Shown: piece by piece, positions 1 to 44,054 of the stretch
Position numbering within the stretch: the first letter of the stretch is position 1
How the letters are laid out: the number at the start of each line of letters is the position of its first letter
IMG/VR virus record: IMGVR_UViG_3300034777_000284
Location: 1-44,054 of that record
DNA length: 44,054 nucleotides
DNA from: a virus
Lineage: Duplodnaviria > Caudoviricetes
Direction: 5' to 3' (one strand)
Position numbers and translations under genes: made by a program
Notes under the pieces: generated by a model
The model's input: the letters and a program-made list of their open reading frames with translations, nothing else
Databases searched by the model: none
Told to the model about the DNA's origin: nothing

Positions 1-2
1 AA

Positions 3-224
3 GAACTGAAGATCAGCCATGAGCGGGCAGACGCGCAGCGGGCGATGTCTTGGTTTGCGTTGTGGGGAATGCTTCTTTACCCGTCGCTTGTCGTAGCCAG
101 CAGTATGTTTGGGCTTGAACAAGCGGCATCAATTCTTGGCGACATGGCGTCGGTCTACTTCGTCAGTGTCGCCGGTATCTTGGCCGCGTTCTTCGGAGCG
201 CAGGCTTGGTCAAACAAAAAGTAA
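3..224 (+). CDS. Partial (5'-truncated) two-TM membrane protein, possibly holin-like
   Basis: Hand translation ELKISHERADAQRAMSWFALWGMLLYPSLVV...YFVSVAGILAAFFGAQAWSNKK*; two hydrophobic segments and a basic C-terminus; not in ORF track. Confidence 0.6.
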   Translation, partial: ELKISHERADAQRAMSWFALWGMLLYPSLVVASSMFGLEQAASILGDMASVYFVSVAGILAAFFGAQAWSNKK

Positions 225-236
225 GTGGAGACTGAT

Positions 237-341
237 ATGCACAAAGGCTACTCATGCATCAATGCAAAACAAAAACCCGCCAAAGGTAAGTCTAAGGCGA
301 AGAAGACCAAGAAGAAGGCGAAAAGAAACTATGGGTACTAA
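237..341 (+). CDS. 34-aa Lys-rich small protein
   Basis: GGAG at 227-230, ATG 237, MHKGYSCINAKQKPAKGKSKAKKTKKKAKRNYGY*; stop overlaps the next gene's start region. Confidence 0.55.
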   Translation: MHKGYSCINAKQKPAKGKSKAKKTKKKAKRNYGY

Positions 342-564
342 GCGGGACTACAAGAAAGAGTACGAGTACCACGGAACGGCGGAACAGAAACGACGACGCG
401 CGGGCCGTAACAAAGCTCGGCGCGCTGCGTTGGCTGCGGGTAAGGTCAAGAAAGGTGATAAGAAAGATGTGCATCACAAAGACGGCAACCCGCGTAACAA
501 CAAATCGTCGAATGTTTCTGTTGTCAGCCGCAAAAAGAACCGTGGTAAATATCGCTTCGCATAA
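331..564 (+). CDS. Small basic HNH-motif protein
   Basis: DVHHKDGNPRNN...N motif; start moved to ATG 331 within ORF 109..564. Confidence 0.7.
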   Translation: MGTKRDYKKEYEYHGTAEQKRRRAGRNKARRAALAAGKVKKGDKKDVHHKDGNPRNNKSSNVSVVSRKKNRGKYRFA

Positions 565-799
565 GTGCGTCAATTGACGCACTCAAAATTAATGTAATGT
601 GAAATATGTAGTAATAACATGAGGTTACGCTACATAGACCTTGTAGGGCAGATAGAAGCAAATAGACCTATAACCTCGGTTATATAAGGGTTTACAGGGT
701 TTACGCCTATAGAATCCCTCTCTCTCCGCCATCTTTTCAGACCTTGCCACAGCTGCGTTTCCGAGCGAGTATCTACTCACTGACGCTCATATGACGCAC
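564..799. mobile_element. attP region: core plus candidate integrase arm sites
   Basis: Perfect 20-bp palindrome AGTGCGTCAATTGACGCACT 564-583; TGACGCTC 781-788 and TGACGCAC 792-799; tandem AGGGTTTAC 687-704; AT-rich spacer; directly upstream of integrase. Confidence 0.7.
712..731 (+). other. attP core = 3' end of a tRNA-Ser (T-loop to CCA)
   Basis: GAATCCCTCTCTCTCCGCCA matches the typical tRNA-Ser 3' end; no rest of a tRNA upstream. Confidence 0.8.
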
Positions 800-808
800 G
801 GAGGCTCA

Positions 809-1804
809 ATGGCAACGATTCGGCAGCGCGGAAAAAGCTGGTACGCAGAAGTACGGCTGAAAGGAAAAGTTTCGCGCAAATCATTCAAGACTAAGGCTGC
901 TGCTAATTCATGGGTGCTCCAGACTGAGGGAGCGATAGACAGTAACAAGTGGGTCGATGCCCGCGAATCGCGAACCGCGCTCATCGAAAACATTATCGAC
1001 TTGCTGGTCTACTCTTACGAGCGGTTTGGGATTGAGGTTGCTGGGCCGAAGCTGTCTGCCCTCACTCAGATCAAAACATACTTCCAAGGCACGTCAATAC
1101 ACCAGTTAACAGTCGACGAGGTGTTGGACTTTGCTGCGTACCGGCGGCGCACGGTTTCAGGCAGCACGTTGCAGAAACAGATGTACTACTTCAAGCAGGC
1201 GGTCGACAACAGCCGCATCCGCACAGAGGTTGCTGCGGTCGATATCGCGATCGAGGAGCTAAAACGTAAGAAGATAATTAAAGGCAGCAGGCTCAGAGAC
1301 AGGCGGTTGGAGCCTGGGGAGTACGAGTCGCTTATGCGTGAGGCGGGAGGACATTGGATTGGTCCAGTAATCGACTTTGCGCTAGCTACGGGTATGCGTC
1401 AGGGGGAGATTTGGGCTTTCAAGTGGTCTGACATAGACGAAAAGGCAGGCACACTTACCTCAATGCGGAAAGACAAAGACGCTGAATTAGGCAAATCAAA
1501 GCATGAAATACCGTTGTTAGAGGGCGTGAGAGAGGTGCTCCAGCGCTCACAAAACCAACTTCCGCAGGGGCCAAAGCTTGTTCCTGTAAGACGAGCAGCG
1601 TCAATTTCAGACAAGTTTGCGAAACTTACGAAAGCCGCAAACATTCCTGATTTGACGTTCCATGATTTACGTCATGAAGCGATAAGCCGGATGTTTGAAC
1701 GTGGTATGACTATTGAGCAAGTGCGGGTAGCTTCGGGCCACCGATCATTTGAGCAATTAGCTAGATACGTTAACTTGCGGGCTGGGGATCTAGCAGGTCT
1801 GTAA
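809..1804 (+). CDS. int: Tyrosine integrase
   Basis: TGMRQGE, HDLRH, SGH, RY catalytic motifs; N-terminal arm-binding-like MATIRQRGKSWYAEVR; GGAGG at 800-804 favours ATG 809. Confidence 0.95.
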   Translation: MATIRQRGKSWYAEVRLKGKVSRKSFKTKAAANSWVLQTEGAIDSNKWVDARESRTALIENIIDLLVYSYERFGIEVAGPKLSALTQIKTYFQGTSIHQLTVDEVLDFAAYRRRTVSGSTLQKQMYYFKQAVDNSRIRTEVAAVDIAIEELKRKKIIKGSRLRDRRLEPGEYESLMREAGGHWIGPVIDFALATGMRQGEIWAFKWSDIDEKAGTLTSMRKDKDAELGKSKHEIPLLEGVREVLQRSQNQLPQGPKLVPVRRAASISDKFAKLTKAANIPDLTFHDLRHEAISRMFERGMTIEQVRVASGHRSFEQLARYVNLRAGDLAGL

Positions 1805-2015
1805 AATACGACGCGACCATTGGCGTTGGAAACAGGTATTTTTTACCGTGTCTAACGTGGGGGATTTTTAAAGTACCTCGGTAAATTTGCTGGTAGACGC
1901 TTTCTTTTTTTATTCTCATTAGTTTGGCTAATTCTTCAAGATCCATGAAGGGGCCGAACCGTTCCAGTAGTAGTTTTTCCAATGATATTCGCCATTTTAG
2001 TGCTAAGTCGAACAC
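1770..2015 (-). CDS. Excisionase-like winged-HTH protein
   Basis: MDLEELAKLMRIKKESVYQQI...IPHVRHGKKYLF pattern; convergent with int and overlapping it by 35 bp. Confidence 0.7.
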   Translation of the reverse strand: MFDLALKWRISLEKLLLERFGPFMDLEELAKLMRIKKESVYQQIYRGTLKIPHVRHGKKYLFPTPMVASYFTDLLDPQPAS

Positions 2016-2023
2016 GATAGAAG

Positions 2024-2042
2024 ATATTACTCGCGCTAATAT
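2024..2042 (-). promoter_or_regulatory. Promoter-operator cassette 1 (xis-like gene)
   Basis: ATATTAC-TCGCG-CTAATAT; minus strand TTGACG-N17-TAATAT. Confidence 0.75.
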
Positions 2043-2098
2043 CTGCCGTCAAATCTATCCGGATTTTTGTCCACTTTTGATATGTTGTAACGTTTGCG

Positions 2099-2647
2099 TT
2101 AGTTGATACGCGAGGCGGCAGAGTAAACTGAGATAATTGCCAGCTTTGTTTTGATCTTGTTTTTAGGCGGGAGTTGGTTGTGCGGATAAATCCATCCGGA
2201 TTTTTGTCCTTTTTTGACAACTATAAAATGGTTCGCGTGTGTAGATTCATCAGCTTCGCACACTTCGAATACTGCTCCTGGCCATTGATCATCGTCGACT
2301 AGGTGTTCGACATAGAAAGTATTTGGGACTTTCTTGTAGTGAACTTTGTTATTTATCTTTTTGGACATGTCGCTCAAATTATGGCGTACCGTGATCGTTT
2401 TTGTGTTTGGCAAATGCTCAGTGATGTTTGGATCAATTTCATGCGGGTCGACTTCCATGAAATTAGCAAGCTTTATGATGGCTGCTGCGTTCATTTCGGT
2501 GATGTTGTTCAGGTACTGAGAAATCGCACCTTGTGTCCACCCAAGTTTTTTTGCCGCTTCGATCTGTGTGTATTGCGGCTTAATTTTTTTGTTCCAAAGC
2601 TTGCGTAAATTAGTCACGCTGTTTGGTACTTGAGTGTTTTTGGTCAT
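2099..2647 (-). CDS. XRE/CI-like HTH repressor candidate
   Basis: YTQIEAAKKLGWTQGAISQYLN HTH; no obvious S24 catalytic Ser-Met motif in the C-terminal half; start moved to ATG 2647. Confidence 0.75.
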   Translation of the reverse strand: MTKNTQVPNSVTNLRKLWNKKIKPQYTQIEAAKKLGWTQGAISQYLNNITEMNAAAIIKLANFMEVDPHEIDPNITEHLPNTKTITVRHNLSDMSKKINNKVHYKKVPNTFYVEHLVDDDQWPGAVFEVCEADESTHANHFIVVKKGQKSGWIYPHNQLPPKNKIKTKLAIISVYSAASRIN

Positions 2648-3041
2648 GGCCTGGTCCCTGGCAAACGGTGGAATAAATCCACGGAGCGACATCCTGTCGC
2701 GGTATGTTTTGTTCTACATACTCAGACTTGCATATATTAGTAGAGAAGTCATCCGTTAATATTAGTGCTGTGTCTCCAACACCTAATATTAGTGCTACCG
2801 AAGTACTCACTTTTATGCGCTCTAACCAAGCACATTGGAGCGCGGACAACGAGTGTCGAATCACGGTTTCGTCTTTCTTCGGCAATGCTTTGACATATTT
2901 GTATTCGACGAACAACAGCCCTGCTGATCCTGCATACATAGCGTCGGGCACGCCTCCCGTGTAGGTGTCGTGGATCTTCCACTTATACACATCAGGGTGA
3001 AGAGCGTTATGTATAGACCTAACAAAACTGTGTTCGTTCAT
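2610..3041 (-). CDS. VRR-NUC/Holliday-resolvase-like PD-(D/E)XK nuclease
   Basis: MNE...GGVPD...FVEYK...LSALQCAW motifs. Confidence 0.7.
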   Translation of the reverse strand: MNEHSFVRSIHNALHPDVYKWKIHDTYTGGVPDAMYAGSAGLLFVEYKYVKALPKKDETVIRHSLSALQCAWLERIKVSTSVALILGVGDTALILTDDFSTNICKSEYVEQNIPRQDVAPWIYSTVCQGPGHDQKHSSTKQRD

Positions 3042-3135
3042 AAATTCGGTGATCCGTTGTGGCAACAAGTGGATCAGGCTTGCGGATAAACTGCCGCGTG
3101 GCACGGATAACCGCGCGGCAGCCCTGCCGTAGACG

Positions 3136-3825
3136 TTACTGCGCGTACTGCTTGTACAAATCTTCAGCAACTTTGTAGTCGGCTTCCTGAGCCCAACCGA
3201 TGAACGTGACTTCGCAATTCATAAATGCTTTGCCCATCTTGTTCTCGGTAGGTACGCCAGACACTTTCCACAGGCCAGCGAAACGGTCACCGCCCTTCAT
3301 GCCAATCTGCGAGTTCCATGCTTTGGATACGCGCAGCTTGGAGCTAGCGAAGTCCATGATGGCTGGTGAGCGTTCTAGCTCTCCGGTCACAGGATCTTTG
3401 ATCAGGATGACGTGTGCATGTGTTTCGTTGATGTCGTACTCATCAGGCTTATCCTGAGCAGACACGTATGCGTCAGCTTCTGCTTGCGATGTGTACGCAC
3501 CACCGTAACCGCCGCCAGCTTCTAGCTTGCGCCAGACAACGAACTCGGTTCTGAAGTGCAAGCTAATGCAGTACAGATCATTACCGTAGTTGTGGTTGGT
3601 CAAGGTGTTGACCAAGTGGCCTGGCTCGCAGCCCTCGACGTATGATTGATGGTGCTTGTCGACCTCATTGGACATCTTTTGCAGAAGTTTGACCCGAGGG
3701 ATCTGTACATTCTGCCCGACGTTCTCGTTGCCACGGCCTACGCCTTCGACAGCTTTGAGGTGGGCAGGAAGTTCGTCGGTTGATGCGACAAGGTTTGATG
3801 TTGCAACTGCTACTGATTTACTCAT
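3136..3825 (-). CDS. Putative ssDNA-binding/replication protein
   Basis: IPRVKLLQKMS motif typical of phage replication modules; lies between helicase and nuclease genes. Confidence 0.45.
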   Translation of the reverse strand: MSKSVAVATSNLVASTDELPAHLKAVEGVGRGNENVGQNVQIPRVKLLQKMSNEVDKHHQSYVEGCEPGHLVNTLTNHNYGNDLYCISLHFRTEFVVWRKLEAGGGYGGAYTSQAEADAYVSAQDKPDEYDINETHAHVILIKDPVTGELERSPAIMDFASSKLRVSKAWNSQIGMKGGDRFAGLWKVSGVPTENKMGKAFMNCEVTFIGWAQEADYKVAEDLYKQYAQ

Positions 3826-3849
3826 AGAAATACTCTTCTTTATTCGTGT

Positions 3850-4215
3850 TTAAAGGGATCGAAAGTTAATGCGTCGTATGTCGCGAGGAACTACGCCTGG
3901 GACTTCCTGCCCTAGCTTCCACATTTCTTTGCAAGCCGTAGAACTCGCACGACGTTGAAGGTAGCTGTAGTCCTCGGTTGCTGAGCAATGCGCGTACAGC
4001 GCGTCCCAGTTAATAACCTCGGGTACAGTGTCTTCGTTTATGGAAACGCTGGCTTTGCCGTTCGCGGTGCGCGACAAACCCTGCTCATCCATTCTGTTGA
4101 AGAGTTGGTGATCAAGGTCGTCCTTGGTCTTACCCAACTCCTTTAGCTCAGCGTTGAGACGAGCCATCTCGTCTTTGACGCCAGCGTATTTGTTAATTAG
4201 TTCATCAATTGTCAT
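3850..4215 (-). CDS. Phage hypothetical protein with N-terminal coiled coil
   Basis: Co-oriented ORF in the replication operon. Confidence 0.6.
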   Translation of the reverse strand: MTIDELINKYAGVKDEMARLNAELKELGKTKDDLDHQLFNRMDEQGLSRTANGKASVSINEDTVPEVINWDALYAHCSATEDYSYLQRRASSTACKEMWKLGQEVPGVVPRDIRRINFRSL

Positions 4216-4232
4216 AAGGTTTTCTCTTCGTT

Positions 4233-5582
4233 TTAGGCTGCAGGTTTAAGGTTGTTTAGAATTCCTAGTAGCTCGTCCATGCGGTCGACTTTGCCTTGGA
4301 GCTTTTCGTACACGTCGGTCTCCCAGGTATCGCGTGCTGCAATCTGGATGACTTCGGTCTTCTCAGTTTGGCCAGCACGGTAGATGCGGCGATTGAACTG
4401 CTGGTAGTGCTCGGCGTTGTACGTGGGCGATGCCCAGATGATTGTTTTAGCCTTTGTCATGGTCAGACCATGACCCGCTGATTGGGGGTGGCAGAACACA
4501 ACTTGCAGCTGACCAGCTTGCAGTCGGTCTACAATTTCTTTTCGCTTGGGGGCAGCTGTACTGCCATCGATCGTGGCGTGTGCGAGGCCAAGCTTGTCTG
4601 CAAGCTCAGCCATATAGCGTTGTTCATGCTTCCAATTGAATGCGACAAGTGTCTGCGCGCGCTCGGAGACCAGCTGCATGACAAGGTCGTAGCGTTCTTT
4701 GTGAATTCGTTGGGTGTCACCGTGTTCGTCGTAGACAGCGCCGGTGCATAACTGCAGTAGCTTTTTGACTTTGCTGCCTGCATGTATGGCGTTGATTGTC
4801 GCAGCACCCGTGTACAACACTGAGTCCTCACTCAATGTTCGGTACTGCTGCATGATCTTTTTAGGCAGCGTTACGAACATCGTTTGAATACTTTGCTCAG
4901 GCATGTCGATGCATTCGGTAAGCTCGTATCGGATGTTGATGTCACTGAGCGCAGCAGCCACCACTTCTTCTGCGTTCTCTTTCTGTACCCACTCGTTGGC
5001 GAAGCCGTTGAAGCGCGGTGTGCAAACTGATGAGCGGAAGCTGTAAAAGCGATGACCTAACCGCTGGCCGTCGTCGACGATAAGTGTTGGGTGCCAGACA
5101 TCGAGTATGCCGTTGCTGTTTGGTGTACCGGACATAGCGATGCGGTGATCAAATGCCTGTGCAATCTTGTAACAGGCTTTGCTGCGCTGGCTGTCTTTGT
5201 TTTTGAACGCGGTGAACTCGTCGATGACTAACGTGTCGAAGTTCTCAAGAACGTGGGCATTCTTTGCGATCCACTTAACTGCATCGTGGTTAGTAATGAC
5301 TACCCGTGCGTCGCTTTTGAATGCCGCTTCTCGGTTTTTAGCGTACGCAATTGCGTACGTAAGCTCTGGCTGGAACTTGTCAATGTCATCGCCCCACGAC
5401 GCTTCGAGGATGGACAGCGGTGCGAGAACCAAGGTACGCGATTCGCGGCCCACGATTGCATCGAGCACAGAGCGAGTCTTGCCCGTGCCTGGGTCAGAGG
5501 TGATCAAACAACGTGGTTGCTGTTTAATAAAGTCAGTTGTGACTTTTTGATGTTCGAATGGTTCGTACATAGCATCACTCAT
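4233..5582 (-). CDS. SNF2-family (SF2) helicase
   Basis: DPGTGKT, VIDE, SGTP, GHGLTM, QFNRRIYRAGQ motifs. Confidence 0.9.
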   Translation of the reverse strand: MSDAMYEPFEHQKVTTDFIKQQPRCLITSDPGTGKTRSVLDAIVGRESRTLVLAPLSILEASWGDDIDKFQPELTYAIAYAKNREAAFKSDARVVITNHDAVKWIAKNAHVLENFDTLVIDEFTAFKNKDSQRSKACYKIAQAFDHRIAMSGTPNSNGILDVWHPTLIVDDGQRLGHRFYSFRSSVCTPRFNGFANEWVQKENAEEVVAAALSDINIRYELTECIDMPEQSIQTMFVTLPKKIMQQYRTLSEDSVLYTGAATINAIHAGSKVKKLLQLCTGAVYDEHGDTQRIHKERYDLVMQLVSERAQTLVAFNWKHEQRYMAELADKLGLAHATIDGSTAAPKRKEIVDRLQAGQLQVVFCHPQSAGHGLTMTKAKTIIWASPTYNAEHYQQFNRRIYRAGQTEKTEVIQIAARDTWETDVYEKLQGKVDRMDELLGILNNLKPAA

Positions 5583-5601
5583 TATTTGTGGAACGGTTAG
5601 C

Positions 5602-5784
5602 TCAGTTCTCTTCTACAGTTCCATCAAAGTCCTTTGCTGCGTCCCAGCCGATGTCTTCTTGTAATAAATGTTTGGCTTGGTAGTAGGCTTCGTCTTCACC
5701 TTCGTCAGATACAATGACGTACTCATACTCAAGCGTTCCAATAGGTACGAAAGTAACGCGGTAAGTTTTTGGTGTTTTATTCAT
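5602..5784 (-). CDS. Small acidic hypothetical protein
   Basis: GGAG precedes ATG 5784; first gene after cassette 2. Confidence 0.55.
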   Translation of the reverse strand: MNKTPKTYRVTFVPIGTLEYEYVIVSDEGEDEAYYQAKHLLQEDIGWDAAKDFDGTVEEN

Positions 5785-5810
5785 CGTTTGCTCCATGATG
5801 ATGGTTCAGA

Positions 5811-5829
5811 ATATTAGCAGTACTAATAT
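5811..5829 (-). promoter_or_regulatory. Promoter-operator cassette 2
   Basis: ATATTAG-CAGTA-CTAATAT; minus strand TTGAGC-N17-TAATAT plus extended -10 TG. Confidence 0.8.
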
Positions 5830-6515
5830 TAGTGCTCAAGAAAAACTACTGGGTCTGAGGAAGACCAGCAGTAGCCGCATGTGGTGCAGCTGGCGGTAGC
5901 ACCTGTTTGCTCTGGGCAGACGATCCCGCCGCCAGTATTCACGGTTGCCCTGAAAGGAGTATCCATGTCATCAGAAAACCGGATAGCTGCTCTGTCGGGG
6001 TAGCTGTTATTTAAGCTAGCGTTGATGTATTTGCCTAGACCCCACGCGCTTTTGTGGTGGGTATAACCAAAGACTTTTAGATCTGGCAGCAGGTCTAACA
6101 TGACGTGCCAGAACTCGACGTATTGATCAGAGAAGAAATCGCCAAGGACATGTAGGCGCACGACGACGCCTTGTTTTTTCTTTCGGTGTTTGTGTACGAG
6201 GCGAACCAATTGCGTGCCAAGTTGCTCAAGAAACATTGGGTCTGTGTGATCAAACCGATGCGCAAAGGGCATGTTGTTACCGTAGCAGTTGTCCCACTGG
6301 TCACAGTCAGATGGGCACGTCTTGCGTTCTTCTAGTGTAAGACTGTACATGACGTGGTCTTTCCACTTTTTGACCGTGACTATGTCACCAAGTTTTGCGT
6401 TTTGTTTGCCGCGTTTTAGCATTCGCAGGCTTGGCGGCTTTACGCCTTTTTTGTACCTCGTTCGCGGCGGGTGCAGATTTTTTGCTGGGATTAGGTTCTC
6501 GGCTAAGGATGTCAT
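5829..6515 (-). CDS. GP88-like Cys-rich protein (possible Fe-S/radical-SAM-related)
   Basis: TCPSDCDQWDNCY, RLHVLGDF, FGYTH, CPEQ...CTTCGYCW; AGGAG RBS. Confidence 0.65.
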   Translation of the reverse strand: MTSLAENLIPAKNLHPPRTRYKKGVKPPSLRMLKRGKQNAKLGDIVTVKKWKDHVMYSLTLEERKTCPSDCDQWDNCYGNNMPFAHRFDHTDPMFLEQLGTQLVRLVHKHRKKKQGVVVRLHVLGDFFSDQYVEFWHVMLDLLPDLKVFGYTHHKSAWGLGKYINASLNNSYPDRAAIRFSDDMDTPFRATVNTGGGIVCPEQTGATASCTTCGYCWSSSDPVVFLEH

Positions 6516-6681
6516 CGAGTATCTCCTGTCTATATTCAGCGGCTGTTGCCCGATCGCATTTCGTCATGATCTTGATCTCGGACTTCTTTAAACGATGCGT
6601 CGTCCAGATCTCTGCTTCCGATGGGTCGGTAACAAGTTTGTATTGGATGAGCTTGCCTTCTCGTTTGTAGTACATGTTCAC
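6385..6681 (-). CDS. Hypothetical protein
   Basis: Start coupled to the upstream stop; overlaps the next gene by about 130 bp. Confidence 0.5.
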   Translation of the reverse strand: MNMYYKREGKLIQYKLVTDPSEAEIWTTHRLKKSEIKIMTKCDRATAAEYRQEILDDILSREPNPSKKSAPAANEVQKRRKAAKPANAKTRQTKRKTW

Positions 6682-6968
6682 GGCTGAACTCCTACCCAGC
6701 GCACTGCGCGGTACGGGAACTGCGATACTTTGACTACGCGTAGTTCTTCGCGGTTCATGGTCCGCTTCATGATGAACAACGTGATGGAGACAATGAGCCC
6801 GCCGATCATGGCAGCGAACATGCCGCTGTATGTGCCGGAGAATGCCCAGATGAGAAAGCCGGTTACGGCAATGTCGATGGGTATGTCGTATGCAATGACA
6901 CGACGCACACCAAATTTAAAGATCAGGAACAGAAGACCGAGTGCTGAAAGAAGACCGGCAAGAATCAT
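6678..6968 (-). CDS. Small three-TM membrane protein
   Basis: Three hydrophobic segments; GGAG RBS. Confidence 0.65.
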   Translation of the reverse strand: MILAGLLSALGLLFLIFKFGVRRVIAYDIPIDIAVTGFLIWAFSGTYSGMFAAMIGGLIVSITLFIMKRTMNREELRVVKVSQFPYRAVRWVGVQP

Positions 6969-7040
6969 AGGTTACTCCGATTATGGCTGCGATGAGGAAA
7001 AGGATTTCGTAGACGCTGAAAAGCGAGAATATGGCTTGGA

Positions 7041-7214
7041 TCAATCTGGACTCCGTACAAGTAAGAACACCAAGGCACCGGCCGAAGCAACGAGAAGGAA
7101 CATATAGAACCCAAGCGCAAGGGCTTGGCCGATGATGGTGAGAAAAAGGACGACAGCAATTACGCTTGCAATAAACACAAGCGCGTTGCTGCAAATGGTT
7201 TTGAATAGTTTCAT
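7041..7214 (-). CDS. 57-aa two-TM membrane protein (not in ORF track)
   Basis: MKLFKTICSNALVFIASVIAVVLFLTIIGQALALGFYMFLLVASAGALVFLLVRSPD*. Confidence 0.55.
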   Translation of the reverse strand: MKLFKTICSNALVFIASVIAVVLFLTIIGQALALGFYMFLLVASAGALVFLLVRSPD

Positions 7215-7266
7215 TGGGATTCTCTCTTCATGTTTCGTAAGGATCAGTTGGATTCCGATCGGGAAT

Positions 7267-7311
7267 AAAAAAGCCCCGACTAAGCAGCGGGAGAGATACT
7301 TAGTCGGGGCT
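7267..7311 (-). terminator. Intrinsic terminator
   Basis: 13-bp inverted repeat AGCCCCGACTAAG/CTTAGTCGGGGCT followed by a U-run on the minus strand. Confidence 0.8.
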
Positions 7312-7344
7312 AGGCTACTTGCTTGGAGGGGAAAGCAAGTTCGG

Positions 7345-8094
7345 TTAGCTCACACCCCATGTGCATTCAGGTTCGTCGCCTTTGCGGAACGAACACCACC
7401 TGCAGCTGTCTTTGCTGGGTGTGGGAGCAAATTCTGTTTCGGTCGTCATCTTTACAGCGCGCCGATGGAAGCCAGGTGCGAACTGCATGGCTTGTTCTCG
7501 CGTGTATCCTTTCTTGGTTGTCTCGCCTTTATCGAGGTACCAAAATTCTGTTTGTACGAACTGCAAATGTGGGTAACGAAAGAACGTACCAATGGCGTAG
7601 AGCAGACCTTGTTGACCGTGGGCGATTTCGTTTCCCCACTTCTTTCCGGTCTTGTAGTCGATGACGCGTGCAGACTGTTCGTCTTCATTAACAAGGGCAT
7701 CGAGTTTGATGCGGGCCCATGTTTCTTTTTGCATCCAACCAACAGGTGCCCAGTCAAGGTCATAGCCCCATTCGCCTTCTAGTTCTACTTTCGCTTCCGC
7801 AAAGAGCGCACGTAATTCCTCAAATTCATCTTTAAACTTGAGTAACTCGTCTGCCATTTCGGCCATAGTTCCATTAACGTAGTCTTCTGCGTACTGATGT
7901 ACCTGCGTACCACGGTCAGCTGCTGGGCCACTCGGCTCTTTAATGCCCTTAACGCGGGCGATGTACGTGCGATAAGGGCATTCTTCGTAGACCTTAAGCG
8001 CGCTATAACTCCAAGCTCTGACATCTCCTAACTCCTTTGGTTTTTCGAAATCAACAACTGAATCTGGCCGAACATCCTGCGTAAGCTTGATCAT
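7345..8094 (-). CDS. Cas4-like PD-(D/E)XK exonuclease
   Basis: WSYSALKVYEECP, GTQVH, KLD, IDYKTGK, C-terminal CRWC...C. Confidence 0.85.
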   Translation of the reverse strand: MIKLTQDVRPDSVVDFEKPKELGDVRAWSYSALKVYEECPYRTYIARVKGIKEPSGPAADRGTQVHQYAEDYVNGTMAEMADELLKFKDEFEELRALFAEAKVELEGEWGYDLDWAPVGWMQKETWARIKLDALVNEDEQSARVIDYKTGKKWGNEIAHGQQGLLYAIGTFFRYPHLQFVQTEFWYLDKGETTKKGYTREQAMQFAPGFHRRAVKMTTETEFAPTPSKDSCRWCSFRKGDEPECTWGVS

Positions 8095-8128
8095 TCACAC
8101 TCCTGGTGCGTGTAGTACGAAGTCGATC

Positions 8129-8147
8129 ATATTAGCATAACTAATAC
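8129..8147 (-). promoter_or_regulatory. Promoter-operator cassette 3
   Basis: ATATTAG-CATAA-CTAATAC; minus strand extended -10 TGcTAATAT. Confidence 0.75.
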
Positions 8148-8152
8148 TTGAT

Positions 8153-10648
8153 CTACACGGCAAGCAGTCCACGATCTTTATCAGTGAAATGCTTGTCTGT
8201 TACTTCGTTGAATTGGTCTTCAGGCAGGGACCAGTTCGTTACAACTCCACGGATTGGAGGGTTGCTGCGCGGAGCTTTGAACTCTCGCTTCTGTGACTTA
8301 GTTACGCCGCACCGTTCTGCTTTTTTCTGGAACTCGCGCTGCGATAATCGGTCGTCTGTCAGTACTCCATACACAACGCGCAGATGCTCCATTGGTATGA
8401 CTGAGTACTCCCATTTAGATTCAGCAATCCATTGCTTAACGAAACGTTGTGCCGTGGTAATTTCTTGGCCCTGCATTACGTTGGTTACACTGATGTCGAG
8501 TACTTCGGTGAAAAAGTCCAACTTTCCGTGCCGCACTGCGGCGAAGAACTCTTCCATAACTGACATCGTGACTTGTGCCATTTGCGCTTTTGCGTTGTTG
8601 GCAATTGGTGTGCGGACTAGCTGCTTGTTCACCGTGTAATGGCGCAGCAGTGCCGCAAATCTGTGTAGCTCCTTGTCGATGTCATCAATCCCTTCGATGA
8701 CTTCTGGGTACACATGTTCAAGTTTCTGTTCTTGGCGAGGCGCTATGTTGTATCGGCGGTCGCCTTCTTCGATTTTTACTGCGTCCATCCTGTTCGTGAG
8801 AAAGATGAAGTTCGTATAGTTTGGTAGCTCAACTTGGTTAGAGCGCATTGCACGGATAGTCATGGTGTTTTCCGTGATCGCGTTCTTGAGCTTGTCAGCA
8901 ATCTTCATGGTGCCCGAGTTGGCAGATGCCATGTGGAACTCGTCAACTACGAGGAACAAGGCTTGTCGCATGTACAAGTTGAATTGTTCTTCGATGTTTT
9001 GCAGCGCGCGCATTGGTACATGTTCGTTGCCGAACAGTGGTCTGAGTACTTTGGTGTAGAAGATGCCTTTACCTGTGCCTGGTACACCTTGCAGAACCCA
9101 AGCGGTCATCGCTTTCTTTCTGGTTTGGAAGATGTACGCGAGCCAATTGGTGAAGTGTTCTACTTCTAGATTCTCACCACCTAGTATGTGCCTTATCAAT
9201 TTGTAGATCAGTGGACAGGAATCCGCGATCTTGTGTGCGTCGCCCATGCTTAGCGATTCGTGCTCACGGCTCGACAACAGGTACTCGCTTTTGCGGAACA
9301 TGTTGATGAAGTAAGGCACGTTGGTTAGGTTCACTGCCGTCTCTGTTGACGCAGGATCGAATACGACTTTTGCATCAGGCACGAAGTCAGGTTTGCTGCG
9401 GCCGTGTGATCGCATAAAACCTTCGAGGCTAGACTGCGATGCAGGGTTTAGCGGAAAGTCATCACAGAACTGGTTCAGATTAGGATCGAATACACCGTTG
9501 TAGTAGGTGTCGGTCATGTAATCTCGCAGGACTACAGGGAACGAGGCACGTCCTTCCTTCTCCATTTCTTCTTGATACACATCAAACAGAGTCTTGTAGA
9601 ACTCTGGGTCAGCATCTTCGATGGACCAGATCGGCTCGCCCTTGAAGTTGTACATGTATGTTGGGTCTTCAAGTTTGAAGTAGTACGCGTTGCTGTCTCC
9701 GCCGTTGACGTTGCACCGGATGTACGGTGGGTTGGTATCGTCTGCTATTGCGATCGACATGCGGTCGGGGTTTTTCAAGACTTCTTCTGTCTTGGCGTTG
9801 ACCGTAACAATCTCTGTGCGTTCTTTCTTTGGGTTGAAGCCGCGTTGTGTGCGTAGCTTGTTTTTTAACTCGCGTCCTTTTTGGCTGACTAGCTCGGGGC
9901 TTATGTCGTTCATGAGCGCAGCCAAGTCCAACGTATCGGAGAGACCGGAGACGCGCACGATCCGCTCGGAGTTAGAGCCGAACGGATCGTGGGTTCCGTC
10001 TTCGAAGGTAGGAGGGGCTACGAAGATCAGCTTTGAGTTGTCAGCTACGCTGGTGTCCAGTGGGTACTTCAACGAATGGCCGTTGGAAGATAGTTCTAAC
10101 TGGGTTGAGAACAGCTTCGACTCAAAATTGCAGTTCTGTAACCACAGCTTTACAGCCGCAGCTGGCATCGCGTAGGTCAACAGAATAAAAATGTGGAGCG
10201 ATACCTTGTCGCCTTTTAAACCAAGACTCGAAGAAGCTTGTGCGATAAAGCTGCAGTCCTGCACCTCTGGTGGCAGTTCTCGCATTACGGCCTTCGCAAT
10301 CGAGCCGACATCTTTGTCGGTGAATTGTTTTGGGTTTGTGTGGTTCGGCAGGGTTATGCCGTCGATATCCAGAACAAGAAGGCTGGTATAGCCAACGCGA
10401 TCAGTCTTACCCGCTCGCGATTCGTTTTGGAGATCTCGTTTCAAGTTTCCTTTTAGTAAGCAAAAACCTTGTTCGCCTTTATCCCGTATCGACTGCTCAA
10501 GCATGGCTAGGCCAGTGGCGTCAGTGGGCAGCTGTTCATTATGTGACGTTACGTTTTTTACATGTGGGTAAGGGGTGAAACCATTTATCGGGCTGTGCCG
10601 TTTACTAAGCCGCTGTCCATTAGCGGCTTCTAAAAACGTTATTTGCAT
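8153..10648 (-). CDS. Primase-helicase (AEP/PrimPol-like N-terminus, SF3-type helicase C-terminus)
   Basis: LVLDID, LHIF, DTSV primase-like motifs; GVPGTGKG Walker A, VVDE Walker B, FLTN, DRR; GGAGGA before ATG 10648. Confidence 0.85.
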   Translation of the reverse strand: MQITFLEAANGQRLSKRHSPINGFTPYPHVKNVTSHNEQLPTDATGLAMLEQSIRDKGEQGFCLLKGNLKRDLQNESRAGKTDRVGYTSLLVLDIDGITLPNHTNPKQFTDKDVGSIAKAVMRELPPEVQDCSFIAQASSSLGLKGDKVSLHIFILLTYAMPAAAVKLWLQNCNFESKLFSTQLELSSNGHSLKYPLDTSVADNSKLIFVAPPTFEDGTHDPFGSNSERIVRVSGLSDTLDLAALMNDISPELVSQKGRELKNKLRTQRGFNPKKERTEIVTVNAKTEEVLKNPDRMSIAIADDTNPPYIRCNVNGGDSNAYYFKLEDPTYMYNFKGEPIWSIEDADPEFYKTLFDVYQEEMEKEGRASFPVVLRDYMTDTYYNGVFDPNLNQFCDDFPLNPASQSSLEGFMRSHGRSKPDFVPDAKVVFDPASTETAVNLTNVPYFINMFRKSEYLLSSREHESLSMGDAHKIADSCPLIYKLIRHILGGENLEVEHFTNWLAYIFQTRKKAMTAWVLQGVPGTGKGIFYTKVLRPLFGNEHVPMRALQNIEEQFNLYMRQALFLVVDEFHMASANSGTMKIADKLKNAITENTMTIRAMRSNQVELPNYTNFIFLTNRMDAVKIEEGDRRYNIAPRQEQKLEHVYPEVIEGIDDIDKELHRFAALLRHYTVNKQLVRTPIANNAKAQMAQVTMSVMEEFFAAVRHGKLDFFTEVLDISVTNVMQGQEITTAQRFVKQWIAESKWEYSVIPMEHLRVVYGVLTDDRLSQREFQKKAERCGVTKSQKREFKAPRSNPPIRGVVTNWSLPEDQFNEVTDKHFTDKDRGLLAV

Positions 10649-10670
10649 GACTCCTCCTACAGAGCTACAC

Positions 10671-10689
10671 ATATTAGCATGGCTAATAT
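10671..10689 (-). promoter_or_regulatory. Promoter-operator cassette 4
   Basis: ATATTAG-CATGG-CTAATAT; minus strand TGcTAATAT. Confidence 0.8.
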
Positions 10690-10692
10690 AAA

Positions 10693-10887
10693 TTAAGTAG
10701 GATTCGCGTCTTTTTCAAATACTTCCTGTCGGTCGATCCTGACCGATTCGTCTGCTTCAAACGTCAGACGAACTTGATTCCTGTCAACTTTGGAGATTTT
10801 TACTCTCGCGAGGACGCCGTCATCGCTGTGGATGACTACTGTTTCTTGGATTTTTCTCGTTAATACCAAACGTGGCATATGGCTCAC
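10693..10887 (-). CDS. csrA: CsrA/RsmA-family RNA-binding protein
   Basis: LVLTRK..ETVVI...NQVRL...VRIDRQEV aligns by eye with CsrA MLILTRR...NQVRI...VSVHREEI, with the Arg44 equivalent retained. Confidence 0.8.
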   Translation of the reverse strand: MSHMPRLVLTRKIQETVVIHSDDGVLARVKISKVDRNQVRLTFEADESVRIDRQEVFEKDANPT

Positions 10888-12701
10888 TTGCTGTAACTAA
10901 CGTCATAACCGCCTTCGGCATCCAAGGGGATGTCTGGTGCCCATGCTGGCGGGGTACACATGTGCTGTATTAGCTTCTGCATTGTAGCATCAGGGTTATT
11001 AGCGTCACTAATTATTATGATCTCGTCATGCACGGTTAGCACGATGTCAGCGTCCAGCGTTGGGTCGTTTTTGATGCGCAGCATTGCATCCGTAACAACG
11101 ATACGGGATAGCGCTTGCACGACGTTCTCGGTTATTCGCCCTCCCCAAGTAGTTTCGGGCGCGAGCCCCCTACCTTTGTAGGTAAGTTTGCCGTTCCATA
11201 TGTGCAGGTCGTTGTAATGTAGGGCCATCCCATTGGGCAGATGGATCTTTTTGTCTTTGAATCGTAGGCCGTGCCAGTCTTCTTCGTGGCTTGCCTGCAA
11301 CGTCTGCGTCAATTTGAGTTCGAGTTTCTGCCAAAGCAGCGGTATACCGAAGTATGTATTGCGATACGTCGCTACAACACCGAGTGCCTGGTCGTTGGTG
11401 AACGTCATTGGTGGTCCCATTGCACCAGTCTCCAAAGTGGACTGGAATTTTGCTGCGCCCATCCCGTAACCCAGCCCAAGTACAGCGGTCTTTCCGACAA
11501 AGCGCTCTGTTGGGTCATTGTTTTTATTGATTGGTCGGTCATAGATGATGCTGGCGAGGTTGCTGTAGATGTCATCCCCTGCTGCAAACTGATCGAGTAG
11601 ATCTTGCTGGTCGGCCAGCCATGCGAGCATACGGGCTTCGATGTTCGACAAGTCAGCAACAAACACAAGTTTCCCTGGTGGGGCGCACAACGCTTTGCGC
11701 ATCGGTGAGTTGCGGGGCATGTTCTGCATGTTGATCTTTTCGGTGCCGCCGAAGCGGCCGGTGTGCGCTGCGTAGTATCGCAACGGAACTGAGAGCGTGC
11801 CGTCTTTGTTGGTAGCGTCAATGAAGCGCTGAGCCCTGGTCTCGTTGATGCGACTCTTTGCAGCTTTGCGTGCATCCCAAATCAGCTGGTGCTCTGGATA
11901 CATACCTTGCAGCTGGGTGAACGCTTTGTCGTTCTTACCAAGAGCGGGTATGAATTTACCAGTTGTAGGGCTGCGTTTGGTTGGTGGAACAAGGTGTAGC
12001 TCGTTCTCGATGTATGCAGCGAATTGTTGATTAGAGCTAAGAACTTTTCGTTCGACGCCGCTTTTTTCAATTGCTGTCTTACTGGCAGTGATTTCTGAGT
12101 CGCGGAACTTGATTAGTGCTTCGTGGTCCACGACAAACTTCGGCTCGCAGAACATGCGGCAAGTGATGTCGATTAGGTCCATCTCTGACGTAGGCATATC
12201 TACAACCCACTGGTCATAGATCGCGCGAGTCAGATCGACGTCTTGAATACAGTATCCTGCAATGGATGCTTCGAGGTCAGGATCAAGGTCGTAGATGCCC
12301 TTTGCGTCTGCAAGCTCGTCGCCTTTACGCATGGTGTCGTCTGTTGGGAATGCGCGTATTGCGCAATCTTTCAAACGTGCGCTTTGGCCGGGGAAAAGGC
12401 CGCGACTCATTGCTGCAGTGTCGACGTAGTATTTGGGGGTTAGTCCGTAATATTGCGTAAGGATGTACGCGTCGAAAAGCGTGTTATGGCATAAGAGCCA
12501 TACGTTGTCCCAGTCTAGGGCACGTAGTGCGTCTTCGCACTCATCTTCTCCGTACCATTCTGTAGCATCATGATTGATCTTGATGCCTACACCCCACACC
12601 TTGAAGCGATCGTCTTGGACGTACTCCATCGTCGTCATCTTGGTCAGGGAAAAAGATTTATCGTAAAACGTTTCGAAATCAAGTGTTACGAGGTGATTCA
12701 A
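10884..12701 (-). CDS. polA: Family A DNA polymerase with 3'-5' exonuclease
   Basis: LDFET, HNTLFD, YCIQD exonuclease motifs; HTGR, NMQN, DLSNIEAR, RFVGKTAVLGLGYG, VHDE. Confidence 0.95.
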   Translation of the reverse strand: MNHLVTLDFETFYDKSFSLTKMTTMEYVQDDRFKVWGVGIKINHDATEWYGEDECEDALRALDWDNVWLLCHNTLFDAYILTQYYGLTPKYYVDTAAMSRGLFPGQSARLKDCAIRAFPTDDTMRKGDELADAKGIYDLDPDLEASIAGYCIQDVDLTRAIYDQWVVDMPTSEMDLIDITCRMFCEPKFVVDHEALIKFRDSEITASKTAIEKSGVERKVLSSNQQFAAYIENELHLVPPTKRSPTTGKFIPALGKNDKAFTQLQGMYPEHQLIWDARKAAKSRINETRAQRFIDATNKDGTLSVPLRYYAAHTGRFGGTEKINMQNMPRNSPMRKALCAPPGKLVFVADLSNIEARMLAWLADQQDLLDQFAAGDDIYSNLASIIYDRPINKNNDPTERFVGKTAVLGLGYGMGAAKFQSTLETGAMGPPMTFTNDQALGVVATYRNTYFGIPLLWQKLELKLTQTLQASHEEDWHGLRFKDKKIHLPNGMALHYNDLHIWNGKLTYKGRGLAPETTWGGRITENVVQALSRIVVTDAMLRIKNDPTLDADIVLTVHDEIIIISDANNPDATMQKLIQHMCTPPAWAPDIPLDAEGGYDVSYSK

Positions 12702-12871
12702 AACATCTCCTTGCTGTTGGCAGCTTCAGATTCGTCGATATCTACGATTATTGACCAAGCGTAAACAGTGGGATTAATTCCATAAGCTTCAATTAGCGTC
12801 GAGTGGACTTCATCAGATATTTGGTCACCAAAATGCTTGCTGAGGTCTTCGCTGGTTAGTGTTATTCGCAT
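12698..12871 (-). CDS. Hypothetical protein
   Basis: GGAGGAG RBS before ATG 12871; stop overlaps the pol start. Confidence 0.55.
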   Translation of the reverse strand: MRITLTSEDLSKHFGDQISDEVHSTLIEAYGINPTVYAWSIIVDIDESEAANSKEMF

Positions 12872-12875
12872 TTTG

Positions 12876-13067
12876 TTACCACTCCTCCGTCTTGGCGGAT
12901 TCATTTTCATAATGGGCATACAAATTGCCTTCGATTGCTTTGAACTGTTCGTTGAGTTCGTTGAAGGTGCCAGGCATACGAGACTCGACCCACACTTTCA
13001 CAAAGCTTGCTAGCTCTGGGTGGGATGACTGCTCGTTGTTCAAACGGATGTATTCATCGATATCCAT
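12876..13067 (-). CDS. Hypothetical protein
   Basis: AAGGAG RBS; co-oriented. Confidence 0.6.
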   Translation of the reverse strand: MDIDEYIRLNNEQSSHPELASFVKVWVESRMPGTFNELNEQFKAIEGNLYAHYENESAKTEEW

Positions 13068-13097
13068 ACTAGTACTCCTTACGTTGGATATTTCTTA

Positions 13098-13280
13098 TTA
13101 GGCCTTGAAGATCTCCAGTACTGTGACTGCACTCCATTCAGCGGTTTCGTATTCGGGGCGCGATAGAACAATTAGCTGGCCGGTTTTGTCGTGCGCGATC
13201 ATTGCTGTTTCGTTTAGCTGATCGGCTATGAATTCGGCTTCTTCTATTGCGTACTCGATGGTGGTGAACTTAGTTGCCAC
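13098..13280 (-). CDS. Small acidic hypothetical protein
   Basis: Probable GTG start at 13280 overlapping the upstream gene's end. Confidence 0.45.
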   Translation of the reverse strand: MATKFTTIEYAIEEAEFIADQLNETAMIAHDKTGQLIVLSRPEYETAEWSAVTVLEIFKA

Positions 13281-13590
13281 CTGAAAGGCGCTCAATTTCG
13301 GCATCAATGTAGAATTTGATCTTTTTTGCGTCACGCAGTTGGTCACTGTGAGACGCTTCGCCGTATCTGTAGCAGCTGCGGAAGATCTCACCGATCTGCG
13401 CGTTCATGTTCTTATCCGAGATAAGATGTTGAAGCTCAGTGGCGCGACTTGGCAGCTGGTAGTACGAAGCGGTTGAACCGTCAGACCGTGATGCGTTGGG
13501 GGGTGCATCATCGGTGTGGACAACGGTTTGTCGGAGATATTTGCGATTGAGGTTGTCCCAATCAGCGGGGGTGGCGTTATCGATGCTCAT
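13270..13590 (-). CDS. DUF3310-like (T7 gp1.7 nucleotide kinase-related) protein
   Basis: SYY...MN...GEIFRSCYRYG...RDAKKIKFYIDAEIERL pattern; GGAGG RBS before ATG 13590. Confidence 0.55.
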   Translation of the reverse strand: MSIDNATPADWDNLNRKYLRQTVVHTDDAPPNASRSDGSTASYYQLPSRATELQHLISDKNMNAQIGEIFRSCYRYGEASHSDQLRDAKKIKFYIDAEIERLSGGN

Positions 13591-13615
13591 CTTGTTACCT
13601 CCTGATAAGCATTCA

Positions 13616-13634
13616 ATATTACTGTTACTAATAT
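13616..13634 (-). promoter_or_regulatory. Promoter-operator cassette 5
   Basis: ATATTAC-TGTTA-CTAATAT; minus strand TTGAGT-N17-TAATAT. Confidence 0.75.
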
Positions 13635-13640
13635 TAGCAC

Positions 13641-14768
13641 TCAAGATAAATACGCCGCTTGTTTCATTTCTTCCATTTGGATTCGGCAGACGCTGCCCCA
13701 CGGGGCATCGCGGTCTGTTGTCGATACCCATAGGACTGGGTAGTTTGGCTCTTCGCCAAAATCGTCGCTGCACAAGTCGGTTAAGTAGACCGCTGCATCA
13801 ACGTCGTGATGCTCGTTGAGGTACTCAAACGCTGGGGCGAACGATGTGCCACCACCACCTTTGATTGGTGTCATAGGGAACGCTTCGTCAGGCTCGACCT
13901 CATCGACATGCGCTACTTTTGTATCCACATGTAGAATGGTGAGCTTGGATGGCTGTAGCTCGGTATGAACTGCAGCAACCTCACTGATGAATTGTTGCCA
14001 GTAAGTCCGGCACGACCCAGAGGCGTCGATAATGAATGCTAGATGGCCAGCACCTTCCGAGTACAACGACGGAAGATATTCATCTTCACTGATGTACGCG
14101 CGGTTAGGTTTGCGCCAGCTGTAGTCGTTATTGACGACTTCTGTGCAGAAAGGCCACATGACAGATCGCCAGTCGACGATTGGCTTGACGATATCTTTGA
14201 TAAAAGTCTCAAGGTGAGCTGGTAGCTTGCCTGCTGCTTTTGCAACTTGCGCCGCTTGTGTCACTGCGACTTGCCACTCTGATTCAAGTGATGCGTTTGA
14301 ACCCGCATCGATCTGAACCTGAGAAGAATCAGCATCGAGGACGATACCCCATGCACATTGCTTGACGCCTTCGTCTTTGATCTTGTTGTAGATCGCCTCG
14401 GCACTCATGTCATCGTACTGCGAGTCGATGAGCCCCCCTTCAGGGAGTATGAACCCTGATTGAACTAAGTGACTGTTGATCGCGAAGTCACATGCTGCGT
14501 TCCATATCTTATGATCGCGTTCTTGTCGTCGCGTCATATGATTGAACACACAGTGCATGACTTCGTGTGCGATGAGTCCTTTGCGAGTCAAAGGGTCGAG
14601 CTTGCCGATGAACTTGCTGTTGTAGACAAGCTGCTTACCGTCGGTAGCAGCTGTGTCACAGCCGTCATCGTCTTGCACTAGCTTAAGCCGTAACGCCAGC
14701 GTGCCGAAGAACGGATGTTCCATCAGCATCTGGGCTCGGGCTTTTACCATGTCAGCTTCTGCGGACAT
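13641..14768 (-). CDS. Metallopeptidase-like plus vWA domain protein (DUF2201-like)
   Basis: TAATDG, AHEVMH (HExxH), DASGS MIDAS, GGGGTSF, YLTD. Confidence 0.85.
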   Translation of the reverse strand: MSAEADMVKARAQMLMEHPFFGTLALRLKLVQDDDGCDTAATDGKQLVYNSKFIGKLDPLTRKGLIAHEVMHCVFNHMTRRQERDHKIWNAACDFAINSHLVQSGFILPEGGLIDSQYDDMSAEAIYNKIKDEGVKQCAWGIVLDADSSQVQIDAGSNASLESEWQVAVTQAAQVAKAAGKLPAHLETFIKDIVKPIVDWRSVMWPFCTEVVNNDYSWRKPNRAYISEDEYLPSLYSEGAGHLAFIIDASGSCRTYWQQFISEVAAVHTELQPSKLTILHVDTKVAHVDEVEPDEAFPMTPIKGGGGTSFAPAFEYLNEHHDVDAAVYLTDLCSDDFGEEPNYPVLWVSTTDRDAPWGSVCRIQMEEMKQAAYLS

Positions 14769-14769
14769 A

Positions 14770-15486
14770 TTAGCCTCCTAAGAGTTTTGCCGTTAGCACG
14801 GCTTGGTTTGCAACAGTCGGATCGAAAGAGATTTCTTCTTTGATCGTCTGCGCGCGTTGTGCGCGAGTTACCTTGCGGTGTAGCTCTTGCAGTTTGCTTT
14901 GAGGAACAAGCGTTTCAGCGCCAGGCCAAACCTGCAGCAACTGCTTGAGTGTTGTGCATTTGCGTACCAGATCTTTGATCTGCTTTTGGTACTGGTTTTT
15001 TGCTTCTTCATGCGCTTTCTCCGAGTCTTTGAACTTGGTGAACATATCAATGAGATCTGATTTGTCTTCATCACGGAAGTCGTTGATATAAACGGCCGCG
15101 TCGTTGTATGAGTAATAACCTTCATCGCGCAACTTGTAGTAATGCATCGGTGTCGCCAAAGTGATGTTGCAATCAGGGTCGTTACCGGTCCGGCCGTTGC
15201 TTACTACGTTCGTAAGCGATCTGAGTTTTACCCTTATGTTTGCAACGTCGTCTCGTTTAGGCGAACAATTTATGCCGTACAGGTACTCGCTGGTTAGCTC
15301 CTGATCTCTTGCATCTTCCGATACTTTGGCAAGGAACTTCTGCACAGGCGAGTTTTCGATCGCGTTGCGCACAGCTTCTACAAACTCGTTGCTTGGCTTG
15401 GGTTGGGGATTAGCGGTGTCGTACGCGTCGCGCGCGGCTCGATATATGTCGTCGCCAAGTTGAATTGTCATTCTTACTGAGGCCAT
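14770..15486 (-). CDS. Nmad5-like protein
   Basis: C-terminal TTLKQLLQVWPGAETLVP signature. Confidence 0.55.
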   Translation of the reverse strand: MASVRMTIQLGDDIYRAARDAYDTANPQPKPSNEFVEAVRNAIENSPVQKFLAKVSEDARDQELTSEYLYGINCSPKRDDVANIRVKLRSLTNVVSNGRTGNDPDCNITLATPMHYYKLRDEGYYSYNDAAVYINDFRDEDKSDLIDMFTKFKDSEKAHEEAKNQYQKQIKDLVRKCTTLKQLLQVWPGAETLVPQSKLQELHRKVTRAQRAQTIKEEISFDPTVANQAVLTAKLLGG

Positions 15487-15495
15487 AAGTTTCTC

Positions 15496-16494
15496 CTAAA
15501 GTAGTACGTCTGCGTTTTTCACAGACCAGTCAGTGAAGGTTTGGGATTGGATTAAGGTGCGATCTTTTGCAAGGGCGTCCTTCATAACCAACACGCCATA
15601 CTCTGTTGGCAGCCGGTTTGCGTATTTGACGATCGATGCAAAGTTTTCTTTGGTGACACGAACGGTCAGCGCACCAATAACAGCGAAGATTACCGAGGTG
15701 CTGGTCGGTACTTTCGCAGTAGTTGGATTAGCAATGACATCGTCGATGTCGGGTAGATCTTGGTAGATCGATTTGAATGCAGCGAATTCGCCTGCAGCCG
15801 CGTCGCCTACCAGGGATGCAACGCCGTAAAACTCATCAGCCATGAATGGCAGCTTACGGTTGACGTATGCCCATGCGCGCGGCGTTGGGAATGCGTTTTG
15901 TGTTGCGTCGACTTGTGACAACAGCTGCGGACGGAAACGCAAGAAGCTGATTAGCGTCTCGTCAATGTTGTTGTTTACGGCCCACGCAATCCAGTCATCG
16001 ATGTTTGATTCGAGGACGAAGTGCGAGAAGCGGTTTTTGACAGGTGTTGGCATCTCATGCACAGCGGCTCGGTCAGTGGATCGGTTACCAGCAGCAATGA
16101 AGGTGGTGTTTGGCGGGCAGGTGTATGTACCAATCTTGCCAGTGGTGAGCAGCTGCAGAAGCGAGTTCTGAGTTGCTTTGGGAGCCGTTGTAAGCTCGTC
16201 GATTAGGATGGTAACAGCGCCTTGGTAGTTGCTGTCTGGGTAATCCTCGGGCACACCATACCGAGTTCGGTACGTGCCATCTTCTTGCTCGACAACTTTT
16301 AAGCCACCGCGTACGTCGACTGGGTCGAACAAGTTGGCGCGGATCTCAAACAGCTTTGAGTTCAAGTCTTCTGCAACTTGGTATGCGATTTCAGACTTAC
16401 CCTCGCCAGGTGCGCCGTGCATCATGCTTGGGATTCGGGCCAAGGCGTTGGCCTTGAGTTCTTCTTTGAGGGCGGAAGGACGGATCGTTCTCAT
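15496..16494 (-). CDS. MoxR-like AAA+ ATPase
   Basis: GAPGEGKS, ILIDE, AAGN, NRF, TPRAW. Confidence 0.88.
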   Translation of the reverse strand: MRTIRPSALKEELKANALARIPSMMHGAPGEGKSEIAYQVAEDLNSKLFEIRANLFDPVDVRGGLKVVEQEDGTYRTRYGVPEDYPDSNYQGAVTILIDELTTAPKATQNSLLQLLTTGKIGTYTCPPNTTFIAAGNRSTDRAAVHEMPTPVKNRFSHFVLESNIDDWIAWAVNNNIDETLISFLRFRPQLLSQVDATQNAFPTPRAWAYVNRKLPFMADEFYGVASLVGDAAAGEFAAFKSIYQDLPDIDDVIANPTTAKVPTSTSVIFAVIGALTVRVTKENFASIVKYANRLPTEYGVLVMKDALAKDRTLIQSQTFTDWSVKNADVLL

Positions 16495-16733
16495 ACGTTA
16501 TCTACTCCTAAGATAAAGGTTTGGTTGAGGCTTGAGGCCATTTCAGTGATGAGTCTCCAAATGTCTTCGGGGCTTCGGTTTTTAAAATGTGCCCAAGCCA
16601 TACCGGACACAAATTGCATCAGGCGTTCTTCGGAAAGGTGCATCCAGTTCGGTGGCAACGGGTGGTGCAGAAAGTGCGTTGCTGCGTAAGCAATCAGCTG
16701 CTCTCTATTCCACATTTCTTTTTGCATTGGCAT
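16491..16733 (-). CDS. Hypothetical protein
   Basis: Co-oriented; stop overlaps the AAA start. Confidence 0.55.
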   Translation of the reverse strand: MPMQKEMWNREQLIAYAATHFLHHPLPPNWMHLSEERLMQFVSGMAWAHFKNRSPEDIWRLITEMASSLNQTFILGVDNV

Positions 16734-16929
16734 CTCCTTCTAGTGCGGTGATGTATGGGTCGAGGGACGACTTGAGTGTGTTGAACAGCCAGTCGTCCTT
16801 CGCGATTTGCGCATCGCGGTCCGCGTCTGGGTCTCCCTCAGCCACAGGTGCGAATACGCCTTCACCGTCTAACCAGTCCGAGTAATCGGAGTAAGGGTCG
16901 TCGGTGTTTCGGCAGGGCATTCGACTCAT
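16705..16929 (-). CDS. Acidic hypothetical protein
   Basis: Co-oriented; AGGAG RBS. Confidence 0.55.
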   Translation of the reverse strand: MSRMPCRNTDDPYSDYSDWLDGEGVFAPVAEGDPDADRDAQIAKDDWLFNTLKSSLDPYITALEGDANAKRNVE

Positions 16930-17408
16930 GCAGGTCTCCTAAATGGATCATGTCGGAAATCACGAACCGCTTTGTCTGAGTTGATGAACTGCTTCATTAG
17001 ATGTTCAAGCACGGCTTTTTGGCGTTCTGTGACGCGGCAATCCATCAGCTGCGTGATTAAGTTGATGTCGAGAAGCTCGCGCGGTTCAGGCGGTTTCACG
17101 TTTATGGTTTTGCCGTCAAGCCAATCGTCGACTGTTTGCGGTTTTGGGAATGCAGCACGAGGAGCTGGTTGGGGCGGTGCTGCTTTTTCTTTGCGGGGGC
17201 GCTGTTTGTTGATGATGGTACCGGCGGGTACAGACAACAGTTCTGCAACTTCATCTGCATATTTCTTACTTACGCCACGGAAACACCATTGGCTTACGCT
17301 AGTGGCGTGGACACCTAGCATGTTCGCCATCTCGGTCTGGGTGATGCCGTTGGCTTTGAGCGCGGCTCGGGTGTTGTGCCCTTTTGCACATTGGATCGGT
17401 TTGCTCAT
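16926..17408 (-). CDS. Cro/XRE-type HTH protein
   Basis: GITQTEMANMLGVHATSVSQW HTH; AAAGGA RBS. Confidence 0.75.
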   Translation of the reverse strand: MSKPIQCAKGHNTRAALKANGITQTEMANMLGVHATSVSQWCFRGVSKKYADEVAELLSVPAGTIINKQRPRKEKAAPPQPAPRAAFPKPQTVDDWLDGKTINVKPPEPRELLDINLITQLMDCRVTERQKAVLEHLMKQFINSDKAVRDFRHDPFRRPA

Positions 17409-17434
17409 AGTGAGTCCTTTCGTTTGGGGTTGGG

Positions 17435-17692
17435 TTAGAGGCTGCGATTTACGGTGTTGTAGACCGAGTAGTACGAGATGCTCAGCTGTGCGGCGATCTC
17501 GCGGTATCCGAATCCTTTGTTTCGGAGGTTGCGTATCGCGTCTTTTTCTTCTTGTGTTAGCGGTGCGCGTCTCGGCCTACGAGTGCCCCATCCGTCGTAC
17601 GCGGTTCGAAAGCTTTTACCGCGTTCGCGTACAATTTCTTGGGCTTGGATCGCTGCGAGGAACTTCTTGGTCAAGGTGCTACACCTTCTCAT
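17435..17692 (-). CDS. Small HTH protein
   Basis: LTQEEKDAIRNLRNKGFGYREIAAQLSISYYSVYN; start uncertain. Confidence 0.6.
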   Translation of the reverse strand: MRRCSTLTKKFLAAIQAQEIVRERGKSFRTAYDGWGTRRPRRAPLTQEEKDAIRNLRNKGFGYREIAAQLSISYYSVYNTVNRSL

Positions 17693-17837
17693 GTGGGATG
17701 GATAAAGAGTCGTTGAGACGCACCATTGCCTCGCAAAGGTCGTCCCAATCGCCGTCGGAAAGCTCAAGATCTATATCTTGTAACCGCCAGAGCGCTTTCC
17801 AGATGGCGTTGAGTTCAGGGTGGAGGTTGTGACTCAT
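17679..17837 (-). CDS. Small acidic hypothetical protein
   Basis: GGAGG RBS before ATG 17837. Confidence 0.5.
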   Translation of the reverse strand: MSHNLHPELNAIWKALWRLQDIDLELSDGDWDDLCEAMVRLNDSLSIPHEKV

Positions 17838-18118
17838 TTGTCTTCCTCCGAGTGCTCGAACATGGACAGCCACGCAACACGGGCTTCCTGTTTGGAGACG
17901 CGCATTGCGCCTTCTATGGAGAGGTAGTCACGCTCCTCAGGGCAGTCCATTGTGACTTTTAGTTTGTCGGCTGATTTGTAGAGCTCAAAGCAGATGTTGT
18001 CGAAATCACCGAATTTCATATTTTCTGAAGTTAGAGACGTTTGGTGCAGATCGAGCGAGCGACCGACAGTCAAGCCGAAGATCATGAAGCGTAGTTCACG
18101 TTCGTTTTTTATTTCCAT
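17834..18118 (-). CDS. Hypothetical protein
   Basis: AGGAG RBS before ATG 18118. Confidence 0.55.
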   Translation of the reverse strand: MEIKNERELRFMIFGLTVGRSLDLHQTSLTSENMKFGDFDNICFELYKSADKLKVTMDCPEERDYLSIEGAMRVSKQEARVAWLSMFEHSEEDK

Positions 18119-18306
18119 TACTCGTCTCCTAGGTGACGTCGATTTCCGGTAGCTAGCGCTGCGAAGCCGTTGTGTCTTCGACCTCTGTTGATCCCGCCCC
18201 AAGCGTTTTTACGCACGGGTTCCTCCGGGGGAATCGTGTTGTTCGACGTTTTGGTTACTGACTTGCGGAAAGCCTTCGTGTTCCGCGCTGCGCGTTTCTT
18301 GCTCAT
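18118..18306 (-). CDS. Small basic hypothetical protein
   Basis: Start/stop overlaps with both neighbours. Confidence 0.5.
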   Translation of the reverse strand: MSKKRAARNTKAFRKSVTKTSNNTIPPEEPVRKNAWGGINRGRRHNGFAALATGNRRHLGDE

Positions 18307-18515
18307 CGTGCTGGCCCCCAGTTAAAGAAATCGATTACGCCTTGCTTGGTAGGCGCGACGTTATGCGTCAATACCATTTCGAACGCTTTGAAATAGGGGT
18401 ACTCGTTGCACTTCCTTTGTTCAGCGCGGAATTTTTTGAGTTCGCTCATGGTTCGGAACGCTTTGATAACTGGTTCTTCGTTATCGGGCGTCCACTCGTA
18501 GGTGTGGATGATCAT
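18303..18515 (-). CDS. Hypothetical protein
   Basis: GAGG RBS before ATG 18515; the ORF-track start lies inside a terminator. Confidence 0.5.
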   Translation of the reverse strand: MIIHTYEWTPDNEEPVIKAFRTMSELKKFRAEQRKCNEYPYFKAFEMVLTHNVAPTKQGVIDFFNWGPAR

Positions 18516-18641
18516 GGTTTTTGGACCTCTGTTCGTGATTCGTGGTTCACGGGCACGCCGGTCGGAAATGATGATAGTGAAGCAGGCACACCATCTCCGC
18601 CGCTTGTCGCGCCTCTTGCCGCCGGAGCCATACAGCGGCAT

Positions 18642-18674
18642 AAAAAAACCCACACACTCGAAAGAGTGCATGGG
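18642..18674 (-). terminator. Intrinsic terminator
   Basis: Minus-strand CCCAUGCACUC-UUUC-GAGUGUGUGGG followed by U7; the G-U pairs work only on the minus strand. Confidence 0.8.
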
Positions 18675-18685
18675 CTTGGGTGGTG

Positions 18686-19480
18686 CTAAGCGGCTTTGGC
18701 CTTAGCATTGCGCTTGATCACACGCTTGTTGGACAAGTTGGATTGCAGCGCTTCGAGGCGTTCCTGCGACGGCATTCGAGGATCGTCTTCGAGCGCGAAT
18801 GGTTCGTTTAGGTCAGACTCGTCGAGTGCGTCAGCAGCTTGCAACTGCTTGGCGATCTCGGCCATGTAGGACATTGCCTCGTCCCAGTCGTCTGTCTTGA
18901 TCTCGTTGACCCACTCACCGTCTTTGAGGGTAGAAGGCGCGAACAGATACAGCGGCTGGGCGTTCGAGACTCGAAGCTTGGCGGCAATCTTTACAGCGGT
19001 GTATTCGAGAAGGGAGTGTACGTGCTCGATCTCGCTTTTGATCATGGCTTGCGACTCGGCGTTGAAGCCCTGTTCTTCAGCGTAATCAGCAGCAAAGTCG
19101 ATACCGTTAGCGTTATCTAACTCTTGCTCAAGCTCGTCAACGTCGAGACGCTTGGTAGCGCCCTTACGAACGTTCCAGCAGATTTTGTCCATGACATTCT
19201 GCAAGAAGCCGTAGTACGAGATGTTGTAGTACCGAGGCTTGAATGCTTCGCCAATCTCCTTGGCTTTCTCCTCAGCGTGTCCGTTGTCGATCGCGTTACG
19301 GAGGGACGCTTTGTACAGCGCGTGAAAGATCGACGTTGCGGCGTTGGCGCCGCGTGTTTTGGACATTTCGGCGTGAACTGCGATAGCCATGCCGGATTTG
19401 TAGGCGGAATTGCCGTTAGCGATATCTAAGATAGCGGTTTCGACAATGAGATTAACGTTGTTTACGTCTACGTTTTCCAT
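18686..19480 (-). CDS. Acidic helical hypothetical protein (264 aa)
   Basis: Long ORF with AGGA RBS, structured leader and its own terminator. Confidence 0.75.
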   Translation of the reverse strand: MENVDVNNVNLIVETAILDIANGNSAYKSGMAIAVHAEMSKTRGANAATSIFHALYKASLRNAIDNGHAEEKAKEIGEAFKPRYYNISYYGFLQNVMDKICWNVRKGATKRLDVDELEQELDNANGIDFAADYAEEQGFNAESQAMIKSEIEHVHSLLEYTAVKIAAKLRVSNAQPLYLFAPSTLKDGEWVNEIKTDDWDEAMSYMAEIAKQLQAADALDESDLNEPFALEDDPRMPSQERLEALQSNLSNKRVIKRNAKAKAA

Positions 19481-19587
19481 GATTGGAATTTCCTATTCAA
19501 GTTTAAAAGAACGAAACAGATCCTCTGTTTCAAAAACAAAACCGACGCGCCACGTCGGAGACGTAGGCGCAGGTTTACGGGCTTACC

Positions 19588-19776
19588 TCAAGAGGCGCTG
19601 GGCTTTGGATTCCAAAAACCGATGTCCTCGCTGAAATGCGACTCAGCAAATATATTAGCATCACTAATATCGTCAGCCAAGTTTAAGACGTCGACGGACT
19701 GAGGCCGTGCCTCCGCGTGATCGATTACGGAATCTAGTAGAGACCAACGCTCTACGTTGAGATTAAGTTCCTTCAT
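19588..19776 (-). CDS. Hypothetical protein
   Basis: AGGAG RBS before ATG 19776. Confidence 0.5.
   Translation of the reverse strand: MKELNLNVERWSLLDSVIDHAEARPQSVDVLNLADDISDANIFAESHFSEDIGFWNPKPSAS
19652..19670 (-). promoter_or_regulatory. Promoter-operator cassette 6 (intragenic)
   Basis: ATATTAG-CATCA-CTAATAT; minus strand TTGGCT-N17-TAATAT plus extended -10 TG. Confidence 0.8.
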
Positions 19777-19800
19777 ATGATTGCTCCTACGCAATTGAGT

Positions 19801-20052
19801 TTAACGGGAATGATAGTCGTGCAGATCCACTGCGGCTGAGATGCCAGTGTGGTCTTCCAGATCGTCGACATCGGACTCAATATCCATGAGCAGCAATGTC
19901 ATGATACCTAGCATTACGTCGCTAGGGTTTTCTTTTGCATACGTTGCAGCGCGTTGTGCGTACGGACGAGCTGCGTTGATGTACGCATCTTTGCGCGCGA
20001 ACACACGGCTCGCGGTAGCTTTGAGGTTACTAATCAAGGGTGATACCTCCAT
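19801..20052 (-). CDS. Hypothetical protein
   Basis: Co-oriented early ORF. Confidence 0.5.
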   Translation of the reverse strand: MEVSPLISNLKATASRVFARKDAYINAARPYAQRAATYAKENPSDVMLGIMTLLLMDIESDVDDLEDHTGISAAVDLHDYHSR

Positions 20053-20326
20053 TGGTTGATGATAGATAGGTTTCTTCGTGATCGAGGCGACCTACTCGTG
20101 GGACGACATCTGTGGTTGCGAAATCAAGAGCGAACGGATAGAGATCATCTATGTCCTCGGTGCAGAGATACGCATCGTTCCACTCGTTACGCAGGCAAAT
20201 GAGGTTGCCGTGCGGAAGATCGGACGAGTACATCAGTTCGCGATTGAAGTGGTTGTTCAGCATTACGATCGTGAAAAAGATGAATAAGACGGAACCGGCG
20301 AGAAAAAGATTACGAAGGATGGTCAT
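20030..20326 (-). CDS. Membrane-anchored hypothetical protein
   Basis: N-terminal TM segment; AAGGAG RBS. Confidence 0.6.
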   Translation of the reverse strand: MTILRNLFLAGSVLFIFFTIVMLNNHFNRELMYSSDLPHGNLICLRNEWNDAYLCTEDIDDLYPFALDFATTDVVPRVGRLDHEETYLSSTNGGITLD

Positions 20327-20694
20327 TACATATACTCCTTATAAAGAATGACTTCAGTTTGTAGACCAAGATCGCGAGCGATGTTGATCATGTGTAAAGT
20401 GCCGCGAGACTCGTTATCCCAGAACGCGACTAGTGCATCTGCATACTCAGCCATCTGAGTATTACGTTTGTAGCCAGCAGATTTGCCGTGCTTCTCCCAA
20501 TCAGCTGGGAACAGCTTGACTGCGTACCCACGGCTTCGGGCATATGCTTCGCCCATACGGTCTGCGCCACGCGCTCTGCCTGAGACGATCTCGACTTCGT
20601 CGGGTTGGTGGTCGGATAGCAGGTGGTCGAGAGTCACTTGCATGATAGTGGGACTGTTGAAGTACCTAGTCCCTGCTACGATTACACGGAGCAT
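20326..20694 (-). CDS. SLOG-family protein (DUF2493/YspA-like)
   Basis: VIVAGTR, IVSGRARGAD, PADW..HGKSAGYKRN.QM, AFWD.ESRGT. Confidence 0.85.
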   Translation of the reverse strand: MLRVIVAGTRYFNSPTIMQVTLDHLLSDHQPDEVEIVSGRARGADRMGEAYARSRGYAVKLFPADWEKHGKSAGYKRNTQMAEYADALVAFWDNESRGTLHMINIARDLGLQTEVILYKEYM

Positions 20695-21056
20695 CTCTTG
20701 GACTCCTTTAGTCGTTCGAGCTTGCCTTCTTGGTCGAAAAGCAATTCGCGCATCTCGAGTATTTGTGTTTGAACACTGTCTAGTCTGTCTAGCCCTAAAC
20801 CAGCGTCTGCTAACGCTACAAGTGTGAACATCCTGTCTACAAAGTCAGTGCATTCTGCGTGCAGTTCGCGGTAGTTCGTTTGTAGAACTTGGTATTCAAA
20901 CGTCTTGTGAAAGTTAGCCATTCGGTATTGAGCAAGGCGGATGTCGTGTTTAGCTTGCGTCATGTAGTGGTAGTCATCAGCGATGAAACAGGCTTCGTCG
21001 TAATCCTGACGTGCTTCTTTTAGTTCGAGAGATATCTCATTGAGGAGATTGTTCAT
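20682..21056 (-). CDS. Hypothetical coiled-coil protein
   Basis: GGAGG RBS; coupled to the upstream stop. Confidence 0.6.
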   Translation of the reverse strand: MNNLLNEISLELKEARQDYDEACFIADDYHYMTQAKHDIRLAQYRMANFHKTFEYQVLQTNYRELHAECTDFVDRMFTLVALADAGLGLDRLDSVQTQILEMRELLFDQEGKLERLKESKRCSV

Positions 21057-21247
21057 CAGTGAACCTCCGGTTGGTTTTGTTCGGCGTCATCTGCGACGGC
21101 GCTGAACAGGTGGAACATTACGTTGCGGTAGTCCTCGTTGATCACGAACATGACACCCGCGATGGCGAGTGCAGCGGTCGTGATAAGCAAGGCTCCGCAT
21201 AAAAATGCGAAGAAAATAGCGAAGAAAGTAGCCATATGGCTCTCCAA
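21056..21247 (-). CDS. Small membrane protein
   Basis: Long hydrophobic stretch; likely true start ATG 21235. Confidence 0.55.
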   Translation of the reverse strand: MESHMATFFAIFFAFLCGALLITTAALAIAGVMFVINEDYRNVMFHLFSAVADDAEQNQPEVH

Positions 21248-21290
21248 TTGATGATAGTCATTAATGACCGTGATTCGTGGTTCGCGGTCA

Positions 21291-21604
21291 GTGTGTAGCA
21301 GGAACAGGGGGTGTGTAGCAGCTTGGTAGCAGCTTTGGTAGCAGGTTCAAAACACACAAAATGTAATGAAAACAATGATGTAGCAGTGTGTAGCATGTGT
21401 AGCAGGTAATTTTGAGTTGAAGTTCGATTTAGAAAAAAAAACGGTGTTTTTCAGAAACGGTATAAACAAGTCAAAAAAGCTGCTACACATGCTACACATA
21501 GGGTGTTTAGGCCTAAGTGGTTGAATACAAAGGAAAACTTTGTGTAGCAGATTCGAAAAAAAAGCTGCTACACACCTGCTACACACTTCAAAGCTGCTAC
21601 ACAC
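21291..21604. repeat. Iteron-like array, candidate replication origin
   Basis: 13 copies of core GTAGCA, mostly TGTGTAGCAG: 7 forward, AT-rich gap, 2 reverse, 1 forward, 3 reverse; intergenic with A-tracts. Confidence 0.8.
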
Positions 21605-21820
21605 CTAAATGGCGTCCAGACTTACGATTCCCAAGAGCCACTCGACGTGGAGCAAGATCCGTAATTCTTTGTCCGAGAGGCGCGATCCACGCTTCTGTTT
21701 GGAACGATACTTGTCGAAGACAGCCTTAGCGGTGTCCCACAGGACGTCACTCAAAGCGACGGTACAGCGGTTGTCGATGCTCAGGAGCATGCGTTCTACT
21801 GGGGTGTAGAATAGTTTCAT
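21605..21820 (-). CDS. Hypothetical protein
   Basis: GGAG RBS. Confidence 0.55.
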   Translation of the reverse strand: MKLFYTPVERMLLSIDNRCTVALSDVLWDTAKAVFDKYRSKQKRGSRLSDKELRILLHVEWLLGIVSLDAI

Positions 21821-21832
21821 GGGTTTTCTCCG

Positions 21833-22021
21833 TTACAGTTTCGAGGTGTGATAGTGATAGGCCTTGAACGACGCTTCTTGGGGATCGAATCCCATACGTA
21901 GATAGCGACGATAGGCATTACGGATTGCTGCCCGCTGGGGCGTGGGACGCGGGTCGCGAGCCTCCTGGCGAGCGAGCGGCGTACGGGCGAAGTGTTGTTC
22001 GAACATGTCTGACGTGGTCAT
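21833..22021 (-). CDS. Hypothetical protein
   Basis: AAGGAG RBS; TAATG coupling. Confidence 0.55.
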   Translation of the reverse strand: MTTSDMFEQHFARTPLARQEARDPRPTPQRAAIRNAYRRYLRMGFDPQEASFKAYHYHTSKL

Positions 22022-22356
22022 TACACTTCTCCTTGCTTAGCGGCTTGGTAAGCGGCGGCCAGCTCAGCGCGTTTCTGCTGGATCAGCAGTGCAGCTTCGG
22101 TCGGTGGCAGTTGAGCGCGCAGGGGCTTCGCGGATCGTGGTTCTTGGGTCGCGGCTCGTACTCGCTTCCACCCGTTGAGTAGCAGCGCGCCTTGTGCGTT
22201 GATGAACTTGATCCACTGATTAGCGTCCCTACGTGACGGGGCGTTCAGTGCCCATACGCTGCCGTTCTTTAGCTGGGCGTAGATCGTTGCACTGCCTTTG
22301 CTCTTGCCGAGGGAAAGCTTTACTGGGTTACCGATAAGGTTGTTCGACTGTGACAT
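22021..22356 (-). CDS. First gene of the leftward arm, hypothetical
   Basis: AAGGAG RBS before ATG 22356. Confidence 0.6.
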   Translation of the reverse strand: MSQSNNLIGNPVKLSLGKSKGSATIYAQLKNGSVWALNAPSRRDANQWIKFINAQGALLLNGWKRVRAATQEPRSAKPLRAQLPPTEAALLIQQKRAELAAAYQAAKQGEV

Positions 22357-22445
22357 CTCTGTCTCCTTGATTGTGATTGGACGAACCATTCATCCAATTC
22401 ATAACGACACCGACGACGAGCGACGCTAGGAGCGAGGCGTTTTGC

Positions 22446-22590
22446 GACAAGGTTCCACAGATGAACACGGGACAAGGTTCCAACACTGCGGATCGGGGTA
22501 CGGGGGGCGTGACAGGCCAAGGGGGGAGATAGTCCGTGAGCGATATAGACGTAAAAATGAAAAAAAATTTTTCAAAAAATTTTGCAGAAA
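22446..22590. other. Strand-switch region, candidate genome end/packaging site
   Basis: Direct repeat GACAAGGTTCCA (22446-22457, 22471-22482), G-runs, then A/T tracts; upstream of HNH and terminase genes. Confidence 0.45.
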
Positions 22591-22622
22591 CATGCCTTTA
22601 GGAGTGTATGCTCCAGCACTTA

Positions 22623-22641
22623 TTAATAGTGATGCTAATAT
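22623..22641 (+). promoter_or_regulatory. Promoter-operator cassette 7
   Basis: TTAATAG-TGATG-CTAATAT; plus strand extended -10 TGcTAATAT. Confidence 0.7.
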
Positions 22642-22650
22642 CTTTACGTT

Positions 22651-23121
22651 ATGACAGCAGCCACCCTCGTCTGTTCAGCCTGCGGTTTCGAAAAACCAAA
22701 AAAGGAATTTGAGCGCAACCGAGTTCAGTGCCAGGCGTGTCGCATAACCGCGAACCAAAAACGAATATCCGCGAGCTACGAATCGTACTTGCGGAACCTC
22801 TATTCAAAATCCAAGAACTCCAACAAACGCGATCCACGAGCCGTGAACCGCGATTGGCACATAACGTATGAAGATTTAGTTGCGAAGTGGGAGGAGCAAG
22901 GAGGACGATGCGCGTTGTCCGGTGTATACCTCACGCATCACGTTGATGGCTCCGGTGTTAAAGACCATAACGCGTCAATAGACAGGATTTCGCAAGAAGT
23001 TGGTTATACCCCGTCGAATACGCAGCTGGTGTGCTATCGCATCAATATAATGAAGCACAATTTGCCCGAAGATATGTTCTTTTGGTGGGTCAAGACCGTC
23101 GCCAATTTCACTTGTGATTAA
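22651..23121 (+). CDS. HNH-like endonuclease with N-terminal Zn ribbon
   Basis: CSAC...CQAC; QGGRCALSG; ASIDRI...GY..SNTQLVC..IN.MK. Confidence 0.75.
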   Translation: MTAATLVCSACGFEKPKKEFERNRVQCQACRITANQKRISASYESYLRNLYSKSKNSNKRDPRAVNRDWHITYEDLVAKWEEQGGRCALSGVYLTHHVDGSGVKDHNASIDRISQEVGYTPSNTQLVCYRINIMKHNLPEDMFFWWVKTVANFTCD

Positions 23122-23140
23122 ATATTAGTGACGCTAATAT
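23122..23140 (+). promoter_or_regulatory. Promoter-operator cassette 8 (packaging operon)
   Basis: ATATTAG-TGACG-CTAATAT; TTGTGA-N17-TAATAT. Confidence 0.8.
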
Positions 23141-23146
23141 GCCGAG

Positions 23147-23413
23147 ATGAGCGAAGTAGAAGTCATCGCTATTGAAGGTCTTGACGCCGCAATTATCGGG
23201 TCAACCGTTCGCGATGGCCGTGAAGTCCTCGCTTATGACATCGACAAAGCTGTCGAAATACTTGTGTCGCACGGGTACTCCGAGGAGTACGCGGAAGAAT
23301 GGATCACGGAGATGTGTTCGAACTCGTTCGACGGATCACCTGCGTTTGTGTATGTAAATGAAGAACCAGAGTTTCATGGAACAGGCACCCCAATCGGAGT
23401 CACAGTCCACTGA
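23147..23413 (+). CDS. Acidic phage hypothetical protein
   Basis: EGLDAAIIG...AYD..K motif; precedes the terminase genes. Confidence 0.65.
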   Translation: MSEVEVIAIEGLDAAIIGSTVRDGREVLAYDIDKAVEILVSHGYSEEYAEEWITEMCSNSFDGSPAFVYVNEEPEFHGTGTPIGVTVH

Positions 23414-23891
23414 CTTAGTGAGCGAACATACGGAGTTTCAATCGCATCTGCCCTACATGGGCCTGACACGCGGTTCACTGACCATGCAGCAGGAAAAGCT
23501 GGTCTCGCTTATCAGTTCAGGAATGACGATCGCGGCTGCGGGTCGCGGCGCAGGATACTCTTCGCCCCAAGCAACCTACGAAGCTGCAAAACGGCCTTCT
23601 GTAGCGCAAGCCATCGAGTATTTTCGCCAAGAGATGCGTGAAGAGGTGAAGTTCACCAACCAGCACGCGCACATGATGTACATGGAGGCGTACAACTCGT
23701 CGGCAAACGCCACCGAGATGAAAAACACCACCGATTCCCTGGTCAAGCTGCACGGTTTGGCCGCACCGGAAAACGCTACGCAGGTAAACATCAGCATCAA
23801 CGGCACCAAGCAGCTAGAGCGCATGAGCGACGAGGATCTGTTGAAGATTGCGGGTAAGGATCTGGACTACCTCGAACCCAAGAGCGATTAA
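23358..23891 (+). CDS. terS: Terminase small subunit
   Basis: LTMQQEK...AAGRGAGYS HTH-like motif; coupled to terL. Confidence 0.75.
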   Translation: MKNQSFMEQAPQSESQSTDLVSEHTEFQSHLPYMGLTRGSLTMQQEKLVSLISSGMTIAAAGRGAGYSSPQATYEAAKRPSVAQAIEYFRQEMREEVKFTNQHAHMMYMEAYNSSANATEMKNTTDSLVKLHGLAAPENATQVNISINGTKQLERMSDEDLLKIAGKDLDYLEPKSD

Positions 23892-25534
23892 TGACAGATG
23901 TCATAAAGATCGAATGCGTACGCTGCAAAGCGTCTCACCCCGAGACTTTGTACTCGGGAGACGACCGCCTCTGCGTGTACTGCAAATCGGATATCGCGGA
24001 GCAAGAACCGCAGCCCGCGACCCCCGAACCGGAGGTCGAGCAGGAAGCCACGGTTGAAGAGAAGGCGCGCGCGGAACTCGCTTTGCGGTTCCTGACCCGC
24101 CGGAAGTTGTTGCCGTTCGTGGAGCGGTTCAACCCTGAGTATCAGGCGGGTTGGGTACATAAGGACATATGTAAACGATTAGAGGAGTTTTCCCGAGATG
24201 TTGCAGCGAAGAAGTCGCCTCGACTCATGCTCTTCATGCCACCACGGCACGGTAAGAGCACGCTTGCATCGGTTGGATTCCCAGCTTGGCACCTTGGGCG
24301 ACATCCTGAACATGAGTTCATTAGTTGTTCTTACTCGGGTTCACTCGCAATGGGCTTCAGCCGCAAGGTTCGTGGTCTCCTTCGCGAAGAGGGATATAAG
24401 TCCGCCTTCAAGACCCGTCTCGACCCTCAGTCACAGTCTGCTGAAGCATGGCTTACTACTGTTGGTGGTGGTTACGTTGCTGCCGGTGTTGGCGGCGGTA
24501 TCACTGGTAAAGGCGCTCACATCCTCGTTATTGACGATCCGGTAAAAAACCGAGACGACGCAGAATCACAAAACGCGCGCGACAGTGCCTGGGACTGGTA
24601 CACCTCTACCGCTTACACACGTCTCGCGCCAGGCGGCGGCGTGCTGGTAATTCTTACCCGCTGGCATGACGACGATTTAGCGGGTCGCCTGCTCAAAGCT
24701 GCCGCAGATAACGGTGAGCAGTGGGAGGTTGTGAACTACCCAGCCAGAGCCGAGGTGGACGAGGAGTTTCGGCAGCAAGGTGAGGCCCTGCACCGCGAAC
24801 GGTATGACGAAGAAGCGCTCGCACGGATCGAGAAAGCTGTCGGGCCCAGAGACTGGTCGGCGCTGTATCAGCAGAACCCCGTTGCAGATGACGGCGACTA
24901 CTTCACCAGAGACATGATCCAGTACTACGACCGCGACGAAGTGGACGAAGAGCGTATGCGGTACTACTGCGCTTGGGACTTGGCGATCGGTAAGAACGAC
25001 AGGAACGACTACACAGTCGGGATCGTCGTCGGGGTCGACGAGTACGACCAGATGTTCGTGATGGACATGGTGCGCGGCCGCTTCGACGGCTTCGAACTGG
25101 TGGAGCAGATTCTCGATCTGTACGAGTCGTGGAAGCCGTCGATCATAGGTATTGAGAAAGGACACATCGAGATGGCCCTCGGGCCGTTCCTCGAAAAACG
25201 CGTTCGTGAGCGTGGGCTCTACGAGGCGTACTTCAAAGATTTGAAAACTGGCCGCAGGGACAAAGAAGCGCGCGCCAGAGCAATCCAAGGCCGGATGCAA
25301 CAGGGCATGGTCTTCCTGCCCAGAGATGAGGAATTTACTGGCCCATTAGTCGCAGAACTTCTGCGTTTCCCTAATGGCGTACACGACGACCAAGTAGATG
25401 CCTTGGCTTGGATCGGTCTGATGATGACCGAGTTCAGCACCTTCGTAGAGAAGATCGAACACATCCCAAGCTGGAGAGACCGGCTCCCTGGATTACTCAA
25501 GGGCGAACGCAATAAATCAGCAATGAGCGCATAA
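23891..25534 (+). CDS. terL: Terminase large subunit
   Basis: MPPRHGKS, VIDDP, TRWH, AWDLA, HDDQVDA. Confidence 0.95.
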   Translation: MTDVIKIECVRCKASHPETLYSGDDRLCVYCKSDIAEQEPQPATPEPEVEQEATVEEKARAELALRFLTRRKLLPFVERFNPEYQAGWVHKDICKRLEEFSRDVAAKKSPRLMLFMPPRHGKSTLASVGFPAWHLGRHPEHEFISCSYSGSLAMGFSRKVRGLLREEGYKSAFKTRLDPQSQSAEAWLTTVGGGYVAAGVGGGITGKGAHILVIDDPVKNRDDAESQNARDSAWDWYTSTAYTRLAPGGGVLVILTRWHDDDLAGRLLKAAADNGEQWEVVNYPARAEVDEEFRQQGEALHRERYDEEALARIEKAVGPRDWSALYQQNPVADDGDYFTRDMIQYYDRDEVDEERMRYYCAWDLAIGKNDRNDYTVGIVVGVDEYDQMFVMDMVRGRFDGFELVEQILDLYESWKPSIIGIEKGHIEMALGPFLEKRVRERGLYEAYFKDLKTGRRDKEARARAIQGRMQQGMVFLPRDEEFTGPLVAELLRFPNGVHDDQVDALAWIGLMMTEFSTFVEKIEHIPSWRDRLPGLLKGERNKSAMSA

Positions 25535-25536
25535 CG

Positions 25537-27672
25537 ATGGCTAAGACACGAAAGATTGACCCCGCGAAAGAAGAAGAGATTACACGCACCCAATGGGCGC
25601 GTTACGAACGCGCTCGGGATAACGGCCACCTCGACTATGTGGAAATGGCGCTCAAGTGCGATGAGTACTACCAAGGGGATCAGTGGGACCCAGATGATCA
25701 GGCTGTGCTTGAAAACGAAGGACGCCCCGCCCTTACGATCAACACGATTCTGCCTACGATTAATACAATTTTGGGCGAACAGTCGACGCGTCGCGCAGAT
25801 ATTAAGTTCAAGCCCCGTCGCGGTGGCGACGAAGAAGTAGCGCACACACTGTCCAAGCTGTACATGCAGATTGCTGACAGCAACAAGCTGGACTGGGTTG
25901 AGCAGCAGGTATTCAGTGACGGCTTGATTATGGACGGTCGCGGATACTTTGACGTTCGCATGGACTTTAGTGACCACGTCGAAGGCGAGATTCGTATCAC
26001 GGCTAAAGACCCACTGGACATCCTCATCGACCCAGATGCCAAGGACGCTGACCCAAAGACTTGGAGCGAGGTGTTTGAGTCCAAGTGGATGACGTTGGAC
26101 GAGATCGAGGAGTTGTACGGCGAGGACAAGGCGGAGCGGCTGCTGTTTGTTGCAGAGAACGGTATGAGTTTCGGCCCTGATTCGGTCGAATATCAGGAAA
26201 CCCGCTTCGGTGACACCGAAACAAACGACGATTACTTCGGCGCAGGCGTGCCTGGGGACGAGGAGTACCGTAACGTTAAGGCGCTGCGCGTCGTGGAGCG
26301 CCAGCACAAGAAGCTGCACCGTGCATCTTTCTTCGTCGACCGATTGACTGGCGATCAAAGGCAGTGCCCTTCCGAGTGGGGCGAGGCGAAATGTAAAAAG
26401 TTCGCCAAAAAATATGACATGGAGCTTATATCCAAGGTCATTCGCAAGGTTCGCTGGACTGTTACGTGCGATCAGGTGGTTCTGCATGACGATTGGTCGC
26501 CGTATGACCAGCTGACCATCGTCCCGTTCTTCTGCTACTTCCGCAGAGGACGCCCATTTGGCGCGATTCGTAACCTGTTGTCCCCGCAGGAGCAGCTGAA
26601 CAAGATCGCGAGCCAAGAACTGCACATCGTGAACACCACCGCGAACAGCGGATGGATGGTAGAGAGCGGATCGCTTGTCGGTATGACGGCTGATGACCTC
26701 GAAGAGCACGGTGCAGAGACCGGATTGGTGCTCGAATACAACCGAGGGACGAATCCACCGGCAAAAATACAAGCTAACCAGATCCCAACTGGCCTCGACC
26801 GCATTGGGCAGAAAGCAGCAGCGAATATTCAGGCGATTTCGGGCATCAATGACTCAATGTTGGGTACAGATAGCGCCGAAGTGTCTGGAATTGCTATCCA
26901 AGCGAAGCAGAATCGCGGCGCGATCATGATTCAGGTGCCTTTGGACAATTTGGCGAAGTCCAGACAGTACCTAGCAGAGAAAATTCTGAACTTAATTCAG
27001 ACTTTTTACACCGAAGAGCGCGTTATTCAGGTCACAAACGAAGAAGACCCGCTACAGCCGCGTGAGCCACTGGTTTTGAACACAATGTCGCCCGAGGGAG
27101 ACATCATCAACAACCTAACGCTGGGCGAATACGACGTAATTGTCTCCACTGCCCCTGCGCGAGATAGCTTCGACGAGACTCAGTTCGCAGAAGCACTGAG
27201 TTTACGCCAAGCCGGTGTCGCAATACCTGATGACGCAATCATCCAGTACAGCCATCTAGTGAAGAAGGGGGAACTGGCCAAACGTATACGTCAAATGACC
27301 GGCCAAGAACCGCCAACACCAGAACAGGCACAGGTCATGCAGCAACAGCAGATGCTGGCTATGCAGAACCTGCAGCTGGAGACCATGAAGCTCCAAGCTG
27401 AAGTCGAAAAACTCCAGACCGAAGCGGCTGTAAACGTCGCGAAGGTACAGGAAGTAGCGGAAGTGAATCCGCAAGCCCGTCTGGCTGAGCTACAAGCGAA
27501 GCTCCAGATGAACCAAGAGCAGCTAGCCCTCCGCAGAGAGCTTTCTGCTGCCACCAACGAAATCCGCCAAGGGCAAAGTGAGACTACCGCCGCAGCCAAG
27601 ATAGCTGCGGAAGCTATGAAGCAAGGTAGAAGCGCTACGCGTACAGCTGGACCAACCCAACCAACCCAATAG
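25537..27672 (+). CDS. Portal protein (P22-like podoviral)
   Basis: YYQGDQW, RPALTIN, SGIAI motifs; C-terminal Gln-rich coiled coil; follows terL. Confidence 0.9.
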   Translation: MAKTRKIDPAKEEEITRTQWARYERARDNGHLDYVEMALKCDEYYQGDQWDPDDQAVLENEGRPALTINTILPTINTILGEQSTRRADIKFKPRRGGDEEVAHTLSKLYMQIADSNKLDWVEQQVFSDGLIMDGRGYFDVRMDFSDHVEGEIRITAKDPLDILIDPDAKDADPKTWSEVFESKWMTLDEIEELYGEDKAERLLFVAENGMSFGPDSVEYQETRFGDTETNDDYFGAGVPGDEEYRNVKALRVVERQHKKLHRASFFVDRLTGDQRQCPSEWGEAKCKKFAKKYDMELISKVIRKVRWTVTCDQVVLHDDWSPYDQLTIVPFFCYFRRGRPFGAIRNLLSPQEQLNKIASQELHIVNTTANSGWMVESGSLVGMTADDLEEHGAETGLVLEYNRGTNPPAKIQANQIPTGLDRIGQKAAANIQAISGINDSMLGTDSAEVSGIAIQAKQNRGAIMIQVPLDNLAKSRQYLAEKILNLIQTFYTEERVIQVTNEEDPLQPREPLVLNTMSPEGDIINNLTLGEYDVIVSTAPARDSFDETQFAEALSLRQAGVAIPDDAIIQYSHLVKKGELAKRIRQMTGQEPPTPEQAQVMQQQQMLAMQNLQLETMKLQAEVEKLQTEAAVNVAKVQEVAEVNPQARLAELQAKLQMNQEQLALRRELSAATNEIRQGQSETTAAAKIAAEAMKQGRSATRTAGPTQPTQ

Positions 27673-27681
27673 GACTTTGAT

Positions 27682-28713
27682 ATGAGCACCAAAGACGAAG
27701 CAACCGAAGACAAGCCACTGGAATTTGACTTAATGCCTGGAGCTGATCGTCCTGAAGAGGACGACTCCCCTGCACTTGACCTTAGTTTTACACAGGAAGA
27801 GGAACCGGAGACCGTTGTCGAAGAGGAACCCACTGTCGCTGAAGTCGAAGAATCGGAAGAAGAACCTGAAGCCGAAGATCCCGAAGAGGACGTGGCCGAA
27901 GATGAAGCCGAAGAAACCGAAGCAGCTGCCGGTGAGGAGGTAGAGGAAGCTGAAGAAGCGCCGGAAGAACCTACCCCCGCACCCAAGAAAGCGGCAAAAG
28001 GCAAAATGGTTCCTAAAGCCCGCCTCGATGAGGTGCTTGCAAAGCAGAAAGCCCTACAGAAGCAGCTTGATGAGATAAATGCTGCGAAAGAAAAAGCCGA
28101 AGAAGCCCCCGAAGACTACGATTTTGATGCGAAAGAAGTCGAATACCAGAACATGGTGCTCGATGGCGAGACTGACAAAGCAGTAGCACTTCGACGAGAG
28201 ATCAGAAAGGCGGAGCGCGAGCAGGTTGAGTACGAAATGCGCCAAGAAATGACGCAAACCGTAAGCCAAGACAGACAAATGAATGCGCTTCAGCAAGCAG
28301 CGACCGCTATGGAAGAAGCGTATCCAGTGTTTGACCGTGACTCAGCGGAGTTCAACGAGGATTACACGAACGAAGTCCTCGAATTGCGCGATGCGTTCAT
28401 GTCTACCGGCTATGACGTCGTAGACGCGCTGTCAAAAGCCGTCAAATACGTTGTGAAAGACCACGATTTAGACCAATCGGAAGAAAGCGCACCGAGTTTG
28501 GCTGGAAAAGCGCCGTCTGTAGACGAGGTCGCGAAGAAACGCGCGCAAGTAAGCAAAAAACTGAAGGCCGCAGAAGCTCAACCACCTGAATTGCCAGGTG
28601 AAAGCTCCTCGGTGCATGGGGAGAAAGGTCTAGACGTCTCCAACATGACCGAAGAAGAGTTCGAGGCGTTGCCTGAAGCCACCCTAAGACGCCTACGCGG
28701 CGATATTTTGTAA
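27682..28713 (+). CDS. Capsid scaffolding protein
   Basis: Very acidic N-terminus, VPKARLDEV, coiled coil, C-terminal MTEEEF; lies between portal and capsid. Confidence 0.75.
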   Translation: MSTKDEATEDKPLEFDLMPGADRPEEDDSPALDLSFTQEEEPETVVEEEPTVAEVEESEEEPEAEDPEEDVAEDEAEETEAAAGEEVEEAEEAPEEPTPAPKKAAKGKMVPKARLDEVLAKQKALQKQLDEINAAKEKAEEAPEDYDFDAKEVEYQNMVLDGETDKAVALRREIRKAEREQVEYEMRQEMTQTVSQDRQMNALQQAATAMEEAYPVFDRDSAEFNEDYTNEVLELRDAFMSTGYDVVDALSKAVKYVVKDHDLDQSEESAPSLAGKAPSVDEVAKKRAQVSKKLKAAEAQPPELPGESSSVHGEKGLDVSNMTEEEFEALPEATLRRLRGDIL

Positions 28714-28725
28714 GGAGCAGCCTGA

Positions 28726-29016
28726 ATGGCGAGCGAAAGAGACCCACGATTAGCCCGAGCAGGTGTCTCGGGCTTTAACAAACCGAAGCGGACGCCTAAT
28801 CACCCGAAAAAATCACACATTGTTGTGGCTAAAGAGGGAGATAAGATCAAAACCATACGTTTTGGTGAGCAAGGGGCTAAGACTGCGGGCAAACCCAAGG
28901 CTGGGGAAGGCGACAAAATGCGTAAGAAGCGCGCCAGCTTCAAAGCACGCCACGCTAAGAACATATCCAAGGGCAAAATGAGCGCGGCCTATTGGGCAAA
29001 TCGCGTGAAGTGGTGA
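28726..29016 (+). CDS. Small basic phage protein
   Basis: IRFGEQG...FKARH...SAAYWANRVKW; AAGGAG RBS. Confidence 0.75.
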   Translation: MASERDPRLARAGVSGFNKPKRTPNHPKKSHIVVAKEGDKIKTIRFGEQGAKTAGKPKAGEGDKMRKKRASFKARHAKNISKGKMSAAYWANRVKW

Positions 29017-29020
29017 TCTG

Positions 29021-29446
29021 ATGGCTAGAACAGACGAACCTAAGTGGAAGCGAATTGTTGCGGCTGTAAAGGCCGGATCTGCTGGCGGGAAGCCTGGGCA
29101 GTGGTCAGCACGTAAGGCGCAGATCGCAACACATCGCTACAAGAAAGCAGGTGGCGGTTACTCAGGCCCGAAGACTAAGGCACAAAAGTCGCTGTCGAAG
29201 TGGACGAAAGAGGAATGGGGAACAAAGTCCGGTAAAAACTCAACTCAAGGAAGCAAAGCGACAGGTGAAAGGTATCTCCCGAAGAAGGCTCGAAAGGCTT
29301 TATCAGACAAGGAGTACGCTGCCACTTCCCGAAAGAAGCGGGAAGACACAAAGAAAGGCAAGCAGTTCTCAAAGCAGCCAAAGAAAATAGCGAAGAAGAC
29401 AGCACGGGTTCGAAAAGCGAGCCACCGCCCTAGCCGCCGCAGTTGA
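29021..29446 (+). CDS. Highly basic protein (DUF5872-like)
   Basis: GGKPGQWSARKAQ...YKKAGGGY...LSKWTKEEW...RYLP. Confidence 0.75.
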   Translation: MARTDEPKWKRIVAAVKAGSAGGKPGQWSARKAQIATHRYKKAGGGYSGPKTKAQKSLSKWTKEEWGTKSGKNSTQGSKATGERYLPKKARKALSDKEYAATSRKKREDTKKGKQFSKQPKKIAKKTARVRKASHRPSRRS

Positions 29447-29464
29447 TTTAGGTGTTGCATACAT

Positions 29465-29483
29465 ATATTAGTATCGCTAATAT
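29465..29483 (+). promoter_or_regulatory. Promoter-operator cassette 9 (capsid promoter)
   Basis: ATATTAG-TATCG-CTAATAT; TTGCAT-N17-TAATAT. Confidence 0.8.
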
Positions 29484-29494
29484 TCGATGTATAT

Positions 29495-29675
29495 TCGTCC
29501 ATCAGAGCGATATCTGATCGGCCCGTAGCCGTAAAAAACGTAACCATCGCCTGCACAAGGCGTAAAACCTGCCGAGGTCGCTCTCGTTAAAACGCGCTAG
29601 TTCGTCGTCCCACGACACGGGAACACGGATTAGCCGCTCCAGTAAGTCGGCTAAACGAGCAGCTTTATTAGCTGC
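29495..29675 (+). ncRNA. Structured 5' leader of the capsid gene (tandem putative pseudoknots)
   Basis: Six consecutive hairpins whose loops are complementary to nearby 3' segments, then a 6-bp hairpin. Confidence 0.55.
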
Positions 29676-29707
29676 GCTATTAATACGACAATTTTATGGA
29701 GGCCATC

Positions 29708-30871
29708 ATGGCTTTAACGAACTTCGGTACGCTTACGGGCGACCAACTGCAGATGTGGTCGCGTGATTTCTGGAAAGTAGCACGCAACCAATCTTTCATT
29801 AACCAGTTCGCTGGTACTGGCTCTAACGCGATGGTTCAACGCGTCACTGAGTTGACCAAGAACCAAAAAGGCACTAAAGCTAACATCACTTTGCTCGCTG
29901 ACATGACTGGCGACGGTATCACTGGTGACTACACTCTGGAAGGCAACGAAGAAGCCCTCCGCGCGTTTGACATCAGCATCGAGCTAGATCAGCTACGATT
30001 CGCTAACCGCATCGCTGGACGTATGACCGACCAGAAGACTGTAGTTAACTTCCGTGAGCAATCTCGCGACGCGCTTGCTTACGCAATCGCTGACCGTTGT
30101 GACCAGTTGGCATTCTTGACTCTGTCAGGTGTTGCATATACTCACAAGAACAACGGCGGTCTTCGTGCTGTAGTTGGCGGCGCTGTAAACGGCCAAGAGC
30201 TTGTTGACCTTGAGTTCGCTTCAGACGTATCTGCCCCGACTAACAAGCGTCACCTTCGGGTCGATGTGTCAGGTGGTACGTCAACGTTAGCAGCTGGTGA
30301 TACCACCGCTGTCGCTGCGACCGACAAGATCGCTTATCGCGATATTGTGAACCTGAAAGCGTACGCCAAGGATCATTACATCCGAGGTATTCGAGGTGCT
30401 GGTAACCAAGAAACCTTCCACATGTTTGTTACTCCACAGCAAATGGCTGATCTCAAGCTTGATAGCGATTTCTTGGCCAACGTGCGTAATGCCGGTGTCC
30501 GAGGAACTGCGAACAGCCTGTTCGCAGGTTCTTCAAGCCTGATGGTAGACGGCGTGATGATCCATGAGTTTCGTCATGTGTTTAACACTACTGGCGCAGC
30601 TTCTGGCGCATCTAGCAACGCTGGCGCAGCTGGCTACAAGTGGGGCGCTGCCGCTAACGTAGACGGTGCTCGCGCATTGTTCTGCGGTGCTCAAGCTCTC
30701 GCACTGGCTGATATCGGTCTGCCTGAGATGGTCGAAGACACCTTCGACTACGGCAACCAGTCAGGTATCTCCGTAGGCAAGATCTTCGGAATGCGCAAGC
30801 CTAAGTACAACAGCGACATTAGTGGCTCTGTACAGGACTTCGGTGTCATCTGCCTCGATACCGCTCAGTAG
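29708..30871 (+). CDS. Major capsid protein (N4-gp56/DUF4043-like)
   Basis: GDYTLEGNEEAL, LFCGAQAL, EDTFDYGN, DFGVI; GGAGG RBS; followed by a strong terminator. Confidence 0.88.
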   Translation: MALTNFGTLTGDQLQMWSRDFWKVARNQSFINQFAGTGSNAMVQRVTELTKNQKGTKANITLLADMTGDGITGDYTLEGNEEALRAFDISIELDQLRFANRIAGRMTDQKTVVNFREQSRDALAYAIADRCDQLAFLTLSGVAYTHKNNGGLRAVVGGAVNGQELVDLEFASDVSAPTNKRHLRVDVSGGTSTLAAGDTTAVAATDKIAYRDIVNLKAYAKDHYIRGIRGAGNQETFHMFVTPQQMADLKLDSDFLANVRNAGVRGTANSLFAGSSSLMVDGVMIHEFRHVFNTTGAASGASSNAGAAGYKWGAAANVDGARALFCGAQALALADIGLPEMVEDTFDYGNQSGISVGKIFGMRKPKYNSDISGSVQDFGVICLDTAQ

Positions 30872-30878
30872 AGCTGAT

Positions 30879-30909
30879 AGCCCCCTCTTCGGAGGGGGCT
30901 TCCTTTTTT
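30879..30909 (+). terminator. Intrinsic terminator
   Basis: AGCCCCCTC-TTCG-GAGGGGGCT followed by TCCTTTTTT. Confidence 0.85.
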
Positions 30910-30920
30910 GGAGTGCCCAA

Positions 30921-31424
30921 ATGAAAAGAAGACCTTACGCCAAGGCAAGAACAACAGCTACGTCGAGCCGCCGTGCGCGCTTGAGTGCGCAGATGGCTCG
31001 AATGGACGAAAAGATGAAAGCGAAAAAAGCTGAGGCCGCGAAGAAAGCCGCAGCCAAAAAAGCAGCTGACGCTAAGACGAAAGCCAAGAATCAGGCAGCG
31101 CCTAAAGCAGCCGATGCGAAGCCTAGGGTGACGCTTGGGCAAGATAAGAAGCGTAAGCTTAAAAGCAAACCCGAAATCGAAAAGAAAGCGCCTCCAGCTG
31201 GCGCAAAACGCAGTCTGGCGAGTAAAGGCGCTGGTAGCAGAGCGCGCAATCAAGCCGCTAGCAAGATCACGGGGCGCACGATGACCCGTGCTGGCGAGTA
31301 CAAGACGTTTGCAAAAGGTAGCTCAGCGGCAAGGAACTTTCGTAGTGCCTTCTCCGAAGCAAAGGCAGCAGGCAAGAAGACATTCACTTGGAACGGCAAG
31401 AAGTACACCACCAAAACTAAGTAG
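30921..31424 (+). CDS. Lys/Ala-rich basic protein
   Basis: GGAG RBS; KKAAAKKA repeats; C-terminal FRSAFSEAK..GKKTFTWNGKKYTT. Confidence 0.7.
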   Translation: MKRRPYAKARTTATSSRRARLSAQMARMDEKMKAKKAEAAKKAAAKKAADAKTKAKNQAAPKAADAKPRVTLGQDKKRKLKSKPEIEKKAPPAGAKRSLASKGAGSRARNQAASKITGRTMTRAGEYKTFAKGSSAARNFRSAFSEAKAAGKKTFTWNGKKYTTKTK

Positions 31425-31434
31425 GCAATAAATC

Positions 31435-31812
31435 ATGAAGATTGTGAGCAGTGAGGATTTACGCATTACAACATTGGGCGGCACGGCCGTCCTTTTCGAC
31501 GCAGGGGTTCCGCGAGAAATATCTGACGAGATCGGTCTTTTAGCTATTCAACAGGGCGCTAAGGAACTTACCGGCGCAGCTGTTGTCGAAGAAGAAATCG
31601 AAGTTTCAGTCGTTGAGGAAGTAGCGGTAGAAGAAACCGTACAACTAGATTCAGAACTAGTCACCGCCCTCGAAAAAATGATGGATGAAGGTGACCCAGA
31701 CAATTTCAAAACGGACGGTTATCCAAAGGCAGCGGCTGTAAACAAAGCTGTTGGGAGAACCGTTAATACGGATGCCCGAGAAGCTGCTTGGGAATCAATT
31801 CTTAACTCATAG
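31435..31812 (+). CDS. Acidic hypothetical protein (morphogenesis region)
   Basis: Co-oriented ORF. Confidence 0.65.
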   Translation: MKIVSSEDLRITTLGGTAVLFDAGVPREISDEIGLLAIQQGAKELTGAAVVEEEIEVSVVEEVAVEETVQLDSELVTALEKMMDEGDPDNFKTDGYPKAAAVNKAVGRTVNTDAREAAWESILNS

Positions 31813-31821
31813 GCGAAGACG

Positions 31822-32508
31822 ATGACGGTAACGGTTCAAAGCGTTATTGACCGAGTACAAGCAGTACTTCAGGACACCACTGGCGTGCGGTGGCCGGTAG
31901 TTGGTGAGCTTGTACTGTGGGTGAACGATGCTCAACGCGAGATCGCTTTGTTGAAGCCAGACGCATCGGCTAAGAATGAGACAATCACACTCGCGACGGG
32001 TACCAAGCAATCGATTCCGGCTGGTGGCAACAGGCTGCTAAAGGTCGTACGGAACATGTCTGCCGCAAGCAGCGGCACGGGCAAACGTGCTGTGCGACTT
32101 GTTGATGCCGAGGTTCTTAACGGACAAACCCCCGACTGGCACGACCCCGCCGTATCCGGCGATGCGGCTCATACGAATATCGTAAAGCACTACACATACG
32201 AAGAATCTAACCCTCGGAACTTCTACGTTTACCCCGGCGTTGCTGGCGCCGCGTACTTAGAAATCATTTACTCAGATAACCCAAGTACGGTCGCGCTGGA
32301 TGGGAATCTAGACATTCCAGATATCTTCGCAAACGCCGTCATGAACTACGTGCTCTACATGGCGTACATGAAAGACGCCGAATACGCAGGTAATGCCCAG
32401 CGCGCTGGAACGCATTACCAAGTATTCCAAGCGCAAGTCACTGGTAAGGGTGCGATCGACGCACTCACGAATCCGAATACTGAACGCAGAACGGCTGTGG
32501 GAGCGTAA
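31822..32508 (+). CDS. Head-tail adaptor-like protein
   Basis: LQD...RW...L..WVNDAQREI, FYVYP motifs; position after the capsid gene. Confidence 0.65.
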   Translation: MTVTVQSVIDRVQAVLQDTTGVRWPVVGELVLWVNDAQREIALLKPDASAKNETITLATGTKQSIPAGGNRLLKVVRNMSAASSGTGKRAVRLVDAEVLNGQTPDWHDPAVSGDAAHTNIVKHYTYEESNPRNFYVYPGVAGAAYLEIIYSDNPSTVALDGNLDIPDIFANAVMNYVLYMAYMKDAEYAGNAQRAGTHYQVFQAQVTGKGAIDALTNPNTERRTAVGA

Positions 32509-32511
32509 AGC

Positions 32512-33192
32512 ATGGCGATTTCATACGAAACGCTTCTTCCTGAAATCCTGCCGATGGTGTCTGGGTGCTCCGACACAATGGTAGAGAACAGCATCCGCGC
32601 TGCCGTTATCGAGCTGTGCGAACTGTCAGAGGTGTATCAGGCAGAGCTTGATCCAGTGACTACTGTCGGCGGGATATACGAATATGACCTAGAGCCGCCA
32701 AGCGGTACTTCGGTCCAAAAGATCCTCTGGGTCACGCACGAAGGTAAAGACATAGAACCTTTATCCAGCACACTTTTAGAGCAACGGATACCAAAGTGGC
32801 GAGAAGGCAACGGTGTACCCGAATACTTTGTGCAGCAAAGCACCCAGACGTTCTGGCTAGCTCCCGTACCTACAACGACGTCTGTATCTAGCACGATTGT
32901 GCGCGCAGTGCTGAGGCCGACTCATAGTAGCACTGCCTGTGACAACGACGTAATGGATCGCCATAGGGACACGATTGTTAACGGAGCACTATTCCGATTG
33001 CTGCGGATTCCAAACAAAGACTGGACGGATCTGACCGGCGCAGGCTTGTACGGATCTTTATTTAATGACGGTGTAAAGCGCGCCGAGGTACAAGCTCGTG
33101 GGGCAGACACCGGCATAGCTAGGAGAGTTCGATATGGCGGAAGTTCGGGTGCTTTGCGCACAAGACGACGACGTTACGGTAGCGGAGGATAA
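32512..33192 (+). CDS. Second adaptor/tail-tubular-like protein
   Basis: G.PEYF, WLAPVP, IVNGAL.RLL..P.K.W motifs. Confidence 0.55.
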   Translation: MAISYETLLPEILPMVSGCSDTMVENSIRAAVIELCELSEVYQAELDPVTTVGGIYEYDLEPPSGTSVQKILWVTHEGKDIEPLSSTLLEQRIPKWREGNGVPEYFVQQSTQTFWLAPVPTTTSVSSTIVRAVLRPTHSSTACDNDVMDRHRDTIVNGALFRLLRIPNKDWTDLTGAGLYGSLFNDGVKRAEVQARGADTGIARRVRYGGSSGALRTRRRRYGSGG

Positions 33193-33589
33193 ACCAGCTT
33201 TTGCACAGATCCGTGATGAGTGGGACTGGGTGAAGTGTGGAATTGAAGAAATTTTAGCTGAGCAAGCTCAGCTTACGTTTAGACCAGAAGATGTATATGC
33301 AGCTTGTCTAAACGGAGAAGCCCACCTTTGGGTAGCACCAGAGGGCTTTGTAATCACCACCGCTGAGGTGGATGAGTTTACAGGGGCAAAGACATTTTTG
33401 TTGTGGCTTGCATGGGCAAAGAAACGCGGAGCTAGTTGCGCGATTAAGTACCTCCCATTTTTTGCGGAGCTAGCCAGAGAAAACGGTTTCAAGAACATCG
33501 AAACCCGAACGCCTATACCAGCTTTAGAGGATTACTTTTTAGCTGAAGGTTGGAAGAAAGACACAGTAATTTACACGAGAGAACTGTAA
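33134..33589 (+). CDS. GNAT-like/virion assembly protein
   Basis: Size, beta-rich pattern, ELARENGF.NIE; precedes the internal virion genes; start uncertain. Confidence 0.45.
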   Translation: MAEVRVLCAQDDDVTVAEDKPAFAQIRDEWDWVKCGIEEILAEQAQLTFRPEDVYAACLNGEAHLWVAPEGFVITTAEVDEFTGAKTFLLWLAWAKKRGASCAIKYLPFFAELARENGFKNIETRTPIPALEDYFLAEGWKKDTVIYTREL

Positions 33590-34170
33590 TGGGTAGCAAA
33601 CCAAAGCAATCAGACTACAAAGCATCAGAGGCCGAGAAAACTGAAGCCCGCGTTGGTGCGCAGAAAGCTGAGTTTTTTAATCAAACCTACCAGCCTCTGA
33701 ACGTTGCCGAACTAAAAGACTCCCTGACCGACGATATCAAGAATATCGCACGACGCCGTAGTAATGCGGATGTAATGCAGGGGCTGACCGCTAAGCCGAA
33801 TTACAGCCAGACACAAAACGCTGGTCAAGTAGCAGCGGACTTATCTGGCGCTTATCAAGGCCAACTCGGAAAAGCAGGTGCTGGTGCGCTACAGATCCAG
33901 AACACGAGAGGCTCGGCGGCTGTCGGCGTAGCACAGGGTCAAAGTGCAGATGCAGGATCAGCTTTATCCACACTCACTAATATCGGTACCAGCCGCGCTT
34001 TGACTAGAGCGAAGAATAATGAATTGATGCGACAGGCTCGGTTGGATGCAGGAATGAAGATTGCTGGCGCAGCAGCCGACAAGAAGTTTGGTAGTGGCGA
34101 GACTGACCCCGACAAACAAAATAAATGGGATAAATTCTCTGCCGCATACAACAAAGCGAGGAAGGTCTAA
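33589..34170 (+). CDS. Internal virion (ejection) protein
   Basis: MGSKPK start; Ala/Gly/Gln-rich. Confidence 0.55.
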   Translation: MGSKPKQSDYKASEAEKTEARVGAQKAEFFNQTYQPLNVAELKDSLTDDIKNIARRRSNADVMQGLTAKPNYSQTQNAGQVAADLSGAYQGQLGKAGAGALQIQNTRGSAAVGVAQGQSADAGSALSTLTNIGTSRALTRAKNNELMRQARLDAGMKIAGAAADKKFGSGETDPDKQNKWDKFSAAYNKARKV

Positions 34171-34742
34171 TGGCCTTCGAAAACGCTCTACAGTTCTCAC
34201 AGGGTCAAGGCTCGTCGCTGACCGCGTATAAAGGCGGCGAGGTAGACCCTGAGCAGACCCTTGCAAATATTACGCAAGCTGATTACGCCAACTACCTGCG
34301 CGACGTACGGCCGATTGAACTTGAGCTTGTAGAGAAAGCAAAGACCGATACAAGCCTGATTGATCAGGCTATAGAAGATCGAGACAACGCGAACCAATTA
34401 ACGCAGGGCGTTATCGACAGAAATGCATCGCGCTACGGTGCTGCGCTTACACCTGCGCAAATGGAGCAACAAAGGCGCTCTTTAGCAAGGGGCACTACCC
34501 TTAGCGGAATCCAAGGCGTGGCAGACGCTCGTGTTGCTCAGAAAGATGCAAACAGAGCACTTATGGCGGACTTGATAAATATCGGTCAGGGGGTGAACCG
34601 CGCGTCTTTGGGTTCTCTGCAAAATGCCGCAGGTGCCGCTGCACAACGTGAAAACTCTTATAAGAGCGCAAAGGCTTCAAGCAAAGCGCAAACCTACGGA
34701 ATGCTGGGCTCGCTAGGCGCGGCAGCGATGATCTTCCTGTAA
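34170..34742 (+). CDS. Internal virion (ejection) protein
   Basis: Ala/Gln-rich with Gly-rich hydrophobic C-terminus. Confidence 0.55.
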   Translation: MAFENALQFSQGQGSSLTAYKGGEVDPEQTLANITQADYANYLRDVRPIELELVEKAKTDTSLIDQAIEDRDNANQLTQGVIDRNASRYGAALTPAQMEQQRRSLARGTTLSGIQGVADARVAQKDANRALMADLINIGQGVNRASLGSLQNAAGAAAQRENSYKSAKASSKAQTYGMLGSLGAAAMIFL

Positions 34743-34766
34743 CAGCATATTACCCGAGATTAATTT

Positions 34767-36977
34767 ATGTCTTTATCAAGTTTTTTCGGCGGTGCGGGCG
34801 CAAATCAGAGCTACCGCGACGACGTCCGTGCAGCGACGTATCGGCAGAAGCAGATTGATCTCCTTGAGGGCGAGCAAGCTCTAAAAGATGACCAGCTTGC
34901 TCTGGATCAGTCGCGAGTAATTGCATCGCAGCTGGGGGTTTTGTCGAGAGACGGATTATCTATTGATACTAAGAAACTGACTGAACGTCTGGCGGCACAG
35001 CGAGAAAGCGGCCAAGTAGACCCGTCGCTCCAAAAACTGATGACTACGGTGGGTAACTCCGATTTTTCCGTAAAGACCAACCCAGGTTTTCAGTTCAAGC
35101 AATTCAACGTAAGCCCTGATGGCTCGTTTTCTATGATCGGTTCGTACGAAGGCCAAGAAGATAATCCTAGAGCCGCGACTGTTAATGGCGGTACAGATGA
35201 TAGTGAAGATGTCATATTTGCTTCACCTGAACAGGTCGCTAACGCCGTAGGTAATGGGTACAACTCACTTTGGCAGCGTAAGGGCAATGCAGGTTCTTAC
35301 ATGCAAACTCTGAACAAGGTTCAGCTAGGCGAACTTTCTAGCGACTTAGATGAGGCACAACAGAATACCCGCGCTGCAGTCGGCCAGTTAAGAAACCAAG
35401 TAGACCTTTTCTTGGGACAGTACAAAGGCACTCCTCAAGAACAAGCAGCACAACAAGCCGCAAGAAAGCTAACGACTGCGCTCGCAAGCGCTGACGGGAT
35501 CGACGCGCAGCTTGAGGTGTTGCAAGATTTTGGCGAACAGCTTGGCGTGGACGGCATAACTGAAATCGCAAACGCTGTAAAAGGTGACGCTGCCGCTTCT
35601 CCTGCTACAGCTACTCCTGCTTCCGCTTCCGCTTCCGCTTCTCCTGCTACAGCTACTCCTGCTTCCGACACAGCAACAGCGCCGGATACAACTGCGCAAG
35701 TAACCGACGCTGATATAGACGCTTATAAAAAGGCTAATCCGCTCGAAGCGAACTTACCCGACAGGGTTATAGCGAGCAGGCTTCGTGGGCAGCAGCGGGA
35801 AGAAATGAGTCTTGCAGAGCGCGCAGGCGCAAGAAACAACGCAGGCGCAGAAGACAACAGCGCGCGCATCGCAGAGATCGAACAGATCCTCGCCCGCCCT
35901 CTCCCCAAGAACGCTCGTTCGGGAGTGGTAAAACGTCGGCAAGCACTCCAAAAAGAACTTGAAGGGCTGCAAGGCAAACCGCCTGCACCGGCTGCTACTG
36001 AGAGTGCGCCAGGCAACGATGAGGCTGTTGCCCCAGCTGTGGCGGAACTAGGTGAACAGGTCAAAGTCGCTCAAGCCGCAGGAGATACGAACGCAGTAAA
36101 AGTCATACCGACGCGCGAGCAGGTAGCGGCGCTCAAGCAATCTCTGGAGGCCAAAGGAATACGCTCGTTTGAGGACATCGAGAGAGCTTCGCTGAAGGAA
36201 CAGCGCGCTTTGTTAGCAGTCCTCTCTACAGATCAGAACGTTGACCCAGCACAGCGCGAAAGGTACATGATCGCCCTGAACAATATGATCGAAACTGGCA
36301 CGTTGTCGTATGACAGAAAGTCTTTAGACGCGGCAGTTTTGGATGAGCGAAAGCAAGGTGCAACCGAGTATTCGTACGAAACAGCGCGCCAAAACATTAT
36401 CCGGCTGAGGGATGAATTCGTTTCAGGAGAGGTCGGCACGAACTCCGCCTTCATAAACAAACAAGGTGAGAACGTATCGAAGCTGTTTATTGACGGCGAC
36501 GGTAACGCCCTCGATCCTTCTGTTGAGCAGTATCAAACAGCTGCGCTCGGCCAGAACGGCTCCATCACAAATCTTTTCCGGCGCTTACAAGGCGCTATGA
36601 ATCGTCAAAAGTCTGGGGCTGGCGGACGCGATGTCGCAGGTGCCGAGAGCCGACAGCTTACTGACGCGCTCCTTGCTCAGATCAGCTTTGGTATGCAGTT
36701 TGTAAGTCAAGACGGCGACTTAGAATGGAGTTTAGCTACCGATTCGGACGCACCGCTGACGGCAAATGACAGCCGATTGGCTCGAATAACAAGGGACGGT
36801 AAGAAAGATGCGCAAGGTCGCAGCGGCATAATTATCTTGAAACCTGGCACTAACACGCAGGACGGCGACGCATTCAGCGCGAAACAGGTACAGGAGTTCT
36901 TTGGCGGCAACGACGAACTGTCTCGATTCTTCTTTACGAAGCTCGATGAGATCGAGCAACAGAGGGCCGGTAACTAA
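34767..36977 (+). CDS. Internal virion protein (736 aa)
   Basis: Helical, low-complexity linker; coupled to the largest gene. Confidence 0.6.
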   Translation: MSLSSFFGGAGANQSYRDDVRAATYRQKQIDLLEGEQALKDDQLALDQSRVIASQLGVLSRDGLSIDTKKLTERLAAQRESGQVDPSLQKLMTTVGNSDFSVKTNPGFQFKQFNVSPDGSFSMIGSYEGQEDNPRAATVNGGTDDSEDVIFASPEQVANAVGNGYNSLWQRKGNAGSYMQTLNKVQLGELSSDLDEAQQNTRAAVGQLRNQVDLFLGQYKGTPQEQAAQQAARKLTTALASADGIDAQLEVLQDFGEQLGVDGITEIANAVKGDAAASPATATPASASASASPATATPASDTATAPDTTAQVTDADIDAYKKANPLEANLPDRVIASRLRGQQREEMSLAERAGARNNAGAEDNSARIAEIEQILARPLPKNARSGVVKRRQALQKELEGLQGKPPAPAATESAPGNDEAVAPAVAELGEQVKVAQAAGDTNAVKVIPTREQVAALKQSLEAKGIRSFEDIERASLKEQRALLAVLSTDQNVDPAQRERYMIALNNMIETGTLSYDRKSLDAAVLDERKQGATEYSYETARQNIIRLRDEFVSGEVGTNSAFINKQGENVSKLFIDGDGNALDPSVEQYQTAALGQNGSITNLFRRLQGAMNRQKSGAGGRDVAGAESRQLTDALLAQISFGMQFVSQDGDLEWSLATDSDAPLTANDSRLARITRDGKKDAQGRSGIIILKPGTNTQDGDAFSAKQVQEFFGGNDELSRFFFTKLDEIEQQRAGN
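35593..35667 (+). repeat. 33-bp in-frame direct duplication
   Basis: CCGCTTCTCCTGCTACAGCTACTCCTGCTTCCG at 35593-35625 and 35635-35667 (ASPATATPAS x2). Confidence 0.85.
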
Positions 36978-39900
36978 TGGCTGATCCTGTAGAGTCGCTA
37001 TTGAAGTTCGACTACTCAGAGCCGGATCGCGACTATGACGTAACCGCGCGCACGGGAACCACGCCCGATGGCCTAGGGGAAACGTTTGCCCGAGGTTTTG
37101 ACGTCGGCCTTGAAAACATCCAGACGGACAACGACTACTTCAAAGGTCTGTTCAATACTGTAATTGGGGACGAAGAAGCAGCAGCTGAAAATATTGCAGC
37201 TGCTCGTGCCCGCGAACAACGTACCTCCACGTCGTTCGGAGAGTTACAGGACTTCGAAGGGTTTGTTGAGAACCCAACTGTCGGCGGCTTCTTTACGCAG
37301 ATATCTAAGAACCTCGGTCAAATTTCGCCTTATGTAGGCGCGACGCTCAGCAGCGGCCTCGCTGGAGCCGCAGTCTCGGGCCTTACCAAACTCGGCGTCA
37401 GCGCGGGAAGCCGTCACGTAACAAAGCGCCTAGTGCGAGATGCTTTTGAGAAGAAGCTCAAGGGCGAAGCAACTCCTGAAGAGGAACGCATACTCGCTGT
37501 CTCTTACCGACTTGCGCAGCGCAATAACGCCGCCGACAAGATAACCCTAAAAGGCGGTGCTGCCGCTGGCATGTACGGCCAAGAGTACAGCAGCATGGCT
37601 GGCTCAAACTTTGGCGAGAACCTCGGCTTCTTAGACGATGAGGAAGCAGCGCTCAGGTCGGCGGGGTTGGCCGTGCCGCAAGCGTTTATTGGCCTCAAGG
37701 GCGAGCAGCTTCTGACAAGAATGCTGATGAAAGATCTCGGTGACCTCGCAGCAAAGCGGTCAACGAGAGAGGGCTCCTCGTTTGCGAAGCTCGCCAAAAA
37801 TCTAGCGAGGGGCGGTGCTACAGAAAGCGTAGCCGAAACTTTGCAAGAAGGTATTAGTGTTGCTAATCGATTCGACATTGATCCTGAATACACTACGCAA
37901 GACGCTGCCCTTCGAATGGGCGAATCTGCTTTTGCTGGTTTCTTCGGCGGCCTTGGTATCTCAGCAGCCGGAAGCGGCACAGTGGGTACTCTTCGCGGCG
38001 CTCAGAACGTCATGGGCAAAGCCAAGGGCTACATCGAGCAGGCCCGACAGCAGCAGGTCGATGCAGAGATTGATAACGAGCAGTACGGCGTGGACTCAAT
38101 GGGGTTCACGACACCGGAACCACAAAGCTCAGTTAACGCACAAGTCAGAGCAGCCGTAGACCCTACTACCGCGCGGCACTCCATTTGGGTCGAAGGGCCA
38201 AACCCTGAGTACGACGCGTCCGAGACAGAAACAAAAGAAGTCGAGATCGAGGCTGGCGTTAGTGAGGACGGGAACGTCACCTACCAAAAGTTCTATACGC
38301 GCTTCGTACCTGGTCGCGGCACGATCATCTCTAAGAACTTTGACATAGTCGAAGAAGTCGCTGAGTCACAGGCCAGTGATGAGTCACTTGCTGCGGCACT
38401 ACAATACAGCGACGTTAAGCCGATAGATGGCGACATTGTTGTAGAAGCACTAGACCGCGAAGGCAACGTAGTCTGGCAGCAAGGTACAAACGAAGACGGA
38501 TTGGCTGGTGCGTTTAGCGCAGCTGGTTCTCAGGTTCCTGCTGGTGGGTCAGTAAGACGTCGCTCGGTTAAAGAAGCGCTCGAAGAACGGCAAACGCTGT
38601 TCAACCAAGAACAAGGCCCGCAAGTAAGGAACATTGATACGGAAAGCTTTGAAGATGGCTTCTCCGATATCGATAACGAGCTAAAGGTCGATCAAGAACT
38701 TGGCTTTGAAATTGACGAATTTGGCATCGGCAGTACCGAGCTTGGCGATGCGAAAGAAATAAACATTGGTAATGAGGAAACTTATAAGCCTCGCTCCGAC
38801 GGCAATAGAATCTTCGATTCGACCAACGAAGCACGCAGCGAGTTCGCAGCAGCGTTCGAAGATGTAGATCTATCGGACTTAGGAAAGGATGAGTTCACAG
38901 GGGTCTCTTTCGCAGAAGGCAGCAAGTTTGCGCGGATGTCGGATGCTTTCTTGCGGCAAGCCGCGAAAGCAAAGCGGGAAAACCCAGGTACAGACATCTT
39001 CGTCATCGAGAATGAGGACGGTAGTCACTCACTCATGCAGACGGTCAGCCCTGAAGCTGAGTTATTTGGGTTTGATTCCCGCACTGACACCCTTCTCGAT
39101 CCTGCAGTTGAAGCAGAGATAGACGCTGAGGCTGCGCGTGCTGAAGCAACGGAAGCAGAGCTTGATGTCGAAGAAGCCGTCAATCAGATTAAAGACACAA
39201 CGGAGCTACAACCTGGGCTCGACTTATTCGACCAGCAGCCAAGAGAAGCCCCACCAGCTAGCCCTGTTGAGCCAGACCCTGCGCAGCGTGGTGAAGACGC
39301 CCCACGAGTTATTGGTGGAGTGGCGACAGCAGCACAGTTTATTCGCAACGCAATTAAAAAGGCGAAAGAAAGCCGGTTCGCGCGTCAGCGCCGCACAAAG
39401 AAAGGCTGGGTAAACAAGAAGCCAGAGGAACTCGTCACCGTAGATGGAGTCGCTGTAAACCTTGTCGATCTAGTCAAAGACGGACAGCGTCTTTTTTCAA
39501 TCGAACAGCGCGGCGAGTTTACGCAAGGCGGTCGAGTAACAGCGATGCGCAACGGTTTGTTTCAGATAATCGGTTCGCTGATTGCTGAAGGCAAAGTGGT
39601 GAAGATTGGCGGATATGACATTCGCTCCAAGCTTCTCAAAGATCTGCAAGACATATCGACCCAGATCGCTCAAGAAGAGCAAGCAGTGGCAGACGCGGCG
39701 TTGGAGTGGGACTTAGATCCTGACAGCCCAGACTTGAATGCCCGCCTAGCTGAAGTCCAGCAGTACTTATCTGAGGTTGAAGGCAGAGTCGCTACGGGTC
39801 GTCGTGCTGACAGAGAGGCCCGAAGAAATTCTCCACTGGACAGACTAAAAATCCAGCGCGCGAAATGGGCACGCGACTACGCCGAGTATCAAAAGCTTAC

Positions 39901-42900
39901 GGAGCAAGGCGTGACAGGCCTAACAGAACCTGTGAAGCCGCCACTTCTCGCGCTGATGGACGTGCAGGCTGGCATGGAAGACGGACGGCCAATCACCGTC
40001 GGCAAGCTCCTAAATAAAACACCAGAGAACACGCCCTCAAAGGATGCAATCTACACGCTGACAAACGAAGACGGTTTTGTTGTTTTCGAAGGTAATAAGC
40101 AGCAGGTGCAAGAGGAGATTGAAAGCTCCAACAGGCCTTACATCATCAGCAAGAATGGCAAGCGCCTAACTGACGAAGAGTTTGCACAAGAGCGCAACGT
40201 AGGCTTCAACGACCGCCCGACTAATTTCCGGCCCGACGAGCCTGTGGCTGACACGCCGAGCGAAGACTTAAGGCCGATCGGCTTTTCAGAGCAAACCACG
40301 GACGCTGATGCTGATTATGCTTTTGATCCTGAAGCGGAAAACCTAGGTGACCTCAAGCCCCTCGGCGTAAAGGCTGGCACGATCGCAGAGCGCGTTGTAA
40401 ATATCGCGCGCCGAACGTTGAACTTGGATAAGCCTACGTCAGTCTTGTCAGTCCGCGAGTTGCTCCGTATGGACAACTTCGAAGACGCATTTAGCGACCC
40501 GAGGGTGGCTGCGTACGTTAAGGACGTCGCAGAACAGCTTGTAGCCGACCCGCAGGGCGGCGGCCGGTATATCGGATTTGGCGACGCGCACATCATCCTT
40601 GTTGATGAAAGCGCGGGTAAGAACGATCTGGACACCGCGATGATTGTCGCCCATGAGCTTGGGCACGCTTTGTTTAAAGAACAGCTGTCTTCAACTCTGA
40701 AGAATCCCGCACTGTACAACCGCCTGTTCGACGAGTTTCAAAAGTCGCGCGATGCAGCTAACGCCCCTGCTGCCTATAAAGGTAAGCATGGTTTCGAGGA
40801 GTGGTATGCAGATCAGACCGCTAACTGGGCCATCGCTGAATACGCCAAAGACAGAAAGAAAGGCTTGGTAGGCGCGCACTTCCAGAAAGTTGCTCGCAAG
40901 CTAAAGCAGTTTTACAACGCCTTCTCTGCTGACATGAAGAAACGTTTTGGCCGTGACGCTGCTTCGCCAGAATTCCGTGGCTATATGGATGAAGTTATAC
41001 GCCGCCGTTCCGAAGGCAGCACGGCATCTGGCGCTCAGACAGCATCGATGCAGGAGAAGGTCATTGTTCGCAAGATGGCAGAAGTCATTGAGAAACAGCA
41101 GCCAGGTTTTGTCGGCGCGATTAACAAGAAAGTACAGCAGCTGATTAGAAGCGACGGTTTCACACCTGTTTACAACTTCATTTTCACAGCTGATTCGCGC
41201 CTCCGAAAAGTCGCTGGCGACAAGGTAGCCGACCTGTTCTACGGCAGATCGCAGCAGGCTAAAGGCAAAGGACGAAACAAGCTTGGGTTCATCAAAACCT
41301 CGATGCTTGAAGGTAACCGCTGGTTTAACAAACTGGAGGACGCAATCGATGGCGATCTAGACTCTCCCGAGGTACAAGCCGATATCGATTTGGCGTTTTC
41401 AGATACACCGACCCGAGACCTGACGAACAAGAACGCAATCGCTGTGCGTAAGTGGTTTGATCAGTTCTACGATGAGTACATCGAGCCGTCTCAGGCTGAC
41501 ATCGGCAGGCAGACTGATTACGCACCCGTTGTGCTCAAGCTTTCTGAAATCGAGAAAAACCCAGACGTACTAATCAAGCTAATCCTCGAATCTGATCCAA
41601 AGGCAAAGCCTGCGGACATCAAGTTTGCCGTGCAGAAACTGGTCAATTATCAGCAAGCCGTTATGGACGGTTCCCCGATAGATATCAAGGAAACCAACCC
41701 TGCGCAGTCAGCTGAAGCTGCAATCAAGCTGACAAAGGCTGTAGGTAAAGACAAGCTGAAAGACGCCGGTCTACTCGAAGATACAGACGTCGCGCTGATG
41801 ACCTACATCACAAAAACAGTTAAACGCGTGGAGTGGAAACGCAATACAGAAGACGCTTTCGGCAACAGTATCTACGAAGAAGAACTGCGCAAATTGTCCG
41901 GCAAGGAACAGGCTGAAGTACAAAAGATCGTACACAAGTATCTTGGCTACCAAGAGTCCCCGCTGAGCCCAATGTGGCGGACGATTAACAGCTGGGGTTC
42001 CGTACTCCAGATCTTTGCGATCCTTCCGCTGGCGGTTTTGGGGTCTATCCCAGAGTTGGCTGGGCCTGTTATTGCGAGCAAAGAATTTGCATCTGTCACC
42101 GAGGGCATGAAAGAAGTCGTAAAAACTGTTCGCAACAGAGACGAAGCCCGTGCCTTAGCGAGAGATATTGGCGTAGTTACTAGTCAGTCTGTCGCGAACA
42201 TCATGATGTCGCAGGCTGAACTGGACTTCATGAGCGAAGGTGCGCGAAAGCTGACCGATGGGTTCTTTCGTGTGACCTTGCTGGACACGTACACCAAGTT
42301 TACGCGCGAGTTCGCTTCGAATATGGGTGTGCGGTTTATTATGAAGCACGCCGATATCGACGGGAACGCGAACGCGTTTTCAAAAAAGTACCTCGATGAG
42401 CTAGGTGTATCGGCGGCGGATGTGCAGGCTTGGTCTAGATCTGACCAGAACTTCAACACACCAGAGGGTCAGCGCGTGAGAATGGCGCTGCAACGCTTTG
42501 TTGAGTCGTCAACGCTACGACCAAACGCTGCTGAAAGACCTCTTTGGGCCTCTGACCCGCATTGGGCACTGTTCTGGCAGTTAAAAGGTTTCTTCTACTC
42601 CTATGGCAAAGTAATGCTTGCAGGCGCACGACGCGAAGCAGCCTCACGTTTGGATGGCGCTAGTGCATCAGACGCTAGTAAGTACGCAGCATTGACTGGC
42701 GCAGCAGGCGTATTTGCCTTGATGGGTATAGCCACTATGCCGCTGGCTATGGTGGGCATGGAGCTTCGTGAATACGCCAAATTTGGTCTTGCTTACGCAA
42801 TTCCTGGGATAGACCACGACGCTAAAGATTACTTCCGCACGGACAACCTCAGTTGGCCTGAATACCTAGGCGCTGCATTTGACCGCTCCTTTGCTGCCGG

Positions 42901-43069
42901 TCCCATAACGATTGCTCAGCAGGCAATGCAGGCAGCTGATTGGGGGCGCGGCGTTACAGGCGCGGCCGCAGTTGTGGCAGGCCCAACCGCTGAAACCGTG
43001 CAGCGTATCTTCACCGATGGTTTTTCCAGCACGTTTGAAAATCGAATGTTACCAACAGGGCTTCTGTAA
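36977..43069 (+). CDS. Large ejection/polyvalent protein with zincin-like motif (2030 aa)
   Basis: ESVAETLQE and Gly-rich hydrophobic segments; AHELGH...FEEWYAD; C-terminal hydrophobic helices. Confidence 0.75.
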   Translation: MADPVESLLKFDYSEPDRDYDVTARTGTTPDGLGETFARGFDVGLENIQTDNDYFKGLFNTVIGDEEAAAENIAAARAREQRTSTSFGELQDFEGFVENPTVGGFFTQISKNLGQISPYVGATLSSGLAGAAVSGLTKLGVSAGSRHVTKRLVRDAFEKKLKGEATPEEERILAVSYRLAQRNNAADKITLKGGAAAGMYGQEYSSMAGSNFGENLGFLDDEEAALRSAGLAVPQAFIGLKGEQLLTRMLMKDLGDLAAKRSTREGSSFAKLAKNLARGGATESVAETLQEGISVANRFDIDPEYTTQDAALRMGESAFAGFFGGLGISAAGSGTVGTLRGAQNVMGKAKGYIEQARQQQVDAEIDNEQYGVDSMGFTTPEPQSSVNAQVRAAVDPTTARHSIWVEGPNPEYDASETETKEVEIEAGVSEDGNVTYQKFYTRFVPGRGTIISKNFDIVEEVAESQASDESLAAALQYSDVKPIDGDIVVEALDREGNVVWQQGTNEDGLAGAFSAAGSQVPAGGSVRRRSVKEALEERQTLFNQEQGPQVRNIDTESFEDGFSDIDNELKVDQELGFEIDEFGIGSTELGDAKEINIGNEETYKPRSDGNRIFDSTNEARSEFAAAFEDVDLSDLGKDEFTGVSFAEGSKFARMSDAFLRQAAKAKRENPGTDIFVIENEDGSHSLMQTVSPEAELFGFDSRTDTLLDPAVEAEIDAEAARAEATEAELDVEEAVNQIKDTTELQPGLDLFDQQPREAPPASPVEPDPAQRGEDAPRVIGGVATAAQFIRNAIKKAKESRFARQRRTKKGWVNKKPEELVTVDGVAVNLVDLVKDGQRLFSIEQRGEFTQGGRVTAMRNGLFQIIGSLIAEGKVVKIGGYDIRSKLLKDLQDISTQIAQEEQAVADAALEWDLDPDSPDLNARLAEVQQYLSEVEGRVATGRRADREARRNSPLDRLKIQRAKWARDYAEYQKLTEQGVTGLTEPVKPPLLALMDVQAGMEDGRPITVGKLLNKTPENTPSKDAIYTLTNEDGFVVFEGNKQQVQEEIESSNRPYIISKNGKRLTDEEFAQERNVGFNDRPTNFRPDEPVADTPSEDLRPIGFSEQTTDADADYAFDPEAENLGDLKPLGVKAGTIAERVVNIARRTLNLDKPTSVLSVRELLRMDNFEDAFSDPRVAAYVKDVAEQLVADPQGGGRYIGFGDAHIILVDESAGKNDLDTAMIVAHELGHALFKEQLSSTLKNPALYNRLFDEFQKSRDAANAPAAYKGKHGFEEWYADQTANWAIAEYAKDRKKGLVGAHFQKVARKLKQFYNAFSADMKKRFGRDAASPEFRGYMDEVIRRRSEGSTASGAQTASMQEKVIVRKMAEVIEKQQPGFVGAINKKVQQLIRSDGFTPVYNFIFTADSRLRKVAGDKVADLFYGRSQQAKGKGRNKLGFIKTSMLEGNRWFNKLEDAIDGDLDSPEVQADIDLAFSDTPTRDLTNKNAIAVRKWFDQFYDEYIEPSQADIGRQTDYAPVVLKLSEIEKNPDVLIKLILESDPKAKPADIKFAVQKLVNYQQAVMDGSPIDIKETNPAQSAEAAIKLTKAVGKDKLKDAGLLEDTDVALMTYITKTVKRVEWKRNTEDAFGNSIYEEELRKLSGKEQAEVQKIVHKYLGYQESPLSPMWRTINSWGSVLQIFAILPLAVLGSIPELAGPVIASKEFASVTEGMKEVVKTVRNRDEARALARDIGVVTSQSVANIMMSQAELDFMSEGARKLTDGFFRVTLLDTYTKFTREFASNMGVRFIMKHADIDGNANAFSKKYLDELGVSAADVQAWSRSDQNFNTPEGQRVRMALQRFVESSTLRPNAAERPLWASDPHWALFWQLKGFFYSYGKVMLAGARREAASRLDGASASDASKYAALTGAAGVFALMGIATMPLAMVGMELREYAKFGLAYAIPGIDHDAKDYFRTDNLSWPEYLGAAFDRSFAAGPITIAQQAMQAADWGRGVTGAAAVVAGPTAETVQRIFTDGFSSTFENRMLPTGLL

Positions 43070-43446
43070 TGAGTTTAGTAGGACAGCTAATAGGGCCAGT
43101 GAGTGGCCTGCTCGACAAATTTATCGAGGATAAAGATCAAAAGAATGCCTTGGCGCACGAGATTGCGACCATGTCGGAAAAGCACGGGCAGCAGATTGCG
43201 CTCGAACAAATCGAGGTTTTGAAACTCGACGCTAAGGGCAACTGGTTCCAATCCAGCTGGCGGCCTTTAGCTGGTTACACATGCGTGCTTGGGCTAATGG
43301 TGAATTTCCTGATTTCCCCTATTGCGGCTGGGTTTGGCTTAGTCATCCCACAGGCTGATGCAGGCGTAATGATGCCCTTGCTTCTTGGAATGCTGGGCTT
43401 GGGTGGGGCTAGGAGTTTTGAGCGCGTGAAAGGCGTAGGAAAGTAA
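43069..43446 (+). CDS. Holin (GTA-type 3TM family)
   Basis: LLDKFIEDKD, WFQSSWRP, LLGMLGLGGARSFER. Confidence 0.85.
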   Translation: MSLVGQLIGPVSGLLDKFIEDKDQKNALAHEIATMSEKHGQQIALEQIEVLKLDAKGNWFQSSWRPLAGYTCVLGLMVNFLISPIAAGFGLVIPQADAGVMMPLLLGMLGLGGARSFERVKGVGK

Positions 43447-43797
43447 ATGAGCGAATACATGTACTTCAAGATTGAGGACTTTGATTGCCAAGAAACTGGC
43501 GAAAACGAAATGGATTCTGAGTTCATAAAGAAGTTAGACGAACTTCGAGAAGCCTGCGGTTGGCCGTTTATCGTGACCAGCGGGTATCGGTCGCCTAATC
43601 ACAGTATCGAGCAGAAAAAAACGCGCCCCGGTCAACACACCAAAGGTAACGCAGCAGATATCAAGGTGTCTGGTGGCGCGCAGCGGTTGGACATAGTGAA
43701 GAAGGCTTGCTACCTCGGATTTTCTGGGATCGGTGTGGCTAAAGGCTTCGTCCACGTCGACACGAGAACCACGACTCCAGTTATGTGGTGCTATTAA
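43447..43797 (+). CDS. Endolysin, peptidase M15
   Basis: TSGYRS, H..G.AADI, FVHVD. Confidence 0.9.
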   Translation: MSEYMYFKIEDFDCQETGENEMDSEFIKKLDELREACGWPFIVTSGYRSPNHSIEQKKTRPGQHTKGNAADIKVSGGAQRLDIVKKACYLGFSGIGVAKGFVHVDTRTTTPVMWCY

Positions 43798-43808
43798 TTT
43801 GTGGTAAG

Positions 43809-43827
43809 TTATTAGCATCGCTAATAT
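43809..43827 (+). promoter_or_regulatory. Promoter-operator cassette 10 (tail genes)
   Basis: TTATTAG-CATCG-CTAATAT; TTGTGG-N17-TAATAT. Confidence 0.78.
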
Positions 43828-43853
43828 ACTGCCGGTAGATATAGGTGCATTAA

Positions 43854-44054
43854 ATGGCGTACTCAGAGACCATCAATTTGGTTACAGGCGATACCCTGCC
43901 CGAACTGACCTTCACCTTGAGGGACAGCAACACGGCTGCGTCCGGCCAGACGCTAGACCCAAACAACAGCGCGACATGGGCACCGATAAACGTAAGCAAC
44001 GGATCAGTGAGGCTACGCTTGCGTGAGCTAGGCAGCACCACGGTAAAAAGCACT
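43854..44054 (+). CDS. Partial tail/BppU-N-like protein (3'-truncated)
   Basis: AGGTG RBS; MAYSETINLVTGDTLPELTFTLRD...; open to the window end. Confidence 0.6.
   Translation, partial: MAYSETINLVTGDTLPELTFTLRDSNTAASGQTLDPNNSATWAPINVSNGSVRLRLRELGSTTVKST

Follow-up and report, generated by a model that had tools for sequence, protein, structure and literature searches.

A dispersed palindrome overlapping predicted early and late promoters as the probable operator of a lambda CI-like repressor in an uncultured marine podophage family

Introduction

The window analysed in this study, which is the whole 44,054-nucleotide stretch of the IMG/VR record IMGVR_UViG_3300034777_000284, carries a 19-bp palindrome, ATATTAGY-N3-RCTAATAT, at many separate positions between 2,024 and 43,827, and this raises the question of which protein binds it and what such binding would do to the genes of the phage. 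An earlier note had read the palindrome as operator and sigma70 promoter at once, through which one dimeric regulator would silence early and late operons instead of a lambda-type switch, and had named three proteins (2099-2647, 16926-17408 and 17435-17692) as possible binders.

The source is a marine bacterial virus that belongs to a large uncultured marine phage family, whose helicase is present in about 480-500 IMG/VR stretches. The record is 75% complete and, judged by its predicted integrase and tRNA-Ser attachment core, the window is a temperate podophage. The tyrosine integrase (791..1804, plus strand; PHROG 1, PF00589) is preceded by a candidate attP core (712..731, plus strand), a 20-nt copy of the tRNA-Ser 3' end, and among 66 distinct integrase loci, 27 showed a core of the tRNA-Ser type 69-95 bp 5' of the integrase match. 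An excisionase-like HTH_17 ORF (1770..2015, minus strand; PF12728) contains a weak operator-like site at 1916 (PWM 16 bits). Among cultured phages, we found neither a DNA-level relative of the window nor a homologue of its repressor, and the closest capsid and terminase matches, at 41-51%, came from KPP25-like and phiA008 phages. Our literature search, in which the motif string itself was not queried, found no paper on this phage family or on a host-captured repressor such as the one discussed below.

Results

Distribution of the palindrome and of the predicted promoters

With up to three mismatches, 13 sites were detected in the window, compared with a mean of 0.19 (largest 2) in shuffled sequence; they comprise the ten main and two weaker copies of the earlier note, each exactly where it had been placed, and one further site at 37851..37869. 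On the minus strand, putative operators lie before the excisionase (2024..2042; TTGACG-17-TAATAT), at the head of the helicase-to-repressor operon (5811..5829; TTGAGC-17-TAATAT), before the exonuclease (8129..8147), before the primase (10671..10689), ahead of the genes that lead to DNA polymerase A (13616..13634; TTGAGT) and in the early accessory region (19652..19670; TTGGCT), together with a weaker site (10996..11014) inside the polA 3' end, upstream of a csrA-like gene. Where the two gene arms diverge, at 22623..22641, TAATAT ends 9 nt before the ATG of an endonuclease. On the plus strand, the sites belong to the packaging operon (23122..23140; TTGTGA) and the capsid operon (29465..29483; TTGCAT), the latter with a weaker second site immediately before the capsid start (29665..29683); the weak site at 37851..37869 falls inside a virion gene of 2030 aa and has TTGCAA at 17 bp upstream, and the last one, after the lysis genes (43809..43827), faces the missing part, which in complete relatives holds tail-fibre genes. 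A counterpart of the 2024 site is syntenic in many relatives, about 580-690 bp past the start of the repressor match. Sites like that at 10996 were noticed at the polA end in G009, G051 and even the repressor-less G053, so coding constraint may contribute to their presence.

Each of the ten main copies has TAATAT as the hexamer that faces the gene, and the seven TTG hexamers reported 17 bp upstream read as described. The suggestion of an extended -10 held in part: TG does precede TAATAT at 8129, 10671 and 22623 (plus strand), but it is found at 5811 and 19652 as well and is in part a consequence of the motif, which makes it weak evidence. At 8129 an extended -10 is probably wrong, as TTGCCG-18-TATGCT, with its -10 in the palindrome centre, fits better; in repressor-less relatives the central TATACT of this promoter is kept and the terminal TAATAT is lost in several. 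A sigma70 scan of positions 1-39400 missed most of these predicted promoters and gave 9/12 at 2024 only, so they would be moderate promoters, with comparison as the ground for accepting them as real. The -35 hexamers of the terminase and helicase promoters overlap the 3' end of the preceding gene, and coding constraint therefore helps to preserve them. As the earlier note had remarked, neither an RNA polymerase nor a sigma factor nor an antiterminator is recognisable in the 70 window ORFs; likewise, two complete relatives have 79 non-shared ORFs, and the 61 of these that were scanned matched no family of RNA polymerases, sigma factors or N/Q-type antiterminators. In these scans many small ORFs are without any match.

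The protein encoded at 2099..2647

The putative binder (2099..2647, minus strand) is a lambda CI-like repressor of 182 aa. Its N-terminal domain is a five-helix HTH of the DNA-binding type, homologous to lambda CI (E 3e-10), and the six best matches of a PDB sequence search were all lambda CI. For the C-terminal model, the ten best VIA matches were S24/S26 folds, the top one at a middling Z of 6.1 (rmsd 3.0, 74 aligned), with lambda CI, LexA, UmuD' and 186 CI matched at Z 4.8-6.1; Foldseek on this model alone gave no significant match. Within the family, the DNA-binding domain is conserved and the C-terminal domain divergent (median 63% vs 22%), and neither an invariant column for a Ser-Lys self-cleavage pair among 35 C-terminal domains nor an S24 Pfam match was found. 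Scanning IMG/VR with the single repressor protein returned marginal matches only, and an alignment was required to find the relatives.

The gene runs in the direction of the early operon, of which it is the last member, and has a nuclease-like gene and xis as its neighbours; a divergent cI/cro pair with clustered operators is absent from the repressor locus, the operators being dispersed. Inside the 3' end of the gene upstream of the repressor lie two half-sites 13 bp apart (2734..2762, minus strand), a spacing one helical turn wider than that of the operator, with a third half-site at 2786. As this 13-bp spacing recurs in 44 of 92 distinct regions upstream of the repressor gene (runner-up spacing, 21), the pair is a candidate control region of that gene.

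Motif and repressor across the relatives

In 81 repressor-anchored loci, 224 palindrome sites were counted against 0 for the reversed control, with 76 of the 81 loci positive. Repressor-anchored loci also served to train the PWM, for which a cut of 12 bits was set. Of 156 distinct intergenic sites, 61 had TTG exactly 17 bp upstream in the sense direction against 2 in the antisense direction, and 162 of 198 oriented sites were located outside long ORFs, the other 36 being inside. One operator specificity appears to be common to a large family while the C-terminal domain of its repressor varies strongly, which is unusual.

Presence of the site followed presence of the gene. On a tree of 114 helicase rows, the helicase-promoter site, syntenic with that at 5811, occurs in 84 of 92 repressor-bearing rows and in 1 of 22 repressor-less rows, the latter forming at least eight independent lineages. 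Eight independent supported pairs could be drawn from this quick tree, of which a mean of 6.8 were concordant for gene and motif and 0 opposite (sign test, median p 0.016); a first smaller tree of 55 rows, equally quick rather than carefully searched, gave four pairs and p 0.25. A few cases deviate. The repressor-less G573 (95% complete) holds four palindromes at up to two mismatches, and L249/G053 keeps the palindrome at 11.2 bits, slightly below the cut; both are sisters of repressor-bearing phages, and we interpret them as probable recent deletions. Conversely, L180 and L183 have the standard helix yet a helicase promoter without the site.

The predicted promoters outlast the palindrome. 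At the terminase and capsid genes of repressor-less phages, all 12 testable cases keep TTG-17-TAnnnT with 2-5 of 8 matches in the upstream half-site, compared with 6-8 of 8 in all 30 cases with the standard helix. A de novo palindrome search in nine repressor-less records disclosed no replacement motif of similar strength, and when these nine were compared whole, the integrase was absent as well. Where the recognition helix is changed, so is the palindrome: the variant helix accompanies ATAGTACA-N3-TGTACTAT, of which G578 has 9 sites, G579 has 4 and G070 has 7, against 1, 0 and 0 sites of the standard motif, and of which the window and G018 have 0 sites. Since the variant-helix phages form one clade, this represents roughly one event.

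The identification of the 2099-2647 protein as the regulator of the palindrome is supported by these comparisons. The other two proposed binders were set aside, as 16926-17408 was found in 2 of 28 relatives and 17435-17692 in 0 of 28; the latter has one weak match, in the variant-helix phage G578.

Discussion

Proposed control and alternative readings

Co-loss, helix co-change and the survival of promoters after decay of the palindrome favour the earlier proposal of one dimeric regulator acting on early and late host-polymerase promoters. We consider it probable, at about 0.78, that the palindrome serves as operator for the lambda CI-like repressor which the phage itself encodes and which would block both sets of promoters together and keep the prophage silent. 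In about a dozen promoters, early as well as late, the predicted -10 region is overlapped by the palindrome; repressor dimers would bind the latter directly and exclude the host RNA polymerase from all of them simultaneously. Lysogeny would be established by integration at tRNA-Ser. Because the repressor gene comes last in an operator-headed operon, negative feedback on that operon may be expected, and a maintenance promoter may lie near the 13-bp-spaced half-sites. Induction would proceed via an antirepressor rather than self-cleavage, and in lytic growth the host-polymerase promoters would be de-repressed in a flat manner, with no N/Q cascade.

It is unlikely, though worth weighing, that the same protein serves mainly as a Cro-like feedback damper in lytic growth, with lysogeny secondary: being produced from the end of the early operon, it would lower the promoters in the order of operator affinity and be titrated by replicating genomes. 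The orientation of the gene, which it shares with the replication operon, and its place at the end of that operon would suit this role, and two integrase-less phages retain both protein and operators, namely G023 (93% complete; a 138-aa repressor and seven sites) and G059 (an 85-aa HTH-only protein and five sites in 31 kb), so that lysogeny may not be the sole possible role. Moreover, no integrated prophage was found in the 301+201+79 sampled genomes. Of four order-level repressor matches, G077 proved to be a 2.6-kb phage-like contig in a MAG, G323 a lone repressor gene, and G197 and G082 weak HTH-only matches, with an endolysin match near that of G197; terminase and capsid, searched with the window proteins as query and with no positive control, were not found in G323, G533 or G077, and no attachment junction appeared over 48-6500 in four RNA runs (assembled contigs, small shares, start sites not resolvable). 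Against a mainly lytic role, the many lineages without the repressor live on, those compared whole lack the integrase as well, and most copies are full two-domain CI proteins adjoining int/xis and the tRNA-Ser core. The damping and lysogenic roles can coexist and are not exclusive.

We regard as very improbable that a host transcription factor or another phage protein, possibly an activator, binds the palindrome, which would merely travel with the lysogeny module. In favour of this, G573 and G053 hold sites without a repressor gene. However, the palindrome changes with the repressor helix, the other two HTH proteins of the window are rare or missing in relatives, and an operator that overlaps the -10 has the geometry of a repressor, for which reason repression rather than activation is expected. 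Nor was enrichment seen in 301 genomes from a gammaproteobacterial order that is no more than a candidate for the host: 49 had a match at up to one mismatch, most of them 1-3, and the highest count was 7 against 4 for the control. That no protein binds and the symmetry is promoter architecture only, whether as two -10 boxes set back to back or as a melting element rich in AT, is scarcely credible, for although each half contains a TAATAT hexamer and 22623 could fire in both directions, TTG at 17 bp stands on one side only, the upstream half decays upon repressor loss as the promoter persists, and a variant palindrome of different bases tracks the variant helix.

Comparison with known systems

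Dispersed operators are already known from P1, L5 and SPbeta and are annotated in epsilon15; in the window, one motif likewise stands at many separate promoters genome-wide. Phage lambda has operators clustered at OL/OR, the regulators Cro, N and Q, and a repressor whose self-cleavage is stimulated by RecA. The window differs from lambda in its dispersed operators, in having no conserved Ser/Lys pair, a point on which the non-cleavable CI of coliphage 186 resembles it, and in the DNA-binding domain being the conserved half, and no Cro, N or Q cascade is recognisable. The earlier note's contrast with a lambda-type switch needs one correction, for 2099-2647 is a lambda CI homologue in both domains and the difference lies in wiring, not in protein class. 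The inner 17 bp of the palindrome begin TAT-A, as does the lambda half-site.

Cluster A mycobacteriophages (L5, Bxb1) resemble the window family in their genome-wide sites and in the joint divergence of motif and repressor. In D29, sites outlast the loss of the repressor in lytic derivatives. We rejected stoperators of the L5 type, as the window site is palindromic, few oriented sites fall in long ORFs and a -35 at 17 bp is frequent. P1 has a late activator, Lpa; compared with P1, the window site is symmetric and placed on the late promoters themselves. PMC6550527 describes for Cluster A 20-30 asymmetric sites, mostly off promoters, that block elongation, and PMC9283540 a monomeric two-domain repressor. 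For P1, one repressor, C1, with 22 dispersed operators, each 17 bp and asymmetric, and the modulators Coi and Lxc are set out in PMC8546580. The master repressor MrpR of SPbeta binds a repeated intergenic element across the prophage, as shown by ChAP-seq (PMC10516654); MrpR differs in its dead tyrosine-recombinase fold, its Bacillus siphophage and its 15-bp element. Epsilon15 (Uetakevirus) is, like the window, a temperate podophage; it has an HTH_3 repressor, and the palindromic sites for this repressor reach late genes: by record annotation only, NC_004775.2 carries seven such sites, including those before the terminase, head and tail-fibre genes, and its repressor annotation cites SPC32H Rep (PDB 5D50). 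It differs in site sequence (0 PWM hits), in three sites clustered beside the repressor and in replication, which uses an initiator protein without an own DNA polymerase.

A captured repressor and the meaning of the system

A second unusual feature is that a marine bacterial lineage holds a lone repressor copy beside pabB, with its operator and under purifying selection. This host copy (G323:C1:1340200-1340769) retains both flanking DNA elements, with the 13-bp-spaced half-sites at the same offset; its genome has 5 motif matches against 6 for the control. We suggest only tentatively, at less than even odds, that the podophage family is essentially one immunity group and that the bacterial lineage has domesticated the repressor as a standing defence by which all promoters of any incoming member would be silenced. 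If this is true, an arms race would explain, on the side of the phages, why operators were lost repeatedly, why a variant operator arose and why the C-terminal domain is hypervariable.

In summary, a putatively complete repressor-operator-promoter set is proposed, from sequence alone, for a large uncultured marine phage family, in which repeated independent repressor losses and one specificity variant offer natural controls, and the motif may be used as a marker to tell temperate from obligately lytic members. Through the lone chromosomal copy, the long-standing question of whether bacteria retain phage repressors as a defence without a prophage becomes directly testable, and such a captured repressor may protect a bacterial lineage from a whole virus family.

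Gene content and lifestyle of the window

The virus record examined (44,054 bases, 75% complete) has no end repeats. Family scans of 70 ORFs placed an HNH gene at its left end and a tyrosine integrase at 791-1804 (+), followed on the minus strand by an excisionase-like HTH gene and the HTH_3 repressor (2099-2647), then by an SNF2 helicase, an exonuclease, a primase, a CsrA-like protein and DNA polymerase A in that order, and by a vWA/AAA pair, two more HTH ORFs (16926-17408 and 17435-17692) and small genes up to 22.6 kb. The plus strand carries, in order, an endonuclease, terminase, P22-like portal, capsid and adaptors, and after these a 2030-aa virion protein, holin and endolysin. No DNA-level match to the window was found among cultured phages, the nearest being KPP25-like phages and phiA008 (capsid 51%, terminase 41-49%).

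The candidate attachment core (712-731) duplicates 20 nt of a tRNA-Ser 3' end. Among 66 distinct integrase loci, 27 have such a core 69-95 bp upstream of their integrase match. The integrase and this core, present also in relatives, indicate that the window phage is very probably temperate. The relatives' cores match different tRNA-Ser isoacceptors. Variation was also noticed elsewhere: a vWA/metallopeptidase, Nmad5-like and AAA ATPase trio (13641-16494) is present or missing as one block among relatives, one sequencing-run contig is without 5583-5798, the small ORF before the helicase (5602-5796), and another is without 20 bp near 2055 (2055-2074), resembling a repeat of the repressor's 3' end.

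Distribution and promoter geometry of the palindrome

The palindrome ATATTAGY-N3-RCTAATAT, described in the earlier note as a genome-wide operator and promoter, is indeed dispersed throughout the window, with 13 sites at three or fewer mismatches against 0.19 expected, and 14 against 0.02 with a position weight matrix (PWM). The seven TTG-starting -35 hexamers 17 bp upstream and the TG dinucleotide at three sites were likewise found as claimed. The motif search in related genomes called for there showed the palindrome to be family-wide: 82 repressor homologues were found, and 81 repressor-anchored loci held 224 sites at two or fewer mismatches, with none for the reversed control; 76 of the 81 were positive, at syntenic positions. 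All 35 whole records were also positive, though these were picked by repressor or motif and are not independent. Exact matches occur in at least 126 IMG/VR loci (about 600 estimated), of which the AT-rich ones are chance-like and those of 42-51% GC often have TTG at the same spacing.

Gene direction oriented 198 sites in 18 repressor-bearing records, 36 of them within long ORFs. TTG stands exactly 17 bp before the gene-facing hexamer at 61 of 156 distinct intergenic sites, as against two in the opposite direction, and no other offset exceeds 13; the promoter geometry is therefore conserved and directional across the family. The exonuclease promoter (8129) calls for one amendment. Relatives have a central TATACT there, which persists in phages lacking the repressor, so the operator is probably centred on the -10, which would be the palindrome centre and not the gene-facing hexamer.

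Chance matches to the sigma70 consensus in window 1-39400 fell below shuffles (8 versus 17.6; 3 versus 11.4), as if selection acted against unguarded promoters. At the promoter ahead of polA, several relatives (L220, L226, L229, L235 and L247) carry additional half-sites or operators in tandem 15-17 bp apart; such features, also observed in window flanks 5829-5836 and 13634-13641, suggest paired binding.

A host regulator box could in principle explain such a motif. A small contig of the family lies in a Cellvibrionales MAG, and 301 genomes from that MAG's order were scanned: 49 have the palindrome at one or no mismatch, mostly 1-3 per megabases-sized genome, and the highest count is 7 against 4 for the control. 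Within this order, a candidate host group only, the palindrome does not behave as a host box would.

The protein associated with the palindrome

Loci were fetched via their helicase or capsid genes, a choice that does not depend on the repressor or the motif. Among 28 relatives analysed in full, the repressor gene is present in 19 and absent from 9; the window's other HTH ORFs, named in the earlier note among the proteins to test for binding, occur in two and none of the 28, and their candidacy was not borne out. With the PWM, trained on repressor-anchored loci, 18 records with the standard recognition helix hold 5-19 sites each and nine repressor-less ones 0-3. A quick helicase tree had 114 distinct rows, once 7 of 121 had been dropped because their locus ended ahead of the repressor position. 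On it, a helicase-promoter site above the score cut-off of 12 was present in 84 of 92 repressor-bearing rows versus 1 of 22 repressor-less rows. Supported branches provided eight independent pairs, with a mean of 6.8 concordant and none opposite (sign test, median p 0.016, range 0.008-0.06); an earlier 55-row tree gave four pairs and p 0.25.

Six of the eight repressor-bearing rows without the site have an altered recognition helix; the other two (L180 and L183) are counterexamples, their helix being of the standard type. Two repressor-less phages also run against the rule: G573, a record 95% complete in which no repressor was found at E 0.01, has four sites, and L249 has a visible palindrome scoring 11.2, just below the cut. 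Each pairs with a repressor-bearing sister on the tree, and G573 is without just the repressor and int/xis pair between otherwise matching neighbours, so their sites fit recent repressor deletion and slow decay.

Promoter and operator come apart where the repressor is missing. TTG-17-TAnnnT is kept at the syntenic terminase promoter (23122 in the window) in 7/7 repressor-less records and at the capsid promoter (29465) in 5/5, whereas the upstream half-site there matches at 2-5 of 8 bases, compared with 6-8 in 30 standard-helix cases and 5 in three variant cases. The helicase promoter (5811), found with a narrower search window in 15 of 30 records, follows the same trend except in G573, G053 and one misplaced call in G059. 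Although the -35 hexamers of the terminase and helicase promoters overlap the last codons of the upstream gene, this pattern suggests that the -10 is maintained for transcription and the symmetry for the repressor.

The altered-helix phages have a palindrome of their own. Their helicase promoters yield the variant ATAGTACA-N3-TGTACTAT. It has 9 copies in G578, 4 in G579 and 7 in G070, where the standard motif counts 1, 0 and 0, and none in the window or the relative G018. Half-site base 4 is mostly G with altered helices and mostly T otherwise. Because the variants all fall in one clade, this co-change amounts to about one event. In L171/L245, L231 and L233, residues after the recognition helix are changed and base 4 is A instead of T, a possible second specificity drift.

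Structure and possible control region of the repressor

The repressor's six top PDB sequence matches are lambda CI N-terminal domains, and its model (pLDDT 92.6) resembles lambda CI and a lambda-186 hybrid. When modelled by itself, the C-terminal domain gave no Foldseek match, but S24/S26 folds take all ten top places among its structural alignments (Z scores: lambda CI 6.1, LexA 5.7, UmuD' and 186 CI 4.8). No column is invariant among 35 C-terminal domains, so self-cleavage appears unlikely, and induction would presumably proceed through an antirepressor. Median identity over 528 pairs is 63% for the N-terminal and 22% for the C-terminal domain, opposite to what is usual in lambdoid phages.

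A short repressor persists together with operators in some lineages that lack an integrase (G023, 138 aa, 7 sites; G059, 85 aa, 5 sites), and shortened or HTH-only forms (72-138 aa) with operators and no adjoining integrase were also observed in L250, L254-L260 and L280. Of 92 distinct regions upstream of the repressor gene, 44 have a pair of half-sites at 13-bp spacing inside the ORF before it; the runner-up spacing occurs in 21. The pair may form the gene's own control region.

A lone repressor copy in marine bacteria

The 301-genome sample also yielded a full-length repressor homologue in the marine gammaproteobacterium G323 (C1:1340200-1340769, L459), directly after pabB in a 2.69-Mb chromosome, and a sister species has it in the same place (G533:C33:124767-125354, L474). 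No further match to 29 window proteins was found in 140 kb around the G323 copy. Lone copies occur in 2 of 79 genomes of the genus and in 23 of 80 metagenome loci (L604-L626), 85-99% identical and all adjoining pabB. In 21 of these 23 the stop is followed by a palindrome of 19.8-21.9 bits amid drifting flanks, and the remaining two loci are cut short before reaching it. Upstream, a 13-bp-spaced pair has an offset identical to the window's, in sequence resembling the matching stretch of the nearest phage relatives (45-49% protein identity). The lone copy ties protein to motif independently of phage synteny.

With dN/dS of 0.03-0.29 among 14 distinct copies, it seems to be under purifying selection, and its standard-type helix predicts binding to the family's operators. 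It is a candidate domesticated immunity gene; alternatively, it may regulate only the small gene behind it. Two small conserved ORFs after its operator (L459:2294-2479, 61 aa, acidic; L459:2835-3131, 98 aa) were found in none of the phage loci examined and may be its targets. Three G323 tRNA-Ser genes match the attachment cores of nine family loci exactly, and the window's core differs from one by a single base; because such tRNA ends are common, this makes the lineage a plausible host and nothing more.

Proposed mechanism and meaning

At roughly a dozen promoters read by the host polymerase, repressor dimers would likely cover spacer and -10 and so shut off the excision, replication, packaging, capsid and tail operons together. 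The absence of a recognisable phage RNA polymerase, sigma factor or antiterminator, noted before, holds for the window and for the 61 scanned of 79 non-shared ORFs of two complete relatives, although many small ORFs have no match at all. Lytic timing might then come from how strong each promoter is, how tightly its operator is bound, how many genome copies are present and perhaps from the CsrA-like RNA-binding protein (10693-10887), which lies between polA and primase, is kept in repressor-bearing and repressor-less relatives, and may act post-transcriptionally.

Dispersed repressor sites are described for P1 C1 with 22 asymmetric operators (PMC8546580), L5 stoperators (PMC6550527, PMC9283540) and SPbeta MrpR (PMC10516654), and the epsilon15 record annotates seven palindromic repressor sites, three before late genes. 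The window system would work like these but by sequence is a member of none. The dispersed-operator logic is already established, and the version here, new by sequence, is well supported by comparison among relatives; the most interesting lead is the unexpected repressor captured by a host.
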